Assembly: GCA_049604715.1 (NCBI GenBank)
Contig: JBMYTV010000002.1
Coordinates: 56,455-120,454, forward strand
Direction: 5' to 3'
Length of the DNA stretch: 64,000 nucleotides
Source of the DNA: Patescibacteria group bacterium
Lineage (GTDB): Bacteria > Patescibacteriota > Patescibacteriia > S139-126 > S139-133
Numbering within the stretch: the first letter of the stretch is position 1; each line of letters begins with the position of its first letter. Of this stretch, positions 1-64,000 are shown one piece after another. The position numbers were made by a program, and so were the translations under genes. The notes beneath the pieces are model-generated. The model was given only the letters and a program-made list of their open reading frames with translations, did not search any database and was not told where the DNA came from.

Positions 1-229
1 GCACTGGATACTTCTTTCCTTCAGGTCCGATCATTGCCTGACCATCAAATACACCTTCGATGATGCGTTCGTCATCAGTTTCAAGAGCAATGCCTTCTGT
101 GCGTGCCTTGGTAGATACATCAGCGGGTTTTAGGCCTAGCTCAACGTCTATGTCACCAACGATTTGATTTATTTTGTTTTGAACTGTCAGTAGTTCATTT
201 TTTATATTTTGTAGGTCTATTTTTGCCAT
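1..229 (-). CDS. partial coiled-coil hypothetical protein (N-terminus only; continues beyond window start)
   Basis: Reverse-complement of 1..229 translates without a stop from an ATG at 229..227 (MAKIDLQNIKNELLTVQNKINQIVGDIDVELGLKPADVSTKARTEGIALETDDERIIEGVFDGQAMIGPEGKKYPV...). It lies 60 nt downstream of the stop of the 848-aa ATPase gene on the same strand, so it is probably in the same operon. Not in the ORF track because it is truncated by the window edge. Confidence 0.4.
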   Translation of the reverse strand, partial: MAKIDLQNIKNELLTVQNKINQIVGDIDVELGLKPADVSTKARTEGIALETDDERIIEGVFDGQAMIGPEGKKYPV

Positions 230-288
230 AGTTTTTGTTTTAATATATGCGTTTTTACTATATACTAGAGCGCATTCCTTGGCAATAT

Positions 289-2835
289 CTAAAGACTTGG
301 TTCGTTTGGCACTGGTGACTTAGTGGTAGATTCTCCTAGCTTTGTACGTTCGAGTATTTCTGACGCCACTTCAGCACGCGGTCGACCAAACTTGAGCCGT
401 GACAGCTCTACTATAGCCTTGCCACGCTCAGTATTTCCACCTTCATATGGAGGTATAGTATGCATATTAAATGGGCGAGATGCAGTACCATTTATAAGAA
501 GTTTGATATACGCAGTATAACGCTCAATGTTGATAAGATCGCTTTGTGAAAATACTGGCTGAAATTCTTTTGCCAAAGTTTCAGCATCCTCAATACCAAT
601 ACGGAAAGAAACCATAGTACCAGCATTACCAAGAACAGCATCACGAATTGATGTATCATTATTTTTGACCAGCTGATTCATATACTGGTGAGCAATTGTT
701 AGATTAAGTCTATACTTACGAGCTTCAGATAAAATAGTAGCAATAGAATCAGTTACAAAGTTCTGGAACTCATCGATATAAAGATAAAAATCCTTACGCT
801 CATCCTCAGGTAAATGCGCACGTGTCAGAGCAGCCATTTGCAACTTCGCAACAATAATAAGGCCCAGCAAATTACTATTTACCTCACCCACCTTACCTTT
901 TGATAAGTTTACGAGAAGAATCTTCTGCTTATCCATCACATCCCTAAAATCAAATCCTGACTTTGACTGCCCAATAATATTTCGCACCATTTCATTTTCT
1001 ACAAACCGTCCAACCTTTGAAATCAAATACCCTAGCATTTCCCCGCGGGCTGACTCTGGAGTTTGTGCCATTTCTTTTTCCCAAAAGGCACGAACCATAG
1101 GATCGTCAACGTGTTTTAAGTATTCTTTTTGAAAAGCAGTATCAGTGAAAATACGCGGGATATCTGCAAGTGTTCCTGGATTTTTCTTATTCGACATAAG
1201 TGTCAGCATGGCATTGCGCATGTTGTGTTCAAACATAGGACCAATCATATCTGGATTTGGCACAAGTTTGTAAAAAATTGACACCATCTCTTGCGCAGCA
1301 AAATCCATTTCTTCAGGAGTATCAGCTTCAAGCATATTTAGACCAATTGGCCGCTCAGTATCACCGGGACTAAAAATAATAACATCCTCAGCACGTTCTT
1401 TTGGTATGTGTGGCAATACATGGTCAACAAAATCTCCGTGCGGATCAATGATAGCCATTCCTTTTCCATTTTGAATGTCCTGGATGGCCATATTTTCCAT
1501 ATAAGTCGACTTACCAGTACCAGAACGCCCGACAATATACATATGCCTACGCCGATCATCATCAGTAATACGAACCTCTACTTGCTCGCCACGGTAATTT
1601 GTCTTACCAAGAAGCAGTCCCATTCTAGGCATATCAATAGGCGGAGCTGCCTTACGCGCTGTAAGCCAGGCAATGTTTGGCGTGTCAGTTGTTGGTAGCG
1701 GCAAATGATAAAGTGATGCTAGCTCTTCAGTATTGATAACTAGTTTTTTGCGTTCATTAAAATCACGGTGAATAAACTGCTCAAAAAATGCATCCTTTGA
1801 ATACGGCAAAGACACCTTAAACCGATTTCCATACTGATAAATAGAATACTGACTAAATGACTGCAAAATATCGTTAATATAACCTTGTGCTTGTGGCTGA
1901 CTACTTGCGCTAACTACAATCCTTATATTTGCGTCAAAGCCTGCCTTAGAGGCTTTATTTTCTAAATGTTTCACCATTTCTTGCTCCATTGGTGACAGTG
2001 TGTACTTGTCATCACCCTGAGACTCTTCACCTTTTTTCTTTGAATGAAACACACTCATAAGCGCGGTCACTGGCAGACTCACTGCTTTCATCCACATTGG
2101 TTTATAAACTTGTGACAAGCTCTTCCCCTGCTGCATCTCACGAGCTATTTGAACACCTTTTCGTCTCCAACTCCGCGGTGCAGAGCGAACAACAAACTGA
2201 ATAGCAGCCCCATCATGCTCTTTTACTTTTGACAAACTATTAGCAAGGATGCCCATAGGATCTGACTCCATTTCCTCATATGTTTTTATTGGAAAAACAG
2301 ACGCACGCTCTAATGTAAGGTAGGTACCAAGCGTAACTCCCTGAGCAGTAAAAATATTATAGTCATCAATTTCCTCGATATGAGCATCAGGATATTGTGC
2401 ATGTATTTGCTCCTCCAAAAGCTTTCGTAAATACAAAGGCACAGCAATATAAAAATATATCTGACCGCCTCTTGCTACCATTTCAAGTGACACATGATCA
2501 TGTCGACCAAGTAGTCTAGTTTTGAATGTGCGTTCTGGTTTTAGACCACCGATAACAGCGTACAAACTCTCTGCCACACCAATCTTTTCTTTTATTAGAT
2601 CTAGTGTATTTTTCTCTTGATCCTCCTCAACCCCAGCTCTTGGTACTGCTATTTGTAGTACATTCATGCGGTATTTGCGCGCAACCGGAATCTTAGCCTT
2701 AAGCACTCTACGCAGCACAATAAACGCGATAATAAGTATCGCAACAATAACAGCAAAATAAAATATAAAAAACACGAGCAAACTAACAAGTGTCTGCGGT
2801 GTTACCGTGTCTGGTGGTGAAATAAATATGTCCAT
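289..2835 (-). CDS. membrane-anchored P-loop NTPase of the VirB4/HerA(DUF87)/TraD-FtsK superfamily (T4SS-like or conjugative-type ATPase)
   Basis: 848 aa. The N-terminus has two hydrophobic helices (LVSLLVFFIFYFAVIVAILIIAFIVL), followed by a large middle domain. There is a Walker A motif GRSGTGKST, an 'IIDPHGDF' motif typical of HerA/VirB4-type ATPases, and a Walker B-like hhhhDE (YLYIDEFQNF). Confidence 0.6.
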   Translation of the reverse strand: MDIFISPPDTVTPQTLVSLLVFFIFYFAVIVAILIIAFIVLRRVLKAKIPVARKYRMNVLQIAVPRAGVEEDQEKNTLDLIKEKIGVAESLYAVIGGLKPERTFKTRLLGRHDHVSLEMVARGGQIYFYIAVPLYLRKLLEEQIHAQYPDAHIEEIDDYNIFTAQGVTLGTYLTLERASVFPIKTYEEMESDPMGILANSLSKVKEHDGAAIQFVVRSAPRSWRRKGVQIAREMQQGKSLSQVYKPMWMKAVSLPVTALMSVFHSKKKGEESQGDDKYTLSPMEQEMVKHLENKASKAGFDANIRIVVSASSQPQAQGYINDILQSFSQYSIYQYGNRFKVSLPYSKDAFFEQFIHRDFNERKKLVINTEELASLYHLPLPTTDTPNIAWLTARKAAPPIDMPRMGLLLGKTNYRGEQVEVRITDDDRRRHMYIVGRSGTGKSTYMENMAIQDIQNGKGMAIIDPHGDFVDHVLPHIPKERAEDVIIFSPGDTERPIGLNMLEADTPEEMDFAAQEMVSIFYKLVPNPDMIGPMFEHNMRNAMLTLMSNKKNPGTLADIPRIFTDTAFQKEYLKHVDDPMVRAFWEKEMAQTPESARGEMLGYLISKVGRFVENEMVRNIIGQSKSGFDFRDVMDKQKILLVNLSKGKVGEVNSNLLGLIIVAKLQMAALTRAHLPEDERKDFYLYIDEFQNFVTDSIATILSEARKYRLNLTIAHQYMNQLVKNNDTSIRDAVLGNAGTMVSFRIGIEDAETLAKEFQPVFSQSDLINIERYTAYIKLLINGTASRPFNMHTIPPYEGGNTERGKAIVELSRLKFGRPRAEVASEILERTKLGESTTKSPVPNEPSL

Positions 2836-2856
2836 GGGGGCGAAATTGGCAATTAC

Positions 2857-3363
2857 TTACATTGTAAGATTGTCTTTGGAGTCTGTGTTAGCATTAGAGT
2901 GATCATGCTCATGCATTTCTACAACTTTATCAGTTTTGAGTTTTGCTTCTTGCTCAACAAAGTATTTGTTGATTCCTGGAATAATGCGGAGCCACTTTGC
3001 AATAACACTAACAATTCTCCTTGTTTTGATCTTTGTCTGATGCACAAGATCAAATACCATCTTAGTGGTTTCTTCTCCTGATTCTTTAAAGGTTTTTTGT
3101 GTCGCTGGATCAAGCTTTGCGTACACATCCTTGAGGTCCTCCTCTAAAATATCCTCAATTTCTTCCATTTCCTGCTCCTGCTCTGGAGTAAGTTGCTCCT
3201 TTGATTCTTCATCATCAGGTATGTGTGGTTTTGCGACCGGTGTTTTTGCTGGTTGTTTTGGGGCAGCCTCAACCGCAGGTGCTTGTTCTTGCACTGGCTT
3301 TGATTCAGCACCTGTTTCTGGTGTTGGTGGAAATTGTTCTGGAGAAATTCTTTGTTCAGGCAT
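2857..3363 (-). CDS. acidic, Pro/Glu-rich hypothetical protein with a disordered N-terminal half and a helical C-terminal half; operon partner of the ATPase
   Basis: 168 aa, low-complexity PEQ-rich N-terminus (PEQFPPTPETGAESKPVQEQAPAVEAAPKQPAKTPVAKP), acidic run EQEQEMEEIEDILEEDL. It is 21 nt upstream of the ATPase gene on the same strand. Confidence 0.45.
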   Translation of the reverse strand: MPEQRISPEQFPPTPETGAESKPVQEQAPAVEAAPKQPAKTPVAKPHIPDDEESKEQLTPEQEQEMEEIEDILEEDLKDVYAKLDPATQKTFKESGEETTKMVFDLVHQTKIKTRRIVSVIAKWLRIIPGINKYFVEQEAKLKTDKVVEMHEHDHSNANTDSKDNLTM

Positions 3364-3460
3364 ATAACTTTCTTTGGTTTGTAGTATATCATTTTTTATG
3401 TAATCGAAAAATACTATAATTATTTTTTTGTGTTATACTATAGACAACTAAAAGGAGCCC

Positions 3461-4390
3461 ATGTCTCATATTAAAAAAATTGCAACAAACCAGGTTACCT
3501 GGTTAAATATCGTGAATCCTACAAAAGACGATATTGCTTTTTTGCGTGATGAATTTCACTTTCATCCTATCAATCTAGAAGACGCCTCTGTCAATGTACG
3601 TGCTCAACGTCCTAAATTTGACATGCATGATGACTATTTGTTTCTTGTTCTTCATTTTCCTGTATATGATGAAGCTGCTGGCAGAATCAAGGCTGCTGAA
3701 GTTGACTTCTTTATTGGCAAAGAACATTTGATAACAGTGCATGATAACTCTCTTACGCCTGTAAAAGACTTTGAAAAACTATGCCTTGAGTTTGATCACT
3801 ACCGTGAGCAGTACTTATCACAAAATCCATCTGTACTGCTCTACGAAATTCTTGATCGGCTACTTGAGTACTGCTTCCCTATACTTGATCATATGAGTGA
3901 AGACATTGAACATATAGAAGATAAAATTTTTGCTGGAGAAGAAAAAAAGATAGTAAAAGATATTTTACAAATAAAACGTAACATAGCAAACTTCCGTAAA
4001 ATAATGCAATCACACAACAAAATTATCAAGAAACTTATTGCTATGGATACGGCCTTTTTCCCACATGTAGATATGCACCAATATTACAATGACTTAGTTG
4101 AGGAGACAAAAGATATTTGGCAAATACTAGAAACTCACAAAGAGACTATTGATGCGCTTCACCAAACCAATGATGCATCACTTTCATACAAACTTAATGA
4201 CATAATGAAAACACTGACAATATTCTCAGTTGTTGTCTTCCCACTTACTTTGCTAGCTGCAATATTTGGCATGAATACTGAATATCTACCTGTTGTTGGT
4301 ATACCTGGTGATTTTTGGTGGATTACAGGGTTTATGTTGTTTTTGACACTTCTAATGTTCTTCTTTTTCAAACGTCGAAATTGGTTATAA
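3461..4390 (+). CDS. corA: CorA-family Mg2+/Co2+ transporter
   Basis: 309 aa with two C-terminal TM helices and the signature GMN motif (AAIFGMNTEYLP). An AAAGGAG Shine-Dalgarno sits 6 nt upstream of the ATG. Confidence 0.85.
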   Translation: MSHIKKIATNQVTWLNIVNPTKDDIAFLRDEFHFHPINLEDASVNVRAQRPKFDMHDDYLFLVLHFPVYDEAAGRIKAAEVDFFIGKEHLITVHDNSLTPVKDFEKLCLEFDHYREQYLSQNPSVLLYEILDRLLEYCFPILDHMSEDIEHIEDKIFAGEEKKIVKDILQIKRNIANFRKIMQSHNKIIKKLIAMDTAFFPHVDMHQYYNDLVEETKDIWQILETHKETIDALHQTNDASLSYKLNDIMKTLTIFSVVVFPLTLLAAIFGMNTEYLPVVGIPGDFWWITGFMLFLTLLMFFFFKRRNWL

Positions 4391-4406
4391 GATTTTTTTC
4401 CAGTAT

Positions 4407-4435
4407 AAAACCCGGCGCTTTGGTGTCCGGGTTTT
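4407..4435. terminator. bidirectional rho-independent terminator hairpin between corA (+) and 4464..4973 (-)
   Basis: AAAACCCGG-cgctttggtgt-CCGGGTTTT, flanked by A and T runs on both sides. Confidence 0.6.
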
Positions 4436-4463
4436 AAAATTTTTTTAAAAGAAAGCAGGGATG

Positions 4464-4973
4464 TTATTTGATAAGAGCTCGGCTGCTCTTCCGAGTTTTT
4501 CTGGCTCGGCTTTTTTCGGCTTGTTGTTTTTTCCGCGCAATCAGATTGCGAGTTCCGATAGTGTCGCACATAACGTACGCCAGTATCGGAAAAACAATAG
4601 TACCGGCAAGCCACTGGGTCCAGGTCAACGGATCAAGGCTAAAGAGCCCATCGTATGACAGCTCTATGCCATACGCAGACTTAAAGCCTTCAGCCATATT
4701 CGCGATACCAGAAGCGAAAAGCACTAAACCGGTAACAACACGGACCATCCAGGCAAGCTCGCCATCCTTGAGCAGTTCGTCCTTGAAAATCGACATTGCA
4801 ACCACCCCGGCGTCAATTGCAAATGCGGCAATCGCCCCGAGAATTAAATTATGATAAAAAAACTGACTCATAAATGATGCGGTATGCAAAAACGTGGCAC
4901 TTAAAATACCGATCAGACACAAAGCACCAGGCCGATATTTAACCAGCTCTCTAAACTTGAATCTCATTTCCAT
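4464..4973 (-). CDS. hypothetical polytopic membrane protein, paralogue A
   Basis: 169 aa with about 4 predicted TM helices. The C-terminal motif TWTQWLAGTIVFPILAYVM is shared with the downstream paralogue. It has a basic C-terminal tail (KKQQAEKSRARKTRKSSR). Confidence 0.5.
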   Translation of the reverse strand: MEMRFKFRELVKYRPGALCLIGILSATFLHTASFMSQFFYHNLILGAIAAFAIDAGVVAMSIFKDELLKDGELAWMVRVVTGLVLFASGIANMAEGFKSAYGIELSYDGLFSLDPLTWTQWLAGTIVFPILAYVMCDTIGTRNLIARKKQQAEKSRARKTRKSSRALIK

Positions 4974-5155
4974 AGCTTCCTCTCTTGTCTTTATATGATT
5001 TTATATAGCCATTTTTGAATGGCCTACATTTTTTAAATAGCGACCTGATAATCTACAATAAAGATTAAAATGTGTCAAGTAAAAAACCCTACCGCATTGC
5101 GGAGGGTAAAAAGGTATAACTTTTATATATTTCATTATAATTATAAACAAACAAC

Positions 5156-5719
5156 TCACTGGCCTTTTCGGTTTTTCTTAGCAATTGCTTCGCCCATATC
5201 ATAAGCGAGCATAGGAAAAACAATACAGCCAGCAATCCACTGGGTTTTTGTAAGAAAATCCAGCTCAAAAAACGCGTCTATTGAGAACGTAATCTCATAA
5301 GCCAATTCAAACCCATAGCCCATAAAAATATACCCAACCCAGGCCACAATAAAATGTGTGTATAGCTGGATAAGAGCTGGAACAAAACGTGCTCCAAGAG
5401 CATGGAGTTGATCTTTGTACGAGTTTATAGCCAGAGTTGCAATAACAAACAGAACGTACGACGCTACATCACCGAACGGATTGCTACTACGCGCAGCGTA
5501 GCTTTTTATGACATCACCAAAAGATGACCCAAAAAAGAGAAATAAATACCAAAAACCCCAGTGGTATTTAAACTTAAATAGATCAAGCGTAAATAACGGA
5601 ACTTTCAACATTTGAATTTTTTTTGAAGAAGAACGACGTTTTGAACCTCTTCTTTTCTTTCTGTATTTTCTGCGATTCTTTCTGTACTTATAATCATTAC
5701 GCCCGATATATGTCTTCAT
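5156..5719 (-). CDS. hypothetical polytopic membrane protein, paralogue B
   Basis: 187 aa with a highly basic N-terminal tail (YKYRKNRRKYRKKRRGSKRRSSSKK). Its TM core carries the shared motif TKTQWIAGCIVFPMLAYDM. An imperfect hairpin terminator lies at about 5089..5110. Confidence 0.5.
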   Translation of the reverse strand: MKTYIGRNDYKYRKNRRKYRKKRRGSKRRSSSKKIQMLKVPLFTLDLFKFKYHWGFWYLFLFFGSSFGDVIKSYAARSSNPFGDVASYVLFVIATLAINSYKDQLHALGARFVPALIQLYTHFIVAWVGYIFMGYGFELAYEITFSIDAFFELDFLTKTQWIAGCIVFPMLAYDMGEAIAKKNRKGQ

Positions 5720-5906
5720 AGTCTTTGCCTCGTTGTGTCTGTGACTTTGACTTATAAAAAACTGGGAAGGTACTACGCCTTTGTGTTTTATGAGTGTTTT
5801 CTATGAAATATAGCGCTTGTTGTAAATGAACAAGATAACATACATAAAATACGATAAATTGTCAACAATCATTGCTAAAAAATACAAGCTCTACTACAAT
5901 CAAAGC

Positions 5907-7334
5907 ATGAAGAAAATAACATTCACCAATACACTTGGCAAAACAAAACAAGAGCTCAAACCTCTTGATAAAAATAATATCACCATGTACCACTGCGGTC
6001 CTACTGTATACTGGACCCAGCACATTGGCAATTTACGTGCTGTAGTCATGGCTGATTTGGTTGTGCGTACGCTTTCCTACCTTGACTACAAAGTTAAGCT
6101 TGTACGTAACTACACAGATGTTGGTCACCTCACTTCAGACAGTGATACAGGTCAGGATAAAATGGAAAAAGCAGCCAAACGCGAATCACTCTCTCCAGAT
6201 GAAATTGCTCAAAAGTATATTGATATTTTTGAACATGATATTCATGCACTTGGTGTACCGGATGCAGATGTAAAACCACGCGCAACAAAGCACGTGAATG
6301 AAATGATCGCGATGGTTCAAGAATTACTTAAAAAAGAATATGCCTATACTACAGATTTGGCAGTATATTTTGATGTATCAAAAGCTAATGACTATACAAA
6401 ACTCTCCGGACAAAACTTAGAAGAAAATATTGCGCATGCTGGTACTGGTGATGTAAAAGATGATGACAAAAAAAATCCAGCTGACTTTGCATTGTGGTTT
6501 TTCAAAGCTGGCGCCCACGCTAATGCACTCCAGACTTGGTCTAGTCCATTTACCTCACCGCTTGTTCAAAACGGCGAAGGGTTTCCTGGTTGGCACATTG
6601 AGTGTAGTGCTATGGCGCAAAAACACCTAGGTAACACAATTGATATCCATATGGGTGGCATTGAGCACATTCCAGTGCACCACACTAACGAAATTGCACA
6701 ATCAGAACATGCAACTGGCGAGCCTTTTGCAAACATTTGGCTGCATAACGAACACTTGACTGTAGATGATAAAAAAATGGCCAAATCAGAAGGAACTAGC
6801 TTCTCACTGCAAGAAATCGTTGAAAAAGGCTTTGACCCACTAGCCCTGCGGTATTTTTTCTTGCAGGCACATTACCGCTCAAAACAAAACTTTACTTGGG
6901 AAGCACTAGCAAGTGCACAAACAACCTTGAATAAACTATATTTACAAATTCTCAACCTTCCCGAAAAAGGCGGATCGTTAAATGATGAATTTGCAAGAAC
7001 CTTTACCAAAGCACTCTCAGATGATGTGAATACACCACAAGCATTAGCAGTTGTATGGGACATGCTCAAATCTGACATACCAGCAGAGGACAAGTACAAA
7101 ACACTCATGTCCTTTGATGAGGTATTGGGGTTATCATTACAAAAACGACGTGAACATATCACTCATGCTCTTGAAACACTTCCAAAGGAAGTATCAGATA
7201 TGATGAAAGAGCGCGATAACGCACGCAATGAAAAAAACTGGCCAAAAGCTGACAGTCTTCGAGACGCAATTTTAGAAAAAGGATTCTGGGTAGAAGATAC
7301 TCCAGACGGAACCAAATTGATACCAAAACTATAA
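5907..7334 (+). CDS. cysS: cysteinyl-tRNA synthetase
   Basis: Class I aaRS signature HIGNLR (HIGH-like) after MYHCGPTVYWTQ, and a KMSKS-like KMAKSEGT. The ORF track starts at 5826, but the conserved CysRS N-terminus begins at the internal Met (MKKITFTN) at 5907. Confidence 0.9.
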   Translation: MKKITFTNTLGKTKQELKPLDKNNITMYHCGPTVYWTQHIGNLRAVVMADLVVRTLSYLDYKVKLVRNYTDVGHLTSDSDTGQDKMEKAAKRESLSPDEIAQKYIDIFEHDIHALGVPDADVKPRATKHVNEMIAMVQELLKKEYAYTTDLAVYFDVSKANDYTKLSGQNLEENIAHAGTGDVKDDDKKNPADFALWFFKAGAHANALQTWSSPFTSPLVQNGEGFPGWHIECSAMAQKHLGNTIDIHMGGIEHIPVHHTNEIAQSEHATGEPFANIWLHNEHLTVDDKKMAKSEGTSFSLQEIVEKGFDPLALRYFFLQAHYRSKQNFTWEALASAQTTLNKLYLQILNLPEKGGSLNDEFARTFTKALSDDVNTPQALAVVWDMLKSDIPAEDKYKTLMSFDEVLGLSLQKRREHITHALETLPKEVSDMMKERDNARNEKNWPKADSLRDAILEKGFWVEDTPDGTKLIPKL

Positions 7335-7730
7335 ACGCTCTTGGTATTGCCTCACAAACAACTCAACATTTTTGAATATACTCTCCTTTAGAGCCTCTTC
7401 AGGAGTAAAGTATTTAACTGCCACACATTCATCTGATGGCGTGAAGTTGAGATGCTCAAGACTTGCCTCATAAATAATATTTGCTTTCCAACTCCCCTTC
7501 TCTTCCCAGGTTGTTACAAAATCTGGAGTTTCTTTTATATAAGTAACTGGTATTTGCATTTCTTCTTTTATTTCCCTTTTCAAACCTTCATGTGGTGTTT
7601 CACCATGATCAAGTCCTCCTCCTGGAAGCTCCCAAGTACCATTATCCTCTTGAACTAATAAAAAACGCTTATCTTCATCCAATACAAGCGCCTTTACGCT
7701 GATGCGGTAGTGTGCATGTGGAGTTGTCAT
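7329..7730 (-). CDS. NUDIX hydrolase
   Basis: 133 aa with a Nudix box GGGLDHGETPHEGLKREIKEEMQI (GX5EX7REUXEEXGU). Confidence 0.8.
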   Translation of the reverse strand: MTTPHAHYRISVKALVLDEDKRFLLVQEDNGTWELPGGGLDHGETPHEGLKREIKEEMQIPVTYIKETPDFVTTWEEKGSWKANIIYEASLEHLNFTPSDECVAVKYFTPEEALKESIFKNVELFVRQYQERL

Positions 7731-7836
7731 ATAATACTTGCGTTAATATTAGCTACATGATAGTATATTATGTATTTCAATTCAGCAGCCCTTTAAACAA
7801 CTACATACAATCATCTCAAAACAAGTGGTATAATTA

Positions 7837-8175
7837 ATGGCTAAAAAAATGAGAAAAACTAAAGAACCAAGTATGTGGTATGTTATGTTTTTATTGATTA
7901 AATCAATATTTGTCCATCCAACAGCAGAAGAAGCATCAATAGTTGCCGGATCGGTATTTGATCTTCGAAGATTTAAAAGCTTCAAAAGTGTCAAGCCGGG
8001 CGATGTGATGACAGATGTTGATAATTTCAATCAACGACGTGACGCGACGGTTATCAAAGTTGAAGATGGAATTATTCACTGCGAAGTGAACATTGATCAA
8101 CCGCGGACAGTCAAGTATCACCAGAAAACTGGGATTAATGTCCTGGGAAAAGCTTTTGGTCATTTGGAATGGTAA
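7837..8175 (+). CDS. hypothetical small protein with hydrophobic N-terminus
   Basis: 112-aa ORF followed by a hairpin terminator at 8183..8205 (AGACTATC-aaaattt-GATAGTCT). No recognisable motifs. Confidence 0.35.
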   Translation: MAKKMRKTKEPSMWYVMFLLIKSIFVHPTAEEASIVAGSVFDLRRFKSFKSVKPGDVMTDVDNFNQRRDATVIKVEDGIIHCEVNIDQPRTVKYHQKTGINVLGKAFGHLEW

Positions 8176-8227
8176 AAAATGTAGACTATCAAAATTTGAT
8201 AGTCTTTTATATTACTACACCAAAACC

Positions 8228-8707
8228 TTACTTTTTACTTTTTAAAATTATACCTTTTGCAAAATCGCCATACCCAACACCATAAATCTTCGCCCAAACA
8301 TCTATATTTACATATACATTATCATTCATTCTTATTTTCAAATACTGATGTGGAGATATAAACCATACCCTTGTCCATTTTAATGAAATGTCAGCCTCTT
8401 CAAAATGCCCACTATGCACTAGCAGGTACTTTGCCAAATAGTTAATATTCGTACAGTGCAAATAACCTGTCTTCTTCCATAACTCATCAATATCTGTGTA
8501 CAAAAGCTCATACACACGTGTATATGTTTTGACTCGGCTACCATGATACTTATCAGACAAGTATGTATATACTTTTAGTAAACAGTCTTCTTTAGAAGGC
8601 AACCCTTTAAGTCCCTCAATAAGTTCCTGCATTTCAGATGAGATATTGGTATGTGTTTTCAGCTTTCTTTGTAAAAACATAAAAATACATGTTATATACC
8701 TCATCAT
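8228..8707 (-). CDS. hypothetical protein, possibly transglutaminase-like cysteine-protease fold (Cys-His-Asp)
   Basis: 159 aa. The candidate catalytic triad spacing is GYLHC(T)N...SPHQYLKI...VNIDVW, which resembles the transglutaminase-like or lasso-peptide B2 core. The match is weak and judged by eye only. Confidence 0.35.
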   Translation of the reverse strand: MMRYITCIFMFLQRKLKTHTNISSEMQELIEGLKGLPSKEDCLLKVYTYLSDKYHGSRVKTYTRVYELLYTDIDELWKKTGYLHCTNINYLAKYLLVHSGHFEEADISLKWTRVWFISPHQYLKIRMNDNVYVNIDVWAKIYGVGYGDFAKGIILKSKK

Positions 8708-8773
8708 AGCACAAACACCTTATCTCAGCCAAAAACTTGAAAAATTCAAAATATCCGTTATACTGCTCTAGAT

Positions 8774-9802
8774 ATGGACAATTTTTGGCAAAAACAAAAT
8801 AAACCTATTTTAGCACTGGCGCCTATGGCAGGTGTAACTGATATTGCCTTTCGGCAGATGTGTAAGCAATACGGTGCTGATGTGATTTATACTGAATTTG
8901 CATCTGCAGATGCGCTTATTTATGAATCACAAAAAACATTTGATATGATCCGATTCGCAGAAGAAGAGCGCCCTGTTGTTGTGCAAATTTTTGGCAACAA
9001 GCCAGAACATATGGGAAAAGCAGCTGCTATCTGCGAAGAACTCGGCTTTGATGGTATTGACATTAATTTTGGTTGTCCTGCTTATAAAGTTGTGAAACAC
9101 GGTGGTGGTGTCTCACTAATGCGTGAACCTGAGAGATGCCGTGAGCTTATTCAAGCAACTATTGAAGCTGTAAAAATTCCAGTATCTATAAAAATCCGCT
9201 CAAGTATATCTAGAGAGAGTAATGGTACAAAAAAGACAAAAAATAGTTTTGTCCCTGATGTGTCTGATCCTACTGACTGCGGCACAGAAACTGATCTTGA
9301 CTCTGTAACAGCTATTGAGTTTATTGAAGCGCTAAATGGGCTTGATATTGCAGCTATTATGATTCATGCCCGAAGCTATGAACGTCCATTTGATGGCTAC
9401 CCTGAAGTTGAGATTGTACAAAAACTTCGGAAAGTATACGACGGTATACTGATCCATAATGGTGGTATCTATACTCCAGAAGTTGCAAAAGAGCTTTTAG
9501 AAAAAACTGGTGCAGACGGTCTTGGCATTGCGCGCGGTGCTTGGGGTCAGCCATGGCTATTTCAGCAGATTAAAGAGTATTTAGAAACCGGTGAGTACTG
9601 GCAACCTTCTCACGACGAGATCATACCAATAATTTTAGAACATGCCCGGCGTGCCTTTGATCAAAAGGGAGAGCGCGGTGTCATAGAGCTACGTAAACAT
9701 TTGTCATGGTATATCAAAGGCTGGCCAGAAGCTAAAAAGATGAGAAACAAACTGATGCAAACCAAGTCATACGAAGAAGTAGAAAATATTCTCAAATATT
9801 AA
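8774..9802 (+). CDS. dus: tRNA-dihydrouridine synthase
   Basis: N-terminal LAPMAGVTD motif and the TIM-barrel Dus fold signature (IDINFGCP). It contains a roughly 35-aa low-complexity insertion. Confidence 0.85.
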   Translation: MDNFWQKQNKPILALAPMAGVTDIAFRQMCKQYGADVIYTEFASADALIYESQKTFDMIRFAEEERPVVVQIFGNKPEHMGKAAAICEELGFDGIDINFGCPAYKVVKHGGGVSLMREPERCRELIQATIEAVKIPVSIKIRSSISRESNGTKKTKNSFVPDVSDPTDCGTETDLDSVTAIEFIEALNGLDIAAIMIHARSYERPFDGYPEVEIVQKLRKVYDGILIHNGGIYTPEVAKELLEKTGADGLGIARGAWGQPWLFQQIKEYLETGEYWQPSHDEIIPIILEHARRAFDQKGERGVIELRKHLSWYIKGWPEAKKMRNKLMQTKSYEEVENILKY

Positions 9803-9825
9803 ACCGACGTATTTTACGTCGGTTT
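9801..9825. terminator. palindromic hairpin copy 1 (11-bp stem, 3-nt loop), overlaps the dus stop codon
   Basis: AAACCGACGTA-ttt-TACGTCGGTTT. The identical stem is repeated at 10410..10434. Confidence 0.6.
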
Positions 9826-10208
9826 TAATTCAATTGTTACCGCTTAACGCGGACACTACAAAATGGTACGAGGAAATAGTTATACCCCGCCTTACCGTTT
9901 GGCTTTCTGCGACGAACCAATGCCTTTGCACTTTTATCCCTTGGATCCGTCGCACCAAAGATCTGTTTACAGTTTCCTGAGTTCTTCATGACCTCAGTGC
10001 TGTGCCCGACAGCAAATTGACGCGTAGGGCTTTCGATTTAATAACACCAGATGTATTTGCTGGTGTGCCAGTTCTGGTTTTACAAAATACAGCATCAAGC
10101 CATTTTGCCGCGATCTTTCCTTAAAACAAAAGTCTTGCAAATCTTTGCGAACAGGAGTACACTTGGGGCGTCACCTACCTTAACATCCATGTATCAAAAG
10201 GGGGAAAT

Positions 10209-10400
10209 ATGAAAACCTTTGAATCCACTGTCTCGCTGTTAAAGAAAAAAGGAGTACGTGTGCGTTTTTATCCTGGCTACAAACCAATACCAGGAACATG
10301 TCGTCGTCCTACATCTGTATGTTCTAGGTGCCAATTTAAGCGCACTTGCCGGCGTAGCCCGCACTCCCGTGTTAATGTCCTTATCACAACCCAAAGGTAA
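10209..10400 (+). CDS. small Arg/Cys-rich protein (C-x6-C-x2-C-x6-C), hypothetical
   Basis: 63 aa. A strong Shine-Dalgarno (AAAAGGGGGAAAT) precedes the ATG, and the ORF is followed immediately by hairpin copy 2. The unusual composition means it could instead be the translation of a structured RNA. Confidence 0.3.
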   Translation: MKTFESTVSLLKKKGVRVRFYPGYKPIPGTCRRPTSVCSRCQFKRTCRRSPHSRVNVLITTQR

Positions 10401-10409
10401 AAAATCTTA

Positions 10410-10434
10410 AAACCGACGTAATTTACGTCGGTTT
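10410..10434. terminator. palindromic hairpin copy 2 (same 11-bp stem as 9801..9825)
   Basis: AAACCGACGTA-att-TACGTCGGTTT. It would terminate both the + strand small ORF and the - strand 55-aa ORF. Confidence 0.6.
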
Positions 10435-10438
10435 AAAC

Positions 10439-10606
10439 TTACATAAAACCTTTTGACTTTTTCGCACATGATGAAGCGCCACCATCACCACCACAATGCC
10501 TGCATACCAATCTTTTTTCCTTGGTAATACGAAATGAATGCTTTTTGTTAGGGCTTTTTAGACAATAGTCCGTAGAGATGGGTTTCAATTCTTTGTCCTT
10601 CTTCAT
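10439..10606 (-). CDS. unlisted 55-aa Cys-rich ORF downstream of dnaJ (possible zinc-ribbon mini-protein)
   Basis: Translated by hand as MKKDKELKPISTDYCLKSPNKKHSFRITKEKRLVCRHCGGDGGASSCAKKSKGFM. A weak AGGG Shine-Dalgarno lies 8 nt upstream. It is below the 60-aa cut-off of the ORF track. Confidence 0.25.
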   Translation of the reverse strand: MKKDKELKPISTDYCLKSPNKKHSFRITKEKRLVCRHCGGDGGASSCAKKSKGFM

Positions 10607-10700
10607 GGATATACCCTTTCAGAGTTTAGTTTTTATACGTTTTAAAATGATCAAACACAAAATCCATCATATTGATATCTGATGGACTTGTCAAGAAATA

Positions 10701-11792
10701 TTACAAACCTGCGTCTTGGAGTTTTTTAAGTAATTTCTTTTGTTCACTACTGAGCTTTTGCGGAACATCTACCTGAACTGTTACGATATGCTCCCCTCGC
10801 CTACTACTACCAAGCCGCATAGCACCTTTTTGCTTTAAACTAAACTGCTTACCTGACTTTGTGCCGGACGGGATTTTGAGAGTCACGTCCCCATCAACTG
10901 TCTCTACATCAATCTTGCCCCCAAGCACGCTTAAAGTAAAAGGAACCCGCTCTTCTGACATAATGACCTCACCATGCCGCTTGAACCTTGGATCTGGCTC
11001 AACATGTACATTTACATACAAATCACCTGCTTGCCCGCCCTGCTTGCCAGCATCACCAGCACCGCTCATACGGAGTCGATGACCACTTTCAATACCCCCT
11101 GGTACATCAAGTGTAATTTCTGATTCTTTTTGTTGAGTTCCACTTCCACTGCAAGTAGTACATTTGTCTTTGATTGTTTTACCGCTTCCACTACATGTTC
11201 CACATACTGTTTGGGTTTGAATAGCGCCTAAAAAAGTTTGGCGTACATGATTCACCTGTCCGCTACCACTACAAGTTGAACAACTTTCTGGGGTTGTGCC
11301 TTTTTTGGCACCACTTCCCTCGCAAGTCTCGCAACCTACTGATTTGCGCAGTGATATATCTCTCTTTACACCAAGCGCTGCATCTACAAATGAAATTGAA
11401 ATAGTCATCTCCAGGTCACGACCTCTATTTGCTTGTGCTTTTCGTCCTGACTGGCGACGAAAGCCACCAAAAAAATCTCCAAATATTTCATCAATATCGA
11501 CATCTGCAAAACCGCCACCACCCTGAAAACCACCAAATCCAGAAAAAGGATTACCTTGTGCACCACCACCAAAACCTGCCTGGTCAAATGTCTGCCCAAA
11601 CTGGTCATACTGTTGGCGCTTCTTCTCATCACTTAAGATTTGATAAGCTTCATTAATTTCCTTGAACTTCTCGTCGTTACCATCGTTTTTATCAGGATGA
11701 TGCTTGTGCGCAAGTGTTCGAAATGCTTTTTTGATCTCATCAGCTGAAGCTGACTTGTCAACGCCTAATATTTTGTAATAATCCTTTGCCAT
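10701..11792 (-). CDS. dnaJ: chaperone DnaJ
   Basis: J-domain (DYYKILGV...HPDKN), a Gly/Phe-rich linker and four CxxCxGxG zinc-finger repeats. Confidence 0.9.
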
Positions 11793-11856
11793 AGATACTG
11801 CTTATTTGAAACAAGGGCAGGCACAAAGCACCATCCTTGTTTCTTTATAAATAGTC

Positions 11857-12147
11857 CTATTCGGTTTTGAAACCTACTTGTTGATTGAGCTTGTCATTAC
11901 CAACCTCAATCTCGCCATGTTGCTCTTCATATCGCTTCACATTGTCTTGAAGTGCTGCAGCAAGCCGCTTTGCATGTGATGGGGATAGTAAAATACGACC
12001 AATAAGTAGGCCAAGTTTTTGCCATGGAAATATATTCATAAAATCCAAAACAAATTCTTCTTTACTATGAGTCACTTGCACTGCATTTGAGTAGCCGCCC
12101 TTGAGCTGCTCATCGGTTGCCTTAATTTGAATTTGTTGCTCTGTCAT
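11857..12147 (-). CDS. hypothetical protein (DUF3467-like) between dnaK and dnaJ
   Basis: 96 aa. The EEFVLDF motif is recalled as characteristic of DUF3467. The family name is from memory and is not verified. Confidence 0.45.
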   Translation of the reverse strand: MTEQQIQIKATDEQLKGGYSNAVQVTHSKEEFVLDFMNIFPWQKLGLLIGRILLSPSHAKRLAAALQDNVKRYEEQHGEIEVGNDKLNQQVGFKTE

Positions 12148-12160
12148 ATAAACGTATTAG

Positions 12161-14116
12161 TTATTTAGTTTCAGAGTCAGTGTCTTTTTTTTCTTCAAAG
12201 TCAGCCTCAACTGGCTCGTCTGACTTTGACTCACCATCAGCTGGTTGCTCAGGAGCGCCTTCAGCTGGTTGCTCAGGAGCGCCTTCAGCTGCTTGGTCTT
12301 GATACATGTGCTGTCCAAGTTTCATTGCGGTTTCATTGAGCGCATCAAGTGCTGACTTGATAGCTTCTGTATCTTCACTTTCTTTAACATCTTTTACTGC
12401 TTGCAACTTCTCTTCAACTTCCTTCTTCAAATCTTCTGGGAGTTTGTCTTTATTTTCATCAAGCAGTTTCTCAGTCTGATACACAACACTTTCGGCTTGG
12501 TTATGAAGCTCAATACGTTCGCGTTTCTTTTTGTCCTCATCTGCGTGCGCTTCTGCATCTTGCTTCATTTTTTCGATTTCTTCTTCAGTAAGTCCTGAGC
12601 TTGCAGTAATAGTAATCTTTTGTTCTTTGCCAGTTGCCTTGTCTTTGGCAGATACATGCAAAATACCGTTTGCATCAATATCAAAGGTTACTTCAACTTG
12701 CGGGATGCCGCGTGGTGCTGGCGGAATACCATCCAAGATAAACTTACCAAGTGTTTTGTTATCACCTGCCATTTCACGCTCACCTTGCAAAACATGAATC
12801 TCAACAGATGGCTGATTGTCAGCTGCAGTTGAGAAAACTTGCGTTTTTGAAGTTGGAATAGTCGTATTTTTCTCAATAAGCTTGGTCATAACACCACCCA
12901 GCGTCTCCAAGCCAAGTGACAAAGGAGTCACATCAAGCAAGAGAACATCCTTTACATCACCTTGGAATACACCAGCTTGGACTGCCGCACCCATTGCTAC
13001 TACCTCATCGGGATTAACTGATACATTTGGTTTTTTACCAAAAAACTCTTCTACCTTTTTCTGTACGAGTGGCATACGTGTCATACCACCAACCATAATA
13101 ACCTCATTGATATCAGATTTTGAAAAACCTGAGTCTTTGAGCGCTGCCTCACAAGGCGTAAGTGTTCGCACAATCAAATCCCCAACTAGCTCCTCAAGTT
13201 TTGCTCTGGTCATCTTTAGCACCAAGTGCTTAGGCCCAGAATCATCAGATGTGATAAATGGTTGATTGATCTCTGTCTCTTGTGCAGTAGAGAGCTCGAT
13301 CTTTGCCTTTTCCGCTGCTTCCTTAATTCTTTGCAATGCTAATGGATCGTTTGACAGATCAATGCCTTGGTCTTTTTTGAACTCTTCAATAATCCATTTA
13401 ATAAGCTCCTGGTCAAAATCGTCACCACCAAGGTGAGTATCACCATTGGTTGCTTTTACCTCTACAGTATTTTCACCATTATCAGAAAAATCAATTTCCA
13501 AAATAGAAACATCAAAGGTACCGCCACCCAGATCATAAACTGCAATCTTTTGATCTTTTTGTGCTTTATCAAAACCATATGCAAATGCTGCCGCAGTTGG
13601 CTCATTGATAATGCGCTTTACAGTAAGACCTGCAATTTCACCTGCATCTTTGGTAGCTTGCCGCTGTGCATCATCGAAGTATGCCGGCACTGTAATCACA
13701 GCCTCAGTAACCTTTTCACCTGTTTTCTCTTCAGCGTCTTCTTTAAGCTTACGCAAAATCATTGCTGATATTTCCGGTGGAGTATAGTCCTTGCCTTGCA
13801 TCTCAATAAGAACACCACCATTTTTGTCATCTTTTTTCAACTTGTAGGGCACCAATTTTTGTACTTCTTGTACCTCAGCATCATCAAATCGGCGTCCAAT
13901 AAGACGTTTAATTGAGAAAAGCGTATTACCTGGGTTAGTCACGGCTTGTCGTTTTGCTGATTGACCAACTAGCTTTTCACCTGATTTGGAAACTGCAACC
14001 ATAGACGGAGTTGTGCGGTTTCCTTCTTTATTTTCTAAAATTTTTGGCTGACCTCCTTCAATGACTGCCATTGCTGAGTTGGTAGTACCGAGATCAACAC
14101 CCAATATCTTTGCCAT
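12161..14116 (-). CDS. dnaK: chaperone DnaK (Hsp70)
   Basis: N-terminal [18 protein letters not shown], full-length Hsp70. The C-terminal tail contains a 24-nt tandem duplication encoding AEGAPEQP x2 (about 12241..12300). Confidence 0.95.
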
Positions 14117-14137
14117 ATAAATTCGTTTAATTACTTA

Positions 14138-14446
14138 TTATTTCTTAGTTATTTTATCTAAATCTTGTGCACATTGGAGCACATCATCAGCTGACAGTGG
14201 CTCGCTACCTGCAAAGGTTGCAACTTCACTCTTTTTTACATCTGTTAGGATTGCGGCTCCGTACATACCATGCTGCACTCCTGATAAGCACGCAAGTAGG
14301 CCAATTCCACAGCTTCCACACCGAGAGTATAAAAGAAGTGTACCATCGTCTGTTTCGCTTACCATTTCGATATGCGCACGATGTGCTGGTGCAGAGCACA
14401 TAGGACACCGTGATACTAATGCAAAGTTAAATGGTTTCTGGGGCAT
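14138..14446 (-). CDS. zinc-ribbon hypothetical protein inside the heat-shock operon
   Basis: 102 aa with CPMC ... CGSCG cysteine pairs, 21 nt upstream of dnaK and 4 nt downstream of hsp20. Confidence 0.45.
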   Translation of the reverse strand: MPQKPFNFALVSRCPMCSAPAHRAHIEMVSETDDGTLLLYSRCGSCGIGLLACLSGVQHGMYGAAILTDVKKSEVATFAGSEPLSADDVLQCAQDLDKITKK

Positions 14447-14450
14447 GAGG

Positions 14451-14882
14451 TTATTTTTTAGTTGTCTTAATTTTGATTGTTTTTGTTTCTTTTTTAGCTT
14501 CTTTTGGAATTGTTATCTTCAGAACACCATTTTCATACACTGCGTCTGATTTGTCTGCGTCGACTGCTGCTGGAAGTGCAACTGACCTGTGGAAGCTACC
14601 TTTTCTAATCTCTTTACGATAATAATTATCCTCATCGATCTCAGTTGTCTTCTCAAGCTTTCCTTGTAGTGTCAAAATATCGTTTTCTACAGACAACTCA
14701 ACATCTTCTGGATTTACTCCAGCTAACTGCGCCTCTACAATAACTGAAGTCTCATTTTGATAAATATCAAGCGCTGGATAAACAGTGGTTACATCATTTG
14801 AAAGTGGGCTGATTCGTTTGAACACATCATCGAACTCGTCCATGCTTTCAAGGAGTGAGGGTGTCCATCGAATAAGTGGCAT
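14451..14882 (-). CDS. small heat-shock protein, Hsp20/alpha-crystallin family
   Basis: 143 aa with an alpha-crystallin domain (SFHRSVALPAAVDADKSDAVYENGVLKITIPK). Confidence 0.85.
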   Translation of the reverse strand: MPLIRWTPSLLESMDEFDDVFKRISPLSNDVTTVYPALDIYQNETSVIVEAQLAGVNPEDVELSVENDILTLQGKLEKTTEIDEDNYYRKEIRKGSFHRSVALPAAVDADKSDAVYENGVLKITIPKEAKKETKTIKIKTTKK

Positions 14883-14906
14883 ATGATTATAATTTAATAC
14901 TCAATA

Positions 14907-15416
14907 TTATGAATTTACAATAACTTTTGCTGGAACTATGACTATATCACCAAGGCGATATCCAGCGCGTACTTCACGAAGTACTGTATCTGCCTCAGTC
15001 TGGTCATCATTTTTTGTCTCAACTGCTTCCATGGTCTCTACATCAAACTGCTTTCCTATTGTCTCTATCCGCTCAACTCCCATAGCTTCTAGTGTTTGAT
15101 CAAACTGTTTTTGTAAATACACAAATCCTTGTACCCAGACCTCATCTTTTGCTTTTTCTGGTATATGTTCTACTGCCATGTAGTAGTGATCTATTATTGG
15201 AAAGAAATCCTTCAAAACCTCGGCTTTTATATACTCGGCAAGTGCTTGCTTTTCTGCTGCTGACTGCTTTTGTAAATTTTGATAATCAGCCTGCGCGCGC
15301 TGCCAACCTTGTAAGTACTCTGCTGACTTCTCTTCTAGCTCTTGTAACTTCTTTTTCATGCCTGTCTGCTTGGATTTTTTTGGTTTATTTTTTTTGGTTG
15401 TATCTGTATCTGTCAT
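14907..15416 (-). CDS. grpE: nucleotide exchange factor GrpE
   Basis: 169 aa with a coiled-coil N-terminus, a RAQADYQNLQKQ (GrpE RxxAEFENYRKR-like) motif and a C-terminal beta domain (AGYRLGDIVIVPAKVIV). Confidence 0.8.
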   Translation of the reverse strand: MTDTDTTKKNKPKKSKQTGMKKKLQELEEKSAEYLQGWQRAQADYQNLQKQSAAEKQALAEYIKAEVLKDFFPIIDHYYMAVEHIPEKAKDEVWVQGFVYLQKQFDQTLEAMGVERIETIGKQFDVETMEAVETKNDDQTEADTVLREVRAGYRLGDIVIVPAKVIVNS

Positions 15417-15420
15417 AAAA

Positions 15421-16104
15421 TTATACTAAATCACGAATAGTTTTGAGCAGTGCGTAGTTATGATCATATCTCATTCGCATAGGTCCAAGTATTGAAATAA
15501 GACCTTTTGTATCATCAAGCATAACATTTGTCATCACCACACTACATTCTGGGCTAAATGGGTTTTGTCTACCTATTGCGATGGTAATATCATCAATAGC
15601 CTCAAATATATTTACAATCACATCATCAAGATGATCGATTACCTGCGAAATATGTACTACTGACTGCATCTCATGAAACTCAGGTTGAGAAAAAAGGTTA
15701 GTAAGACCAGTGTAGTACACATCGCGAGGTGAAAATGCAACTATCACAGCGTTATTAGAAAGTGCTGAAATATGCTTGGCAAGTGCTTTGCTCTGTAGGC
15801 GTTTGTCTGCATGCGACTTCAAAACTTCTTCTAGAGCTGACAACTCCTTTTGTGGGACAGATTGATCTTGATCTAGAAACTCAGCAATATAGTATTGCCA
15901 ACCTTTTTCACTCGGAATTCTACCAGCAGATGTGTGTGGTTGCATAAGAAATCCATCCTCAGTCATAGCAGCCATGTCGTTACGAATAGTTGCTGATGAC
16001 ACTCCAAGGGCCTGAGCAAGTAGCTCGCTACTAACTGCTTGTGCTTTGTCAGTGTAGTGCTCAACTATAATATTTAATATGTCTTTTTGTCTGTTAGTCA
16101 GCAT
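15421..16104 (-). CDS. hrcA: heat-inducible transcriptional repressor HrcA (short form)
   Basis: N-terminal winged-HTH (LTNRQKDILNIIVEHYTDKAQAVSSELLAQALGVSSATIRNDMAAM). A perfect CIRCE operator lies 30 nt upstream. At 227 aa it is shorter than the usual roughly 340 aa. Confidence 0.75.
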   Translation of the reverse strand: MLTNRQKDILNIIVEHYTDKAQAVSSELLAQALGVSSATIRNDMAAMTEDGFLMQPHTSAGRIPSEKGWQYYIAEFLDQDQSVPQKELSALEEVLKSHADKRLQSKALAKHISALSNNAVIVAFSPRDVYYTGLTNLFSQPEFHEMQSVVHISQVIDHLDDVIVNIFEAIDDITIAIGRQNPFSPECSVVMTNVMLDDTKGLISILGPMRMRYDHNYALLKTIRDLV

Positions 16105-16133
16105 ATGGTTCTTCTATACACAGAATATCAAAA

Positions 16134-16160
16134 TTAGCACTCCCCAGTCAAGAGTGCTAA
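16134..16160. promoter_or_regulatory. CIRCE operator (HrcA binding site)
   Basis: Perfect consensus inverted repeat TTAGCACTC-N9-GAGTGCTAA immediately upstream of hrcA. Confidence 0.9.
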
Positions 16161-16169
16161 TAACAGAAA

Positions 16170-16190
16170 ATCTCATCAATTTGATGAGAT
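16170..16190. terminator. 10-bp perfect inverted repeat (terminator of the 16207 ORF or an operator), adjacent to CIRCE
   Basis: ATCTCATCAA-t-TTGATGAGAT. Confidence 0.4.
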
Positions 16191-16206
16191 CTTGAAACGG
16201 TTTGAA

Positions 16207-16515
16207 TCATACATAGTATTTTGTGCTATCAAGGCGGTTATCGCTTTGGAAATCCGCAATCATTTTTTTAATGACTGCGCTTTGGTGCTTTTCACATGAT
16301 GTCCTTTTTTGACACACTTCGGTCATACGTCCGTCACGCACACGTTTAATCTTCAGTACGTACGTTACAACCGAACGAACACTACATTTAGAGCACGACG
16401 TGCCGGCGGGTAGCTTAACCAAAAATTTCTTCAAAGCCGCAGCAGGCAATGTTCTAATCTCAGTGAGAGTCATTGTCTCACCTGATGACTTTTTGTGACG
16501 CTTCTTATCAGCCAT
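16207..16515 (-). CDS. small basic hypothetical protein with four Cys (possible zinc ribbon)
   Basis: 102 aa, Lys/Arg-rich, with CSKC...C...C spacing. Confidence 0.4.
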   Translation of the reverse strand: MADKKRHKKSSGETMTLTEIRTLPAAALKKFLVKLPAGTSCSKCSVRSVVTYVLKIKRVRDGRMTEVCQKRTSCEKHQSAVIKKMIADFQSDNRLDSTKYYV

Positions 16516-16663
16516 ATATAATCCTTTCCATGTATAATGACTAGTTGTTGATGAGCTATCTGCCTACCTTACTAAAATATATATAATCTAGTCAAATAGC
16601 AAAAAACCGACCACTTTGGTCGGCATAAATCTTGGTTATATTTAAAAATTTTACCACTCCGGG

Positions 16664-16936
16664 CTATGCGGCGAATTCAATTTCGTTTTTGGGAATCCAG
16701 CGTTTTTTCCCGGCGGAGAGACTAATCAAGGCTTCATTGCCCTGAATTTCGTGGATGTTTACCTTCCGGCCTGCTTTGATAGTTGCAAAATTTGCCGAGC
16801 CTGTGCAGCACCGCTGCCTTTTATTGCTGATATCCCTTTTCACAACACCCGTCTTTCCATTCTGATTACTACTGTTGCTCCTTTTCTTTTTTTTGACAAT
16901 ACGACGATCACTTCGCTTGTTTTTACGACGTCTCAT
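16664..16936 (-). CDS. small highly basic hypothetical protein
   Basis: 90 aa with a poly-basic N-terminus (RRRKNKRSDRRIVKKKKR). Its own hairpin terminator lies at 16607..16623. Confidence 0.4.
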   Translation of the reverse strand: MRRRKNKRSDRRIVKKKKRSNSSNQNGKTGVVKRDISNKRQRCCTGSANFATIKAGRKVNIHEIQGNEALISLSAGKKRWIPKNEIEFAA

Positions 16937-17077
16937 GCAGTCACCTCATGGTAATTAGTTGTACAATGTGCCACCGTGCAATTATCTGGTTTACTCACGG
17001 TAATCACAGAATACAAGAAAACGTGCATTTCGTCAATATAAATATGAAAACCAGACATTTGCCTGGTTTATATAATT

Positions 17078-17389
17078 CTACGTTATTTTTGGAGGCCTCC
17101 CAATGGTGAGTGTTATTGCAGGCATCATTTTCTCAGCTTTTGCCTGCGCTGCAGAGATTAACTGTTGCCTTACGCCATTATGGATTGCCGGTGCTTTCTT
17201 GAGCACTTTATCAAAACGACAGTAACCGGCAGGAATAACTGGAAATTGTTCCTTGGTTACTAATAACCAACACGGTACTGGAACGTTTTTTAACTCGTTA
17301 GTTTTTCTGCGAATAAAAATGCCATACAGTACCTCTTTATTACTCCCTTCATTCACTTTTTTCTTCTTTATTACTTTTTTCCTTTTCAA
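17078..17389 (-). CDS. small basic hypothetical protein, 'PCW' paralogue 1
   Basis: 103 aa. The core LYGIFIRR...VPVPCWLLVTKEQFPVIPAGY is shared with the next two ORFs. A terminator hairpin lies at 17048..17069. Confidence 0.45.
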   Translation of the reverse strand: MKRKKVIKKKKVNEGSNKEVLYGIFIRRKTNELKNVPVPCWLLVTKEQFPVIPAGYCRFDKVLKKAPAIHNGVRQQLISAAQAKAEKMMPAITLTIGRPPKIT

Positions 17390-17404
17390 ATAAACTCCTT
17401 TCTT

Positions 17405-17695
17405 TTACAAGCCGCCATGTATACACGGCGGGTTATCAAATTTGACGCTCATCTTAGGCACTGTTCGACTTGCTTCGTTTAGTACCTTTGTCTTGAGCTC
17501 TTTTTCTACAGCATCCTCATTGTGCGTAAGGGTAAGCACCTGAACAAGCGTATACCCTTGCGGAGTGGGATACTTATCTGAACTAGTTAAAACTACCCAA
17601 CATGGAACTGGCTTTTCCGCCATCTCACCACTAACGCGAAACATAAACGCATACAACGTCTTGTTTAACTTTTTACTGCGTAGTGTAGCAACCAT
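17405..17695 (-). CDS. small hypothetical protein, 'PCW' paralogue 2
   Basis: 96 aa. The core LYAFMFRV...KPVPCWVVLTSSDKYPTPQGY is clearly homologous to 17078..17389. Confidence 0.45.
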   Translation of the reverse strand: MVATLRSKKLNKTLYAFMFRVSGEMAEKPVPCWVVLTSSDKYPTPQGYTLVQVLTLTHNEDAVEKELKTKVLNEASRTVPKMSVKFDNPPCIHGGL

Positions 17696-17717
17696 GTTTC
17701 TGTGCCTTGTTTTGAAA

Positions 17718-18005
17718 TTAGTCTAAGACATTCCAGTTGATTTCCCCATCTCTTCTCAATGTCTTCGTCTTCCGGGCTTCTTTCTTTGCTTTCTGGACTG
17801 CCATAGCTCGAGCTGTTTTCGACTTACCAGTGAAAGTACACCGGACAACCTCTGTTTTGCTATCTTTCAAAACACCAAAACAACCTTCTTTTACAGTAAT
17901 CCAGCATTCTCGTGGTTTATGTTTTATTTTTCTTAGTTTATACACTACTAAATACAAAGTGACATCCGAATCCAATGAGTGATCCGTTAATCTTCTCTTC
18001 TTCAT
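17718..18005 (-). CDS. small basic hypothetical protein, divergent 'PCW' paralogue 3
   Basis: 95 aa. LYLVVYKLRK...KPRECWITVKEGCFGV has the same spacing of the Leu-Tyr, Pro and Cys-Trp residues. A perfect 11-bp-stem terminator lies at 18077..18101. Confidence 0.4.
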   Translation of the reverse strand: MKKRRLTDHSLDSDVTLYLVVYKLRKIKHKPRECWITVKEGCFGVLKDSKTEVVRCTFTGKSKTARAMAVQKAKKEARKTKTLRRDGEINWNVLD

Positions 18006-18120
18006 GGCTGAGCCTCTTTTTTTGAATGTTCTATTCCATGCGTACTGTAGACCGTATATGATATATTGTCAAAAATAAAACATCGGATTTTCCGATGTTT
18101 TTTGTATATCCAGAATCAAA

Positions 18121-18474
18121 TCACCTTGCGTTCTTAGCGCCCTTTAGAGTGATAAAAACCCTCATGCCGGCTTTGCGGAACACTTTTTTGATCATGTCAG
18201 CATGTTCACTCTTTTGATCTCTCGTCATGACCAAAAATGGATTCATCTTACTAACCTTTTGCAGAACCAGAATCTGTCCGGCAAGTGAACTGTTGATAAC
18301 AGCTTCGCTGATATCAACAATGATGCGACTACGCTCGTTCCATTGCTGATACGATTTCGCAGCATCACTCAACGTAGTAGTTGCACCAGCAACATTACCA
18401 CTGACTTTCCATACAGCCATCTTCCCGTTCTTTGTATTAATGCTACTCTTCTTAAGTCTAAACGGATTAGGCAT
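18121..18474 (-). CDS. hypothetical protein, STAS-domain-like (anti-sigma-antagonist fold), paralogue 1
   Basis: 117 aa. VWKVSGN...IIVDISEAVINSSLAGQILVL...LVMTRDQ resembles the STAS layout (vvlDls.v.fiDSsG...). Confidence 0.4.
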   Translation of the reverse strand: MPNPFRLKKSSINTKNGKMAVWKVSGNVAGATTTLSDAAKSYQQWNERSRIIVDISEAVINSSLAGQILVLQKVSKMNPFLVMTRDQKSEHADMIKKVFRKAGMRVFITLKGAKNAR

Positions 18475-18492
18475 TACATCCCTCCAGATGGT

Positions 18493-18855
18493 TTATGCCG
18501 CTATTGCGGCGTCACGATTATAGACCACTGAATAACCGGACATACTAAGCATGGTTACTATGGCCTTTGATTTAGCATATTGCTTGCGGTCAAGCTGGAG
18601 CCGGATTGGGTATTTTACAATCCGCTTACGAATGGAGACAAGGGCCCAGAGAAGAACACTATTGATAGTTGCACCAGAAATGTCAAACGCAATTACCTTA
18701 TGATCACTCCAGAACTTATACTCACCCGCACGTTGCTTGAGAACGTCGGCATCATTTACCTTAACTCCGCGCTTCATACGCTCTTTAAATATTTTCCCGT
18801 ATATTTTCCATACGAGAACCTGTGACCCACTATAGGTCTCTGGTTTTACTCTCAT
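18493..18855 (-). CDS. hypothetical protein, STAS-domain-like, paralogue 2
   Basis: 120 aa. VWKIYGK...VIAFDISGATINSVLLWAL...LSMSGY is homologous to 18121..18474. Confidence 0.4.
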   Translation of the reverse strand: MRVKPETYSGSQVLVWKIYGKIFKERMKRGVKVNDADVLKQRAGEYKFWSDHKVIAFDISGATINSVLLWALVSIRKRIVKYPIRLQLDRKQYAKSKAIVTMLSMSGYSVVYNRDAAIAA

Positions 18856-18876
18856 ACAAGATTCCCTTCTTGTTTG

Positions 18877-19371
18877 TTAGAATTTGAGATGGATTTTTAG
18901 CGCTCTGTTGGTAGTTGCCTGAATTTCAGTAACCGGCTCATCAGCATCTACCCACTCAATCCTCCGCATAGGCAATCGAACAATGTACTTATTGCCAATG
19001 AAAACAAAAATATAGTCCAGAAAACAGGCATCTTTTACCACACGAAGAACCATTCCTTTGGTTAACTCGATTGGAACTTCAAGTTCCTTAAACACCGGCT
19101 TCCGTTGCCTACCAGGAAATGCCATTCTTTCTGCCGCACGAACTGCACTCATATCACCGAGCTTGCTAAAATCAACAACCTCGCTAACATATGCCCAGGA
19201 ATTAAAGGCGCTGGTTATATTAATAGCACCAATTCTACTCGGCGATGTGATACGAATCTTAGTAGAACGAGCGGTTCGTTTTTTTGAATCTGACTTTCTC
19301 CTCCTTCCTTTACCTTTTTTCTTTTCTTCACCATTTTCTTTCTTTTTGCCTGGTCTAATCAGCTTTGCCAT
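18877..19371 (-). CDS. hypothetical protein with Lys/Arg-rich N-terminal tail and conserved-looking C-terminal domain
   Basis: The track ORF starts at 19494 (205 aa). The internal Met (MAKLIRPGKKKENGEEKKKGKGRRRK) at 19371 has a GAGGG Shine-Dalgarno 7 nt upstream. The 41-aa hydrophobic extension from 19494 has no Shine-Dalgarno, but sits only 8 nt after the ftsW stop. The true start is ambiguous. Confidence 0.4.
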   Translation of the reverse strand: MAKLIRPGKKKENGEEKKKGKGRRRKSDSKKRTARSTKIRITSPSRIGAINITSAFNSWAYVSEVVDFSKLGDMSAVRAAERMAFPGRQRKPVFKELEVPIELTKGMVLRVVKDACFLDYIFVFIGNKYIVRLPMRRIEWVDADEPVTEIQATTNRALKIHLKF

Positions 19372-19502
19372 AGCACCCTCGCTGTAGTTAGTGAATGTGA
19401 ATTGGATTAAATCAACTAGATATAGATATGAGTTATAAAAGATCAAAAAAATTAAACCTAAAAGGTTTAATAATAAATACCAATTTTCTCTCATTTTGTC
19501 AA

Positions 19503-20675
19503 CTACTGTTTCATCTGCCGAGAAATACTCAAAACCAAGCCTATACTGCTCAGGTTAATAGCCAGTGCTGTTGATCCATAAGATACAAGTGGCCATGGCA
19601 CACCAGTAAGCGGAAGAAGGCCAACCATAGCACCGATATTAACAATTGTCTGCCACCCAAGCCAGGCTACTATACCTATAGCCAGAAGCGATGCATAGGT
19701 ATGTGGTACTTTTCCAGCCACTTGAAATCCACGTATAAAATAGTAAACAAACAAACCAACTATAATGAGTGTAAACAAAAATCCAAGCTCTTCTGCCATC
19801 ACAGCGAAAATTGAATCGCCATACACTTCAGGCAAATATTGGAACTTTTGCCTTGAATGCCCAAGTCCCTTACCAAAAAAACCTCCAGAGCCAATAGCAA
19901 GCAAAGCTTGATTAATATGATACCCAAGTCCTTGTGGATCAAGTTCTGGATTGAGAAATGTTGTTAAGCGCGCTGCACGGTATGGAGCTGCCTTAATAAG
20001 TAACCACACAGCTGTCATCCCTCCAACTCCAAGCAATGCCAGATGACCAAGATGACCACCAGCCACAAAGTACATTGTCAGAGCAATAAGCACAAAAATT
20101 CCCATAGTGCCCATGTCAGGTTGCAAAATAAGTAGACCCCCAACAACACAAAGCACAATCACAAATGGGATAAAAGTTGTTTTGAAATCTTTTATATAGT
20201 CTTTCTGCTTTGTTAGCCATGCAGCTAAATATAGCACAAACGTGAACTTCACAACCTCTGATGGCTGAAAAGAAAGTGGTCCCAAGTTCAGCCAACGACT
20301 TGCACCAAGACGCGTATCACCAAATTGCGGGATCAGTACTAGGATGAGAAGTACAAGAGAAAATAAAAAAATGTGAAACGACCACTTTTGTAGCCATTCT
20401 ATCGAAATGTTATACAGCACAATAGCACCAACAACCCCCAAAAATACTCCTTGCATGAGTTGTTGCTTTAAAAAGAAATAACTATCATCAAACTGCCGCA
20501 AAGCCACAACAGATGAAGCTGATGTCAAGATCATAAGTCCTAGCAGAAGCAGTAAAAACGTCATACCAAGTAACACATAATCAGGGTGAGTATGTTTTTC
20601 TTTTGATATAAACTTTACTATCCACTTTTGTAGTGGCGCAAAAAGAGAGCGTTTTTTCCTACGTTTTTGTTTCAT
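19503..20675 (-). CDS. ftsW: SEDS-family peptidoglycan glycosyltransferase (FtsW/RodA); FtsW by dcw context
   Basis: 390 aa, about 10 TM helices, typical FtsW/RodA/SpoVE sequence, immediately downstream of murD. Confidence 0.8.
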   Translation of the reverse strand: MKQKRRKKRSLFAPLQKWIVKFISKEKHTHPDYVLLGMTFLLLLLGLMILTSASSVVALRQFDDSYFFLKQQLMQGVFLGVVGAIVLYNISIEWLQKWSFHIFLFSLVLLILVLIPQFGDTRLGASRWLNLGPLSFQPSEVVKFTFVLYLAAWLTKQKDYIKDFKTTFIPFVIVLCVVGGLLILQPDMGTMGIFVLIALTMYFVAGGHLGHLALLGVGGMTAVWLLIKAAPYRAARLTTFLNPELDPQGLGYHINQALLAIGSGGFFGKGLGHSRQKFQYLPEVYGDSIFAVMAEELGFLFTLIIVGLFVYYFIRGFQVAGKVPHTYASLLAIGIVAWLGWQTIVNIGAMVGLLPLTGVPWPLVSYGSTALAINLSSIGLVLSISRQMKQ

Positions 20676-20689
20676 GGGGAATAAAAATT

Positions 20690-22108
20690 TTAGAGTGCGC
20701 GTACTGCTTTTTCAAAAAAATCTCCGCGCTCAAATTCATGTGTAAAACTTGCAAAACTAGAAAATCCAGGGGACAACAACACAACTCCCTTTTCTGGTGT
20801 TTTTTCCAGTGCAAGCGCTACAGCCTCATCCATAGTTGGAGTATGAGCATATGCTGCATAAGCTCTATCATGAAGTGCTTTTTCTAGCATAGCACTACCC
20901 TCACCGGGCAGAAGAGCTACAAACAATGCTTTTTTAACAATAGTATCTGCAAAATCATCAACAGGAAGTTTTTTGTCAAAGCCACCGGCAATGAGAAATG
21001 ACTTTTCATCAAATGCCTCTAACGCGAACTGAGCTGCGTCTGGTGCTGTAGCAGTTGTATCGTTGTACCATATACGTTTCTGAAATTCTCCAACACATTG
21101 CATACGTGCCGGCAGTGCTTTATAGGATCGTATAGCTTTGACTATTTGCTCTTTTGTAACATCAAAAAGCCGAGCTACAAGCGCTGCAGCTGCAGCATTT
21201 GCTCGGTTATGCTCACCTACAAGTGGTATGTCTTCTGCATGAAGAATGGTCTTTTCTTCTCCATCTAATACTTCTCTAAGCTCGTCATCAAGCCAATACA
21301 CCCCCTTTTCAACAGACTTTCTTGTAGAAAATGCTAATTTTTGTGCTTTGTTAGTATCAGCCAGAGTAGCCGCGTACTCATTGTCAGCATTATAAACAAA
21401 AACATCATCAGTTGATTGATACTTTTCTATAACAGACTTTGCTGCTATATAATTCTCCATTGTCTTATGCCTGTTCAGATGTTCAGGAAAAATGTTAGTC
21501 AGCACACCAACATGTGGACTTCTGTGGATAGCATCCATATCTTCAAGTTGCCAAGATGAAAGCTCAAGAACAACAAACGGAATAGTTGGATCTTCATTCA
21601 CAACATCAATGATCTCAAACATTGGTGTGATCTTGATATTGCCCGCCACTGGCACTGTTGGATAAGTAGTATGTATCATATCCCCCAGCATAGATGTTGT
21701 TGTGGACTTGCCCTTACTACCCGTAATACCAATGATCGGCTTCTCACAAAGTAAAAAAAATAGACTTGCCTCATTGTAAACAGGCACATCATGAGCTTTT
21801 GCATGTAAAATGTACGGCGAGTCAACTGGTACATCTGGATTTTTAATAACCAGATCTGTATTTTCGAAATCTTCCTCCCGATGCTCACCAAAAACATATA
21901 TGAGTTTACTTGCAGCGCCGAGCTGCTCAGCAACTACTTCTAATTTTTCTATAGATGGCTTAAGCTGATCTGATGTTTTAAGGTCAGTAACAACAACGTG
22001 CTTAGCGTGCTGCAATAACCACTGCGTCACAGACAAACCACCGCCATGAAGTCCAAGTCCCATGACGGTTACTGTTTTATCTTTTATATACTGATCAAGT
22101 GGATTCAT
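20690..22108 (-). CDS. murD: UDP-N-acetylmuramoylalanine--D-glutamate ligase
   Basis: Mur ligase with the MurD-type N-terminal Rossmann (VMGLGLHGGGLSVTQWLL..HVVVTD) and a central GITGSKGKSTT P-loop. Confidence 0.85.
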   Translation of the reverse strand: MNPLDQYIKDKTVTVMGLGLHGGGLSVTQWLLQHAKHVVVTDLKTSDQLKPSIEKLEVVAEQLGAASKLIYVFGEHREEDFENTDLVIKNPDVPVDSPYILHAKAHDVPVYNEASLFFLLCEKPIIGITGSKGKSTTTSMLGDMIHTTYPTVPVAGNIKITPMFEIIDVVNEDPTIPFVVLELSSWQLEDMDAIHRSPHVGVLTNIFPEHLNRHKTMENYIAAKSVIEKYQSTDDVFVYNADNEYAATLADTNKAQKLAFSTRKSVEKGVYWLDDELREVLDGEEKTILHAEDIPLVGEHNRANAAAAALVARLFDVTKEQIVKAIRSYKALPARMQCVGEFQKRIWYNDTTATAPDAAQFALEAFDEKSFLIAGGFDKKLPVDDFADTIVKKALFVALLPGEGSAMLEKALHDRAYAAYAHTPTMDEAVALALEKTPEKGVVLLSPGFSSFASFTHEFERGDFFEKAVRAL

Positions 22109-22881
22109 ACAATAGTTGCCAAAAATGCACCAACGCCATACGCAATTACTGCTGCAATACCACCAACAAAGAGCATTTCAAAACCTGCTCTAAACCAATG
22201 GTAATCAACCAAGCGAGTGCGTAGTGCTCCGACAGTAAATAGCGCAGCAAATGTCATACCAATAGACCACGAAAAGCCATTTTCCTGTATACCTGGAATA
22301 AAGTATGGTATGAGAGGTAAAAAGCCAGCAATAATAAACGATACCCATGTGACTATTCCATGACGAATTGGAGTAGAGTCGGTCTCTTCAATAACACCAA
22401 GTTCGTCCTTGAGCATAGTATCTACCCATACTTTTTTATCACTAGTAATAACCTCTACCACGCGATCTAGGTCTGGTCCAGTAAATCCTTTTTTTGCAAA
22501 AATTTCACGCACCTCTGCCTTTTCTTTTTCAGGCACATGCTCTATCTCCCAGAGTTCTTTTTTCTTAAGCTGTCTGATAAAACTTTCTTCTGATTTCTGA
22601 CCCAAATAATTTCCAAGCCCCATACTTGCTGCATCTGCCAAAAGACTAGCAACACCGAGCACAATCACAATATTGGCTGAGAGCTCAGCGCCAGCAATAC
22701 CTGCCACAACAGCAAATGTGGTTATAATACCGTCATTTGCAGCAAAAACAGCGTCAGCTAAATACTGACCCTTTTCTTGATTGTGCCAATCTACGACAAC
22801 ATCCGGATCTGCAGGATCCTTGCCATTTGCCTTGCGTTTCCATTCTTTTGCTAGTCGCCTTCTTTCTTCTGGTGTAAACAT
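22105..22881 (-). CDS. VIT1/CCC1-family (vacuolar iron transporter-like) membrane protein
   Basis: 258 aa with NDGIITTFAVVAGIAGA and LGVASLLADAASMGLGNYL motifs typical of the VIT family. Overlaps the murD stop by 4 nt. Confidence 0.65.
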   Translation of the reverse strand: MFTPEERRRLAKEWKRKANGKDPADPDVVVDWHNQEKGQYLADAVFAANDGIITTFAVVAGIAGAELSANIVIVLGVASLLADAASMGLGNYLGQKSEESFIRQLKKKELWEIEHVPEKEKAEVREIFAKKGFTGPDLDRVVEVITSDKKVWVDTMLKDELGVIEETDSTPIRHGIVTWVSFIIAGFLPLIPYFIPGIQENGFSWSIGMTFAALFTVGALRTRLVDYHWFRAGFEMLFVGGIAAVIAYGVGAFLATIV

Positions 22882-22903
22882 ATGGTAATTATATCACGAA
22901 ATA

Positions 22904-23284
22904 TTATGTGTGTAATCTTGAAAAAAACTGCTTAGCAGAAGCAACATCCGCAGATATTTCCTGTATTAACTCCTGCTCTGAACTCATGTCCTTTGTTGTT
23001 CTGTGTAGTTCAAGTAATTCTACATTATAACTACCAGCACCATACGCATCATCCCAATCAAGTATATGCACTTCTACAGTTGCCTTAATTTGATTGAACA
23101 AAGTACTTGGACCAATATGCGTGATACTTGGTATGCTTTTGTGCATTTTTGTATTGCAATAGGAAAACCAGACTCCATATAAGTCTGGTGAAATATTTTG
23201 TGTATCAAGATTGATAGTTGGAAATCCAAGTCGTGTACCGTCACCTCTTCCTACGACTTGTATTCCAGAAATTGTCACAGACAT
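22904..23284 (-). CDS. monofunctional riboflavin kinase (RibF C-terminal-domain-like)
   Basis: 126 aa. GIQVVGRGDGTRLGFPTINL...HILDWDDAYG...VELLELHR matches the riboflavin kinase beta-barrel motifs (PTAN, E.H..DF). Confidence 0.6.
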   Translation of the reverse strand: MSVTISGIQVVGRGDGTRLGFPTINLDTQNISPDLYGVWFSYCNTKMHKSIPSITHIGPSTLFNQIKATVEVHILDWDDAYGAGSYNVELLELHRTTKDMSSEQELIQEISADVASAKQFFSRLHT

Positions 23285-23285
23285 A

Positions 23286-24338
23286 CTAACCAGTGATACC
23301 TAGGTCAAGTAAAAATAAAATAAGACCAAGTGTTACACCAACGCCTGATATTACCCAAAATCGCATAACAACCTTTGGCTCTGACCACCCAAGCGCTTCA
23401 AAGTGGTGATGAATTGGCGCTGATAAAAATACCTTTTTTCTACGAAACTTCTTTGATAGCACCTGAATAATAACAGACAACGACTCTACAACCAGCACAA
23501 GTCCGATGATCGGCAAGAAAAAGAGCGTGTCCGTCAACATAGCAATAATACCAAGCGTAATACCAAGACTCATAGATCCGGTATCTCCCATAAAAAACCG
23601 CGCCGGGTTGATATTGAACCACAAAAACGCTAGTAAACTACCAGCAATAACACCGCAAAGTGTTGCCAGATCATAGTTCCCTTGAATAAATGCAATAGCG
23701 CCATACGCCCCAAACATAGACATCATCACGCCCCCAGCCAAGCCATCAAGTCCATCTGTCTCGTTCACGGAAAAACTCGTAGCAACTATAACAAAGATAA
23801 AAAGTGGGATATACCACCACCCAAGAGTGAAGTCTCCAAAAAAAGGAACATGGATAGTATCAAAACCAAGCTTTACATAAAACCAGTATGCACCAACTAT
23901 AGCAATAACTGTATATAAACCAAGACGATAAGGGATGCTCAAACCTCCACCATCAACACCCTTGCCTGTAACAGTAAAATAATCATCAACAAGCCCAACT
24001 GCAGCACCCAAAAGCATTGCGCCAAGTGGGAGCCAGGTTTCTGATCGAGATACAAAATTAAAAAATCCAAGCCACTCAGTTTCCCATACTCTCCAAGAAA
24101 CAAACAGCACAGCAGCAAGTACAAATACGGTTAACCAAACCAAAACACCTCCCATTGTTGGGGTGCCTGACTTTTTTGAATGAAGTTTAGAAAAAATTGG
24201 TGTTTTCGCACTTGAACGAATGTTTTTGCCAAGCTTATACTTGTACAAAAAATGAGACAGGACAGGTGTCCAGCTCATAGCTAAGATAAATGATAATGCT
24301 GTCAGTGTACCGATTTTAACTAATGCCAAATGTTCCAT
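23286..24338 (-). CDS. mraY: phospho-N-acetylmuramoyl-pentapeptide transferase
   Basis: 350 aa polytopic protein with the MraY signatures NINPARFFMGDTGSMSLG and VVESLSVIIQV. Confidence 0.9.
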   Translation of the reverse strand: MEHLALVKIGTLTALSFILAMSWTPVLSHFLYKYKLGKNIRSSAKTPIFSKLHSKKSGTPTMGGVLVWLTVFVLAAVLFVSWRVWETEWLGFFNFVSRSETWLPLGAMLLGAAVGLVDDYFTVTGKGVDGGGLSIPYRLGLYTVIAIVGAYWFYVKLGFDTIHVPFFGDFTLGWWYIPLFIFVIVATSFSVNETDGLDGLAGGVMMSMFGAYGAIAFIQGNYDLATLCGVIAGSLLAFLWFNINPARFFMGDTGSMSLGITLGIIAMLTDTLFFLPIIGLVLVVESLSVIIQVLSKKFRRKKVFLSAPIHHHFEALGWSEPKVVMRFWVISGVGVTLGLILFLLDLGITG

Positions 24339-24341
24339 ATA

Positions 24342-24746
24342 CTACACCAAATAATATAATAATGCGCTTATTTGCATAAGCGTCAAAAGCTGCACTAATA
24401 CAGTAATATATACTACTATATAACTGTATAAACGTCGAGTGAAAAAAAGCTGAGACGCTAAGAAGAAATTGATTATAAAAATAACTGTTCCAAAAAAGGC
24501 ATATCTTAAGATAGACCACCACGGACCAACTCTATCAATACCAAAATAAACAGTATAATGCCACGGTATAATATTGTCTCCAAGTTCAGCTTGCGCACTC
24601 AAAAGCCAAAGCCCGATCATAAGTACAAACGAACCACCAATGCCAAACAAAAAAATACGATCACGCCACAGTACCTGACTCACTGCTTTTTTTAGAACTT
24701 TGCTTACAGAAAATTTCATACCTACCTTCATCCTAGCACAATGCAA
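24342..24746 (-). CDS. hypothetical membrane protein
   Basis: 134-aa ORF with 3-4 hydrophobic helices. No motif recognised. Confidence 0.3.
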   Translation of the reverse strand: MHCARMKVGMKFSVSKVLKKAVSQVLWRDRIFLFGIGGSFVLMIGLWLLSAQAELGDNIIPWHYTVYFGIDRVGPWWSILRYAFFGTVIFIINFFLASQLFFTRRLYSYIVVYITVLVQLLTLMQISALLYYLV

Positions 24747-24827
24747 AAAAATTCTCTATGCACCAACTCTATTTAGTTGTTACTAAAATTTATGGTATAA
24801 TGAGCACATAACAAGCACTATTTCCCC

Positions 24828-26612
24828 ATGCTTGATGATAAACAAATAAAAGAAATTTTACTTGGTCTTAAACTTACAACCAAGGAAGAATTCCCTACAC
24901 TAGAAAAAGATGCGAAAAAAGCCAAGATGTCACTTGAGCAGTTTTTGTATAAGAAAAAAATTATCACAGAAGAGTCGCTCTATGAGATGTACGCAAAGCA
25001 ACTTGACGTACCGTTTGTTAACTTAAAAGAAATGCCTGTGCGCAAGGATATTTTGTTCACACTACCAGAACCACTTGCACAAACACACCAAACAGTAAGT
25101 TTTGATGCAACCGACGACCTAGTAAAGATCGCCACACTCAAACCAGACGACATTCAGATGGTAGACTTTTTGCAAAAAACTACTGACAAAAAGATTAAGG
25201 TCTACTTAACCACACCAAGTGCACTACAAGAATCTCTAAAGCAGTACCAAAAAAGTTTGGAAGCAGAATTTAAAGATATTACGAAAGTTGGTGATGATAC
25301 AGCTGAATTAACTGAAGCAGACCCAGAACAAGCTGCACAAGACGCAGCCAAGGGCGTATCTGGTGGAGACAAAGACCTACATGAACTTGCACAAGATCTA
25401 CCAGTTATCCGCATTGTCGATACACTTCTTGAATATGCAATATTTGAACAAGCATCAGACATTCATATCGAACCAATGGAGAAGAATGTTTTAGTTCGGT
25501 ATCGTATTGATGGTATCTTGCGAGATGTTATGACACTACCAAAATCTTCACAAACCGGTATTGTTGCTCGCATCAAGATTCTATCCAATCTAAAGCTAGA
25601 TGAACACAGGCTACCACAAGATGGTCGATTTAAAGTAGAAAAAGATAACTATAAAGTAGCATTTCGTGTTTCTATTATCCCTGTATATGATGGTGAGAAA
25701 ATTGTTATGCGTCTTTTGAATGAGTCAGGACAAGTACTAGGACTTGAAGATCTTGGATTCCAACCAAAGCCACTAGAACTAGTTAAAGCAAACGTAAAAA
25801 AGCCTCATGGTATGATCTTGGTAACAGGCCCAACTGGTAGCGGTAAAACAACCACGCTGTATACAGTTATGAATATTTTAAACTCTCCTGAAGTAAACAT
25901 TGCAACTGTAGAAGATCCGATTGAGTACCACATGCCTCGTATTAACCAAAGTCAAATCAACCCAAAAATTGACTTTACATTTGCGGCTGGTCTTCGAAGT
26001 CTACTTCGCCAAGACCCTGATATTATTATGGTTGGTGAGATTCGCGACCTTGAAACAGCAGAAATATCTATTCACGCTGCCATGACAGGACACTTGGTAT
26101 TATCTACCCTTCACACTAATAGCGCAGTTGCAACTATCCCCCGCTTACTTGATATGGGTATTGCTGCCTTTTTGGTGGCATCCACAACCAATATTATTAT
26201 TGCACAGCGCTTGGTGCGTAAAATCTGCCAAGACTGTATTACTAGCTACAACCTTACAGAAGAAATGATTAAAGACCTTGAAGCACAGTTTGATGTACCT
26301 GATGTTATGAATACGCTTGAGCGTGAAAAAATCATTAGCGATAAAAACACTCCAATTGATAAGCTGCTATTTTATCGCGGAAAAGGGTGTAAAAAGTGCG
26401 GAGAAACAGGCTATAAAGGACGAATAGGCATTTATGAAGTTCTAGAAGTTACTGACATTATCACCAAGCTCATTATGCAAAAAGCAGCAGTACCAGAACT
26501 ACGCCAGGCTTCTCTTGACCAAGGAATGCTTAGAATGATTGAGGATGGATTTATAAAAGCAAAGAACGGCGTTACAACAATTGAAGAAATTCTCCGCGTA
26601 TCTAAACAGTAG
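24828..26612 (+). CDS. pilB: type IV pilus assembly ATPase PilB/GspE family
   Basis: 594 aa with an N-terminal GspE_N-like domain, Walker A VTGPTGSGKTTTLY, Asp box, His box and the tetracysteine motif (CQDC...CKKCGETGY). Confidence 0.9.
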   Translation: MLDDKQIKEILLGLKLTTKEEFPTLEKDAKKAKMSLEQFLYKKKIITEESLYEMYAKQLDVPFVNLKEMPVRKDILFTLPEPLAQTHQTVSFDATDDLVKIATLKPDDIQMVDFLQKTTDKKIKVYLTTPSALQESLKQYQKSLEAEFKDITKVGDDTAELTEADPEQAAQDAAKGVSGGDKDLHELAQDLPVIRIVDTLLEYAIFEQASDIHIEPMEKNVLVRYRIDGILRDVMTLPKSSQTGIVARIKILSNLKLDEHRLPQDGRFKVEKDNYKVAFRVSIIPVYDGEKIVMRLLNESGQVLGLEDLGFQPKPLELVKANVKKPHGMILVTGPTGSGKTTTLYTVMNILNSPEVNIATVEDPIEYHMPRINQSQINPKIDFTFAAGLRSLLRQDPDIIMVGEIRDLETAEISIHAAMTGHLVLSTLHTNSAVATIPRLLDMGIAAFLVASTTNIIIAQRLVRKICQDCITSYNLTEEMIKDLEAQFDVPDVMNTLEREKIISDKNTPIDKLLFYRGKGCKKCGETGYKGRIGIYEVLEVTDIITKLIMQKAAVPELRQASLDQGMLRMIEDGFIKAKNGVTTIEEILRVSKQ

Positions 26613-26618
26613 CCATTT

Positions 26619-27839
26619 ATGAAATTCCACTACACTGCACGCGACCGTGAAGGCAATCTTGTTTCTGGTGATACAGAAGCAGAATCACGTGAAGCGCTTG
26701 CTAAACAATTACAAACTGATGGGTTGTTACTCACCTCAGCTGAAGCGCAGGGTGGTAGTTCTGTGTCACTTCAAAAAATTGTCACAAAACTCAAAACTAT
26801 TGGCACCATCCCACTTGAAGAGAAAATCTTTTTCACGCAAAATCTTCATGTCATGTTGCATTCTGGTATTTCCCTTTCAGTTGCTATCAAAACATTAGCT
26901 AAACAAACTAAAAATTTACGATTCAAAAATGTACTAAACGACATAGAACAATCTGTTGAACAAGGCACAAGCTTTGCGCAGAGCCTTGCAAAACATCAAA
27001 AAATATTTGGCGAACTATTCGTCAACATGATTGAGGCTGGTGAGACATCAGGTCAACTTGAAAACACACTCATCCAGCTTCATACACAAATGAAAAAAGA
27101 CCACAATCTTATCAGTAAAGTTCGCGGCGCTATGATCTACCCAGCAGTGGTTATCGTTGCAATGGTTGGTGTGATGATTGTGGTTGTTACATTTGTTATT
27201 CCAAAAATTACTGATTTGTTCACGGAAGCACGCGCCGACCTGCCACTACCAACCAAAATACTGATCGTAACAAGTGACTTTCTTATTAACTACGGCGTGT
27301 GGGTGATTATTTTTCTTATATTACTTGCATTTGGATTTTTCAAATTTATCAAGACAGAGCGCGGCAAAAAGATTTGGCACAAAATACTTGTTAAGGGACC
27401 TATTGTAGGGCCAATTATCAAAAAAATTAATTTAGCTCGTTTTTCCCGTACACTTAGTTCGCTTATCAAAACTGATATTCCAATTGTGAAAAGTTTTACT
27501 ATTACATCAAAAACAGTCGGTAACTATTATTACAAAAACATTACCCTCACTGCAGCTGAGCAACTAAAAAAAGGTAGTTCTATTACGACCACACTTGCAA
27601 CTGATGAAGATCTTTTCCCGCCACTTATCACTCAGATGATTTCTGTTGGTGAGGAGAGTGGTTCTCTTGATGATATTTTAGAAAACTTAGCTATTTTTTA
27701 TGAAGAGGATGTGACTGACACTATGGCGAACTTTTCTTCTATTATCGAGCCTGTGCTGATTCTCATTCTAGGCCTTGGTGTAGGAGCTATAGCAGTATCA
27801 GTTATAATGCCGCTATACTCTCTTACACAAAACATTTAG
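26619..27839 (+). CDS. pilC: type IV pilus platform protein PilC/GspF family
   Basis: 406 aa with two GspF repeats and 3 TM segments. Confidence 0.85.
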   Translation: MKFHYTARDREGNLVSGDTEAESREALAKQLQTDGLLLTSAEAQGGSSVSLQKIVTKLKTIGTIPLEEKIFFTQNLHVMLHSGISLSVAIKTLAKQTKNLRFKNVLNDIEQSVEQGTSFAQSLAKHQKIFGELFVNMIEAGETSGQLENTLIQLHTQMKKDHNLISKVRGAMIYPAVVIVAMVGVMIVVVTFVIPKITDLFTEARADLPLPTKILIVTSDFLINYGVWVIIFLILLAFGFFKFIKTERGKKIWHKILVKGPIVGPIIKKINLARFSRTLSSLIKTDIPIVKSFTITSKTVGNYYYKNITLTAAEQLKKGSSITTTLATDEDLFPPLITQMISVGEESGSLDDILENLAIFYEEDVTDTMANFSSIIEPVLILILGLGVGAIAVSVIMPLYSLTQNI

Positions 27840-27844
27840 TGACT

Positions 27845-30800
27845 ATGTCAAAACGGGGTTTTACACTTGTAGAGTTATTAGTCACCCTCGGAATCATGGT
27901 CGTGGGCGTTTTAGCAATTACACAACTTACGATACTTTTTTTGCAAATGAATGCAGAACAAAAAGCAAAAGTTACTGCCATTTCACTTGCCAATGAAAAA
28001 CTTGAGATCATCCGTAACCTTCCCTACACCGATATTGGCACTGCGGGTGGTATTCCGCCTGGAAATCTCATTCAAACAGAGCCTATCACTCGAAACAACA
28101 TTGATTTTACAGTCACAACCGAGATTGTGTATATTGATGATCCATTTGATGGTCTTATCAGTACCACAGGAAGCAGCGGATCCATATATAACACAAGTAA
28201 TTCTGAGGTGCTGTACTACTGGGATTTTGACTCGAATACAACTGGAGAAACCCCAAATATTGGCTCTGGCTCTTTAAGCTTTGTGGATACCTCACTAGAT
28301 ACTGGCTATCAAGGCGATGGCATTGCTATGAGTAGTGGCGATCGTATAACTACCACAGCTACTGGTAATGTTGATCTTTCAGAGGGCAGAATAGGCATTT
28401 GGTACAAGCCGAGTCTTAGTAATGCTGGGAATGAGCGAATTGTAGATTTTGAAACTACATCTGGCAATTTCTATATACGACGTCAGAGTAACGAAAAGCT
28501 ACAATTCAATTTTGGCGGACAATCAGCACGCTCATCTGCACTAACATGGAACGCTGATCAATGGTACTTTATCGAAGCTGCCTGGGAGGGTGATAATTAC
28601 AGACAAATATGGCGCGATGGTGTTCCTCTGGCACTAAAAGAAAATGTAGCAACCATCCCAGTTATTGATAACCAAATGAACATTGGCAACAGAGGAGATT
28701 CTAGCGAAATAGTTGAAGGAGTTCTTGATGAGTTGTATATACTCAATAATGCCCATAAATATGAGATATGGGGATATAATTACTCCAATCCGTACGTAGA
28801 CTCAAGTCCTTTAACTACATTTTATTGGAGTATGGACTCAACCAGCGCGTCGCAAACCCCTGAAGTTGGCACTGGCCCTATTACCCTTGGTGGTGACTAC
28901 ACTGAAACAAATCCTGCTGTTAATAACACAGGCATATATTTTAGTAACAACGGCAACCCTGACACTGACCATGCTTACATTCCTGCTAGCGGAAATATTG
29001 ACTTTGCTGAAAGTAGAATTTCTTTTTGGTTTAAGCCTCGAAATAACAATAACGTTAATAACAATAATGACTATTTACTCAAAGCCAGCGGCTGTAGTAG
29101 CGGCATGCTAGAACTAATACGAACTGATGATGAAAAATTAGAATTTTCATATGGCCCCTCAACAAATACTATTACTATAGAATCCCAAAGTTATTCTTGG
29201 AATAAAAACTACTGGTACTTAATTGAGGCAGCATTTGATGATGCGGGTGACACACTTCACGTATATATCAACCGCGAGGAAGTAGCGGTAAGTACCGGCG
29301 TGACTGTTGACGCCCCAATCGGCTGCTCTGGTCTTTATTTTGCAAATGAAAATAGCACATCATCAAAAAACGGTGATGGACATTTTGATGAACTTTATAT
29401 ACTTAACGAAGCGTATCCAGAGAGTGAAACCGCTGATCTTTTGAATACTGATTACAAACGAGCAAAAATAACAGTCGCCTGGGAAAACCAACGAGGAACA
29501 AGAGAGGTTTATTTGATTTCAGACATTGCTCCACCTGGTGTTGAAACAACTGCTGGTGGAGGTACGCTAATTTTCAATGTATTTGATGCTAGCGCTCAAC
29601 CAGTGAATGGAGCAACTGTAGATGTGTACAATGACTCGCTAGATCCTATTATTGACCTAACACTAACCACTGACTTATCAGGTAGACTTGTGCTTCCCGG
29701 AGCTCCAGCAACCTCAACATCATATGAGATTATTGTATCAAAACTAGGGTACAGTACTGACTATACATCTGCCGCCACCTCGACTTACACAAGCCCAGTA
29801 CGTGATCATTTAAGCGTGCTTGAAGGACAAGTCACTGAGGTCAGCTTCTCTATTGACCTCACTAGCACACTTGATATCACAACAGTATCACAAACCCTAC
29901 CTGTTACTTATCAGCTAAATACAGACTCATCAGGTGAGTCACAAACAAGCCCAACACTAGCACAAACCGCAGCTCACTTCTATCCAGTATGGGAAGATTA
30001 TCGTGGTAGTACAACAACCATGACTTATGGGCAAAAATATACTTTTGCCGGCTCAAATCAATGGACCAACGACAGCCAAGTATCTGTTCAAGCTAACCAA
30101 CTAAAGCCCCGCGCAGTTGCTGATAGCAGCGGCAACGTATATATAACGTGGTATGACAACTCATCGGGCGATAACGATATCTACATTCAAAAGTTATCCA
30201 CAGACGGTATCCCGCAATGGTCATATCCGGTCAAAGTAAACGGAGATAGCGGCAGTGCAGACCAGCGAAACCCAGATATAGATATCTTCAGCAACGAACT
30301 CTATATAGTCTGGGAAGATCAACGAAATGACACAGGCGATATCTACTTGCAAAAAGTATCATCAGGAGGAGTTATCCAGTTTGGTAGTGATATAAAAATC
30401 AATTCTGACAGCGGCGCAGACCAACAACAGAAACCAAAGATTACTATTGATTCTGGAGGTGACCTCTATATTGCCTGGATTGATGACCGTGGTGGTAGCG
30501 ATGATGTCTATCTTGACCGTGTTAATAGCGCGGGCTCAAATGTATGGTCATTTGAACAACAAGTAAATAGCAATAGCGCACCTGACATATCTCACTTTGA
30601 TTTTGATCTTGATAGCAATGACGATGCTCACATTGTGTGGCATGACGACCGTGGTGGCGACAATGACATTTATTTTCAAAGTTATGCATCTTCAAGTGTT
30701 GCCTTATTTGGATCTGACCAAACAATAACTGTGCAATCACCTTCATACAATCAACTTAATCCTCACATAGCTCTTGCAAGTGACAATACATTTTATATTG

Positions 30801-31279
30801 GCTGGCACGATGATAGTGGTGGAGACCAAGACGTGTATGTGCTAAATACAGACTCATCTGGCAACTCTCTTTGGGTAAATGAGATACAATTACACCAAGA
30901 AACATCAGGTGACCAACTTATTAGCGACCTTGCGACATATGATGGCACAAAAGTTGTAGCCACTTGGACTGACTACAGTCAAGGTGAGGCAAATGCCTGG
31001 CTTGGAACACTTAACTACGACGGTAGTGAGTCTGCTGCTCCATTTATTGACTTTATACTTCGTGGCACCAAACTCACTCACCAAAGCCCAGATAAAGTTA
31101 AATTTGAACAATCATACGCAACAGATGCAGCTGGCACTATATCAGTCACTGGCCTTGAATGGGACACATATGAGATAGAACTAAATGAACCAGGCGTAAC
31201 GACAACACAAGCAATTCCGTCACTACCTATCACACTCAATCCGAATACCACAGAAACGCTTAAACTCATCGTAGACTAA
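27845..31279 (+). CDS. giant prepilin-like (class III signal peptide) surface protein with two LamG/ConA-like domains, a carboxypeptidase-regulatory-like beta-sandwich and about 7 tandem ~58-aa propeller-like repeats; putative pilus tip adhesin
   Basis: Probable start at the ATG at 27845, giving MSKRG|FTLVELLV, a canonical prepilin leader with Gly-1 and Glu+5. The track start at 27839 uses GTG. There are two LDELYILN/FDELYILN LamG-type motifs. The repeat has the form P.I.xDxxGxLYIxWxDxRxGxxDIYxQ..xxxGxxxWxxxxxVNxDSG, about 7 copies between roughly 30000 and 31000. Confidence 0.75.
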   Translation: MSKRGFTLVELLVTLGIMVVGVLAITQLTILFLQMNAEQKAKVTAISLANEKLEIIRNLPYTDIGTAGGIPPGNLIQTEPITRNNIDFTVTTEIVYIDDPFDGLISTTGSSGSIYNTSNSEVLYYWDFDSNTTGETPNIGSGSLSFVDTSLDTGYQGDGIAMSSGDRITTTATGNVDLSEGRIGIWYKPSLSNAGNERIVDFETTSGNFYIRRQSNEKLQFNFGGQSARSSALTWNADQWYFIEAAWEGDNYRQIWRDGVPLALKENVATIPVIDNQMNIGNRGDSSEIVEGVLDELYILNNAHKYEIWGYNYSNPYVDSSPLTTFYWSMDSTSASQTPEVGTGPITLGGDYTETNPAVNNTGIYFSNNGNPDTDHAYIPASGNIDFAESRISFWFKPRNNNNVNNNNDYLLKASGCSSGMLELIRTDDEKLEFSYGPSTNTITIESQSYSWNKNYWYLIEAAFDDAGDTLHVYINREEVAVSTGVTVDAPIGCSGLYFANENSTSSKNGDGHFDELYILNEAYPESETADLLNTDYKRAKITVAWENQRGTREVYLISDIAPPGVETTAGGGTLIFNVFDASAQPVNGATVDVYNDSLDPIIDLTLTTDLSGRLVLPGAPATSTSYEIIVSKLGYSTDYTSAATSTYTSPVRDHLSVLEGQVTEVSFSIDLTSTLDITTVSQTLPVTYQLNTDSSGESQTSPTLAQTAAHFYPVWEDYRGSTTTMTYGQKYTFAGSNQWTNDSQVSVQANQLKPRAVADSSGNVYITWYDNSSGDNDIYIQKLSTDGIPQWSYPVKVNGDSGSADQRNPDIDIFSNELYIVWEDQRNDTGDIYLQKVSSGGVIQFGSDIKINSDSGADQQQKPKITIDSGGDLYIAWIDDRGGSDDVYLDRVNSAGSNVWSFEQQVNSNSAPDISHFDFDLDSNDDAHIVWHDDRGGDNDIYFQSYASSSVALFGSDQTITVQSPSYNQLNPHIALASDNTFYIGWHDDSGGDQDVYVLNTDSSGNSLWVNEIQLHQETSGDQLISDLATYDGTKVVATWTDYSQGEANAWLGTLNYDGSESAAPFIDFILRGTKLTHQSPDKVKFEQSYATDAAGTISVTGLEWDTYEIELNEPGVTTTQAIPSLPITLNPNTTETLKLIVD

Positions 31280-31896
31280 TGAATAATTTACATAACAATA
31301 AAGGAATTTCACTATTCGAAGTACTGATTACTGTTGGTATATTTGTCGTGGTAGTGGTTGTGTGGAATCAAATGATCATTCAAAGTTATCGTTCAGCTGC
31401 TTTTGGCCAAGAGCAACAAGAAGCTATTCGGCAAGCAGAGCGTGGTATAGAACAAATGACAAAAGAAATCCGTGAAATGTCCACAGCAGAAGACGGCTCA
31501 TATGCTCTTGAATTAGCTGGTGACAATGAAATTATCTTTTACTCAGACATTGACCAGGACGTACTTACTGAACGCGTTCGATACTACTTGTCAGGTACAA
31601 CACTTTATAGAGGCACAGTCGAACCGTCTGGAGACCCACTAAGTTATGACACGGGGAGTGAGGTTGTAGCTCAGCTCGCAACTTATGTAAACAACACTAG
31701 CACAAGCATGTTTACTTATTACAATGATCAGTACCCATTTGATGATGTAAACAATCCCCTTCCTGCACCAGCTCGTTTGATTGAAACAAAACTACTTCAT
31801 GTTTTCTTGCGCATAAATATCGACCCAACCCAAGCACCTAACGATTTTGATGTTGAATCTGATGTGCAACTGAGGAATCTAAAGTCAAACTTATGA
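31279..31896 (+). CDS. pseudopilin / minor pilin with prepilin-type N-terminus
   Basis: MNNLHNNKG|ISLFEVLITVGIFVVVVVV: Gly-1, Glu+5 and a hydrophobic alpha1 helix. 205 aa. Confidence 0.7.
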   Translation: MNNLHNNKGISLFEVLITVGIFVVVVVVWNQMIIQSYRSAAFGQEQQEAIRQAERGIEQMTKEIREMSTAEDGSYALELAGDNEIIFYSDIDQDVLTERVRYYLSGTTLYRGTVEPSGDPLSYDTGSEVVAQLATYVNNTSTSMFTYYNDQYPFDDVNNPLPAPARLIETKLLHVFLRINIDPTQAPNDFDVESDVQLRNLKSNL

Positions 31897-33290
31897 GAAA
31901 GCACATACATACAAACCAGGATGGTACATTGCTTATTATAGTTGTTGTGATGACAGGAATATTTGTATTTATGCTTTCTGGATACTTAAGTTTGATGACA
32001 TATCAGCAGCGACTAACCAATGCCAAAATTGCTGGCATACAATCTCTCCATATTGCAGAAGCTGGAGTAAACTACTACCGTTGGCATTTAGCACATGACC
32101 CTGATGATTATACTGATGGCACTGGTGGTCCTGGTCCATATGTTCATGATTACTATGACCCAACAACCGGTCTTATTGGGCAATATAGTCTTGAAATTGA
32201 CCCCCCTGAGCCAGGTTCTACTATAGTAACTATCCGCTCAACTGGCTGGGTTAACGATTATCCTGATATTGAACGCACTGTTGAGGTTACCTATGGAAAA
32301 CCATCACTAGCTAAATACTCATTTCTAACCAATAGTGACGTTTGGCTAGGTGATAGTGAATCAGTAAGTGGCGAAATGCACTCTAATGGCGGTGTACGTA
32401 TGGACGGCACCAATGATTCACTTGTTACTTCAGCATTAGCTACATACACCTGCACCCCATCACACGGCTGCTCATACGAGACAAAAGATGGAGTCTGGGG
32501 CACTGGCCCAAATAGCGATCTTTGGAGTTTTCCTGTAACTGAGGTTGATTTTGCTACAATTACACTTGATCTGGCTGACATAAAAACAGAAGCAGAAACA
32601 AACGGAGACTACTATCCTGACTCGAGTTATGGATACCACATAACATTTTTAGCTGACGGTACTTACAACATCTACACTGTAACTTCCCTACAGTCTAGTT
32701 TGTACCAAATTGATGATGATGATTTTTCAGGATGTGAGTCAAAATCAGAAGGCATTGCAAGTGAAACATTTATCGGCAACTACCCCATTCCAACCAACAG
32801 CACTATCTTTGTTGAAGATGATCTGTGGATTGATGGCGTACTTAATGGTAAAATAACAGTAGCAGCCGCACGGTTTCCAGCAAATCCATCAACCTATGCC
32901 AACATTTACATAAATAACAACCTAACTTATGTGGCGCGTGATAATACAAATGCGCTTGGCTTAGTTGCTCAAAAAAATATCCAAGTACCACGGCATGCAC
33001 CTTCTGACCTTACTATTGATGCGATCTTGCTTGCACAAAACGGAAGAGTATATAGAGCATATTACTGCTGGTGGCCACACAGACTTGTAACCAACTCCAT
33101 AGAAGTATACGGTGGTATTATCACCAACAAAATCTGGACATGGACATGGGTCTCTGGTTCAACCACAGTTGATGGATATGATAGTACCAATAGCATCTTT
33201 CATAACAACTTATTATTTGCACCACCTCCCTACTTCCCAACAAGTGGTGAATACCAATTTATTACCTGGGAAGAAATTCCAACACCCTAA
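31893..33290 (+). CDS. PilX-like pilus-associated protein (N-terminal membrane anchor, beta-rich ectodomain)
   Basis: The N-terminal TM segment is followed by QSLHIAEAGVNYY, which resembles the PilX_N motif (A..AAEAG). 465 aa. It overlaps the upstream gene by 4 nt. Confidence 0.45.
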   Translation: MRKHIHTNQDGTLLIIVVVMTGIFVFMLSGYLSLMTYQQRLTNAKIAGIQSLHIAEAGVNYYRWHLAHDPDDYTDGTGGPGPYVHDYYDPTTGLIGQYSLEIDPPEPGSTIVTIRSTGWVNDYPDIERTVEVTYGKPSLAKYSFLTNSDVWLGDSESVSGEMHSNGGVRMDGTNDSLVTSALATYTCTPSHGCSYETKDGVWGTGPNSDLWSFPVTEVDFATITLDLADIKTEAETNGDYYPDSSYGYHITFLADGTYNIYTVTSLQSSLYQIDDDDFSGCESKSEGIASETFIGNYPIPTNSTIFVEDDLWIDGVLNGKITVAAARFPANPSTYANIYINNNLTYVARDNTNALGLVAQKNIQVPRHAPSDLTIDAILLAQNGRVYRAYYCWWPHRLVTNSIEVYGGIITNKIWTWTWVSGSTTVDGYDSTNSIFHNNLLFAPPPYFPTSGEYQFITWEEIPTP

Positions 33291-33295
33291 AACCC

Positions 33296-34354
33296 ATGTT
33301 TCAATCACAATCACCAACAGCCTGGGGGCTTGATATAGGAGAAAAATCACTGAAGATGTCAGCGGTTATTCAGTCTGGTGATAATTTTGCTCTTTCTAAC
33401 TACGGATCACTGACAATTGAAGACGAAGAAGTAACAAAAGGCATTCTGCAGGACCCTGACTTGCTTGGTAAAAAAATCAAAAAACTTCTCAAAGAACATA
33501 CATATGGCAGAAAAGTGAAGACACCCTTTGTTCATGCGTGTATTCCTGACTCAGATACATTTGTAAAGCTTATTGATATTCCTGATATGACTGATGAGGA
33601 AATACCAGAAGCTGTACGCTGGGCATCAGAACAACACATTCCACTTTCACCTGATGATATATATATTGATTGGAATATTGTAAGACATGATCCACAAAAT
33701 AAAAAAATATATGTTTTGATTGGAGCAGTTCAAAAATCAATCAGCAATCAACTCACAGAAGCTATTAAAAGAGCAGATCTAGTACCACTATCCCTTGATG
33801 TTGAAGCAACAGCCATCGTCAGAGCTCTCCAGAGCCTAACTGTACCTACAAATACCTCACATGCGACTGCATTCCTTGATCTTGGCGCTACGCATTCAAC
33901 GATTATTATATTTGCGCGTGATACCATTCAGTTTGTCTCTACTATTCCATTTAGTGGAGAAGAAATAACTAGCACACTTGCAACTGAGCTTAGCATCTCA
34001 AAAGCTGAAGCAGAAAAGGCCAAAATAGTATGCGGACTTACCAATCCAGATTGTGAAGATGCACTAAAACAGGTTCTAAAAAAGGACCTTGATGCTATGA
34101 CTAAAAAAATTAATAGTTCTTTTGCCTTTTACAAAGAGCACACATTTGATCCATTACCTATAAACCAACTTATTTTGTGCGGGGGCGGATCACTTCTTGA
34201 TGGTATTGTTGGCCACTTAGGTAAAGAAATTGAATGCGATGTCAGACTTGGCAATTTAGCTCCATTTATTTCATCCTCATCAAAGTCAGACTTTGCGAAA
34301 AAGAATTTATCCTACACAACAGCCTTAGGCCTTGCTATGAAAGCATATGAGTAA
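33296..34354 (+). CDS. pilM: type IV pilus assembly protein PilM (actin-like ATPase)
   Basis: 352 aa with N-terminal WGLDIGEKSLKMSAV and an actin/FtsA-like fold signature (LCGGGSLLDGI). Confidence 0.8.
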   Translation: MFQSQSPTAWGLDIGEKSLKMSAVIQSGDNFALSNYGSLTIEDEEVTKGILQDPDLLGKKIKKLLKEHTYGRKVKTPFVHACIPDSDTFVKLIDIPDMTDEEIPEAVRWASEQHIPLSPDDIYIDWNIVRHDPQNKKIYVLIGAVQKSISNQLTEAIKRADLVPLSLDVEATAIVRALQSLTVPTNTSHATAFLDLGATHSTIIIFARDTIQFVSTIPFSGEEITSTLATELSISKAEAEKAKIVCGLTNPDCEDALKQVLKKDLDAMTKKINSSFAFYKEHTFDPLPINQLILCGGGSLLDGIVGHLGKEIECDVRLGNLAPFISSSSKSDFAKKNLSYTTALGLAMKAYE

Positions 34355-34922
34355 ATTATCCCTAAACTTATTATCACCAACAGAGCGCATGGAGTCATCC
34401 CTGCAGTGGCATTATGTGATTATAAAAAATGTCATTTTTATGATTCTTTCAGTAACGTTTGTAATTGCTGTTATGCTTTTTGGTGCTAAGCTAATTTTGC
34501 TGAATAGACTTACTGAAGCAGAAATGCAAATATCTTTAGTTAATGCTTCACTAGCCGGAACAAATCAAAAAATAGCAAATGTAAATAAAGATTTGAGAGA
34601 TATAGAAAAAATACAAAAAGAATTTGTTCCTTGGTCTGAGTCACTATGGAATGTACTGACGCTTGTCCCAAACGAAATACAAGTCTCATCATTAAGGTTG
34701 TCATCGGATGAGAGCACTATCTACATAGACGGTATTGCGCAAACCCGAGAATCTTTACTCGAATTCCAGGAGTCACTTGAGACTGCTCAATTTGCTGAAA
34801 ATGTATACCTACCACTGGCAAGTCTTTTACAAAAAACAGACATAACATTTAATGTAACTATTACAGTCGCACCTGTTCTAGTTTCTGATTTACAAGAACA
34901 TGAAACTGAAGGAATTGAATAA
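34347..34922 (+). CDS. pilN: PilN-like bitopic protein
   Basis: 191 aa with a single N-terminal TM helix then a coiled-coil. Position after pilM with an 8-nt overlap. Confidence 0.5.
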   Translation: MSKLSLNLLSPTERMESSLQWHYVIIKNVIFMILSVTFVIAVMLFGAKLILLNRLTEAEMQISLVNASLAGTNQKIANVNKDLRDIEKIQKEFVPWSESLWNVLTLVPNEIQVSSLRLSSDESTIYIDGIAQTRESLLEFQESLETAQFAENVYLPLASLLQKTDITFNVTITVAPVLVSDLQEHETEGIE

Positions 34923-35439
34923 AAAACAAATAGTACATGTTAGCTTTGCACTTAGTGGCGCAGTAATTTTGGGCTTACTTGTGTTTATTGTACTTACAGT
35001 ACGTGATATTAAGGTTATTAGTGGCGACATATATTCTAAACGCGTAGCTCTAGAAACGAGATATCAATCAGGACTATCAATGCGTGAAAGTATTCAGCAG
35101 CTAGATGAAATAGAACCTTCAATTGAGAATGTTTCAACTGCTTTTGTATACAAAGAGCAAACACTAGAATTTGTAAATGACCTAGAAGAAACTGCGAGCA
35201 CATATAGACTAGAGCAGATTATCAATATCCCCGAAATCGACGCTGAGGACAAAGCCGTCACGGAATCACCCATCGGACTGACTTTGCGCGGCGAGGCAGA
35301 AGACATTTTTGCATATATTAATGCACTTGATAGCAAACCATACTATATCGTAGTGAATCAAATTGAACTAACAAATATCACAAGTGGTAATAGCACCGGT
35401 CTAACATGTGTTATTTCAGGTACAATTCATTGGAGATAA
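34900..35439 (+). CDS. pilO: PilO-like bitopic protein
   Basis: 179 aa with a single N-terminal TM helix. Gene order pilM-N-O. Confidence 0.45.
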   Translation: MKLKELNKKQIVHVSFALSGAVILGLLVFIVLTVRDIKVISGDIYSKRVALETRYQSGLSMRESIQQLDEIEPSIENVSTAFVYKEQTLEFVNDLEETASTYRLEQIINIPEIDAEDKAVTESPIGLTLRGEAEDIFAYINALDSKPYYIVVNQIELTNITSGNSTGLTCVISGTIHWR

Positions 35440-35444
35440 CTTAT

Positions 35445-35816
35445 ATGAAAAAAATACCTCTACCAAAAATCCCAATTAAAAAAGTCCTCAGTGTTGCACT
35501 GGGACAAATTAAACATATTGCGATTATTCTTTCCATTGTATTATTACTTAGCTTTGGTTGGTTTTTGTATCAAAACTTTTATACAACTATTATTAGCGCG
35601 CGAGAAATAGTTATTTTGGAAAGTGAAGTATCAAGTAATAATGTTGACATTCACCTATTACAACGTGTTGAGAAAAGCCATGCTGCAAAACAAGAGATTC
35701 AGATTAAGTCCTGGGGTGTTATGCGCAGTGCCTTTTCAGATACTCCAGCTACAAACAATGACCTGCAATTAGATGACCCGTTTTCTAATGAGGTCACTCC
35801 GCGGGTAACTTTCTAA
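35445..35816 (+). CDS. hypothetical bitopic membrane protein (PilP-position)
   Basis: Internal Met MKKIPLP at 35445 avoids overlap with the upstream gene. It has a single TM segment (IAIILSIVLLLSFGWFLY). Confidence 0.3.
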   Translation: MKKIPLPKIPIKKVLSVALGQIKHIAIILSIVLLLSFGWFLYQNFYTTIISAREIVILESEVSSNNVDIHLLQRVEKSHAAKQEIQIKSWGVMRSAFSDTPATNNDLQLDDPFSNEVTPRVTF

Positions 35817-36070
35817 TCCTCCTCAACCTCTAAATGCATAAACTCAGGTATAGACTCTAGTAGCTCGCGCTCAACCCCAAGTGTCAGCGTAATTGAAGAT
35901 AGCGGACACCCTATACACGCACCGCCTAGCCGCACTGTTACTGTACCTGACGCCTCATCACAATTCACAAGAAAAATATCACCACCATCCATCTGAACGG
36001 TTGGTTTTATTTTAGCCTCAAAAACCTCTTCTACCCGTGCTTTAAATGTTTTATCTTTCTGCTTAGTCAT
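35813..36070 (-). CDS. NifU-like Fe-S cluster scaffold domain protein (Nfu type)
   Basis: 85 aa. VRLGGACIGCPLSSITLTLGVE matches the NifU C-terminal domain CxxC motif. Confidence 0.75.
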   Translation of the reverse strand: MTKQKDKTFKARVEEVFEAKIKPTVQMDGGDIFLVNCDEASGTVTVRLGGACIGCPLSSITLTLGVERELLESIPEFMHLEVEED

Positions 36071-36130
36071 AACGCTTACGATTATAACATGATCCTTTAA
36101 TTTATGTATATTTACCCAAAATCAGAAGCT

Positions 36131-36166
36131 TGACAAATTCCTCTAATTGTTTTAAATTAGACAAGT
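36131..36166 (+). promoter_or_regulatory. sigma70-like promoter for rpmA
   Basis: TTGACA-17 nt-TAAATT, about 25 nt upstream of the rpmA Shine-Dalgarno and ATG. Confidence 0.4.
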
Positions 36167-36190
36167 ATTACTAAATATTGACATTAGCAT

Positions 36191-36475
36191 ATGGCACATA
36201 AGAAAGCTGGTGGTTCAACTAGTTTAGGTCGCGATTCGATTGCAAAGCGCCTTGGAGTTAAGCTATTTGACGGTCAATTTGCTCATGCCGGATCAATTCT
36301 CGTTCGACAACGTGGTACAAAGATTCATCCAGGTAAGCATGTTAAACGAGCCGGTGATGATACTCTATTTGCATCAGAATCAGGTATGGTAAAATTTATT
36401 ACCAAAAGCGTACGATTGTTCAATGGTAAGCTCAAAAAGCGCAAATACGTGACTATCGAACCAACCAAAAAATAA
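36191..36475 (+). CDS. rpmA: 50S ribosomal protein L27
   Basis: [24 protein letters not shown]...[11 protein letters not shown] is near-identical in pattern to bacterial L27. Confidence 0.95.
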
Positions 36476-36504
36476 AAAAACGCGGTACATGCCGCGTTTT
36501 TTTG
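36474..36504. terminator. bidirectional rho-independent terminator between rpmA (+) and pyrG (-)
   Basis: AAAAAAACGCGG-tacatg-CCGCGTTTTTTT. Confidence 0.7.
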
Positions 36505-36513
36505 ATTGTGTTT

Positions 36514-38154
36514 TTACGAGTGCTTATTTTTAGCAGCTTCTATGAGTCCTGTGAACACCGGATGTGGTCGCATTGGTCGCGACTTAAACTCAGGGTGAAA
36601 CTGCACTCCAACAAAATAAGGATGATCAGGAAGTTCTATAATCTCAACCAAATCTCTCTTTGTATTCAAACCAGCGATAATAAGGCCGGCTTTTTCTAGC
36701 TTATCACGATATTTATTGTTAAATTCATATCTATGACGATGTCGCTCCACAATATCCTTTTTCTTGTATAATCGCCTTGCATGTGTACCAGCCTTAAGCG
36801 CACAAGAATAATCACCTAATCGCATAGTACCTCCATATCTGTTTTCAGCTATAAGCTTCTTTTGATCATTCATAACATCAATAACCGGATGCTTGGCCTT
36901 TGGTTTTATCTCTGTAGTATGAGCCTCTTTTATACCTGCGACATTACGAGCAAACTCAATAGTTGCTAGTTGCATACCATAGCAAAGACCGAGGTATGGG
37001 ATATTATTTTTTCTTGCATATCCAATTGCTGCAATAATACCTTCAACCCCACGACTACCAAAACCGCCAGGCACTACTATGCCATCAAATTGATCCAAGT
37101 ATGATAGTTTCTTTTTATTTTTTTCAAAATCTTCACTACTCACCCATGTAAACTCAACATCAACCTTCTGATGAATACCTGCTGACTTTAGAGCCTCAAT
37201 AACAGAAATGTAAGAATCAGATAATGTAAACTCACCTGTAGCAAAATATTTACCAATCATCGCTATATTGATTGTCTTGTTGTTTTTACCAGACTTAACC
37301 AGTGTCTTGTTCCATTCACCCAATGCGCTTTTCTTAGGTCGCATGCCAAAACTCTTTTGAATAAGCTCATCAAACTTCTGATCCTGGTAAAGAAGCGGTA
37401 CTTTATAAATACTTTCAACATCTTCTGATGAAATAACGTGACCTGCAGGCACGTTGCAGTAGTACGAAATCTTTTCTTTACGCTTTTTATCAAGTGGCTT
37501 TGAGCTCCTAGTCAAAATAAAGTCGGGCTGAATGCCAGCAGCATTTAGTGTATTAACCGCTGTTTGGGTTGGTTTTGTCTTCATCTCTCCAACCATAGCA
37601 GGAATTGGTAAGTACGAAACCATAATATGACGTACTGAATCTGGTGTTTCAATGCGCATTCGACGTGCTGCTTCTAAAAATATCAAGTTTTCATATTCTC
37701 CGACAGTACCACCAATCTCTATAAGCACAAAATCAGCCTTTGATACTTTACCAAGGTGCTTAATTCGATTGATAATCTCCTCTGCAATATGCTTAAAAGG
37801 CTGCACTGTAATACCACCATATTCTAAGTTCCTTTCTTTTTCTATCACACTACTCCATACCATGCCTTGGGTCATGTAATTATCTTTTGTCATCTCTTTA
37901 TCCAGGAAGCGTTCGTAATTTCCAATATCTTGATCTGTTTCAAGGCCATCCTTTGTGACAAAAACCTCACCGTGTTCAGTTGGATTCATAGTTCCAGCAT
38001 CCACGTTGATATATGGATCAATTTTCAATGCAGTAACATTGTACCCACTATATGTAAGTAGCGTACCAATAGATGAAGTGGCTATGCCTTTACCTAAGCC
38101 TGATAGCACACCGCCCATTACAAAAATATATCTAGTCTTTTTTTGAGAACTCAT
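36514..38154 (-). CDS. pyrG: CTP synthase
   Basis: 546 aa with N-terminal synthetase domain YIFVMGGVLSGLGKGI and a C-terminal class-I glutamine amidotransferase (GLCYGMQ, HPEF). Confidence 0.95.
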   Translation of the reverse strand: MSSQKKTRYIFVMGGVLSGLGKGIATSSIGTLLTYSGYNVTALKIDPYINVDAGTMNPTEHGEVFVTKDGLETDQDIGNYERFLDKEMTKDNYMTQGMVWSSVIEKERNLEYGGITVQPFKHIAEEIINRIKHLGKVSKADFVLIEIGGTVGEYENLIFLEAARRMRIETPDSVRHIMVSYLPIPAMVGEMKTKPTQTAVNTLNAAGIQPDFILTRSSKPLDKKRKEKISYYCNVPAGHVISSEDVESIYKVPLLYQDQKFDELIQKSFGMRPKKSALGEWNKTLVKSGKNNKTINIAMIGKYFATGEFTLSDSYISVIEALKSAGIHQKVDVEFTWVSSEDFEKNKKKLSYLDQFDGIVVPGGFGSRGVEGIIAAIGYARKNNIPYLGLCYGMQLATIEFARNVAGIKEAHTTEIKPKAKHPVIDVMNDQKKLIAENRYGGTMRLGDYSCALKAGTHARRLYKKKDIVERHRHRYEFNNKYRDKLEKAGLIIAGLNTKRDLVEIIELPDHPYFVGVQFHPEFKSRPMRPHPVFTGLIEAAKNKHS

Positions 38155-38239
38155 ACATTATCTTTCAATACTAAAAAACAAAGGGTCTTGAAAAGACCTC
38201 TTTGATCGAAGAGCACATTGAATGCTGCTAATAAAATAT

Positions 38240-38653
38240 TTAACTTGATGTGATGTTAACATGAATATCGTACGTTTTGTTTTGTACTGTCACTGATACT
38301 TTATGATCACCTACTTCTTTTAAATGAGCAGGTTTCATCTTTTTAATCATTACGCCAGGAAATTGCTTTTGAAGTGCGCGACTTACTTGTTCTTTATCTA
38401 CTGAAGAGTAAAGGCCACCACTTTCGTTACTTTCCATATTTATAGTGATAGACACACCCTTTAGGTCTACTGACGTTTTCTTTACTTTTTTCTGTACTAC
38501 TTTTTGCTGTGTAATTGTCACAGCTGTTGATTTATCAACTGCATGCGCTAGCTTATTTGGAAACAAATAGTTTTGCGCATACCCTTCTTTGACGTCTTTT
38601 ACGTCACCTGCAGAACCTAGGCCTGCAACATGTTTATTCAGTTTCACTTTCAT
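38240..38653 (-). CDS. rplI: 50S ribosomal protein L9
   Basis: [36 protein letters not shown] matches the L9 N-domain. 137 aa. Confidence 0.8.
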
Positions 38654-39872
38654 AATTTTCTATATCAAATGTTCCTAATAAAAATGAGACAGCCGCATCG
38701 CGCTGAGGGTCCAAATCATTATCATAATCTTCGCGAGTGAGCTCAATATTGTAATTTGGCTCAATACCTTCTTGCTCAATAGTGCGTCCATTTGGCGTGA
38801 GCCACTTAGCAATTGTAATCTTCACTGATGATCCATCCTTGAGCTCAATCAAATCCTGCACAGACCCCTTTCCAAATGTTGTCTGACCAATAACAGTGGC
38901 TTTGCCATAGTCTTGCAGAGCGCCTGCTACAATCTCAGAAGCAGAAGCTGAACCACCGTTTACAAGAACTACCGTTGGTATATCTTCAAATATAGCTCTG
39001 CCACGTGACTTATACTCAACTTCTCTACCATCACTGAAGCGTTCTAGCACAATAGCGTCGTCATCTACCCAATAACTAGCTATTCCAACTGCTATTTCTA
39101 GAAAACCACCCGGGTTATTCCTTACATCCAAAATTATATTGTCAGGCTGCATTTCTATAACCTCGCGGACAACCTCCTTGAACTGCACTTCTGTATCTTG
39201 GTTAAAATAACTCACTTTAATATACGCTGTGTGATTATCTATATTCTCCCATCTGACGCTTACGATGTTAATCACATCACGAACAATACTAACGTCCCGG
39301 GATTCATCATCTCCAGGCGTCAAAACAGTTAAAATAACCTCCGTACCACCTTCACCGCGTATTCTATTTACTGCTTCATCAAGAGCCATATCTTGTGTTG
39401 ATACATCGTCAACCTCAAGGATGTAATCACCAGGTTGTAAGCCTGCTTTTTCAGCTGGAGAATCAGGCAGCGGCGCAATGATAGTGAGTACTTCTTTTTT
39501 GATACCAATCTCTGCTCCTATTCCTTGAAAATTTCCACTAAGTTCCTCAGTAAAATCTTCTGTGACCTTTGGGGTTAAGAACACTGAGTAAGGATCACCC
39601 AAAGATGCGACCATGCCTCCAAGACTACCATAAAACAACTCCGTATCAAGAACTTCATCTGCATCAATATACTTCTCAGTAACAACATCAACAACATCCC
39701 AATAAAGATCAAAATCTACATCTTTATATAGATAGTTTGGCTTATCAGTATCTCCGATAAGCCGAGGGTCATCAGTAAAATGACCTTGAGTTTGACCGTA
39801 TTCTTTTCCTATAACAAATGAGACTGCAACAAGTGCAATGATAAGTACTACCGGTACTGTTTTTGATTTCAT
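38634..39872 (-). CDS. S41-family C-terminal processing (tail-specific) peptidase
   Basis: 412 aa with a signal/TM N-terminus, a PDZ domain ([14 protein letters not shown]) and the S41 catalytic region ([21 protein letters not shown]). Confidence 0.85.
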
Positions 39873-39993
39873 AGTTTGATATTAATACAACATACCCATT
39901 GTACCACATGGACGACATTTGGTTCAATCTTGTTTGTTTTAGCCAAAAAGTAAAAATAATGCTATAATATAAAAACCGCCATTACATATATTT

Positions 39994-41343
39994 ATGACGC
40001 TCGGAACACGAAGATTTCTCTACATAACTGCAATGGTACTATTTACCGTGAGCGCGCCGTTACTTGTTTTGTATACGGCGGGTTTTCGTTTTGATTTTTA
40101 CCGTAATGCAATACGATCAACAGGCAGTTTGTTTATTAAAACACTTCCTCAAGACGCATCAGTCTATATCAACAACAACCTCGTTGACACCAACACCCCA
40201 CTGCGCCTCAATCATTTAACCCCCAACGTCTACACTGTTCGTATTGAAAAAGAAGGCTATCATACCTGGAAAAAAGACCTAGCTGTATCAGATAAAAAAA
40301 CCACATTTGCTGAAAACATTATTTTGTGGAAGACACAACCAGAAGGCACTGAGTTGCTAGATGCGTCGGTTGATTTCTTCTCTTTTGATCATGATGAGAG
40401 ATACATAATATACATAGAAGAAAAGACACTAAAAGCATATCACCTAGCTAGCGAGATAGAAGTAACTCTACTACAGACCATTGAAACTGACACTGTCAAT
40501 ATCAAATGGTCAGAGCATGGCAGTGATGCGCTTATTACTATTGGCTCTACAACATGGCTTTTTGACCATGATACACTTGAGCTAACAAATCTTTCAAATA
40601 ATATTTCTGGTGATGATATACGTTTCCACCCTACACAAAATCAACTACTTACATTCAATAACCAGCGAGGTATTTACACTTACAGCCTTGTAACGGGTAA
40701 AACCGAGTCACTTCTCATGCGACCTGTTCTAGATTACAGCATTGTGGAAGAAGACGTATACTATATCACTGGCCCTGATCCTACAATTTTAACCCGCAAA
40801 CAACGAGATATTGATGAAGAACCACCTTCTTTTGTTTTACCAGAAATAAGTACACTATCTCTTGAGAGAATCATAGACCACCGTGCTTATGTATACGATG
40901 AGAATGAACGCACTCTTTATATTTTGCATTTACAGCCTGAATCATTTAATCAACAATCTCATATACTCCAGGATGTTGACCAGTGGGAATTCACAAAAGA
41001 TGGAACAAAGCTACTACTCTTTAATGAATGGGAAGTTTCATTTATCACTCTTGATGACATGAAAACAAAGGTCATAACCCGTGTAAGTACACCACTTGAA
41101 CATGTATATTGGCATGCTGATGACAACTATATTATCACCGTAGCTGAGGCTGCTGTTACAGCTATTGAGCTTGATACACGCGACATACAAAACAAACACG
41201 CGCTTTGGCAAAACACCGAAGTCATACAAGCGACCTTATCAACTGACGGTGAGCATATTTATCTAACAACAAAAGAAGGTGACGCGCACCTTCTTAGAAA
41301 ACTCAAAGTTACTGATCTAGAAACTTCACTACTACCACTATAA
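39994..41343 (+). CDS. membrane-anchored PEGA-domain protein with beta-rich C-terminal domain
   Basis: The N-terminal TM helix is followed by a PEGA-like segment (ASVYINNNLVDTNTPLRLNHLTPNVYTVRIEKEGYHTWKKDLAV). 449 aa. Confidence 0.55.
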   Translation: MTLGTRRFLYITAMVLFTVSAPLLVLYTAGFRFDFYRNAIRSTGSLFIKTLPQDASVYINNNLVDTNTPLRLNHLTPNVYTVRIEKEGYHTWKKDLAVSDKKTTFAENIILWKTQPEGTELLDASVDFFSFDHDERYIIYIEEKTLKAYHLASEIEVTLLQTIETDTVNIKWSEHGSDALITIGSTTWLFDHDTLELTNLSNNISGDDIRFHPTQNQLLTFNNQRGIYTYSLVTGKTESLLMRPVLDYSIVEEDVYYITGPDPTILTRKQRDIDEEPPSFVLPEISTLSLERIIDHRAYVYDENERTLYILHLQPESFNQQSHILQDVDQWEFTKDGTKLLLFNEWEVSFITLDDMKTKVITRVSTPLEHVYWHADDNYIITVAEAAVTAIELDTRDIQNKHALWQNTEVIQATLSTDGEHIYLTTKEGDAHLLRKLKVTDLETSLLPL

Positions 41344-41772
41344 CCTTTCTAGACTATTACGAATTTTTTCTCCAAATAACTCCCACTCCCCATCTTCGTA
41401 ATCGCGCCCACCAAACTGCTCCCAATCAAACAGACCATCATCTTTACTACGTGGAATAATATGCCAATGTAGATGCGGGATGCTTTGACCAGCTATTTCA
41501 TCATTATTCAAAACCAAATTGTAGCTGCCTGCCCCAGCTGCCTTTGAAAGTGGTAGGGCAACTTTTTTTATTGTATCCATAACTTCTTTATATTCCCCCT
41601 GTGGAATGTTTTGAAGATCTTTAAAGTGTTTTTTTGGCACAACTAAAGAATGACCCAGGCTCAGTGGCTTTATATTTAAAAATACCAACACATTGTCATT
41701 TTCATAAACTGCCTGCCGAGGTAGTTCATTTGATATTACTTTACAAAAAATACAACCATCAGACATAACCAA
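41338..41772 (-). CDS. HIT-family (histidine triad) nucleotide hydrolase/transferase
   Basis: 144 aa with HLHWHIIPR, a His-x-His-x-His-x-x HIT motif. Confidence 0.8.
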   Translation of the reverse strand: MVMSDGCIFCKVISNELPRQAVYENDNVLVFLNIKPLSLGHSLVVPKKHFKDLQNIPQGEYKEVMDTIKKVALPLSKAAGAGSYNLVLNNDEIAGQSIPHLHWHIIPRSKDDGLFDWEQFGGRDYEDGEWELFGEKIRNSLERL

Positions 41773-41776
41773 AGTA

Positions 41777-42175
41777 TTAATTATCCTCCTCCATAAGTAT
41801 AAGTAGTATACGATAACTCACATACATAACACCAGCAAAAAGCACATAACCCATGAAGCTAGGCGAAAACTGCATTATCAAGTATATATATAAAAGCACC
41901 ACAACCACTCGCGCTATCCACACATCATAGTTTTTCACTGCGGTTGTAATAATCCCCTCAGAGGACTTCATATGGCCATATGGAGCAGTCCAGAGCACGC
42001 CAGTCAATCCCAATACAAGCACAAGCAACATCCAATGAGGAGAAAATACTGTAGAAATCATATATGGCCTTGTATCTTCTAAGAAAAATAGTACCAACAA
42101 ATAAACAAGCGACCACTTTAAAATAAGTGTGCTGATGTCATATATAAAACGTTTTGATTTTTTCGATAATGTCAT
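41777..42175 (-). CDS. hypothetical membrane protein
   Basis: 132 aa with 3-4 hydrophobic helices. Confidence 0.35.
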   Translation of the reverse strand: MTLSKKSKRFIYDISTLILKWSLVYLLVLFFLEDTRPYMISTVFSPHWMLLVLVLGLTGVLWTAPYGHMKSSEGIITTAVKNYDVWIARVVVVLLYIYLIMQFSPSFMGYVLFAGVMYVSYRILLILMEEDN

Positions 42176-42176
42176 A

Positions 42177-43007
42177 CTAGAACTTTTCTAAAACCCGTTG
42201 CCACACATCATTTATTGTCATAGGATCTTTTTTGTAAATTATGTCAATTGACTTCACGTCTACTGTTTGACTTCTATCATCAATACCTGGAGCAGAAATC
42301 ACAAACTCAAACCCTTCGGGAGACTGATATAGTTCACTAAAAACAAACTCAGCACGTGCAATGTTCCAATCCCCACTAGTACTAGGCGGGATGTACTGTG
42401 CAATAAAGTAGTCATAATTATCTAAATCAGTCTCATGGTTATAGCCATCGATCCGCAGCCGATCAAATCCCTCTTGTAAAGGAAAATTGTAATTAACAAC
42501 TCGTGCTGATCGTGGAGGAGCAAGTAAAAAGTTCTCTATACTCCTATACTGCGGTACGCGCTGACATAACCACCATTGTTTTTCCTCATCTCTAAGACAC
42601 GGCCATTCAATCTCTTCTAAGGCTTTATTCTGAACACCATGCCAGGCAAAATTCCAACCACTTTCACCTACAGCACCACCCAGCTGAATAAGTGGAACAG
42701 TATCCGCTCTATAAGTCAAAACCACCTCCACGGTGTCATATTGACGCGGAATAAACGAATGAATATATACAGGATCAATGATTACCTGCCAAAATTGATC
42801 ACCCACAAACCCTTTGGTTGTCAGTACTCGTAGCTCTGGATCTGGACCTGTAACCATAACATGCTCAGATGACACTGAATGCGATAGTATTCGCTCACCA
42901 TCAAGATCAAGATCAAGATACACCACATAACCAACAATACACACGAGACTTATAGCAAAAAGTGTGTGCAAAAATAATAGAAATATACGCTGTGGTGTAT
43001 AAGACAT
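42177..43007 (-). CDS. hypothetical protein with N-terminal membrane anchor
   Basis: 276 aa with a single N-terminal TM helix. Its start codon overlaps the start of the divergent + strand ORF. Confidence 0.4.
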   Translation of the reverse strand: MSYTPQRIFLLFLHTLFAISLVCIVGYVVYLDLDLDGERILSHSVSSEHVMVTGPDPELRVLTTKGFVGDQFWQVIIDPVYIHSFIPRQYDTVEVVLTYRADTVPLIQLGGAVGESGWNFAWHGVQNKALEEIEWPCLRDEEKQWWLCQRVPQYRSIENFLLAPPRSARVVNYNFPLQEGFDRLRIDGYNHETDLDNYDYFIAQYIPPSTSGDWNIARAEFVFSELYQSPEGFEFVISAPGIDDRSQTVDVKSIDIIYKKDPMTINDVWQRVLEKF

Positions 43008-43062
43008 GTTTCTAGTATACCATTTTCTTTTCTACAACATAAAAAAGCTATATACTGTATAT

Positions 43063-44298
43063 ATGATACGAAAGTTACTAAAAAAGAATACTATATGGAT
43101 TGGCGCATCAGAAACATGGCTTAAAGTCATGTCTTTTATAGCTATTCTTATGATTGCGCGTATATATGGCGATACTATCTTTGGCCAAGTGTCATATGTA
43201 ATGGCTTACTTGCAACTATTTCAGATAATATTTGATTTTGGGCTACATATGATTATGACACGTGAGATCAGCCAAAATATCAAAAAGACAGAAGACATAC
43301 TAGCAAAATACTTTGGCTTTAAAGTACTGGTCGGCCTAATAATAGTAGCAGCACTTCTTGCGAGTATCCCCTTTTTACAAAAAGACACAGCAGTCATCAC
43401 GTATCTATTGGCAGCTAGTGGATTTATGCTATTTATGTCGATCAATCAGCTCCTGCGGGGTGTATTTGTAGCCCATGAAAAGTTCTCATTAGATGCATTT
43501 TCTAAAATATTTGAGTCTACGTTTTTTATTATCTTGGTGAGCGTTACTTTGTATTACAAAAACGTTAATCTAACCATGCTCAGCTACTCTATAGCAGCTA
43601 CTGTTGGTTTTGTACTTCTCTACTACCTCTTGCGTAAACAATCTATTAAACTACGCGCACGTATCTCAAAAAAGGATATAAAAGAGGTATTTGCACAGGC
43701 ATGGCCGCTTGCATTGGCTGGTTTATTTGTAATCGTATACTTTCGAATAGACACTATTATGCTTTCGTACATGAAAGGTGATGAAGTGACCGGATGGTAT
43801 AATGCTGCTTATCATTTTATGTACACATTCATTTTCATTCCAGGCTTTATCATGACATCATTGTTTCCTAAGCTTTCACAATTTGCACTCAATAATAAGA
43901 AGAAGTTTAAAAAATTGTATGTTCAAAGCCTTCTTTTGATAACTGCAGTTGCAACTGTGTTCATGGGAACACTTTGGTTTGCAGCAGAACCAATAATTTT
44001 ACAATTCTATGGCGCACAGTATAGCCCTGCTGTGCCTGTGCTCAAGATCTTGACCATTGCTGTATTCTTGTCATATGTGTCACACGTTTGGTTATTTGCC
44101 CTGACTGCTATCAAAAAGCAACATATGTACACCTGGGCTGTTGGAGCAGGCATGATCATCAACGTGATACTTAATATTATTTTTATCCCCCAATACTCAC
44201 TCTATGCTGCTGCATGGACCACTGTAGCAACTGAAATAATTACTGGATCAGTTATTTTTGGCTCATGTCAGTATTTTATATTAAAATTACGCAAGTGA
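43063..44298 (+). CDS. Wzx-like polysaccharide flippase (MOP superfamily)
   Basis: About 12 TM helices. MIRKLLKKNTIWIGASETWLKV is a typical Wzx N-terminus. The track start at 43006 adds 19 aa that overlap the divergent gene. Confidence 0.7.
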   Translation: MIRKLLKKNTIWIGASETWLKVMSFIAILMIARIYGDTIFGQVSYVMAYLQLFQIIFDFGLHMIMTREISQNIKKTEDILAKYFGFKVLVGLIIVAALLASIPFLQKDTAVITYLLAASGFMLFMSINQLLRGVFVAHEKFSLDAFSKIFESTFFIILVSVTLYYKNVNLTMLSYSIAATVGFVLLYYLLRKQSIKLRARISKKDIKEVFAQAWPLALAGLFVIVYFRIDTIMLSYMKGDEVTGWYNAAYHFMYTFIFIPGFIMTSLFPKLSQFALNNKKKFKKLYVQSLLLITAVATVFMGTLWFAAEPIILQFYGAQYSPAVPVLKILTIAVFLSYVSHVWLFALTAIKKQHMYTWAVGAGMIINVILNIIFIPQYSLYAAAWTTVATEIITGSVIFGSCQYFILKLRK

Positions 44299-44310
44299 TA
44301 TACTAAAAAT

Positions 44311-45303
44311 ATGAGCGACTACCCACATGTAAGCATTATCATACTTCACTGGAAAAACCTTGCTGATACACGGCATTGTCTTTCAGCAGTACGTCAGCTT
44401 ACCTATCCTTCATATGACGTATATGTAGTACTAAATGGCGCTAGTAGAGAGGATAGTATCAGTATCCACAATCTATATGATCAGTATGATAATTTTACTA
44501 TCATTGATGAAGAGGAAAATATCGGCTTTGCTGAAGGAAACAATGTTGCAATACGACTTGCACTTAAACAATCAAATCCAGAGTATGTCTTTGCTCTTAA
44601 TAATGATACAGAAATAGAACCTCATGCTCTTGATGAAGCTGTAGCCAAGGCACAAGAGGGTTTTGACGAAGTTCAATTACTTATGATGAACTTTGAGAAT
44701 CGCAGTCTTATTGATAAAGCCGGAATACGCATAGGCAAAAGCTTACTTCCCTTTGATATAAAAGAACTAGGAACTGAAAGTCCTATTGTATGCGCCAGCG
44801 CTGGAGCAGCCCTTTACTCAAGCAAACTCCTTGAAACAATAGCCATAAAGAGACAGCACGCAAGTGGCTTTGCCAATACCGTAGAAAAAGAATATTTTGA
44901 TAGTGACTTTTTTGCCTATGCTGAGGATCTTGATCTTGGACTACGCGCACGTCTTGCTGGATTTGACTGCGCGCTAGCTGAAAAGGCTATTGTGTATCAC
45001 AAGGGATCTGCCTCAACCAGCACAATGTCAGATTTTGCTATTTACCATACATTCCGCAACCTTATTTGGACTTATATAAAAAACACACCCCGAGCATGGA
45101 TGATACGTTTTGGTGTGTTTTTTATCATTGGTCAACTCGGAATACTCTATAAAAACTTTACACGCGGACAGCACAAACAAATATTACGTGCCTGGAAAGA
45201 TGCAAAACGTGACAAAAGTGTCATGCAATTAAAAAGAGCGTATATTCAGAAACAAAGTTCCAACGCTCTTGATTATTCACTGGTTGATAAAACACTTTTT
45301 TAA
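44311..45303 (+). CDS. family-2 glycosyltransferase
   Basis: VSIIILHWKN...YDVYVVLNGAS and DxD-region motifs of the GT-A fold. 330 aa. Confidence 0.8.
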   Translation: MSDYPHVSIIILHWKNLADTRHCLSAVRQLTYPSYDVYVVLNGASREDSISIHNLYDQYDNFTIIDEEENIGFAEGNNVAIRLALKQSNPEYVFALNNDTEIEPHALDEAVAKAQEGFDEVQLLMMNFENRSLIDKAGIRIGKSLLPFDIKELGTESPIVCASAGAALYSSKLLETIAIKRQHASGFANTVEKEYFDSDFFAYAEDLDLGLRARLAGFDCALAEKAIVYHKGSASTSTMSDFAIYHTFRNLIWTYIKNTPRAWMIRFGVFFIIGQLGILYKNFTRGQHKQILRAWKDAKRDKSVMQLKRAYIQKQSSNALDYSLVDKTLF

Positions 45304-45602
45304 GCAAAAAACCACGTCACTGCAGTGACTATTGTGGCTGAGATAGCCAAAGCTGACAGAAAAACTGTGCGGCTTTTTTTGTAGTATATATTGTACTTCT
45401 CCTTTTGAAGCCACATAAACCCAGCCTCAGGGATTACAAAAACAGAAACAATATGCCCGAAAGCACAAAGTAGTGACAGAGCTAGTCCATACCAGCCTAT
45501 ATACTGATACGAAATAATACCCATACTTCCGTGCCCAACTACAAAAAAGCCCCACACGACCTTGGTCAGTGGATGCATCTTCCGTTTTTTTAATTTATTC
45601 AA
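45300..45602 (-). CDS. small hypothetical membrane protein
   Basis: 100 aa with 3 hydrophobic helices. Confidence 0.3.
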   Translation of the reverse strand: MNKLKKRKMHPLTKVVWGFFVVGHGSMGIISYQYIGWYGLALSLLCAFGHIVSVFVIPEAGFMWLQKEKYNIYYKKSRTVFLSALAISATIVTAVTWFFA

Positions 45603-45618
45603 CGTAGTGCCCTTTCTT

Positions 45619-47871
45619 TTATTTATAATGCCAAATGTACACGTCGCCTATTATATTCTCAGGTTCTCCCAAAATGTCAACCGTCTCCTTATATACACGG
45701 TCGTTTATCCACTTATCTTCGGTCATATAATAGCAGCTCGTGTCATTAGTTGCTTTTAGCGCCCAATCAAGTAGCTCTGTGTCTGGGAACTGACTCATAG
45801 TCTCAAAAATCTTCACTCTCTCTGGCTGAGAGTACTCAAAACCAACTGGAAAGCCGCCCCCTATAATCTCACGTCCCGAAACTGCCTCTACTGCCAAAAG
45901 TGGCCATGTATTTGCCAAAACACAGTAAAACTCGTCATTTTTATCTATACGCTCCCATACATACTGCGCAGATAAGTGTTCATCAGTGGTCACTACCTGA
46001 AGCAACGGACCTGATGCATAAGTGGATGATGCTACAAACGATACCATCACTACAACGAGTAAAACTTTTGTAGCCCAAGGCAGGTATCTCTTTTTTTCCA
46101 AAAAGTAAAAAATTCCTAAAGTCAAAAATACTGACAAGCAAAGTACTATAGTTACATCAAGCCGACGAGCTAAAATATGGTTACCATCAAGAAAGTACCA
46201 GGATAGAATATAATTTCCAAGCAGCACGCCTGTTAGTATCATGAAAAACCGAGGTACGATCTGCTGTTTTAAATGCTTTACTACTCTAAATCCAAGAGCT
46301 ATAAGTCCCCAAGCAAGAATAGTGAAAAATAATGGCCACAAGTTAAACTGCAAAAATGACACTGGCGCATGGTCGGCTCTTGTCTGGTTAAATAAAAAGT
46401 TGCCTTGGTCTACATGCCCTGTATGTGGCAAGTATGCAACAATTCCTGACAAATACCCAAAGGCATCAGCTAAAGCAGAGAAAGCCATGCCAAAACTTGC
46501 TGTTGCTGCATTTAGCTCACCATATCCTTGTACAAGCTCTAGACCTGGTATAAAAAGTGTTGCTCCTATGGCAAATACTATAAGCAGTGCCTGCCATACA
46601 CGTTTTGTATGTGTATACTTCTTTTGCAGTGCAAGTAAAAAAACAAGCACACCGATCTCAAGAAGTAATAAAAAGTGCAGCACATATCCAAAAAAGAGCA
46701 AAAGTGTAAATACACTATTCCATACACCAAGAGATCGAGACGGGACCTGCAAAAATCTAAGCCAACCATAAAGCGCAAACAAAAATACTATATGACCAAG
46801 TGACAAGGGCAATGTAATAGCCCCAAACACCTGGAGAGGATAAAACAATATAGGCACAAAGGCAAAAAACAGCGCAAAATGCCTTCCGGGTCTGATCAAG
46901 CCAGCTATTTTATATAACAGAAGCGGTACAAACAATGACCACAAAATAAACACCAACCAAAAGTCTATATAAAAAATATCAATTTGCAAAGTTTCAGCCA
47001 ACAAAATAGTAATAGCCCATTGCTGAGAATATGATGTTTTGTTGCCACTCACAAAAACGGCAGGCACTTCTACTCCGGCAATGGTGGCCATTTCCCTATT
47101 GTCACCAAGCAGTGACGGCTGATACACCGCCCCAGTCATCACAAGTCGCTCTGATGCTAAATGCCGCCATTTGTCCCCACCAAAACCAGTTTCATAAACC
47201 ACAGGTAAGTATGCATGCAAGGCAAATGACTGGATAATAATAACTGCTAAAATAACTGCGCCTTTTCGTTTTGAAAATATAAACAACCCCGCAATAGCAG
47301 TTAGCAAGATGTATACATATACATAAAGCCTTGGTATCACATGCCAAGGTGACAATATGAACTCACCTGTCCTGCCTTCAAACAAAAACAACAAACCTAC
47401 AATAACAACTGGAACAAATAACAGCGCCAAATACTTAGGTACGCTATAAGTCATACGAGGAGATTTAGCAAGCTGAAGATCCTCGTCTGCTATGTCATAT
47501 TTTTGAACAACCGGAACATACTGCAAAGCCTTAGCAAGAGCACTTACTATGAAAAGTACAAGTATCAAACTGCCTGTTGTATACCTAAATAAAGAAATAG
47601 GTATAGCAAGAAAAAGACTTGTAATCATAAGCGTTCCAAAAGCCCCAAACATCAGCGACCATCCACGGCTCAAGTCAAATAGCACTGCCATAGCCCTTGC
47701 AAGCCATACAGACACTATAGAAAAATATATAGTCGTACAGATAATACCAAAAAAAGTACTTTCCAGGCTCGTGTTAAAGAAAATACCGACTATACTAAGC
47801 AGTACCAATGTTACATACGCATAGTACTGATCTTTTTCTATACTACGAACAAAAGAATATAGTGTATTCAT
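45619..47871 (-). CDS. large polytopic membrane protein, GT-C-like glycosyltransferase candidate (YfhO/ArnT-like)
   Basis: 750 aa with more than 15 predicted TM helices and a C-terminal soluble domain. It co-occurs with a GtrA-family protein and two DPM1-like GT2 genes. A hairpin terminator lies downstream at about 47897..47925. Confidence 0.4.
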   Translation of the reverse strand: MNTLYSFVRSIEKDQYYAYVTLVLLSIVGIFFNTSLESTFFGIICTTIYFSIVSVWLARAMAVLFDLSRGWSLMFGAFGTLMITSLFLAIPISLFRYTTGSLILVLFIVSALAKALQYVPVVQKYDIADEDLQLAKSPRMTYSVPKYLALLFVPVVIVGLLFLFEGRTGEFILSPWHVIPRLYVYVYILLTAIAGLFIFSKRKGAVILAVIIIQSFALHAYLPVVYETGFGGDKWRHLASERLVMTGAVYQPSLLGDNREMATIAGVEVPAVFVSGNKTSYSQQWAITILLAETLQIDIFYIDFWLVFILWSLFVPLLLYKIAGLIRPGRHFALFFAFVPILFYPLQVFGAITLPLSLGHIVFLFALYGWLRFLQVPSRSLGVWNSVFTLLLFFGYVLHFLLLLEIGVLVFLLALQKKYTHTKRVWQALLIVFAIGATLFIPGLELVQGYGELNAATASFGMAFSALADAFGYLSGIVAYLPHTGHVDQGNFLFNQTRADHAPVSFLQFNLWPLFFTILAWGLIALGFRVVKHLKQQIVPRFFMILTGVLLGNYILSWYFLDGNHILARRLDVTIVLCLSVFLTLGIFYFLEKKRYLPWATKVLLVVVMVSFVASSTYASGPLLQVVTTDEHLSAQYVWERIDKNDEFYCVLANTWPLLAVEAVSGREIIGGGFPVGFEYSQPERVKIFETMSQFPDTELLDWALKATNDTSCYYMTEDKWINDRVYKETVDILGEPENIIGDVYIWHYK

Positions 47872-47957
47872 AAGTGTATTGTATCATAAAAGGTTGAGAA
47901 CCACCGCGTTTGCGATGGTTCTCGAAATTGTTTTTATTAAAAAAGGATTTACCGGTC

Positions 47958-48671
47958 TCAGGCTGATTGCTTTACTACCTTAGGCACAAACATCTTATGC
48001 GGCACGATATATACGTGCTCATTCGTACCTGGAATTTCAAAACTCTCAATAACTTTGCCATCGTATTTGGACATATCACCCATGCGAATAGAGCGCCCTG
48101 CGGTTCTTCTTCCATTGGGCCAATAATTGACAATCAGTGACTGGCCAAACGCTGGATGGGTGCAACGTTGAATCTGTACACTAACCACTCCACGTTCACC
48201 TACACAGGTCTTCCCGTTCATCTCATCCCTTTTAAATCCGAAGAAGTGGCGCTTTACTACGACGGGCTTACCATGCCTATCGTGAGCCACATAACCCTGG
48301 CGGTAAAAACTTCTTTGGATCTTTACCATCCCCGGGATATTTTCTTGAAATGCAGGGAATTCAAGGATGAACTCCTCATAGTTTATGAGGTCGTCATTTG
48401 CAGCTGCAATTGCAGCCTCTACTTGGTCTCTGGACATCACATCCACATAACTGATTGGATGTTTGTATCCTTTGAACGGGAGCGGATTGGGCGGCTCGGT
48501 CCACTTGGGAAGCTTCTTTACAAAAAGCGAACCGGTGAACAAAACTTCGTAGTTAGCCATCTGCCGGGGATCAAAGTAGGGACTTTCTTCATTATTTTTT
48601 TCCGCCGAAATAGCTGCGACCAGCATTTCTTCAGTGGTCTCTTTAAATGGTGCAAAAATCACATGTTTCAT
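47958..48671 (-). CDS. hypothetical soluble protein
   Basis: 237-aa ORF with no recognised motif. Confidence 0.4.
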   Translation of the reverse strand: MKHVIFAPFKETTEEMLVAAISAEKNNEESPYFDPRQMANYEVLFTGSLFVKKLPKWTEPPNPLPFKGYKHPISYVDVMSRDQVEAAIAAANDDLINYEEFILEFPAFQENIPGMVKIQRSFYRQGYVAHDRHGKPVVVKRHFFGFKRDEMNGKTCVGERGVVSVQIQRCTHPAFGQSLIVNYWPNGRRTAGRSIRMGDMSKYDGKVIESFEIPGTNEHVYIVPHKMFVPKVVKQSA

Positions 48672-48805
48672 GTGACCTCCTAATCCTTTTTTAGTGAGTA
48701 TTATATTTTTTTGGTGCTGCGAAAATACTTCATATAATACTACAAATTACAGAAAATGTCAATATGTGACATTTTTATTGTACTTTTCCCTTATATTAGC
48801 CTAAA

Positions 48806-49942
48806 CTACACCCTGTAAACTTGTAATAACTGCTCCACAATACGTCTCCAAAGGTATTTATCTTGGGCTAGATTAGCAGCTGTTTGGCTCATTTTTGCAT
48901 GTTCTTCTTTATTATCTAAAATATACTGTAGTTTTTCTGCTAACTTACGAGGATTGTTCTTCGGAACTACAAAGCCTGTCTGACCTTCTATGCCAACAGT
49001 CCGTACTCCTGGTAAATCTGATGCTATAATAGGACTTGCGCAGGCAAGTGCCTCAACCAACACTATACCAAACGCCTCACTCATATCAGTACTAGGAAGT
49101 ACTGTGACGTAAGCGTTTCTATACCAATCAGGCATGACAATATCTTCTTGGTACCCAGTGAACGTAACCCTATCTGCAATTCCCAAATCAGATGCCTGCT
49201 TTTTATACTCATTAATCATATCCCCTTTACCAACACATACCAAATGCCAATCATTACTTGAAATTTCCGCACACGCCCGGAGTAGTACATGCACTCCTTT
49301 AAAATAGTGCTCACGCCGAAGTCCTCCAACAAACAAGATGATCTTTTTATTGCTATCAATACTATACTTCTTGAAAAGCTCTAAACTTTTTTCACCCGGC
49401 TTATACTCTTCAGTCACACCAAAGGGTAATTCTACAAATTTTTCAGGGTTTCGCTCTGCATACAACCGAACATATGAGTGCAGCGCATAGTCACGAGTTG
49501 ATACAAAAACAATTTTTGCTGCTTTTATAAGCAAAGGTAAAACAAAAAACCTATGCACACGAAAAAGCAAACCAAGCCATCCAGTAGATACTGTATCCAT
49601 ATGATAAAACACATACAACCTCTTACCTTTTCTCCTACCTACAAACAATTGCCATAAAACAACAAACACACCCATTCCATACGCTGGGTAATGTAACTGA
49701 ATTACATTGTATTTTTTTAGATGTCTAACTACCTGTGGACAAAACGCAGCCAACCCCCAGAAAAACAAAGGCTTTAGATAATGCACTGTATACGGAGTAT
49801 CAATCTTTTCATTAGTATAGGCTGGTGTAATCACCTCTACATCTTCCCCAAACTCATGCAAATACTTAGCATAGTACCATGGCACTTGCCCCATACCACC
49901 TTTGTATGGCGGAAAAACAGTTGTAATTTGTGCAATTTTCAT
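48806..49942 (-). CDS. family-4 (GT-B) glycosyltransferase
   Basis: EAFGIVLVEALACASPIIASD (E-x7-E motif of GT4/GT1 retaining transferases). 378 aa. Confidence 0.8.
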   Translation of the reverse strand: MKIAQITTVFPPYKGGMGQVPWYYAKYLHEFGEDVEVITPAYTNEKIDTPYTVHYLKPLFFWGLAAFCPQVVRHLKKYNVIQLHYPAYGMGVFVVLWQLFVGRRKGKRLYVFYHMDTVSTGWLGLLFRVHRFFVLPLLIKAAKIVFVSTRDYALHSYVRLYAERNPEKFVELPFGVTEEYKPGEKSLELFKKYSIDSNKKIILFVGGLRREHYFKGVHVLLRACAEISSNDWHLVCVGKGDMINEYKKQASDLGIADRVTFTGYQEDIVMPDWYRNAYVTVLPSTDMSEAFGIVLVEALACASPIIASDLPGVRTVGIEGQTGFVVPKNNPRKLAEKLQYILDNKEEHAKMSQTAANLAQDKYLWRRIVEQLLQVYRV

Positions 49943-50851
49943 TTATCTATTCTTAAACCATTCCCAGGTTAATTGCAGCCCTTGTTCAAATGTGACCTTT
50001 GGCTCCCAGCCAAGATCTTGTTTTATCTTGTCGTACTTAAGCACACTTCGCATCATTTCTCCTTCAACATAACTCTCATGTATTGCTTGAGTATCTGAAC
50101 CAGCAACCTTTGCTTGTAGGTCATACAGATCATCAACTGAAATCTCAGTGTTGGTAGATACAATATACACGCCCATACCCTTAGTAATTCCTGTCATAAG
50201 CGCGTCAACCATATCACCAACATAAACAAAATCTCTTGTTTGTTTACCACCAAATATCTTTGAGGTATTACCCTCAAGCATGCTTTCAAAAAATAAAGCT
50301 ATAACCCCAGCCTCACCTTTTGGATCTTGCCGAGGCCCATACACATTTGATGGCCGAAAGCTTAGTGTCTCTATACCCTGAATCGTATGATAATACTGCA
50401 AAAAATTATCAATTGTCTGTTTTGCTAAGCCATATGGTGATAGCGGCATCTCTGGAGCCTCTTCATCTGCCGCGCCCTGAGCTTGATCATAGATAGCACC
50501 GCCTGATGATACAAAAATGATTTTTTTTGCACCTACTCTTTTTGCACTTTCCAAAATATTCAAACCTCCCAAAATATTCACTTCTGCATCAAATAATGGA
50601 TTTTCTAGTGAAACTCGTACATTTTTTTGGGCAGCCAAATGATACACTATGTCAGGCTTAAATTGACCAAAAAGCGACTCAACCTTTTTGTCTTGAATTT
50701 CAATCTGCTCAAAACTTGCTTTTGGGTTTATGTACTTTTTACTTCCTGTAGAAAGATCATCCAGTATCAATACATCATGACCTGCAACAATCAATGCGTC
50801 AACTAAATGAGAACCTATAAATCCCGCTCCTCCAGTAACCAAAATCTTCAT
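49943..50851 (-). CDS. NAD-dependent nucleotide-sugar epimerase/dehydratase (GalE/WbpP-like)
   Basis: MKILVTGGAGFIGSHLVD Rossmann motif and YxxxK region (SPYGLAKQ). Confidence 0.85.
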   Translation of the reverse strand: MKILVTGGAGFIGSHLVDALIVAGHDVLILDDLSTGSKKYINPKASFEQIEIQDKKVESLFGQFKPDIVYHLAAQKNVRVSLENPLFDAEVNILGGLNILESAKRVGAKKIIFVSSGGAIYDQAQGAADEEAPEMPLSPYGLAKQTIDNFLQYYHTIQGIETLSFRPSNVYGPRQDPKGEAGVIALFFESMLEGNTSKIFGGKQTRDFVYVGDMVDALMTGITKGMGVYIVSTNTEISVDDLYDLQAKVAGSDTQAIHESYVEGEMMRSVLKYDKIKQDLGWEPKVTFEQGLQLTWEWFKNR

Positions 50852-51882
50852 ACTATAAAATTTTTAACAATACTAAAGTAAATTCTAAAAATTGGATTGT
50901 ATACAAAACGCAGCGCAAATGACTTAATACCATCAAACTTAAGACTTGTGGTCATCACTCGCATTATTTCTTTATCTGACATTGTCCTTATCTGACGAGT
51001 ATGACTACGCTCTTTGATAATATGAAAAATACTTAGTATAAATCCGCCATAGCTTTTTATCTTCCACATACCCCAACCTGAGATAAATGCATAAAAAATC
51101 ATAGCAACTTCAGTTGCAAGTAATGCTGGTAGCAACAAACAAATAGTCCAAAGTCGATACCTTGAAGCAAGTACTAGTAGGCGATTACGTTCTGCATAAT
51201 AAAACTTTTTGCCTCCAAGGGTAAAAGTGTGATCATGAAATACAACACTCTGACTGGCAAGCCTAACCCTAAAGCCTGCCAAGCGAGCCCGCCATGAATA
51301 ATCTACATCTTCGTGGTACATAAACAAATACTCGTCAAGTAAACCAATTCGCTCTAATACACTTCGCTTGATAAGCATACTAGCACCTGATGCAACTGGC
51401 ACATCTCTATCCTCAGTATAATCACTACTCAAGTGCTTGTATCCGCCTGACCATGAAAAACCAAGCGGATGCAGTGGATTGCCAATAGTATCAACACGAA
51501 ACGCCTGCTGCATGAACAAGATCTTACTTTGCACTATACCAACATACGGATCTTCATCAGCAGTAACTACAAGATGCTCAAGCCAAGTATCACGCGGCTT
51601 TGTATCATCATTCAGAAGAACAACTGCATCATACCCACGCTCTAGCGCATACATAATACCAAGGTTATTACCCTTGGCAAATCCTAAATTTCTTTTCTGT
51701 GGCAAAAGCAGTACATCTGAAAAGTCCTTGGATACAATGTCTACAGTTGCATCGCTTGATGCATTATCAACAACCATTACGTCGTATTTGTCCTTGGCGT
51801 AGCTCTGAGAATAAACAGACCGCAAGCAGGTTGCGATGCGATCTTGAGCATTATAGGTAACTATGATAACGATAATTCGCAT
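50848..51882 (-). CDS. family-2 glycosyltransferase
   Basis: IIVIIVTYNAQDRIATCLRSV...DVMVVDNASSDAT. 344 aa. Confidence 0.8.
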   Translation of the reverse strand: MRIIVIIVTYNAQDRIATCLRSVYSQSYAKDKYDVMVVDNASSDATVDIVSKDFSDVLLLPQKRNLGFAKGNNLGIMYALERGYDAVVLLNDDTKPRDTWLEHLVVTADEDPYVGIVQSKILFMQQAFRVDTIGNPLHPLGFSWSGGYKHLSSDYTEDRDVPVASGASMLIKRSVLERIGLLDEYLFMYHEDVDYSWRARLAGFRVRLASQSVVFHDHTFTLGGKKFYYAERNRLLVLASRYRLWTICLLLPALLATEVAMIFYAFISGWGMWKIKSYGGFILSIFHIIKERSHTRQIRTMSDKEIMRVMTTSLKFDGIKSFALRFVYNPIFRIYFSIVKNFIV

Positions 51883-52241
51883 TATTCTAAAGTTTTATCT
51901 GTATTTGATTTTTTAACATTACGTATAGCAACTTCACGTGTAAGCTCAGTAATACTCTTTTCAATTCTATCAATTTTACTATAAAGTCGAAAAATTATAT
52001 AAAACAAAACTGGAATTGCCATATACACAGCCAGATCAACGCCCCTACCAGTCTCAAGTCCAACGCCCTGAGCTAGCTGGTCAGTTGTTTGTGGCAAAGC
52101 TGCAGCAATACCAACTGCAATCCAAAAAACTGTCCACCAAAGCCACTCTTTGAAACTGATATCAGACTGCACGTAACGCACAAAAACACGAATACATGCA
52201 AACGCTGCAAACAAGGCTATTATTATCTGAAATACTGTCAT
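51882..52241 (-). CDS. small membrane protein (DUF2304-like) commonly paired with GT2 enzymes
   Basis: 119 aa with 3 TM helices then a charged C-terminus. The DUF2304 assignment is from memory of the gene-neighbourhood pattern. Confidence 0.45.
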   Translation of the reverse strand: MTVFQIIIALFAAFACIRVFVRYVQSDISFKEWLWWTVFWIAVGIAAALPQTTDQLAQGVGLETGRGVDLAVYMAIPVLFYIIFRLYSKIDRIEKSITELTREVAIRNVKKSNTDKTLE

Positions 52242-52242
52242 A

Positions 52243-52908
52243 CTATTTTACTAGTTTAGCCTTTATTAAATCAAAAACTATACGAATCCCCCCACTCAAA
52301 CCCTGACCAAACTCATGATAAAGGATATCAACTGGTACCTCAGTGAAGGTGAGTTTGTTTAGCTTGATCTTTTCTAAAATCTCACTTGCATGTGCCTTCC
52401 CATCTTGTGTGATGTGAATAGTCTCTGCAGCATTTCGTGAAAGAGCACGAAAACCACAATGCGCATCTGTAAGCCACAAGCCTGTAAAAAGGACATTAAC
52501 AACACGCCCCACTGGATGAATAAAATATCTTTTTAAAAATGGCAATTCTTTTGTTGACCTCAAATAGCGTGAACCAAGTGTCACCTCAAAATCACCGTCA
52601 GCTATCGGCTGTATCATCGCCTTTATGTCACTAGCCTGCATCTGACCATCAGCATCAAAGTGAACTATAATATCCGCACCATTTCTCAGAGCGTACTGTG
52701 TGCCTGTTTCAAGCGCCGCGCCCTGATCTCTGTTTATAACATGCCTCAATACATGCGCTCCAGCAATAAGCGCTTTTTGTGATGTTGCATCTTTTGAACC
52801 ATCGTCAACAACAACTATATTGCTGTATCCATGCGCATACAAGTCTTCTACAACATTTTTAATGCGCTTTTCTTCATAATATGCCGGAATAACAACAAAA
52901 ATATTCAT
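52243..52908 (-). CDS. GT2, polyprenyl-phosphate sugar synthase-like (DPM1/GtrB/CsbB-like)
   Basis: 221 aa single-domain GT-A: MNIFVVIPAYYEEKRI...VVVDDGSKDAT. Confidence 0.8.
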   Translation of the reverse strand: MNIFVVIPAYYEEKRIKNVVEDLYAHGYSNIVVVDDGSKDATSQKALIAGAHVLRHVINRDQGAALETGTQYALRNGADIIVHFDADGQMQASDIKAMIQPIADGDFEVTLGSRYLRSTKELPFLKRYFIHPVGRVVNVLFTGLWLTDAHCGFRALSRNAAETIHITQDGKAHASEILEKIKLNKLTFTEVPVDILYHEFGQGLSGGIRIVFDLIKAKLVK

Positions 52909-52910
52909 GC

Positions 52911-53918
52911 CTAGACATTTAATACACCGTGTTGAGACTGCATAAACTCAATAGTCTTGCCCATACCTTCTTCAATTCCAACAAGCGGAAACCAACCAAG
53001 ATCTTGCTTGGCACTAGCGATATCAGGCAAGCCTTCTCGGTATACAAATGGATATTTCTCTGCTTCACGTATCTCAGAGCTAGATTCTGCTAATGTAACA
53101 ATCATATCTGCCACATCCCGAACGCGATACGCCTCAGGATGACCAAAATTATAAGGACCTGACTTATCTGAATTCATAAACTTAATAAGCCCATCAATCA
53201 AATCATCAATATACAAAAATGACGCCACCATAGACTCAAGGTTACCATGAATAGTAATTGGATCATCTTCAAGTGCATGTGCAATAAAATCTGGAATTAA
53301 CCTTCCATCATTAAGCTTCATCTTTGGGCCGTATGTTTTGAAAATACGAGCTACTTTTGTTTGTAACTTATGATGTACATTAAAGTTCCCAACCATTGTC
53401 TCAGCAAAACGCTTTCCTTCATTATATGAACTACGTGGCCCTAGCATATCAACGTACCCGTGATAATCCTCCTTAAACCGTGACATACCAGGAAGAAGAG
53501 CTCCATACACAGCTGCTGTTGAGGCATGCAAAAACTTTGACCCATATTCTTTGGCAACCATCAGCGCATTATAAGTAGCATGAGAATTTGCTAGAAGTGT
53601 CTCGAGCGGCACATCATTATAGTGCTTCGGTGATGTTGGACATGCCAAATGGTACACCTCATGCAGACCCTTATACTTAAGTTGGAATGCATCAAGCTCA
53701 GGAAATTTTCGAAAATCAAGCGCCTGCACTAAGTCATGTTTTAGAAATTTAAAATTTGGATATGTCAAAAGCAGGTCGATATTTTTTTCGCTACCAGTAA
53801 TAAAATTATCAACACAAATGACGTGGTGACCTTCACGAACAAATCGATCACAAAGGTGTGATCCAATAAATCCGGCGCCACCCGTTATGAGTATATTTTT
53901 TGTGGTTTCTTGGGCCAT
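52911..53918 (-). CDS. UDP-glucuronate decarboxylase (UDP-xylose synthase)-like SDR
   Basis: ILITGGAGFIGSHLCDRFVREGHHVICVDNFITGSEKNI closely resembles the UXS/ArnA-decarboxylase N-terminus. 335 aa. Confidence 0.75.
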   Translation of the reverse strand: MAQETTKNILITGGAGFIGSHLCDRFVREGHHVICVDNFITGSEKNIDLLLTYPNFKFLKHDLVQALDFRKFPELDAFQLKYKGLHEVYHLACPTSPKHYNDVPLETLLANSHATYNALMVAKEYGSKFLHASTAAVYGALLPGMSRFKEDYHGYVDMLGPRSSYNEGKRFAETMVGNFNVHHKLQTKVARIFKTYGPKMKLNDGRLIPDFIAHALEDDPITIHGNLESMVASFLYIDDLIDGLIKFMNSDKSGPYNFGHPEAYRVRDVADMIVTLAESSSEIREAEKYPFVYREGLPDIASAKQDLGWFPLVGIEEGMGKTIEFMQSQHGVLNV

Positions 53919-53926
53919 AAGGATAC

Positions 53927-54637
53927 CTATTTAAAGCGTTTGCGTAATTGAAATGTTGTTTTGAGCATTCGGAGTGATGTTTGAACGAGTTTGTATTTGG
54001 TTGTTATAAAAGTGGATGCTTTATTTTCTTCCCAATATGTTGGAACTTCAGTAATTTGATAATTATGCTGTTTACAAAGTAGCAAAAGCTCAATATCAAA
54101 TGCCATGTTGTTTACACTCAAGTCAGGTAATATTTTTTTAATGACATCCTGCTTAAATACTTTTGCCCCGCACTGAGTATCTGCATAAGGTAGCTCTACA
54201 ATAAGACGAACCAAAAACCTAAACCCATATCCCGCAATCCGGCGGAACCATGATACTCTGTTTGCTATTTCAGCACCCTCTGCATACCGCGACGCAATTG
54301 TACCATCTACATTTTCAAGTGCTTGCAGTAACTTGTTAAACTCTCGAGCTGGTGTAGAGCCATCAGCATCAACATATCCAACATATTCATTTCTGATTGA
54401 GGTAAATCCCAGACGAACTGCCCACCCTTTTCCATAACTCTCTTTATGCACTTCATATGTAATCCTCTCAGGATACTTTGCTTGCCAGTCTTTGACCACA
54501 CTTTCTGTATTATCAGAACACCCGTTGAGTACAACGTGAAACAGTACCGAATCAGCCATTGTGGTTAGGTAGTCCTCAAACATTGGCCCTATCCGCTCTG
54601 CTTCATTGTATGCTGGTACCACTAGTGTTACATCCAT
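53927..54637 (-). CDS. GT2, polyprenyl-phosphate sugar synthase-like (second copy)
   Basis: MDVTLVVPAYNEAERI...VVLNGCSDNT. 236 aa. Confidence 0.75.
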   Translation of the reverse strand: MDVTLVVPAYNEAERIGPMFEDYLTTMADSVLFHVVLNGCSDNTESVVKDWQAKYPERITYEVHKESYGKGWAVRLGFTSIRNEYVGYVDADGSTPAREFNKLLQALENVDGTIASRYAEGAEIANRVSWFRRIAGYGFRFLVRLIVELPYADTQCGAKVFKQDVIKKILPDLSVNNMAFDIELLLLCKQHNYQITEVPTYWEENKASTFITTKYKLVQTSLRMLKTTFQLRKRFK

Positions 54638-54641
54638 ATGG

Positions 54642-55097
54642 TTATTCTGGGTTTATCATACCTTTTTCCGTGCGAAATGACCAGTATTTATGAGCAGTAA
54701 AATTCCAAAATGTACCAATACCCATGGCTATAACTTTGGCTAAAATATCATAGAGCTTAAACTCTACGACACCTATATACAAAATTGACTGAACCAGTGC
54801 TATGTAAATCAATGCAACAGTCCAAAACTTCAAATACTGCTTGGCTATATTCTTTGATTTGTTTCTGAATGTGTAGTGTTTATTTAGAAAAAAAGATGAG
54901 GTTGTGGCAATAATAAAAGCAACAATATTTGCTCCCAAATAATTTGTTTGCCAAAAATCAAATGTACGTGTCAATCCAATGTAAATACTAAAATCAAGAA
55001 CAGCATTAGTAGCCCCAACTAATAAAAAAACAAACACTTCTCTACCAAGTGGAATATGTTTATCTACATAGTGTTGTATTTTATTAAATATTCTCAT
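54642..55097 (-). CDS. GtrA-family small membrane protein (lipid-linked sugar translocation)
   Basis: 151 aa with 4 TM helices. LVGATNAVLDFSIYIGL is GtrA-like. Confidence 0.7.
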   Translation of the reverse strand: MRIFNKIQHYVDKHIPLGREVFVFLLVGATNAVLDFSIYIGLTRTFDFWQTNYLGANIVAFIIATTSSFFLNKHYTFRNKSKNIAKQYLKFWTVALIYIALVQSILYIGVVEFKLYDILAKVIAMGIGTFWNFTAHKYWSFRTEKGMINPE

Positions 55098-56983
55098 TAG
55101 TCATACACCAATGATCCCACGCGTACACCACCCGCAAAATTTGGGCTATACGCTTGGAGGGTTTGTTGTTTGTTTCCAAGCCAATCAAAAATACCAACCT
55201 CAGGCGCCATTCCAGCGCTATTTCCTACTACTACCTGTGTTAATCCATCACCATTCATATCAGTCGCCATAACAGTAAAGCCGCCCTTTATATTTTCTGG
55301 TGCTGCAAACCACTGACTAGCAATTGACCCATTTGGTGAAAAAATACGTATATGCGCTCCGCCATCTGCCGCTGGTGCAGTGATTATCTCAGATGAACCG
55401 TTTACGGCAATGTCACCAACTGCAACGTTTACACCACCGCGGAAGTTTTCATTGTACGCCATGAACTGACTTTGTACTGCACCTTGAGCATTAAATACTC
55501 TAACATGCGGACCGCCACCACTACCTGCTCCGGTTATAATTTCTGCAATTCCGTCCCCGTTAGTATCACCAACTGCAACGTTCACACCACCGCGAAATGC
55601 TGGATTATAAGCCATAAATTCATACTCAATAATACCATTCATATCAAAAACTCGAATAAGTGGAACATGATCATTTGTTGTCGCTGTGATGACTTCCACA
55701 AATCCGTCATTATCAACGTCACCACTTGCTGTACTAACACCGCCGCGGTAATACGACTCAAACGCAAACCACTGACTCAAAATATTTCCTTGATAATCAA
55801 GAACTCTAACATGCGGACCGCCTTGGCTGGCTGGTCCTGTGATCACGTATGACCTGTTTACTGCACTAGTTGGGTTACCACCAAGTGTAGCGTGTGCAGT
55901 TTCTAAACTAGCTTCAGCATTTACCACTCCAGATCCGACTTTGCCTTTAAACTCATTTTGCTGCAGAGCATCAATAGAATCGGATGAATTCACAATAATG
56001 TCACGAATCTGAGCAGGAGTAAGGCTAGGGTTTTTGGCTTTTATGAGAGCTGCTAAACCAGACACAACCGGGGCGGCCACTGATGTTCCACTCCAACCAC
56101 CGCCATAAGCCTCGCTAAATGAATCATTTTCAGGATCATAAACTTGTGTACCATAAAAAGAAACCCCAGGCGCAGCTACGTCAACACATTTTGATCCATA
56201 ATTTGAAAAATTAGTCAGAACATTAAACTGATCAAGTGCAGCTACACCAATAACCATGTTTTGAGCACCGTCATAACAAACAGGATACGCAGCATCAACT
56301 GCTAGATCCTTTGGCGCCTCACCTTCGTTACCAGATGCAGCAACCAGCACCACACCTTGGTTGTATGCTCTGGTGATTGCTTGTTCTAAATCAAAACTAT
56401 AATCACTCCCTACAAAACTTAAGTTAATAATATCTGCACCCTGTGCCACTGCATAGTCAATTGCACGAGCCACTTGAGACGCGTCACCATTACCTTGATT
56501 GTTTAGAACTTTAATAGGCATTATTTTAATCTGCCATGCCATTCCTGCTACACCAACACCATTGGCTCCTCGCGCACCAATAACCCCTGCTATGATTGTG
56601 CCGTGTTGCGCAGCCGAAAACTCAGCATCGGCAACATCAGGAATAACATTGTTATTGTTCTCCAAAAAATTCCATCCATAAAAATCATCCGTATAACCAT
56701 TACGATCATTGTCAATCTGATCATAAGGAATCTCTGATGTATTTACCCAAATATTATCTCGAAGATCTGGATGATTTATATCAACGCCTGTATCAAGTAC
56801 AGCAACTACAATATCATAGGAGCCTTGTGTATATTCCCATGCCCGTGGAGCTTTGATGTGTGGCAAATACCACTGTCTAAAAAAATCAGGGTCATTTGGA
56901 ACAATAGCAAAAGTAGGCTGTGCAATAACAAACAAGCCCAAGACAAATATGCTTAACCGTAAAAATATATTTTCTTTTTTCAT
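55097..56983 (-). CDS. secreted subtilisin-like serine protease (S8) with C-terminal FG-GAP/VCBS-type repeats
   Basis: Signal peptide, then the catalytic Asp (VAVLDTGVD), His (HGTIIAGVIGA) and Ser (GTSVAAPVVSGLAAL) motifs. The C-terminal repeats have the form GDxNGDG..E(V)I(T)...GGxHVR(V)F. Confidence 0.85.
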   Translation of the reverse strand: MKKENIFLRLSIFVLGLFVIAQPTFAIVPNDPDFFRQWYLPHIKAPRAWEYTQGSYDIVVAVLDTGVDINHPDLRDNIWVNTSEIPYDQIDNDRNGYTDDFYGWNFLENNNNVIPDVADAEFSAAQHGTIIAGVIGARGANGVGVAGMAWQIKIMPIKVLNNQGNGDASQVARAIDYAVAQGADIINLSFVGSDYSFDLEQAITRAYNQGVVLVAASGNEGEAPKDLAVDAAYPVCYDGAQNMVIGVAALDQFNVLTNFSNYGSKCVDVAAPGVSFYGTQVYDPENDSFSEAYGGGWSGTSVAAPVVSGLAALIKAKNPSLTPAQIRDIIVNSSDSIDALQQNEFKGKVGSGVVNAEASLETAHATLGGNPTSAVNRSYVITGPASQGGPHVRVLDYQGNILSQWFAFESYYRGGVSTASGDVDNDGFVEVITATTNDHVPLIRVFDMNGIIEYEFMAYNPAFRGGVNVAVGDTNGDGIAEIITGAGSGGGPHVRVFNAQGAVQSQFMAYNENFRGGVNVAVGDIAVNGSSEIITAPAADGGAHIRIFSPNGSIASQWFAAPENIKGGFTVMATDMNGDGLTQVVVGNSAGMAPEVGIFDWLGNKQQTLQAYSPNFAGGVRVGSLVYD

Positions 56984-57042
56984 ATGTATATAGTAGCAAA
57001 TTGTAGCTAAAACATAAACAAAAGTTTACGATTTGCTACAAG

Positions 57043-58704
57043 CTAAAGCAACCCTTGCTGCTTTAAATAATCACACACCATATCAACCGCCTCTGTGACA
57101 CTTGTCTCAGATGTATCAATACTGATCTCAGCACTATCAGGCTCTTCATAAGGGTCGTCAATGCCAGTCACATTTTGGATTAGTCCGGCCTCTGCTTTTG
57201 AATACAAACCTTTTACATCACGTTGCTTACATACCGCAAGGGGTGTTGCCACATGCACCTCAATGTATACACCATATGTTGAGATTAGTTCACGATTATA
57301 GTCACGCGACTGAGCATACGGTGCAATAGCAGCGCACAGCGCAATACCACCGTGACGTACGACCTCAGCTGCGACAAAGCCAATACGCTGCACATTTGTA
57401 TTTCTATCTTCTTTGGAAAATCCTAAACCTTTTGATAAATGTTGCCGGATAATATCTCCATCAAGGTACGTTATTGGCCGATGCTGAATCTCTAGAAGTC
57501 TAGTATGAAGAGCTTGTGCTATAGTGCTCTTACCTGCCCCAGAAAGTCCTGTGAAGAAAAGTGTAAATCCACGAACTGAATCCACATATCGTGATGACTG
57601 CAACTCATCAAGTACTTCAGGAAATGAAAACCATTCAGGAATTTGTTCGTTTTTCGCAAGCTTGTTTCTAAACTCTGTCCCTGAGATGTAAAGTGGTTTT
57701 GAATTTTCAGTTTGTTCGTGAGTAGAGATGTATTGTTTTGTATGACCATCATAAAAAAGTTCGGGTGCAGATATTACCTTTATACCAATTTCATCTGCAA
57801 ACTGCTGTACATACTCTTGTGCATCATACAACCCATAAAAAGGATTGCCATTACTATCCTTACCAGGTCCCGCATGATCTCTACCAATAATAAAATGAGT
57901 ACATCCATAGTTTTTTCTTATAAGCGCATGCCACAAGGCCTCACGCGGCCCACCCATTCGCATAGCAAGCGGTAGCAAGCTTAACATAGTAAACTCCGGA
58001 GCATATTTTTCATGCACATGTTGATATGCACGTACACGTGTAATAGCATCTATATCACCTGTTTTAGTCTCACCAACAGCCGGATGGATGAGTACTGTCC
58101 CACCATGCTCCTCTGATGCTCGTTTGATCACTTCAAAATGTGCACGATGCAGAGGATTGCGAGTTTGAAAGCCAACCAATGTATCTATGTTATTCTGAAG
58201 TTTGTATTCATGTATCTCCTCTGGGGTTTTATAAAGGGACTGGAATAATTCATGCGATGGGATTGCAATTCTCTCAATAATACCACCAATGTATACGGGA
58301 TGAGTTTCAGATAAAATATATGAAACCCCGAAATGACTTTCATCGTCAGTTCCATACACTTGTTTAACCTCGTGTTCTTTATCAGGAACAAAAACTGACT
58401 CAACTAACATTAGCGCCAGTAAATTACCATATGCATCACAAAGCGCGACTTCTTGCCCTTCTGTATATGTGTGGTTTTCAGGAACATCAAGAACAACCGG
58501 CATTGGCCATACTGATCCATTTGGAAGTCTGGCATTATCCACAACTGACTTATACTCATCTTCAGTCATAAATCCAGTGAGCGGCGCAAATCCACCATTC
58601 AAAATAAGCTCCAAATCACTTAACTGGCGTTTGGTCAACCTGATATGCGGTATATGTAAAGCGCGCTGTTTTAGCGCCTCATATGTAGTCTTTTTTGTAT
58701 TCAT
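57043..58704 (-). CDS. bifunctional sulfate adenylyltransferase (ATP sulfurylase) / adenylylsulfate kinase (PAPS synthase)
   Basis: N-terminal ATP-sulfurylase motifs QTRNPLHRAHFE and GRDHAGPG. C-terminal APS kinase P-loop FFTGLSGAGKSTIAQAL. 553 aa. Confidence 0.9.
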   Translation of the reverse strand: MNTKKTTYEALKQRALHIPHIRLTKRQLSDLELILNGGFAPLTGFMTEDEYKSVVDNARLPNGSVWPMPVVLDVPENHTYTEGQEVALCDAYGNLLALMLVESVFVPDKEHEVKQVYGTDDESHFGVSYILSETHPVYIGGIIERIAIPSHELFQSLYKTPEEIHEYKLQNNIDTLVGFQTRNPLHRAHFEVIKRASEEHGGTVLIHPAVGETKTGDIDAITRVRAYQHVHEKYAPEFTMLSLLPLAMRMGGPREALWHALIRKNYGCTHFIIGRDHAGPGKDSNGNPFYGLYDAQEYVQQFADEIGIKVISAPELFYDGHTKQYISTHEQTENSKPLYISGTEFRNKLAKNEQIPEWFSFPEVLDELQSSRYVDSVRGFTLFFTGLSGAGKSTIAQALHTRLLEIQHRPITYLDGDIIRQHLSKGLGFSKEDRNTNVQRIGFVAAEVVRHGGIALCAAIAPYAQSRDYNRELISTYGVYIEVHVATPLAVCKQRDVKGLYSKAEAGLIQNVTGIDDPYEEPDSAEISIDTSETSVTEAVDMVCDYLKQQGLL

Positions 58705-58846
58705 AACCCTTTAATAATAACAGATATACTGATCTAATAAAATAAATGCCTGGGGGTATTGATTTTTTTCAAGATTTATGTTTTAATATGAGGTCAAATC
58801 TTATATTTAGCTATTTTTTTAGGCTTAACCCTAGTATAATAGTGAT

Positions 58847-60202
58847 ATGACTATAAAAACACGTAAAATACTAATGATTCTTGGTGATATAGGCATCTTT
58901 TATGCCTCTCTTTACCTTGCATTGACTATTCGTACTCAAACCCTTGTCACGCAAGGTGTGTGGGCTGATCATTGGCCTACTTTTACTGTTGTGTTTGGTT
59001 TATGGATTATTGGGCTCTACATAATTGATTTTTATGACCTTTCATCTGCTAAAAATGACCGAAAATTTATCATCCGTGTTGGCGTTGCTGCAGCTGTACT
59101 AACTACACTTGCTGTGTTGTATTTCTATACCATACCAAACCTCCGCATTGCACCAAAGACTATTTTGATCATTGATGTTTTGATTACACTGGCACTTCTT
59201 ATTGGATGGCGCCTAGCATTCAACAAACAAGCAAAGAACGCATCTCACTCACTAATTGCTATTGGTATTGGTTCTTCTGGTCAATCATTGCTTCAAGAAA
59301 TTCAGAACACTCCTCAGTGGGGGTACAAAACAGTAGCAATTTTTGATGAAAATGCTAAACCTGAATTTTCACCTATACCTACCTTTACTACACTTGATAA
59401 TCTGTCTCAGATTATTTCAGATACAGACACAAAGACTATTGTAGTTGATGACAAGCTGTACACATCAGAGAGATATATCAACACACTCTTTTCTATTATC
59501 AGCCCTGATATCACTATCATTCCCCTTACACTTTTATACGAACAAATTGCACAAAAAATTCCTGTACAAAGCATTTCAAAATCATGGTTTTTAGAAAATA
59601 TTAGCAAACATGACCATGACATTCATGACAAGATACAACGTTTGGTTGATATTGTGTTCTCACTATTCCTGCTTGTCATTACCTTACCTCTCTATCCATT
59701 AATCATACTTGCTATCAAGCTTGATTCACCTGGTCCAGCATTTTATAGACAAGAACGGCTAGGATATTTAGGCAAACCATTTATGATGATTAAATTCCGC
59801 ACAATGGTTGAAAAAGCGGAGAAAAATGGAGCGCAGTGGGCACAAAAAAATGACCCCCGTATAACTCGAGTAGGCAAATGGATGCGCAAATCCCGCATTG
59901 ATGAGCTCCCGCAAATGATGAATATTTTAAAAGGTGAAATGAGCTTTATAGGACCTCGTGCTGAAAGACAGGCATTTATTGAGCAGCTTGAACAAGAGCT
60001 TCCATTTTACAAACAAAGACTACTTGTCAAACCAGGAGCAAGTGGCTGGGCACAGGTCAATTATAAGTATGGCGCTAGTGTTGAAGATGCTTTAGAAAAA
60101 TTACAATACGATTTATACTACGTAAAAAATCGTAACTGGTATTTGGATGCCAGCATTGTACTCAAAACTATCAAAATTATGAGTAGCCTTGGAGGGCAAT
60201 AA
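58847..60202 (+). CDS. polyprenyl-phosphate sugar-1-phosphate transferase (WbaP/PglC 'bacterial sugar transferase' family)
   Basis: 451 aa with N-terminal TM helices and C-terminal Bac_transf motifs (MMIKFRTM...DELPQMMNILKGEMSFIGPRAE). Confidence 0.85.
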   Translation: MTIKTRKILMILGDIGIFYASLYLALTIRTQTLVTQGVWADHWPTFTVVFGLWIIGLYIIDFYDLSSAKNDRKFIIRVGVAAAVLTTLAVLYFYTIPNLRIAPKTILIIDVLITLALLIGWRLAFNKQAKNASHSLIAIGIGSSGQSLLQEIQNTPQWGYKTVAIFDENAKPEFSPIPTFTTLDNLSQIISDTDTKTIVVDDKLYTSERYINTLFSIISPDITIIPLTLLYEQIAQKIPVQSISKSWFLENISKHDHDIHDKIQRLVDIVFSLFLLVITLPLYPLIILAIKLDSPGPAFYRQERLGYLGKPFMMIKFRTMVEKAEKNGAQWAQKNDPRITRVGKWMRKSRIDELPQMMNILKGEMSFIGPRAERQAFIEQLEQELPFYKQRLLVKPGASGWAQVNYKYGASVEDALEKLQYDLYYVKNRNWYLDASIVLKTIKIMSSLGGQ

Positions 60203-60204
60203 AC

Positions 60205-61455
60205 ATGGTTGAAAAAATAAAAGTCATGCTATTCAAACTTCTTAGGAAGTCAGAAAAATACACCAAAACAGACATGGTGTATTTAGCCAAAGGCGGCTTT
60301 TGGCTAGGTATGAGCAAAATGGTGAGCGCTGGCTCTGCATTTTTGCTAGCTCTGGCATTTGCTAACCTGCTTCCTCAAGAAGAGTATGGTACTTACAAAT
60401 TTATTTTCTCAATTGTCAGCATACTTATTATAAGTTCAATGCCTGGTATTAATACTGCTCTTACACAGGCAGTTGCCAGAGGCTTTGAGGGGTCAATACT
60501 AACAAGTGTTAAAACAAAAATAAAATGGTCAACACTTGGTGCGCTTGGCAGTTTAGCTATAGCTGCATATTACTATATAAACAATGACCCAACACTTACA
60601 TATGCGTTTTTAATAGCTGCGATTTTCTTACCTTTCATTGACTCGTTCAATGTCTATGAACCATATCTGCAAGGAAGAAAAATGTTCAAGCAGTCAGCTA
60701 TCTTAAGCTCTATCCTGCAGAGCACCACAGTACTGTCTATGATAGCGTTTTTGTTCTTCACCAACAATGTAATTCTTGTTGTTGCAGCACACTTTGTGAT
60801 GTACACGTTGATCAAGTACATTTTCTACCTGTTTGTTACAAAAAAGTACAAACCAAATAATAAGATTGACCCTGGGTCAGTATCCTATGGCAGACATCTT
60901 TCATTCATTAATGTTATAGGCACAATTGGCGGACAAATTGACAAAATTCTATTGTGGCATTTCTTAGGTGCGGCATCACTGGCTGTGTACGCATTTGCCT
61001 TAGCTCCAGTTGATCAATTCCGTAGCATGCTTAAGTCTCTAAATATCCTTGCGTTTCCAAAACTAGCAGCGCAAGATACCGCAGTACTCAAAAAAACAAT
61101 TCCACAAAAAATGCTAAAGCTGTTTTTACTGCTCATTATACCTGTTACAGCATATATTCTTTTGGCACCGTACCTGTATAAAATATTTTTCCCTTTATAT
61201 GCAGAATCAGTCGAATACACCAGATGGTATGCGCTTTTTTTACTGAAATTCCCTACCAATCTTATGGGACAAACCCTCACTGCCAAAAAACAACAAAGAA
61301 CTCAATATAAATTAAAAATTATTAACCTTATTACAAAAATAACACTGTTTTTAGTTCTTACACCTATATTTGGCATCCATGGCGCTATTGCTACACTTCT
61401 AATCGCCCCAGTTATCAATAGCATTTTGGTTGCGTATCATTTCTATAAACTATGA
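60205..61455 (+). CDS. Wzx-like polysaccharide flippase (second copy)
   Basis: 416 aa with about 12 TM helices and polysaccharide-biosynthesis-protein-like topology. Confidence 0.7.
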   Translation: MVEKIKVMLFKLLRKSEKYTKTDMVYLAKGGFWLGMSKMVSAGSAFLLALAFANLLPQEEYGTYKFIFSIVSILIISSMPGINTALTQAVARGFEGSILTSVKTKIKWSTLGALGSLAIAAYYYINNDPTLTYAFLIAAIFLPFIDSFNVYEPYLQGRKMFKQSAILSSILQSTTVLSMIAFLFFTNNVILVVAAHFVMYTLIKYIFYLFVTKKYKPNNKIDPGSVSYGRHLSFINVIGTIGGQIDKILLWHFLGAASLAVYAFALAPVDQFRSMLKSLNILAFPKLAAQDTAVLKKTIPQKMLKLFLLLIIPVTAYILLAPYLYKIFFPLYAESVEYTRWYALFLLKFPTNLMGQTLTAKKQQRTQYKLKIINLITKITLFLVLTPIFGIHGAIATLLIAPVINSILVAYHFYKL

Positions 61456-62353
61456 GCAATATAACGAACTTTGATATTGACTTTATTGGCATTGGAACAG
61501 GTCATGCTGGCACGAGTTGGGTATTTACATGTATTAAAGAACACCCAGCAGTCTGTGATGCAAAGAAAAAAGAAACAAAGTTTTTCCGTGATCATTATCA
61601 TAAGGGCATTGAATATTATGCATCCCTCTTTTCATCATGTGATGACACACTTTTAAAAGGTGAATTTACACCTAGTTATATGTATGATGAGACAATTGCT
61701 GAACGCATTCATGCACACTTTCCTAAAGCTAAGATTATTGTTTGTCTCAGACATCCGTATGAACGTTTGCGGTCTGCGTATTACTTTAATAAACAACGCG
61801 CAGTTCTTTCGTTTGAAAATTTGAATAAAAAGATTCAATATGATATTGAAGCTGCTACCGGCACTGGCAGTGAACTCATTCGACAAGGAAACTACTACTC
61901 TTTTTTGAAGAAATATTATAAATTATTTGGAGCTTCCCAAATCCATATAATTTATTACGAAGATATAAAAAATAATCCTGAAAAAGTTATTGAAACCGTA
62001 TATAAATTCTTGTCTATCGACCCAAAGTACACCCCTTCTTCTCTTTCAAAAAAATCAATGTTACTGCACGTAACAAACGCTATATTGCTAGTCTCCCAAA
62101 AATTAAAACAAAGGTAAGTACATGGTTGCTACAAAGTTCTGTTGGCAAAGTCATCTTGAATATTGCGCGTACTACAGGTGTCACATCAATTGTAAACCGC
62201 ATACTGAAGCACAATATACGTCATTCAAACCTAGATCCCATACATAAAGAAATGTTATCTGATACCACAAAAAAATCATTACGCCAAATATATGCGAATG
62301 ATATTAAAGACTTAGAATCACTTTTGAAAAATAAAACTCCCTGGAACTTATAA
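61452..62353 (+). pseudogene. PAPS-dependent sulfotransferase interrupted by a -1/+2 frameshift in an A7 homopolymer (61452..62117 plus 62126..62353)
   Basis: The N-terminal part has a 5'-PSB-like IGTGHAGTSW motif and a 3'-PB-like RHPYERLRSAYY motif. The second ORF continues the same protein in another frame. Adding one A to the run at 62048..62054 joins them into a roughly 296-aa ORF (…SLSKKINVTARNKRYIASLPKIK…). Confidence 0.55.
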
Positions 62354-62355
62354 AA

Positions 62356-64000
62356 TTATCTCGCTCTCAAATACGCTACCAACTTTGTATTTACTTTCAA
62401 ACTACTTTTCTGCATTATACGCTTCATACCTGAAGTGGTACTTTTTTTGATAATCACAGGATACCGACGAGCTCTGAATTGGGCTCTTTTTATATGCTGC
62501 AACCAAGTTGGATCATGCAGCAAGCTACTTAGCGACAGACCAATATGTGGATACCAGCAACGGGTGTATGTCTTTGATTTTGGTGTAAGACTTAAGATGG
62601 GTTGATCATGTCGTGGATCGTCAGGTGCCCCAACTATATCAAAACTTTCCTCAAAACGAATCGGCTTCTCTTTATACGCGTAGTAAAACTCATAATCAAG
62701 CAGCCATACTTTTCTATCAGTATCAACAAGCACATCAACAGGGTGAGCATCATACAAATAATACCCCTGCGTATAAAAACATTTTAAAATATCCATAGCC
62801 TTTTTCGCAGCCCACAGTGGCATGATCCAGCCACGCGAATACTCGTGCATAGGTTCGTAGTATGGATACATAATATAATTTGGACCCTTTTCAACTAACG
62901 GTGGCACGCCTTGACACTTTTCAGCAAATTCAGTCGCTGCATATATAGACCTATCTAAAAATTTTTCTCTACCTGGACGAAACGTTTTTTTGACGTATTG
63001 CTTACAATCACTCTTTTCTATAAGCTCTACTTTGGCGCGTCTTCCATTTTTAGTTAAATCACTTATAACACGCTCATTAGTCGCAAACACTTCTTGCATA
63101 TTCTGTATTTCTTGCATAATTACACTTTTTTCTTCTTGAGTAAAAATAAAACTCATGTACTCAAGCGCTTCAGCGGCAGTATCACTTGAATGAATAGGAT
63201 TGTAGCTTTCACTTTTCGAAAGTGAGTGATTAATAAACTCGCGAATCCGATGTTTCACAAGTATTCGCTCATTATCAATTCCTGCAAACCTTATCTCTTG
63301 CATAGGTGACAGATTACGCGGTAGTAAATCATAAACAACATACATGTGCGCTGGCTTTCCGCCAGAAACTGGCCATGGACCTTTGTTCCAATTGCCACCC
63401 CTTGCCTCCTCAGTTAGCGTATCTTTTTGTTGTTCACTCAAACTTTCAGATCGCAAAACATTAAATCCCTCATCTTCCAATGTTTTTTGTATAAAGGGTA
63501 ATCTATTTTCTTTTACTGCTTGCTCACGAACAATAAAAACAGTCAAACCTCTGAGCTCAGTATGCAGACTATCTGCAAAATGATAATCCTTTATCCATTC
63601 ATTTTGCTTAGCAAGACGCCTGAGCATATCACGCGCAGGTTGAAGGCCATGTTCTTTTAAAAACCTATCTAAATCCTCTAGTTTATACTTTCCAGTGTAT
63701 GCAACAGCATCAGCGTACTTCTGCATCTCAGCAACGTAGTCGTGATCAGGGCTTTCTTCAGGGCTAGTAGGTTTAGTAGAACTTGGTACACCAGATATAT
63801 ATCCCTTGTGATACAGAGCATGATATGCGAGTGAGTAAAAACTGTGCTTTTTATCTGGGACATAAGCGCCAGATGATTCATCAAAAGTGGCTGAGCTCAA
63901 AATGCTCTTAGCAATTTTTGGTGGGAAATATGACATGCCACTATACTCAAATCCAGGTTGACCAGTAATTGAATATGCATCACAGGGGATAAGTCCTGGC
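62356..64000 (-). CDS. two-domain hypothetical protein with C-terminal protein-kinase-like fold (Kdo/WaaP/APH-like); may start upstream of the window
   Basis: The C-terminal half has a Lys-containing beta-strand (KQYVKKTF), a catalytic-loop-like DAHPVDVLVD and an iDxE/DFG-like LLDYEF. The reading frame is still open from 63937 to the window end. Confidence 0.5.
   Translation of the reverse strand, partial: PGLIPCDAYSITGQPGFEYSGMSYFPPKIAKSILSSATFDESSGAYVPDKKHSFYSLAYHALYHKGYISGVPSSTKPTSPEESPDHDYVAEMQKYADAVAYTGKYKLEDLDRFLKEHGLQPARDMLRRLAKQNEWIKDYHFADSLHTELRGLTVFIVREQAVKENRLPFIQKTLEDEGFNVLRSESLSEQQKDTLTEEARGGNWNKGPWPVSGGKPAHMYVVYDLLPRNLSPMQEIRFAGIDNERILVKHRIREFINHSLSKSESYNPIHSSDTAAEALEYMSFIFTQEEKSVIMQEIQNMQEVFATNERVISDLTKNGRRAKVELIEKSDCKQYVKKTFRPGREKFLDRSIYAATEFAEKCQGVPPLVEKGPNYIMYPYYEPMHEYSRGWIMPLWAAKKAMDILKCFYTQGYYLYDAHPVDVLVDTDRKVWLLDYEFYYAYKEKPIRFEESFDIVGAPDDPRHDQPILSLTPKSKTYTRCWYPHIGLSLSSLLHDPTWLQHIKRAQFRARRYPVIIKKSTTSGMKRIMQKSSLKVNTKLVAYLRAR

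Follow-up and report, generated by a model that had tools for sequence, protein, structure and literature searches.

The question raised by this locus is how its many sugar-related genes are divided between functions. An earlier note on the same DNA had assigned them to two pathways, one Wzx-dependent and one passing lipid-linked monosaccharides to a polytopic GT-C-like protein. Within the window (the whole analysed stretch, 64,000 nt of contig JBMYTV010000002.1), the region as a whole is best explained, with a probability of roughly 55%, as a mosaic envelope-glycan locus on a Patescibacteria (Paceibacteria/Parcubacteria-type) chromosome, arranged around a lineage-wide, previously unannotated GT-C. 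The type of cluster is ordinary; the GT-C family is new.

Gene content, determined by ORF calling and searches with Pfam and NCBIfam profiles, is summarized in Table 1. The parts list of the earlier note proved right, while its division of labour and its chosen analogues did not stand; within the same coordinates there are also a DUF2304 protein, an S8 peptidase, an ATP sulfurylase/APS kinase, a sulfotransferase and two orphans, which its entry on the locus had not listed. Over most of the minus-strand run the gaps between genes are −4 to +16 nt, and the order of the core genes was found again in dozens of other Patescibacteria genomes, so the clustering is not due to chance. This confirms a real cell-envelope sugar-polymer gene cluster of an ultrasmall Patescibacteria bacterium. 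The left edge of the unit, as judged by synteny, lies at 41777, about 1.3 kb beyond the previously assumed start at 43063. An ATG of the first Wzx gene falls exactly on the latter position; use of the upstream ATG (43006) would cause overlap with the divergent gene.

Table 1. Genes and selected protein segments of the locus, in window coordinates
Feature	Coordinates	Strand	Remarks
132-aa small membrane protein	41777..42175	-	~4 TM (TM scan); directly after CBM-like gene
276-aa CBM-like protein	42177..43007	-	N-terminal TM anchor (helix 5-33), extracytoplasmic beta-jelly-roll
First MOP/Wzx flippase	43063-44298	+	Polysacc_synt PF01943, 125 bits
330-aa GT2	44311-45303	+	PF00535; ordinary GT-A type, one C-terminal hydrophobic helix
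100-aa 2-TM orphan	45300..45602	-	directly after GT-C gene
750-aa GT-C-fold glycosyltransferase	45619..47871	-	~17 TM helices, N-in, C-terminal extracytoplasmic domain
GT-C residues 619-750	45622..46017	-	C-terminal alpha/beta globular domain; invariant C650 and C713; motif N654-T-W-P-L-L
GT-C residues 476-511	46339..46446	-	long external loop; low model confidence; conserved motif Q489-G-N491...Q496
GT-C E227-H237	47161..47193	-	motif ETGFGGDKWRH; start of large external loop, residues 226-298
237-aa soluble orphan	47958..48671	-	inserted between GT4 and GT-C genes
378-aa GT4	48806-49942	-	PF00534, 140 bits; GT-B fold, retaining
302-aa GalE-like SDR	49943-50851	-	UDP-hexose or UDP-pentose 4-epimerase; PDB 4zrm
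344-aa GT2	50848-51882	-	ordinary GT-A; weakly similar to rhamnosyltransferase, GlfT1, MftF
119-aa DUF2304 membrane protein	51882..52241	-	PF10066, 79.9 bits
221-aa TM-less GT2	52243..52908	-	GacI/WpsA/PpgS-like polyprenyl-phosphate sugar synthase; motif D85-A-D87-G-Q89
335-aa UDP-glucuronate decarboxylase (UDP-xylose synthase)-like SDR	52911-53918	-	human UXS1 2b69
236-aa TM-less GT2	53927..54637	-	second DPM1-like polyprenyl-phosphate sugar synthase; motif D90-A-D92
151-aa GtrA/DPMS-TM family membrane protein	54642..55097	-	PF04138, 86.8 bits
628-aa S8 subtilase	55097..56983	-	secreted or anchored; C-terminal FG-GAP repeats; PF00082, 186 bits
553-aa ATP sulfurylase/APS kinase	57043..58704	-	bifunctional, PAPS synthesis; NF004040, 759.5 bits (cut-off 669 exceeded)
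451-aa phosphoglycosyltransferase	58847..60202	+	polytopic, WbaP/WcaJ class; Bac_transf PF02397, 221 bits
416-aa second MOP/Wzx flippase	60205..61455	+	Polysacc_synt PF01943, 73 bits
221-aa sulfotransferase	61452..62117	+	PAPS-dependent, carbohydrate type; PF00685, 67.7 bits

The predicted model of the 750-aa protein has a GT-C fold, which argues for a glycosyltransferase and not for a non-GT transporter. Comparison with YfhO, ArnT and PMT profiles, proposed previously as a check, gave no match to any of them; neither were a GtrC-type profile match, an STT3 Pfam match or the WWDYG motif found. On the modelled structure, the protein is a member of a large, unannotated, Patescibacteria-restricted GT-C glycosyltransferase family, whose closest structural relatives appear to be oligosaccharyltransferases, and for this reason a monosaccharide is not necessarily what this enzyme transfers. 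D233, R236 and H237 are invariant in 46/46 family members and belong to a motif at the start of the first large external loop, which the helix map and the positive-inside rule would place outside the membrane; they likely form the active site, with D233 as a candidate catalytic residue. The loop of residues 476-511 (pLDDT < 50 at residues 482-488) may occupy a place like that of the mobile EL5 loop in oligosaccharyltransferases, and the cysteine pair C650/C713 of the C-terminal domain is unchanged across the family.

Both small DPM1-like GT2s, which carry DxD motifs and are devoid of TM helices in the TM scan, resemble polyprenyl-phosphate sugar synthases (PpgS, AglJ, DPMS, ArnC) most closely, in line with the lipid-carrier role suggested for them before. 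The best NCBIfam match of the 221-aa enzyme was PpgS (NF058614, 175 bits, E 1.4e-51), and since 370 bits would be needed to pass as an equivalog, the protein is not a PpgS orthologue; its top PDB matches were the P. furiosus DPMS (5mlz) and ArnC. The 236-aa GT2 matched the AglJ, PpgS and Dol-P-hexose transferase profiles, with the same DPMS (E 3.5e-10) and ArnC as top PDB matches. Each has a membrane protein gene beside it. Downstream of the 221-aa GT2 gene, after a gap of 1 nt, comes the DUF2304 gene, whose product would be a GacJ/WpsB/Rv3632-type activator and anchor of this TM-less enzyme, by analogy with GacJ, WpsB and Rv3632, which activate GacI, WpsA and PpgS, respectively (bioRxiv 10.1101/180810; PMC10821137). 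The GtrA gene is located 4 nt from that of the 236-aa GT2, and together they look like a split DPMS; the same pair was found in loci L005 and L006.

The calls made earlier for the precursor enzymes also hold: the best PDB match of the GalE-like protein was UDP-glucose 4-epimerase (E 3.5e-76), and the UXS-like protein matched human UXS1 with E ~1e-76 and about 262 bits, the runner-up reaching 84 bits. The 344-aa GT2 had generic GT2s as its only matches.

The locus was compared with species-level loci of 66 other Patescibacteria genomes (raw counts, kinship ignored, denominators being evaluable loci). The genes that accompany that of the GT-C encode the GT4, the 344-aa GT2, the CBM-like protein with its membrane anchor and a small membrane protein. 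Its most constant neighbour is the GT4 gene, present immediately upstream in 40/53 loci, often with overlapping reading frames, and this adjacency is kept down to ~30-35% GT-C identity. The 344-aa GT2 gene was found less than 7 kb upstream in 26/38 loci, and the CBM-like gene, a conserved downstream partner whose beta-jelly-roll resembles carbohydrate-binding modules, in 26/42. In the relatives, the place of the 132-aa protein is taken by a conserved 60-78-aa 2-TM protein (motif LLLiiEDxxPGFVSFW); the profile of this small family matched the N-terminal half of the 132-aa protein weakly (13.5 bits), and phmmer matches were obtained in L001 and L005-L007. One clade adds the GT2+DUF2304 pair, the 330-aa GT2 and the first Wzx to the companions of the GT-C gene. 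The GT2+DUF2304 pair occurs within 7 kb of the GT-C gene in only 13/38 relatives; where it is present, the 330-aa GT2 was found in 9/9 loci and an adjoining first Wzx homologue in 6/9, compared with 1/18 for each where the pair is missing.

The remaining genes behave differently. The phosphoglycosyltransferase (also TIGR03025, 362 bits, above the cut-off of 295), predicted to initiate a polyprenyl-diphosphate-linked glycan, was absent from the GT-C neighbourhood (0/15 to 0/21 evaluable relatives). Together with GtrA and the 236-aa GT2 it is found near GT-C only in the closest relatives (the phosphoglycosyltransferase in L005 and L006 only), and no homologue of the PAPS synthase, the sulfotransferase (best PDB matches: heparan sulfate 3-O-sulfotransferases and NDST) or the second Wzx was detected in any relative's locus. 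Each of these genes, those of the GtrA+GT2 pair among them, is accessory or confined to this genome. The subtilase gene, co-oriented with the locus, occupies the same locus end in L003, L004, L005, L006, L014, L029, L041 and L070. As for the orphans, the 100-aa protein has no family match (Pfam, NCBIfam and further profiles) and no homologue among the small ORFs downstream of the relatives' GT-C genes, and the 237-aa protein has no Pfam, NCBIfam or PHROG match and is absent from 47/47 relatives with enough flank. The latter, flanked by the region's best promoter-like site (48762-48734) and strongest terminator-like hairpin (47923-47896), is probably not a part of the glycan system.

As for donors, acceptor, order of steps and roles of subunits, we infer the following core route. 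UDP-sugars would be supplied by the UXS-like and GalE-like enzymes. On the cytoplasmic side, polyprenyl monophosphate would be charged with a sugar by the 221-aa GT2, for which the DUF2304 protein would serve as membrane anchor and activator. The 344-aa GT2, the GT4 and the 330-aa GT2 would probably lengthen this lipid-linked sugar into a short oligosaccharide; alternatively, it would be used as a monosaccharide. After flipping by the first Wzx, the GT-C enzyme would pass the glycan to an extracytoplasmic acceptor, most likely a wall-linked glycopolymer, with the CBM-like protein and the small TM protein as likely accessory subunits. The 236-aa GT2 and GtrA may provide a further polyprenyl-P-sugar, and a separate, genome-specific accessory route (phosphoglycosyltransferase, second Wzx, sulfotransferase and PAPS synthase) may yield a polyprenyl-PP-linked sulfated unit. 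Several observations count against the core route: a minority of relatives (the 13/38 given above) have the GT2+DUF2304 pair near the GT-C gene; a Buchananbacteria-type clade has its GT-C gene away from any glycosyltransferase gene; PglB and STT3, the nearest structural relatives of the GT-C, use diphosphate-linked donors; the locus encodes two polyprenyl-P-sugar synthases but only one GT-C; and a strong terminator-like hairpin sits just upstream of the GT-C gene.

The partition made in the earlier note, in which the phosphoglycosyltransferase, the GT4, the ordinary GT2s and both Wzx proteins build a polyprenyl-PP repeat unit while the GT-C adds single sugars from the two DPM1-like GT2s, can draw on the presence of the components of both routes, on two lipid-P-sugar synthases that would fit decoration reactions, on a GtrA protein typical of such systems, and on the fact that monosaccharides are what the majority of known three- and four-component systems transfer (bioRxiv 10.1101/180810; PMC10821137, discussion). 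We nevertheless consider it unlikely: the occurrence of the GT4, the 344-aa and 330-aa GT2s and the first Wzx follows that of the GT-C and the GT2+DUF2304 pair and not that of the phosphoglycosyltransferase, and the GT4 gene is usually contiguous with or overlapping that of the GT-C. Moreover, no Wzy polymerase, Wzz chain-length regulator or ligase was detected in the locus with Pfam profiles, which means that this locus does not encode a complete Wzx route; within the window there is no Wzy-like polytopic protein and only one GT-C candidate.

In another reading, the GT-C is an oligosaccharyltransferase-type enzyme derived from the STT3/AglB/PglB lineage that transfers a preassembled oligosaccharide en bloc to a protein, such as an S-layer, PEGA-domain or pilin protein, and the locus would then serve protein glycosylation; we regard this as distinctly improbable. 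It is very doubtful that there is no single system at all, the GT-C being an envelope enzyme of the housekeeping type that draws on a donor of its own (e.g., modifying peptidoglycan or lipid) and beside which variable glycan genes accumulated in a recombination-prone region. In the Buchananbacteria-type clade, the GT-C gene indeed lies among housekeeping genes, with TatD on one side, HIT/PEGA/MurA-like genes on the other and no glycosyltransferase in the vicinity, so its donor need not come from adjacent genes; the gene content around GT-C shifts stepwise with phylogenetic distance, and an unrelated orphan is inserted beside it here. Against this stand the tight packing of the genes in the window and the persistence of the GT4/GT-C adjacency in distant relatives.

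Among known systems, the core of the favoured mosaic locus is most like the streptococcal GacIJKL and the lactococcal WpsA/B–WpsG–WpsJ. Like the GacI/GacJ/GacK/GacL system (bioRxiv 10.1101/180810), it combines a GT2, a DUF2304 protein, a Wzx-family flippase and a GT-C, and its first Wzx co-varies with the GT2+DUF2304 pair across relatives; GacL, however, adds a single GlcNAc, whereas the module described here embeds three further cytoplasmic GTs. The lactococcal glycan is lengthened by cytoplasmic GTs while attached to C55-monophosphate, then carried across the membrane by a Wzx-type flippase and transferred by GT-C enzymes (PMC10821137); here, elongation on polyprenyl monophosphate would be the presumed counterpart. 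[quoted passage not shown] It differs in that the present GT-C belongs to another, unannotated sequence family, the window lacks rhamnan genes and a second GT-C, and no counterpart of the CBM-like or the small TM partner has been described.

These systems are better analogues than GtrABC or CsbB-GtcA-YfhO, to which the locus had been likened, because the small GT2s are TM-less and one is paired with the previously overlooked DUF2304 protein. A polyprenyl-P-sugar synthase, a GtrA-family protein and a polytopic GT-C are indeed shared, but GtrB and CsbB have TM helices of their own, and the GT-C matches neither YfhO nor GtrC-type profiles. Assignment of the GT-C to STT3/PglB/AglB is unsupported, as it lacks WWDYG and an STT3 Pfam match and has about four extra N-terminal TM helices. 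In the mycobacterial galactosamine pathway, PpgS (Rv3631) is stimulated by the DUF2304 protein Rv3632 (bioRxiv 10.1101/180810). Its GT-C (Rv3779) uses the PpgS product, and PpgS is the profile that the 221-aa GT2 matched best; the acceptor there is, in contrast, arabinogalactan. Arabinogalactan is not known from Patescibacteria. Finally, the UXS-like gene directly upstream of the 221-aa GT2 gene hints at a pentose or uronic-acid-derived sugar, and in the ArnA/ArnC/ArnE-F/ArnT pathway of lipid A aminoarabinose a UDP-glucuronate decarboxylase-type SDR similarly accompanies a DPM1-like GT2 (ArnC being among the PDB matches here), with a GT-C as the final transferase.

ORF calling revealed 19 tightly packed ORFs within the interval 43063-62353, which the earlier note had described as a glycan locus combining a Wzx-dependent and a lipid-linked monosaccharide pathway. 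Across most of the minus-strand run (58704-45300), the gaps between neighboring genes are from -4 to +16 nt. All the components listed in that note were recovered with Pfam and NCBIfam, including four GT2 genes (encoding proteins of 330, 344, 221, and 236 aa); the UDP-xylose-synthase-like and GalE-like assignments of the two SDR proteins were upheld, the former clearly so, and the ATG at 43063 proved preferable as the start of the first Wzx. The same interval also comprises genes not listed under that finding, i.e., those for a DUF2304 protein, an S8 peptidase, a PAPS synthase, a sulfotransferase, and two orphan genes. As for the extent of the locus, its content stands and its left boundary does not: the functional unit begins approximately 1.3 kb further left, since the genes of the conserved CBM-like partner and of the 132-aa protein, the apparent counterpart of a conserved small two-helix (2-TM) protein, are localized there. 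The features are gathered in the table below.

Features of the glycan locus and its flanks (window positions)
Feature	Position	Strand	Best support
132-aa protein	41777-42175	-	
276-aa CBM-like protein	42177-43007	-	
First MOP/Wzx	43063-44298	+	Polysacc_synt 125 bits
330-aa GT2	44311-45303	+	
100-aa TM protein	45300-45602	-	
750-aa GT-C protein	45619-47871	-	
237-aa soluble orphan	47958-48671	-	
GT4	48806-49942	-	
GalE-like SDR	49943-50851	-	4zrm, E 3.5e-76
344-aa GT2	50848-51882		
DUF2304 protein	51882-52241	-	PF10066 79.9 bits (cut-off 25.5)
221-aa GT2	52243-52908		
UDP-glucuronate-decarboxylase-like (UXS-like) SDR	52911-53918	-	human UXS1, E 1e-76, 262 bits; next match 84 bits
236-aa GT2	53927-54637		
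GtrA	54642-55097	-	PF04138 86.8 bits
S8 peptidase (subtilase) with FG-GAP repeats	55097-56983	-	
Bifunctional PAPS synthase	57043-58704	-	NF004040 759 bits
Polytopic phosphoglycosyltransferase (PGT)	58847-60202	+	Bac_transf 221 bits; TIGR03025 362 bits (cut-off 295)
Second MOP/Wzx	60205-61455	+	Polysacc_synt 73 bits
Carbohydrate-type sulfotransferase	61452-62117	+	
526-aa protein	62356-63936	-	PHROG "kinase", E 2.6e-5 (residues 312-420)

The Rfam search of the 40-64 kb part of the window indicated no RNA element, and the promoter scan was overall uninformative (62 sites versus 59 expected). The remainder of the window carries type IV pilus, peptidoglycan, DnaK/DnaJ, and ribosomal genes; the DNA is chromosomal. 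The regions 24828-35816 (plus strand) and 289-2835 (minus strand) comprise a type IV pilus cluster, encoding a PilB-like ATPase, a PilC-like protein, PilM/N/O, and an unusual, giant pilin-like protein (1146 aa, pilin methylation motif at the N-terminus), as well as a gene for a TrwB/TraG-like coupling ATPase.

The 750-aa polytopic protein showed no match in Pfam, NCBIfam, or the PDB sequences (phmmer), the YfhO, ArnT, and PMT profiles named in the earlier note included. A word-indexed search brought 60 homologues, all unnamed or "hypothetical", and the named sources were nearly always Patescibacteria. A profile of 46 members gave no match with PDB sequences at E<=10, and no Pfam family was matched consistently by these members at E<=5, the stray matches being one to PMT_2 and two to DUF6541. 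The exhaustive profile search enlarged the family to 1047 representative clusters at E<=1e-3 (312 at E<=1e-30), and the clusters looked up, those of distant members included, carried no names. One partial member, P0059 (501 aa, 29% identity), bears the label Candidatus Aenigmarchaeota archaeon, which could reflect a mis-binned contig or mean that DPANN archaea do have the family. The literature search (Patescibacteria with GT-C, or Candidate Phyla Radiation with oligosaccharyltransferase) returned nothing relevant.

The fold was more telling. The AlphaFold2 model built from the family alignment (pLDDT 93, pTM 0.93) had oligosaccharyltransferase catalytic subunits as all of its top 11 Foldseek matches (E 2.7e-5 to 4e-3, probability 1.00), followed by ALG9, ArnT, AftA, and ALG12. 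At the fold level it contains the conserved TM module of the GT-C superfamily, and its first large external loop carries a candidate catalytic acidic residue. These matches argue against a non-GT transporter, and the glycosyltransferase assignment of the earlier note thus holds. Based on sequence comparisons with Pfam, NCBIfam, and PDB, we consider this a new GT-C family, orphan in all three, large, and with almost all of its members in Patescibacteria.

The helix map combined with the positive-inside rule points to a protein of approximately 17 TM helices whose N-terminus lies inside. Three segments would then face outward, i.e., the loop of residues 226-298 with invariant D233, R236, H237, K278, Y281, and W285, another long loop, modelled with low confidence (residues 476-511), with a conserved QGN...Q, and the C-terminal domain (residues 619-750) with invariant C650 and C713. 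In shape, the family resembles the oligosaccharyltransferases, sharing with STT3/PglB/AglB the GT-C TM domain followed by a C-terminal mixed alpha/beta periplasmic domain, yet the sequence features defining those enzymes are missing: WWDYG-type motifs (WW[DE] or W[WYF]D[YFW]G) were found in 0/46 members, and the STT3 Pfam profile matched none of the 46 at E<=5.

For the comparative analysis, one genome per species was scanned, which yielded 66 loci with the GT-C gene, and all their ORFs were assigned to the best-matching window protein. The named groups were Patescibacteria (Paceibacter, Parcubacteria, Buchanan-, Falkow-, and Jacksonbacteria), and other loci were titled only "bacterium" or, as for many binchicken MAGs, "uncultured Gammaproteobacteria". 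The latter titles stand on Patescibacteria-type loci (L008-L010, L013, L018, L020, and others) and, given the gene content and synteny, look like placeholders or mislabels. The GT4 gene was located immediately upstream of the GT-C gene in 40 of 53 evaluable loci, the 344-aa GT2 within 7 kb of it in 26/38, and the gene of the 276-aa CBM-like protein downstream in 26/42, while the 221-aa GT2 and DUF2304 were found nearby in 13 and 14 of 38 loci, respectively. The 330-aa GT2 was present in all nine loci carrying the pair of 221-aa GT2 and DUF2304 versus 1/18 without it, and the first Wzx in 6/9 versus 1/18 (Fisher test, p = 0.0017, phylogeny not corrected for). Four homologue-bearing contigs share the core order UXS-like SDR, GalE-like SDR, 221-aa GT2, DUF2304, 344-aa GT2, GT4, and GT-C, followed on the opposite strand by the 330-aa GT2 and sometimes Wzx, and then by the 276-aa protein, a small TM protein, and HIT. 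Only the closest relatives encode the PGT, GtrA, and 236-aa GT2 near the GT-C gene (L005 and L006, and in part L029 and L057), and the relatives' loci contained no PAPS synthase, sulfotransferase, second Wzx, or 237-aa, 100-aa, and 526-aa genes.

In a Buchananbacteria-type clade, the GT-C gene lies between housekeeping genes, with MetRS, CvpA, and TatD on one side and HIT, PEGA, MurA-like, and S41 on the other. It follows that HIT, PEGA, S41, and L9 belong to the chromosomal backbone and that the glycan genes are lineage-specific additions surrounding the core GT-C gene. As candidate components of the system, HIT and PEGA were therefore discarded: they stay by the GT-C gene, alongside MurA-like and S41, even where glycan genes are absent. 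The order L9, S41 (CtpA-like) peptidase, PEGA-domain protein, HIT, and GT-C is kept in distant Patescibacteria (38240-41772 in the window; 12089-17830 in locus L049), also in those whose GT-C gene has no glycan genes beside it.

Several neighbors of the GT-C gene deserve separate description. Directly after the CBM-like gene, at least 17 Patescibacteria loci (e.g., L025, 3368-3586, and L026, 13112-13330) encode a so far unannotated 2-TM protein of 60-78 aa with the motif LLLiiEDxxPGFVSFW; the N-terminal half of the window 132-aa protein weakly matches this family, of which it appears, by sequence, to be a longer relative. The subtilase, which has an FG-GAP beta-propeller region at its C-terminus, is encoded within the glycan operon, and eight or more relatives have it at this locus end as well (L003, L004, L005, L006, L014, L029, L041, and L070). 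The 237-aa orphan, with no family match and no homologue in any related locus, separates the GT4 gene from the GT-C gene, two genes that abut or overlap in relatives. Since it is flanked by the best sigma-70-like site of the region (48762-48734, 11/12) and the strongest terminator-like hairpin (47923-47896, 12 bp, 7 GC), it has the look of an independent unit acquired recently. The 100-aa protein encoded after the GT-C gene was rejected as a conserved partner, having no homologue downstream of GT-C in relatives; its gene converges on that of the 330-aa GT2, and as the 3' ends of the two overlap by 4 nt, a terminator would not fit between them. PHROGs gave nothing for the orphan genes save the weak kinase match of the 526-aa protein, which also has sub-threshold NDK and LanKC matches, is unique to the source genome among the relatives' loci, and is probably the separate kinase-like finding of the earlier note.

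The two small GT2s were also analyzed as candidate lipid-carrier enzymes. The best NCBIfam model for the 221-aa GT2 was PpgS, polyprenyl-phospho-GalNAc synthase (E 1.4e-51; 175 bits, under the equivalog cut-off of 370), followed by AglJ and Dol-P-hexose transferase, and its best PDB matches were P. furiosus DPMS and ArnC; AglJ, PpgS, Dol-P-hexose transferase, DPMS, and ArnC were likewise the best matches of the 236-aa GT2. Both contain the DAD motif (DAD-G-Q in the 221-aa protein), and no TM helix was predicted in either. The 344-aa GT2, in contrast, had generic GT2 matches only. By their own matches, the small GT2s do not classify as ordinary nucleotide-sugar GT2s, and the DPM1-like label they had been given is retained; for the 221-aa GT2, the sequence evidence fits a putative TM-less polyprenyl-P-sugar synthase. 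In DPMS, a GtrA-type TM domain is fused to the catalytic domain, and the Pfam title of the GtrA family is "GtrA/DPMS, transmembrane domain". Here, a small membrane protein is encoded beside each TM-less synthase, GtrA by the 236-aa GT2 and DUF2304 by the 221-aa GT2, 1 nt past its gene. GacI, WpsA, and PpgS are bound and activated by the DUF2304 proteins GacJ, WpsB, and Rv3632 (bioRxiv 10.1101/180810; PMC10821137).

In the best-supported reading, the core resembles the lactococcal WpsA/B-WpsC..F-WpsG-WpsJ pathway or the simpler GacIJKL. The GacI-type GT2 with its DUF2304 activator would charge polyprenyl monophosphate, the sugar may then be lengthened on this carrier by cytoplasmic GTs, a Wzx-type flippase would move it outward, and the GT-C enzyme would transfer it to an external acceptor. 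The UXS-like gene directly upstream of the GT2-DUF2304 pair, together with a UDP-glucose dehydrogenase gene at that place in two relatives, hints that the sugar may derive from UDP-GlcA, as a pentose would. The shape of the GT-C protein and its near-constant pairing with GT4 fit oligosaccharide transfer as well as single-sugar transfer. A bolder proposal, which we regard as unlikely, is that the family (at least 1047 clusters, nearly all from Patescibacteria) constitutes a third bacterial lineage of STT3/AglB-derived oligosaccharyltransferases that lost the WWDYG sequon-binding motif and, aided by a dedicated, membrane-anchored CBM-like subunit and a small TM one, moves an oligosaccharide built on polyprenyl monophosphate en bloc to a protein or wall acceptor. 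Monophosphate-carrier chemistry is known for euryarchaeal AglB and lactococcal WpsJ. If true, this would be the central envelope-glycosylation enzyme for much of the Candidate Phyla Radiation.

The Wzx-dependent pathway of the earlier note was recovered in part: the initiating PGT and two Wzx proteins are encoded in the locus, but Wzy, the chain-length regulator, and the ligase are not. No ORF between 41.7 and 64 kb matched the Wzy_C, Wzz, or LCP Pfam families, and the window encodes no other proteins with at least five TM helices save the FtsW-like and MraY-like ones. Two relatives (L003, 1-1073, and L004, 1-611) carry near the locus, by the S8 peptidase gene, a gene that joins Wzy_C (O-antigen ligase/polymerase-like) and TPR repeats in one protein of approximately 770 aa, which has no window counterpart. 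The PGT, second Wzx, and sulfotransferase genes form a plus-strand operon, with the PAPS synthase gene divergent from it; together they would make up a second, diphosphate-linked and probably sulfated route specific to the source genome.

Patescibacteria attach to host cells through their envelope, about which, to our knowledge, almost no experimental knowledge exists. At the center of a conserved set (GT4, GT2, CBM-like anchor protein, and small TM protein), the locus has a member of a large unannotated GT-C family, and it offers concrete donor candidates, i.e., polyprenyl-P-sugar synthases of the GacI/GacJ and split-DPMS types, with a sulfation module in the source genome. Envelope glycosylation in Patescibacteria thereby becomes testable through heterologous expression, and about 1000 clusters of hypothetical proteins gain an annotation handle.

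Compared with known systems, the locus shares with GacIJKL and WpsA-B-G-J the adjoining GacJ/WpsB-type DUF2304 protein, a Wzx-type flippase, and a protein of GT-C fold, the likening to GacL/WpsJ being drawn by gene set and fold. The analogy with GtrABC and CsbB-GtcA-YfhO drawn in the earlier note holds for the four-helix GtrA/GtcA-family protein, but not for the GT2s, as GtrB and CsbB have C-terminal TM helices, unlike the small GT2s described here. As a system, the locus follows a well-known logic; its novelty is the GT-C family, with approximately 17 predicted TM helices, an oligosaccharyltransferase-like C-terminal domain without WWDYG, and two unannotated conserved partners.

Follow-up and report, generated by a model that had tools for sequence, protein, structure and literature searches.

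The nodPQ-nodH genes of rhizobia provide a dedicated synthesis of PAPS for Nod-factor sulfation. In Cobetia marina, a sulfated CPS has been demonstrated by NMR, and the corresponding cluster contains cysNC, cysD, cysQ, a sulfate permease gene and a sulfotransferase gene (PMC11766843). The synechan (xss) cluster of Synechocystis 6803, a free-living phototroph, is of the Wzx/Wzy type and has sulfotransferases acting on the repeat unit, and PAPS-synthesis genes are not described in it (PMC8205485). In dozens of CPR/DPANN genomes, sat, cysC and cysN have been scored as sulfate-reduction genes (He et al. 2021), an assignment that reviews repeat; a sulfated glycan of any CPR bacterium was not found in the literature that we searched.

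The DNA analysed here is a stretch of 64,000 nucleotides (64 kb), referred to below as the window; its source organism is a tiny-genome Patescibacteria/CPR bacterium. A gene for a fused ATP sulfurylase/APS kinase (Sat-CysC) and a sulfotransferase gene both lie inside a Wzx-dependent glycan cluster. As in Cobetia marina, PAPS synthesis and a sulfotransferase are encoded within a polysaccharide cluster; however, the Cobetia system employs a CysDN-type sulfurylase and ABC (Kps) export, whereas the window locus has a Sat-CysC fusion and the Wzx route. The Cobetia cluster also carries cysQ and a permease gene, whereas neither a CysQ-like phosphatase nor a sulfate transporter/permease, which the preliminary description had named as genes to look for, was found in the 64-kb window or in the 4.7 kb beyond it. 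The locus resembles the xss cluster in being a Wzx-type cluster with a sulfotransferase, and differs from it in having Sat-CysC. With nodPQ-nodH it shares a private PAPS supply adjoining its sulfotransferase; the rhizobial system differs in its acceptor, a lipo-chitooligosaccharide signal, in its CysDN-type sulfurylase and in a sulfotransferase of another subfamily. As the Cobetia and rhizobial systems show, PAPS genes together with a sulfotransferase in polysaccharide clusters are already known, and the window locus represents no new principle. We consider it likely that the window carries a Wzx-dependent surface-glycan cluster which has its own supply of activated sulfate and in which the sulfotransferase is now off through a recent deletion of one A. 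The features of the locus are as follows.

43006..55097, unstranded: rest of the glycan cluster, with the first Wzx, GT2s, a 750-aa polytopic membrane protein, GT4, two NAD-dependent sugar epimerases/dehydratases, DUF2304 and GtrA (Pfam)
43006..44298: first Wzx (Pfam)
55097..56983, minus strand: secreted subtilase with FG-GAP repeats (Peptidase_S8, 8.5e-55, and FG-GAP)
57043..58704, minus strand: Sat-CysC, fused ATP sulfurylase/APS kinase, 553 aa, MGB0757152.1 (Pfam, NCBIfam, PDB, motifs)
58705..58846, unstranded: divergent AT-rich intergenic region of 142 bp between Sat-CysC (minus) and the PGT-Wzx-sulfotransferase operon (plus) (gene coordinates)
58847..60202, plus strand: PGT, the initiating polyprenyl-phosphate glycosyl-1-phosphate transferase, 451 aa (Pfam, NCBIfam)
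60205..61455, plus strand: second Wzx-type flippase, 416 aa (Pfam Polysacc_synt, 3e-20)
61452..62117, plus strand: sulfotransferase, N-terminal two thirds in frame 0, 221 aa, MGB0757155.1 (Sulfotransfer_1, family profile)
62048..62054, plus strand: A7 run, site of the frame break (ORF translation, homologue alignment)
62048..62353, plus strand: C-terminal approximately 100 residues of the sulfotransferase, -1 frame, with no stop before the TAA at 62351-62353 (translation, family profile)
62356..64000, minus strand: 3' part of the gene for a 769-aa protein of no assigned function, convergent with the sulfotransferase (full gene on L001/L067)

The Sat-CysC product comprises the Pfam domains PUA_2 (residues 5-145), ATP-sulfurylase (156-370, 4e-76) and APS_kinase (378-530, 2e-57), and its score of 759.5 bits against the NCBIfam equivalog NF004040, over residues 6-553, exceeds the cut-off of 669. 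The best PDB match is 2GKS, the bifunctional SAT/APS kinase of Aquifex (1.5e-155, residues 16-552), with which the sulfurylase motifs QTRN (180-183), HRAH (186-189) and GRDHAG (274-279) align; the kinase part has the P-loop GLSGAGKST (386-394), LDGD (414-417), FSKEDR and KGLY. All catalytic motifs are intact. The domain order (PUA-like, sulfurylase, C-terminal kinase) is common to the window protein and the Aquifex aeolicus enzyme (2GKS/NF004040), which is active and whose kinase P-loop and DGD are matched in the window; unlike the Aquifex enzyme, the window protein, whose activity is predicted, sits within a CPR glycan cluster. The ATP sulfurylase of Penicillium chrysogenum (PDB 1I2D, E 1.8e-148) has the same architecture, but its C-terminal APS-kinase-like domain, with the degenerate P-loop GYMNSGKDA and LLGD, is allosteric/regulatory. 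A regulatory pseudo-kinase of the Penicillium type was ruled out for the window protein, which keeps GLSGAGKST and LDGD and so should be a true kinase. Since the kinase domain is intact, the enzyme would turn sulfate and two ATP into PAPS as its product.

The initiating enzyme of the adjacent operon matches Pfam Bac_transf (1e-65) and CoA_binding_3 as well as TIGR03025 (EPS_sugtrans, 362 bits against a cut-off of 295.6). The PGT, second Wzx and sulfotransferase genes are tightly packed, with a 2-nt gap followed by a 4-nt overlap (ATGA; sulfotransferase start at 61452, Wzx end at 61455). The preliminary description had correctly reported this overlap and the 553-aa sulfurylase-kinase fusion with its motifs QTRN, GRDHAG and GLSGAGKST; it had also placed Sat-CysC and the sulfotransferase in one cluster, which holds, at a spacing of 3.7 kb, a loose figure, as the start codons are 2.75 kb apart. 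In the 142-bp divergent region upstream of Sat-CysC, no Rfam family and no SAM or other riboswitch was detected, and the promoter-like matches were not above those in shuffles. The gene for the 769-aa protein extends out of the window, as far as the equivalent of 64665, and its product matches no Pfam or NCBIfam family and has no homologue in the related loci. The secreted subtilase adjoining Sat-CysC/PGT is conserved in CPR, being found in the same position in the Uhrbacteria locus L066 and in L069.

The sulfotransferase matches Pfam Sulfotransfer_1 at 1.3e-18 (67.7 bits against a cut-off of 22, profile positions 3-183 of 255) and Sulfotransfer_3 at 4e-13. Its sequence matches in PDB are 3rnl, HS 3-OST-1/3/5 and NDST1, and its AF2 model (pLDDT 87.5) matches 3rnl, the 3-OSTs and NDST1 over the whole length with a probability of 1.00, every top match in the structure search being a sulfotransferase; the concern raised in the preliminary description, that the gene might encode an unrelated P-loop protein, is thereby removed. 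The motifs are a 5'-PSB loop, GTGHAGTSW (15-23), KE..FF (40-45) and a 3'-PB element, RHPYERLRS (100-108). K40, R100 and S108 are invariant in 42 of 42 sequences (the window sulfotransferase and 41 homologues), and E41 is present in 41 of the 42. In 3-OSTs, the Glu of (K/Q)E..FF acts as catalytic base. The basic position of the 5'-PSB loop is occupied by His18 in the window sulfotransferase, as in its two closest relatives, which counts against the sulfation reading; among the 41 homologues, 38 have Arg or Lys there (R 21, K 17, H 3). The HS 3-O-sulfotransferases, the NDST sulfotransferase domain and the bacterial 3RNL, which are the best sequence and structure matches, share with the window protein the 5'-PSB loop, the 3'-PB Arg/Ser and the Glu of (K/Q)E..FF; however, identity is only 15-19%, the 5'-PSB Lys is replaced by His, and the window family has a C-terminal segment of its own with a KKxNxT motif and a terminal Trp. 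Unlike its matches, moreover, the window gene is frameshifted. On its motifs and modelled fold, the gene appears to be a genuine PAPS-type carbohydrate sulfotransferase gene, similar to heparan-sulfate 3-OST/NST, and its activity is a prediction.

No complete sulfotransferase domain was found in one reading frame at the window locus by translation and comparison with the family profile. The preliminary description had taken the gene as one ORF to 62353, which is incorrect: frame 0 ends at 62117 after 221 aa, and position 62353 belongs to the stop codon that closes a 101-codon tail read in the -1 frame and reachable only via a shift within the A7 run. The two pieces cover profile positions 3-201 (frame 0) and 190-293 (frame -1, E 1.3e-24), and the tail retains the conserved N203, N255, D284, L288 and W298. 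The sequence SLSKKINVTARNKRY is recovered when one A is inserted or when the frame slips by -1 on A_AAA_AAA, and homologues cross this position in a single frame, for instance P0002 with NKKSNITAKNKRC and P0006 with EKKINITAENERY. Each of the 41 homologues, from which the window's own truncated entry is excluded, is encoded by a single ORF, about 300 aa in length.

The sulfotransferase was most likely interrupted through the loss of one A in the Lys-Lys A-run (A8 to A7), that is, by a real and recent 1-nt deletion, and it would consequently be either an 'off' form or a pseudogene of very recent origin, with PAPS synthesis still intact. It is unlikely that A7 is a consensus or sequencing error for a true A8, which would leave an intact 300-aa sulfotransferase and an organism that makes a sulfated glycan. 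Homopolymers are the classic place for indel errors, and the wholly open tail with every conserved residue kept and the intact Sat-CysC would fit such an error; however, in the ORF maps no gene is visibly broken at any of the 72 further long homopolymer runs of the window, which thus gives no hint of systematic error in homopolymers. Two assemblies also agree base for base (L001/L067 are 100% identical to the window), the NCBI annotation likewise gives 221 aa, and in a collection of 5.8 billion proteins no 300-aa variant was found, a single sequence version being on record. The Logan assembly of SRR27204692 has the identical A7, and it may share the reads of the MAG, in which case it is not independent proof. 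Rather improbable, too, is a switch at the A-run, with phase-variable sulfation by slipped-strand mispairing (A7/A8) or a -1 slip during translation or transcription that yields some full-length enzyme. The frame-0 site at 62048-62054 is exactly the slippery heptamer A_AAA_AAA (X_XXY_YYZ), a -1 slip there gives SKKINVT, the family consensus, and the tail is undecayed; genes modifying surface glycans are typical contingency loci, which also counts for a switch. But a run of seven As is short for slippage to be efficient, no Shine-Dalgarno-like element lies upstream of it, no RNA structure was found downstream (z = +0.77; 156 of 200 shuffled sequences folded equally well), and none of the 41 homologues has the frameshift. 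As assembled, the locus has a single sulfotransferase, which is off, decaying or mis-assembled, and a true deletion would best account for this.

The same module is present in other CPR genomes. The Kaiserbacteria locus L003 has the orthologous module Wzx-ST ... GT2-TOD1_MUCI70-SatCysC-Inositol_P, with identities to the window of 52% for SatCysC, 49% for TOD1 and 51% for GT2, and orthologues of the second Wzx stand directly upstream of the sulfotransferase (ST) in L002 (53% identity) and L003 (33%). The arrangement InoP-ST-SAT-APSK is found in Nealsonbacteria (L028), and in Saccharibacteria an ST occurs with SAT and APSK (L010) or with APSK (L011). The order GtrA-epimerase(s)-GT2-DUF2304-GT2 is common to the window and L069. 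PAPS-synthesis gene(s) and a sulfotransferase within a glycan cluster, as in the window, recur in L003, L028, L065 and L069, and a CysQ-like gene is carried by the relatives L003, L005, L028 and L065. In a comparison anchored on Sat-CysC, eight of the nine CPR loci are glycan clusters, four of the nine have a sulfotransferase recognised by Pfam no more than 10 kb away, and a PAPS reductase is near none of them. This comparative context supports a predicted role in glycan sulfation. The dedicated glycan sulfation proposed in the preliminary description is borne out in that the genes are genuine, lie in a Wzx cluster and recur in combination in CPR; for this genome it is in doubt, since the sulfotransferase is frameshifted.

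Sat and CysC also catalyse the two opening steps of PAPS-dependent assimilation, and the published scoring cited above (He et al. 2021) would make Sat-CysC an enzyme of assimilatory sulfate reduction or 'sulfur cycling' whose position in a glycan cluster is incidental. We regard this as very unlikely. The Pfam scan of the window covered the main gene set, 55 ORFs of at least 110 aa (11 ORFs that are short, mostly antisense and overlap longer genes were omitted), and none of the 55 is an assimilation gene, in agreement with the earlier statement that cysH, cysI and cysJ are missing here; PAPS/APS reductase (cysH), sulfite reductase (cysIJ/sir) and cysteine synthase are absent from these ORFs and from the nine CPR Sat-CysC neighbourhoods. 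The prevalence of glycan clusters and sulfotransferases among the nine loci, two of which have CysQ-like genes, and the lack of a riboswitch upstream of Sat-CysC likewise argue against assimilation. That PAPS is made solely for glycan sulfation, as the preliminary description proposed, may hold as far as the 64-kb window and the 4.7 kb beyond it show. A non-glycan substrate of the sulfotransferase, for example a protein, a lipid or a small molecule, is highly improbable. The substrate is unreadable from sequence, bacterial Sulfotransfer_1/3 members also sulfate lipids and natural products, and the CurM ST (4gbm) is a weak match; however, glycan sulfotransferases give the best matches in both sequence and fold, with far lower scores for tyrosylprotein and cytosolic sulfotransferases, and translational coupling links the gene to Wzx in the window, as it also directly follows Wzx in L002 and L003.

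If the locus is a glycan-sulfation cluster, as we propose, the cytoplasmic Sat-CysC would convert sulfate and ATP via APS into PAPS, while the PGT would begin an oligosaccharide on polyprenyl phosphate that the neighbouring glycosyltransferases would lengthen. The sulfotransferase, when intact, would then O-sulfate a sugar of the lipid-linked unit, its probable acceptor, with Glu41 as the base and the 5'-PSB and 3'-PB loops gripping PAPS, and the sulfated unit would be flipped outward by Wzx.

These results suggest a fresh look at those sat/cysC genes of CPR that have been published under sulfate reduction. It is conceivable, and we put it forward tentatively, that sat-cysC of CPR/DPANN serve glycan sulfation in general, that many ultra-small episymbionts have sulfated coats, and that sulfation here is perhaps switched at the poly-A run. 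If so, metabolic surveys of CPR/DPANN would have to count sat/cysC under biosynthetic decoration and not under sulfur cycling. The conserved module of Wzx-sulfotransferase, GT2, TOD1/MUCI70-like, methyltransferase and Sat-CysC genes, with or without CysQ, may supply compact sets of genes with which heterologous hosts could produce sulfated polysaccharides. A Wzx-exported glycan bearing sulfate esters would be a concrete, testable surface chemistry for CPR bacteria, and a polyanionic, glycosaminoglycan-like coat could mediate the attachment of these episymbionts to their host cells.

Within the glycan cluster of the window, the gene for the ATP sulfurylase/APS kinase fusion enzyme Sat-CysC (NCBI MGB0757152.1) is divergent to an operon encoding a polyprenyl-phosphate glycosyl-1-phosphate transferase (PGT), a Wzx-type flippase and a sulfotransferase (ST). 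The features are as follows:

About 43 kb to the window end: glycan cluster, with five GT2, one GT4, two epimerase/dehydratases, DUF2304, GtrA and a subtilase with FG-GAP
43006..44298: first Wzx, in the glycan cluster
57043..58704, minus strand: Sat-CysC, 553 aa, assigned by Pfam, NCBIfam NF004040 and PDB 2GKS
Between Sat-CysC and the PGT operon: divergent spacer of 142 bp
58847..60202, strand opposite to Sat-CysC: PGT (Bac_transf 1e-65; TIGR03025 above cut-off)
60205..61455, strand opposite to Sat-CysC: Wzx-type flippase
From 61452, strand opposite to Sat-CysC: ST (Sulfotransfer_1, Sulfotransfer_3)
62048-62054: A7 run, the frame break in ST

The 553-aa ORF of the preliminary description, with its QTRN, GRDHAG and GLSGAGKST motifs, is present as described. 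Pfam divides the protein into a PUA-like domain (residues 5-145), an ATP sulfurylase domain (156-370, E 4e-76) and an APS kinase domain (378-530, E 2e-57), and its score against NF004040, 'bifunctional sulfate adenylyltransferase/adenylylsulfate kinase', is 759.5 bits versus a cut-off of 669. Its top solved relative is the bifunctional enzyme of Aquifex aeolicus (2GKS, 1.5e-155, alignment 16-552). The sulfurylase motifs are located at residues 180-183 (QTRN), 186-189 (HRAH) and 274-279 (GRDHAG), and the kinase motifs at 386-394 (GLSGAGKST) and 414-417 (LDGD). In the fungal enzyme 1I2D, by contrast, the C-domain is only regulatory and carries GYMNSGKDA and LLGD at the positions of the two kinase motifs; Sat-CysC is therefore considered to be of the catalytically active type. 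Judged from its sequence, its end product should be PAPS rather than APS. The Rfam search over the whole window gave zero matches, thus there is no SAM or other riboswitch 5' of Sat-CysC, and the signals of a promoter and terminator scan were not above those of shuffles.

The operon is tightly spaced, with a gap of 2 nt between PGT and Wzx and an ATGA overlap of 4 nt between Wzx and ST, the latter as previously noted for the second flippase. ST matched Sulfotransfer_1 (1.3e-18; 67.7 bits versus 22) and also Sulfotransfer_3, and its best PDB sequence matches were the bacterial sulfotransferase 3RNL, the heparan-sulfate 3-O-sulfotransferases (3-OSTs) 1, 3 and 5, and the sulfotransferase domain of NDST1. 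These matches confirm the proposed PAPS-type sulfotransferase and exclude an unrelated P-loop family. Six-frame translations of the window yielded only two pieces of one gene, with no second ST-family member.

The genes described earlier are thus real, but the ST gene is frameshifted and is not the single ORF to 62353 that had been reported. In the frame of its start codon (frame 0) it stops at 62117 after 221 residues, and 62353 is the stop codon of another frame, that of the C-terminal tail (frame -1). From 62048, frame -1 runs for 101 codons free of stops (KKINVTARNKRY...TPWNL*). With the joined 300-aa ST (both frames) as query, 42 proteins were found, including the window's own 221-aa entry (NCBI MGB0757155.1, 'Patescibacteria group bacterium', on a 140,427-bp contig); the others are nearly all ORFs 263-332 aa long, with a query coverage of 95-99% in the best cases. 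The homologue alignment is unbroken across the junction (window SLSKKINVTARNKRY versus IINKKSNITAKNKRC in the homologue P0002), and on the ST family profile the frame-0 piece occupies positions 3-201 and the frame -1 piece 190-293 (E 1.3e-24). Because the profile match is split over two frames and the homologues are unbroken at the junction, the ST gene is one base short compared with its family. At the break, the codons of the Lys-Lys pair form in-frame A-runs in relatives too (L002, AATAAAAAATCA; L003, a Kaiserbacteria locus, GAAAAAAAG), which makes the site naturally prone to indels. With table 11 every other ORF is intact, and frame 0 ends at a TAA, so that an alternative genetic code was discarded as the explanation of the break. 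Two separate proteins were also rejected, since start codons in the frame -1 tail occur only from about 62126 on, i.e. downstream of the conserved KKxNxT motif.

The AlphaFold model of the joined ST (pLDDT 87.5, pTM 0.80) has four helices (214-292) in the tail. In Foldseek, it was aligned over its whole length (about 305-313 columns) to 3RNL, 3-OSTs and NDST1, and all of the top 50 matches were sulfotransferases. Given the tail helices and the whole-length match, the 221-aa product, short of one third of the fold, is unlikely to work. Among 42 sequences (the window and 41 homologues), every one has K40, R100 and S108, and 41 have E41. R100 and S108 are the 3'-phosphate-binding pair, and E41 lies in a KE..FF motif aligned with QE.HFF of 3-OST-5; the Glu of that motif is the catalytic base in 3-OSTs. 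The 5'-PSB loop, GTGHAGTSW, is present; at its basic position the window protein and its two closest relatives have His, whereas 21 of the homologues have Arg and 17 have Lys. This His is a small caveat for ST activity and is probably tolerated, because it is conserved across about 45-49% identity.

The window contains 73 long homopolymer runs (A/T of at least 7, G/C of at least 6), and the ORF maps revealed no other gene broken at any of them. The Logan assembly of SRR27204692 is identical (100%) over 8,436 bases, A7 included; as this contig possibly derives from the same reads as the window assembly, its independence cannot be claimed. The protein search found no 300-aa version of the window protein on record. 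Together these observations argue against a systematic homopolymer artefact behind the A7 run. Programmed shifting or phase variation at the run is possible, though unproven. Read in frame 0, the run is a classic slippery heptamer, A_AAA_AAA, at which slipping by -1 would yield the exact family consensus; however, a stimulating RNA structure 3' of the run was not supported (z = +0.77; 156 of 200 shuffles fold equally well), no SD-like element lies upstream of it, and none of the homologues carries a frameshift. Since the frame -1 tail is undecayed, retaining N203, N255, D284, L288 and W298, the event is recent, reversible, or an error.

Upstream of the glycan cluster are housekeeping and type IV pilus genes. 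Pfam scans were made of the main gene set, 55 window ORFs of at least 110 aa (the 11 omitted are short, mostly antisense, and overlap longer genes). PAPS/APS reductase, sulfite reductase and cysteine synthase were absent among the 55, in agreement with the reported lack of assimilation genes in the window, and so were Inositol_P/CysQ and any recognisable sulfate transporter. The Inositol_P proteins of the related loci L003, L005 and L065 gave zero matches in the window and its extension, the 4.7 kb (GT2, TOD1/MUCI70-like protein, methyltransferase, two GT4s) which the Logan contig adds beyond the window.

Several neighbours were also recorded. A protein of the TOD1/MUCI70 family, known from plant pectin biosynthesis, adjoins the same GT2 in three sulfation loci (L001:2453-3181, just beyond the window end; L003:9122-9874; L002:4835-6088, where it is fused to a methyltransferase). 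Convergent with ST is a 769-aa protein (62356-64000, minus strand, continuing into L067:6792-9101) with no Pfam or NCBIfam family even at E = 1 and no homologue in the related sulfation loci; the C-terminus (...YDAHPVDVLVDTDRKVWLLDYEF...) resembles an enzyme of the protein-kinase fold in its catalytic loop and DFG-like region, and the protein faintly matches the LanKC kinase region. The glycan cluster also encodes a polytopic membrane protein of 750 aa (45619-47871, minus strand) whose C-terminal domain is soluble; it has no Pfam or NCBIfam match and is a candidate polymerase, ligase or oligosaccharyltransferase of the GT-C type. Between GtrA and Sat-CysC is the subtilase fused to FG-GAP repeats (55097-56983, minus strand); the same slot is taken by a Peptidase_S8 gene in L066 (Uhrbacteria) and L069, which suggests a conserved link between protease and glycan cluster. 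Elsewhere, a VirD4/TraG-like type IV coupling protein (289-2835, minus strand) and a full type IV pilus set (24828-35816, plus strand: PilB, PilC, a 1146-aa pilin-like protein, PilM/N/O) are typical CPR surface machinery. Three tandem small basic ORFs of 103, 96 and 95 aa (17078-18005, minus strand), paralogue-like and with the motif '(V)P.(P)CW..V' in common, fall in a 2-kb region without ORF of at least 110 aa, tRNA or Rfam match.

Related modules were found in other genomes. In L003 the order is Wzx-ST(299 aa)-acyltransferase-GT2-TOD1_MUCI70-SatCysC(547 aa)-Inositol_P-GT1-methyltransferase-GT1, with identities to the window proteins of 52% (SatCysC), 49% (TOD1), 51% (GT2) and 33% (Wzx). In L002, Wzx-ST(300 aa) occurs with the same GT2 and the methyltransferase-TOD1 fusion, and a Parcubacteria contig found in many samples has methyltransferase-ST-Inositol_P. 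When species-representative genomes, the window's own genome not being among them, were scanned with an alignment of the 8 closest sequences, 55 ST loci were found. PAPS genes lie within 10 kb of ST in Saccharibacteria (L010, SAT and APSK; L011, APSK) and Nealsonbacteria (L028, InoP-ST-SAT-APSK) and, outside CPR, likewise in Virgibacillus, Thalassobacillus and a Chlorobiota MAG. The closest full-length ST (49% identity), with Wzx, GT2 and methyltransferase-TOD1, is on a contig binned as 'uncultured Gammaproteobacteria' (L008/L013, CAZPVP010000011.1), which also carries a second ST-family member (33% identity) and may represent mis-binning or lateral transfer of the module.

More than 8,000 proteins are related to Sat-CysC at E <= 1e-50, the top named matches being from Pacebacteria, Uhrbacteria, Levybacteria and Zambryskibacteria. 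Nine CPR Sat-CysC neighbourhoods were examined, the window and L003 included; eight of them are glycan clusters, in four Pfam recognises a sulfotransferase within 10 kb (the window, L003, L065 with Sulfotransfer_2 and L069 with Sulfotransfer_1), and none has a PAPS reductase near Sat-CysC. L066 and L069 share the window order SatCysC / PGT / subtilase / GtrA / epimerase / GT2 / DUF2304, and in L065 Inositol_P immediately follows Sat-CysC. In four loci from other CPR genomes (L064:9714-11762, L065:4749-6959, L068:11741-13912, L070:11768-13957) a Wzy_C (O-antigen-ligase-like) protein of ~680-740 aa, in most with faint TPR matches, comes directly after Sat-CysC, except for the CysQ-like gene between them in L065, and is followed by MurB (two of the four genomes) and SecA; the window lacks this pairing, which is conserved among the four, and has no Wzy_C/TPR protein like those of L065, L068 and L070.

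With the gene identities, motifs and synteny observed for the sulfation module, the proposed route is that Sat-CysC would supply cytoplasmic PAPS, PGT and the glycosyltransferases would assemble a polyprenyl-linked unit, ST, co-translated with Wzx, would sulfate it at the cytoplasmic face, and Wzx would then export it. A CysQ-like enzyme, whose gene is seen in relatives and in neither the window nor its extension, would remove PAP. The lipid-linked acceptor, the order of steps and the exclusive use of PAPS are what we infer.

The design of PAPS genes and a sulfotransferase in a polysaccharide cluster is already known. The textbook example of a private PAPS supply is nodPQ-nodH of rhizobia. In Cobetia marina, the genes cysNC, cysD and cysQ belong to the capsule cluster together with those for a sulfate permease and a sulfotransferase, and sulfation of the cluster's product has been proven chemically (PMC11766843); the Wzx/Wzy cluster for synechan in Synechocystis has two sulfotransferases (PMC8205485). 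Our literature search found no paper linking CPR/Patescibacteria to sulfotransferases, and nothing useful on CPR and cysH. Glycan sulfation, as proposed in the preliminary description, stands as the best reading of the module, with PAPS putatively made for this purpose alone, and with the qualification that the frameshifted ST may be off in this genome. He et al. 2021 (PMC7906910) assigned the sat, cysC and cysN genes of CPR to sulfate reduction, with 'a potential role in transformations to sulfite', and reviews read them likewise; the CPR Sat-CysC neighbourhoods examined here point to glycan sulfation instead.

What the first reader, a model, noticed from the sequence alone, without database searches (positions are those of the whole stretch)
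62040..62130. Frameshift in an A7 homopolymer splits the sulfotransferase
The 221-aa ORF and the following 75-aa ORF are consecutive parts of one sulfotransferase. Inserting a single A into the run at 62048-62054 restores a continuous reading frame (…SLSKKINVTARNKRYIASLPKIKTKVSTWLLQSS…). This may be a homopolymer sequencing or assembly error, a genuine inactivating mutation, or a slippage-prone phase-variation site controlling glycan sulfation.
Basis: seen in the sequence. Interest (0 to 1): 0.5.

Follow-up and report, generated by a model that had tools for sequence, protein, structure and literature searches.

The report
Frameshifted sulfotransferase gene at A7 run
A sugar-sulfating enzyme gene in an uncultured ultra-small bacterium (Patescibacteria) is broken in two by a one-base frameshift at a run of seven A's; the break appears in two separate assemblies and looks recent, but it is an ordinary kind of gene disruption, and only the raw reads can show whether it acts as an on/off switch.

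Summary
An A7 run lies at 62048-62054. The 221-aa ORF (61452-62117) and the -1-frame stretch ending at 62353 are consecutive parts of one ~300-aa PAPS-dependent carbohydrate-type sulfotransferase. A profile built from 14 intact homologues, without the query, hits the two frames at positions 4-203 and 189-289. Testing every possible one-base repair puts the best score exactly on the A run, although a repair 1-4 nt downstream (KKSN or KKYN instead of KKIN) scores within about 1 bit.

An independent Logan assembly of run SRR27204692 is 100% identical over 8,436 nt, A7 included. The other 61 long homopolymers inside ORFs, including all seven 8-mers, leave their frames open, so systematic homopolymer error is unlikely. 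The part after the break shows no decay. The catalytic motifs, the adjacent PAPS synthase and the operon partners are intact.

Most likely this is a genuine, recent A8-to-A7 deletion in the dominant genotype that switches the gene off at the DNA level. It could revert by slippage. I found no evidence for an evolved phase-variation switch or for programmed recoding: there is no stimulatory RNA structure, homologues are single ORFs, and no second allele was found. A read-level error cannot be excluded. Interest is low.

The parts
61452..62117 (+). Upstream ORF, 221 aa. Residues 1-202 are the genuine N-terminal two thirds of the sulfotransferase. Residues 203-221 (SMLLHVTNAILLVSQKLKQR minus the shared residues) are an out-of-frame tail ending at TAA 62115-62117. 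Its start overlaps the flippase stop (ATGA).
   Evidence: Pfam Sulfotransfer_1 at 1.3e-18 and Sulfotransfer_3 at 4e-13. It is identical to NCBI MGB0757155.1, 'MAG: sulfotransferase domain-containing protein [Patescibacteria group bacterium]'. The homologue profile matches at positions 4-203.
62048..62054 (+). A7 homopolymer, the most probable site of the one-base loss. In frame 0 it reads TC A_AAA_AAA TCA.
   Evidence: The junction scan plateau lies at 62046-62054.
62054..62353 (+). C-terminal third of the sulfotransferase in the -1 frame (ATC AAT GTT ... TAA; INVTARNKRY...KTPWNL). It holds the nearly invariant N203 and the invariant D284 and L288.
   Evidence: Alignment to 14 intact homologues of about 300 aa. 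Profile positions 189-289, E 2.5e-20. The AlphaFold model of the repaired protein has pLDDT 91.4 with helices at 214-227, 230-242, 244-254 and 271-292.
62126..62353 (+). It is only the mechanically callable part of the C-terminal region and lacks residues 203-225.
   Evidence: It is not present as a called protein in the 15-billion-protein collection.
62059..62075 (+). Weak 6-bp hairpin (UGUUAC-UGCAC-GUAACA) starting 4 nt after the run. I do not consider it a frameshift stimulator.
   Evidence: Folding of 62055-62140 gives -8.8 kcal/mol with z = +0.99. Folding of 62020-62200 gives z = +0.61.
57043..58704 (-). Intact bifunctional PAPS synthase (PUA_2 + ATP-sulfurylase + APS kinase), transcribed divergently from the operon. 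It supplies the sulfate donor.
   Evidence: Pfam 4e-76 and 2.3e-57.
58847..60202 (+). Priming sugar-phosphate transferase (Bac_transf), the first gene of the same-strand operon.
   Evidence: Pfam 1.3e-65.
60205..61455 (+). Oligosaccharide flippase (Polysacc_synt, Wzx-like). It overlaps the sulfotransferase start by 4 nt.
   Evidence: Pfam 3.4e-20. NCBI names it 'oligosaccharide flippase family protein'.

Best explanation
The A7 is the real sequence of the dominant genotype of this Patescibacteria population. A gene for a ~300-aa PAPS-dependent carbohydrate-type sulfotransferase lost one base. This gene is the last in a three-gene operon (sugar transferase, flippase, sulfotransferase) that lies next to a PAPS synthase. 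The lost base was most probably an A, by replication slippage in an A8 tract (TCA AAA AAA ATC AAT becoming TCA AAA AAA TCA AT). Translation now leaves the conserved frame after Lys202, adds 19 unrelated residues and stops. The product lacks the C-terminal 98 residues, which carry conserved residues and four helices of the fold, and is expected to be inactive. The event is recent, because nothing downstream has decayed. It could revert by the same slippage, and rare transcriptional or ribosomal slippage on the run could yield traces of full-length enzyme. These are by-products of the sequence, not demonstrated functions. Shown: the split, the position of the junction, agreement between two assemblies, and the intact context. 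Inferred: the A8 ancestor, loss of activity, and recency.
For: There is one gene in two frames, and the junction maximum falls on the A run. An independent Logan assembly of SRR27204692 is 100% identical over 8,436 nt, including the A7. The window is 94% coding. Of 73 long homopolymers, 62 lie inside ORFs, and only this one breaks a frame. All seven 8-nt runs sit in open frames, including an in-frame GCA AAA AAA ATC in the epimerase gene 49943-50851, which has the same context as the proposed ancestor. The ratio of C-terminal to N-terminal identity to homologues is 0.67, against 0.635 +/- 0.115 among intact homologues, so there is no detectable decay. Motif residues R100, S108, E71 and the GTSW loop are intact. 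The repaired protein folds with confidence (pLDDT 91.4) as a sulfotransferase closest to 3rnl and heparan-sulfate 3-O-sulfotransferases. An intact homologue in a Saccharibacteria MAG (L003) has AAT AAA AAA ATT at the same site, so the KK(I) motif naturally makes long A runs.
Against: I had no read-level data. Both assemblies probably derive from the same reads, so a systematic platform error at an A8 would appear in both. The sequencing platform of SRR27204692 is unknown to me (one search found nothing). No close relative exists in any collection I searched, so neither an intact A8 allele nor the ancestral state has been observed. The intact PAPS synthase and the undecayed C-terminus fit an intact gene (error) or a switchable gene equally well. 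Loss of activity in the truncated product is inferred, not measured.
Confidence: 0.6

Rival explanations
1. Sequencing or consensus artefact. The organism has A8 and an intact 300-aa sulfotransferase, and the reads under-call the homopolymer.
For: Homopolymer under-calling is the classic indel error. The downstream part is perfectly preserved. The PAPS synthase and operon partners are intact, and I found no other sulfotransferase in the window that could use the PAPS. Only 7 other 8-mers are available as internal controls, so an error rate of about 10% per 8-mer cannot be excluded.
Against: Two assemblies made with different software agree base for base over 8.4 kb. All seven 8-nt runs and 54 further runs of 7 nt or more (6 or more for G/C) inside ORFs are in frame. 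A k-mer assembly yielding a 13.5-kb contig that is 100% identical points to accurate reads (inference).
Confidence: 0.2
2. Evolved phase-variable contingency locus. The A7/A8 tract toggles by slipped-strand mispairing, giving sulfated and unsulfated surface-glycan subpopulations. The assembled consensus happens to show the OFF state.
For: A one-base change in tract length toggles the frame. The gene modifies a surface glycan, a typical target of phase variation. There is an exact precedent in a small AT-rich genome: Mycoplasma hominis vaa has A8 as ON and A7 or A9 as OFF, switching at 1e-3 to 1e-4 (PMC524362). The downstream part shows no decay. An A8 ON state would sit at the maximum homopolymer length this genome tolerates.
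Against: A7 runs are commonplace here, with 36 sense-strand A7 runs in ORFs. The tract lies two thirds of the way into the gene rather than near the 5' end. No alternative allele exists in any collection, and exact look-ups of the A8 and A5 products were negative. Homologues do not conserve a long tract (A5 to A7, or none). Heterogeneity could not be tested.
Confidence: 0.12
3. Programmed recoding. Full-length enzyme is made from the A7 template by -1 ribosomal frameshifting on A_AAA_AAA, or by RNA polymerase adding an A on the run.
For: In frame 0 the run is an in-phase X_XXY_YYZ heptamer (TC A AAA AAA TCA). A -1 slip gives exactly ...SKKINVT..., the best-scoring repair. Transcriptional insertions occur mainly in A/T runs and rise exponentially with run length (PMC5574713). 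A small hairpin starts 4 nt downstream.
Against: Any A8-to-A7 loss in this phase creates that heptamer automatically. Nine other genes in the window carry the same in-phase A7 heptamer with no frameshift requirement. The downstream structure is no better than shuffled sequence (z = +0.99 and +0.61). No Shine-Dalgarno-like element lies upstream; the sequence CCCCTTCTTCTCTTTC is visible. Every intact homologue is a single ORF. Seven bases is shorter than the runs of 9 or more used in known slippage recoding (my own knowledge of dnaX in Thermus and of IS elements).
Confidence: 0.05
4. Functional split enzyme. The 221-aa and 75-aa products are made separately and assemble.
For: The TTG at 62126 lies 9 nt after the frame-0 stop, with an AAAGG just upstream.
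Against: Residues 203-225, including the nearly invariant N203 and the N208 and R210 conserved in close homologues, would be missing from both pieces. No homologue is organised this way apart from one other broken copy (L004). The 75-aa ORF is not called anywhere.
Confidence: 0.02

Closest known systems
Mycoplasma hominis vaa adhesin poly-A switch (A8 ON; A7 or A9 OFF)
   Same: An A7/A8 coding-region tract in a small AT-rich genome, where a one-base change truncates a surface-related product (PMC524362).
   Different: In vaa the tract is at the 5' end, and both states were observed in clonal cultures at 1e-3 to 1e-4. Here only the OFF state is seen, in one sample, with the tract two thirds into the gene.
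Homopolymer-frameshifted genes of AT-rich endosymbionts (Buchnera, Blochmannia) partly rescued by transcriptional slippage
   Same: A reduced AT-rich genome with a frameshift in a poly(A) tract of an otherwise intact gene. RNA polymerase insertions in A runs could restore the frame (PMC5574713; the title and abstract of PMC3017870 were seen).
   Different: As I recall, the rescued tracts there are typically about 10 nt or longer. Here the run is 7 nt, and this genome has no run longer than 8 in 64 kb. PMC5574713 itself found no case of a transcription error restoring a pseudogene's frame.
Programmed -1 frameshifting at A_AAA_AAG/A (E. coli dnaX, IS3-family transposases)
   Same: An in-phase A_AAA_AAA heptamer, with a -1 product that equals the homologous protein.
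   Different: There is no strong downstream stem-loop or pseudoknot, no upstream SD-like element, and no conservation among homologues.
Heparan-sulfate 3-O-sulfotransferases / NDST sulfotransferase domain, and the bacterial sulfotransferase 3rnl (Alicyclobacillus)
   Same: The best sequence and fold matches: phmmer 4e-13 to 1e-8, Foldseek 3.6e-14 to 1e-10, TM about 0.65. The E-x-[ST]-P-x-Y and R...S (3'-phosphate-binding) motifs are shared.
   Different: Identity is only 16-19%. The substrate is unknown. His replaces the usual Lys/Arg in the 5'-phosphosulfate loop. The gene is interrupted.

Membership tests
PAPS-dependent sulfotransferase (Pfam PF00685/PF13469; HS 3-OST/NST-like) | Significant match to the family profile | tested here: met
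   Sulfotransfer_1 at 67 bits (cut-off 22) and Sulfotransfer_3 at 50 bits (cut-off 27). PDB hits reach 4e-13.
PAPS-dependent sulfotransferase (Pfam PF00685/PF13469; HS 3-OST/NST-like) | 5'-phosphosulfate-binding loop (P/x-K-x-G-T-T/S-W) with catalytic Lys | tested here: inconclusive
   The loop is present as GIGTGHAGTSW, with G13, G15 and W23 invariant. His19 stands where most homologues have Lys/Arg. The two closest homologues also have His.
PAPS-dependent sulfotransferase (Pfam PF00685/PF13469; HS 3-OST/NST-like) | 3'-phosphate-binding motif (R...S) and catalytic Glu in E-x-T/S-P-x-Y | tested here: met
   R100, S108, E71, P74 and Y76 are invariant or near-invariant columns. They align to EKSPAYF and VREPTTRAIS of 3-OST-5.
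PAPS-dependent sulfotransferase (Pfam PF00685/PF13469; HS 3-OST/NST-like) | Complete fold including the C-terminal helices | tested here: met
PAPS-dependent sulfotransferase (Pfam PF00685/PF13469; HS 3-OST/NST-like) | Uninterrupted reading frame encoding the whole domain | tested here: not met
   The frame breaks after codon 202. The frame-0 stop is at 62115-62117.
PAPS-dependent sulfotransferase (Pfam PF00685/PF13469; HS 3-OST/NST-like) | Sulfate transfer from PAPS to an acceptor | not testable with these tools
   This needs an enzyme assay.
Phase-variable contingency locus (slipped-strand mispairing) | A simple repeat whose unit change switches the reading frame of a surface-related gene | tested here: met
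   A7 gives a truncated product and A8 gives the full-length one. The context is a glycan operon.
Phase-variable contingency locus (slipped-strand mispairing) | Tract-length heterogeneity within a population, or both ON and OFF alleles among close strains | tested here: not met
   The read-level test could not be done here. At the database level only the A7 allele exists, in two assemblies of one sample.
Phase-variable contingency locus (slipped-strand mispairing) | Tract unusually long for the genome | tested here: inconclusive
   A7 is common, with 64 A7/T7 runs in 64 kb. The putative ON length of 8 is the maximum observed (7 runs, none of 9 or more).
Programmed -1 ribosomal frameshift site | In-phase X_XXY_YYZ slippery heptamer | tested here: met
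   TC A_AAA_AAA TCA. Nine other genes carry the same in-phase heptamer.
Programmed -1 ribosomal frameshift site | Stable stimulatory structure 5-9 nt downstream and/or an SD-like element upstream | tested here: not met
   There is only a 6-bp AU-rich hairpin at a 4-nt spacing. Folding is no better than shuffles (z = +0.99 and +0.61). The upstream sequence is pyrimidine-rich.
Programmed -1 ribosomal frameshift site | Two-frame organisation conserved in homologues | tested here: not met
   Ten loci carry an intact single ORF, and all 14 aligned proteins are single ORFs. The one other split copy (L004) breaks in the +1 direction at a different sequence.

The most novel reading that the evidence does not exclude
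The A7/A8 tract is a true contingency locus. In that case a member of the Patescibacteria (CPR) would switch sulfation of its surface glycan on and off stochastically, for example to vary attachment to host cells or to escape phages. The metagenome consensus would simply have caught the OFF phase. I know of no described homopolymer-based phase variation of a glycan-modifying enzyme in this radiation. My literature searches found nothing linking Patescibacteria with sulfotransferases, and nothing on simple-repeat phase variation within Saccharibacteria themselves.
Probability: 0.12. Interest if true: 0.55.

Novelty: new member of a known kind. Interest (0 to 1): 0.2.

Why it matters
In practical terms, the public record annotates the 221-aa fragment (MGB0757155.1) as an ordinary sulfotransferase-domain protein. 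Biologically, the locus is a compact sulfated-glycan module: a PAPS synthase, a priming transferase, a flippase and a sulfotransferase, in a reduced-genome Patescibacteria MAG. If the break is real, this population has just lost surface sulfation or can toggle it. That is a modest but testable pointer to cell-surface variation in an episymbiotic lineage. If it is an error, nothing of note remains.

Tried and rejected
- **Close relatives for allele comparison.** I searched with the repaired protein and a five-sequence alignment against genome contigs, with the exact DNA pattern (variable run length) and the protein against metagenome contigs, and against the 5.8-billion-protein search. Nothing closer than 49% identity turned up, so no orthologue-level comparison or dN/dS was possible. 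One search failed because alignment A1 was too divergent to seed a search.
- **Exact look-ups.** The A8 and A5 repaired products and the 75-aa ORF are absent from the 15-billion-protein collection.
- **Fetching the Logan contig.** The 221-aa protein and the flippase were not on record. It worked via the sugar transferase and the PAPS synthase.
- **Literature on SRR27204692.** No paper mentions the run, so platform and habitat remain unknown.
- **RNA families and structure.** There are no Rfam matches in the window, and the folds downstream of the run are unremarkable. I rejected programmed frameshifting on this basis.
- **A second sulfotransferase as an alternative PAPS user.** I looked with the family profile over all six frames and with Pfam scans of 35 further ORFs. 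None was found. Several ORFs have no Pfam hit, and the rest of the 140-kb contig was not visible.
- **Split functional enzyme.** Rejected because conserved residues 203-225 would be lost.

Full report
**Observation.** The sequence at 62040-62060 reads CTCTTTCAAAAAAATCAATG, and the run of seven A's occupies 62048-62054. ORF 61452-62117 encodes 221 aa. The next ORF on the same strand, 62126-62353, encodes 75 aa and lies in the -1 frame (equivalently +2) relative to the first.

**One gene, two frames.**
- The 221-aa ORF passes the Pfam sulfotransferase thresholds: Sulfotransfer_1 at 67 bits and Sulfotransfer_3 at 50 bits.
- The protein search returned about 40 homologues, nearly all 275-332 aa. 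The repaired protein aligns to them end to end, with identities of 49%, 45% and 40% for the closest.
- A profile of the 14 aligned homologues, built without the query, hits the frame-0 segment at profile positions 4-203 (E 1e-80) and the -1-frame segment 62006-62350 at positions 189-289 (E 2.5e-20). Nothing else in the six-frame translation of the window matches.
- I built every possible single-base insertion between 62000 and 62120 and scored each chimeric protein against that profile. The score is 347.2 bits for insertions at 62046-62054, 346.1-346.6 at 62055-62058, and 342.2 or lower at or before 62041 and at or after 62059. Two-base deletions reach at most 340.1.
- So homology places the break on the A run. 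It does not separate the A-run repair (KKIN, which is also the family consensus) from an extra base just downstream (KKSN or KKYN). The closest homologue, L001, reads AAA AAA TCA AAT = KKSN at this point.
- Because indel rates rise steeply with run length (established knowledge), an A8-to-A7 loss remains the likeliest event. That step is an inference.

**What the protein is.**
- The best PDB sequence matches are the bacterial sulfotransferase 3rnl, the heparan-sulfate 3-O-sulfotransferases and the NDST sulfotransferase domain (4e-13 to 1e-8).
- These alignments cover the catalytic Glu motif (GEFTPSY against EKSPAYF) and the 3'-phosphate-binding motif (LRHPYERLRS).
It places four helices (214-227, 230-242, 244-254, 271-292) in the part after the break.
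- Foldseek again gives 3rnl and the 3-OSTs, with alignments of more than 300 columns.
- The region after the break contains the nearly invariant N203 and W298 and the invariant D284 and L288. I therefore infer that the truncated product, 202 genuine residues plus 19 unrelated ones, is inactive. This was not measured.
- One oddity: the 5'-phosphosulfate loop has His where most homologues have Lys or Arg. The two closest intact homologues share this.

**Genomic context.**
- NCBI holds the 221-aa product as MGB0757155.1 from a 'Patescibacteria group bacterium' MAG, on a contig of 140,427 nt.
- The gene is last in a same-strand series: Bac_transf priming transferase (58847-60202), Wzx-like flippase (60205-61455), then the sulfotransferase. 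The genes are separated by a 2-nt gap and a 4-nt ATGA overlap.
- An intact bifunctional ATP-sulfurylase/APS-kinase (PAPS synthase, 57043-58704) is transcribed divergently from this series.
- Further upstream lie glycosyltransferases, epimerases, GtrA and a second flippase.
- The repaired gene would end 2 nt from the stop of a convergent 769-aa ORF, so the 'spacer' at 62118-62355 is really coding sequence.
- I found no other sulfotransferase in the window.

**Artefact or real?**
- I could not see reads. Three indirect tests were possible.
- First, the Logan project's independent assembly of run SRR27204692 contains a 13,532-nt contig that is 100% identical to window 55565-64000 over 8,436 nt. 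It includes the A7, and its gene caller also produced the 221-aa product.
- Second, the window is 94% coding, with this as the only obvious split gene. Of 73 long homopolymers (A/T of 7 or more, G/C of 6 or more), 62 lie inside ORFs and only this one breaks a frame. All seven 8-nt runs are in open frames.
- One of those 8-nt runs, in the epimerase gene 49943-50851, reads GCA AAA AAA ATC. That is the same context as the proposed intact ancestor.
- Third, the C-terminal part is as similar to homologues, relative to the N-terminal part, as in intact family members: 0.67 against 0.635 +/- 0.115. That fits a recent event, an error, or a switch, but not an old pseudogene.
- Taken together, an assembler artefact is essentially excluded and systematic homopolymer error is unlikely.
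- An isolated read-level miscall shared by both assemblies remains possible. I put it at about 0.2.

**Recoding and phase variation.**
- In frame 0 the run forms an in-phase A_AAA_AAA heptamer, and a -1 slip would produce exactly the best-scoring protein. However, any A8-to-A7 loss in this phase creates that heptamer, and nine other genes here carry the same in-phase heptamer.
- The only downstream structure is a 6-bp AU-rich hairpin 4 nt away. Folding energies are no better than those of shuffled sequence (z = +0.99 and +0.61).
- The upstream sequence is pyrimidine-rich with no SD-like element. Homologues are single ORFs.
- RNA polymerase does insert A's mainly in A/T runs, with exponential dependence on run length (PMC5574713). 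Traces of full-length enzyme are therefore plausible, but a 7-nt run is short.
- For phase variation there is an exact precedent. Mycoplasma hominis vaa is ON with A8 and OFF with A7 or A9, switching at 1e-3 to 1e-4 (PMC524362).
- Here, however, only one allele is known, A7 runs are commonplace, and the tract is not conserved in homologues. I rate an evolved switch at about 0.12 and programmed recoding at about 0.05.

**Verdict.**
- The finding is real and correctly described.
- The best-supported reading is a genuine, recent one-base loss in an A8 tract that inactivates the terminal sulfotransferase of a sulfated-glycan module in the dominant genotype of a Patescibacteria population (confidence 0.6).
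- This is a new instance of a very well-known kind of lesion, so interest is low (0.2).
- Counting A7 against A8 in the SRR27204692 reads, with the window's other 8-mers as controls, would decide between real mutation, error and phase variation.

Noticed in passing
window 9803-10700: An 898-nt stretch has no ORF longer than 63 aa in a window that is otherwise 94% coding. Its GC is 0.43-0.46 against about 0.39 in the surroundings. There is no tRNA or tmRNA and no Rfam match (best E 0.17). It may be an undescribed structured RNA or a decayed gene.
   Followed up: partly
whole window: A/T homopolymer counts roughly halve with each added base from length 4 to 7 (A/T: 377/352, 183/145, 75/59, 35/29). 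They then collapse to 2/5 at length 8 and zero at length 9 or more. Genes are not frameshifted elsewhere, so this ceiling at 8 looks biological, i.e. selection against slippage-prone runs.
   Followed up: partly
L004 5977-6898 (Candidatus Dadabacteria MAG MFD05684.bin.1.387, contig of 727,604 nt): A 34%-identical homologue is also split, at almost the same profile position (3-187 in one frame, 196-294 in the +1 frame). The break lies just after the conserved Asn codon, around AAC AAA GTC TAA, with no long homopolymer there. Both the direction and the sequence differ from the window's break.
   Followed up: partly
window 61488-61520 (residues 13-23, GIGTGHAGTSW): The 5'-phosphosulfate-binding loop has His where most family members have the catalytic Lys/Arg. 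The two closest intact homologues (P0002, P0003) also have His, so this is a sub-clade trait and not decay.
   Followed up: no
window 62356-64000 (- strand; 769 aa in L013 40-2349): A large convergent ORF ends 2 nt from the sulfotransferase stop and has no Pfam domain. The ORFs at 45619-47871 (750 aa), 47958-48671 (237 aa), 42177-43007 (276 aa), 41777-42175 (132 aa) and 31893-33290 (465 aa) also lack Pfam hits.
   Followed up: no
window 34347-35816: Three consecutive same-strand ORFs downstream of pilM overlap by 23 and 34 nt (34347-34922, 34900-35439, 35406-35816). These are probably over-extended start codons of pilN/pilO-like genes, but I did not check them for frameshifts.
   Followed up: no
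L006 5935-7732 (Candidatus Saccharimonadia MAG): Two tandem paralogous sulfotransferases of this family lie head to tail, which shows the family can be duplicated in CPR genomes.
   Followed up: no
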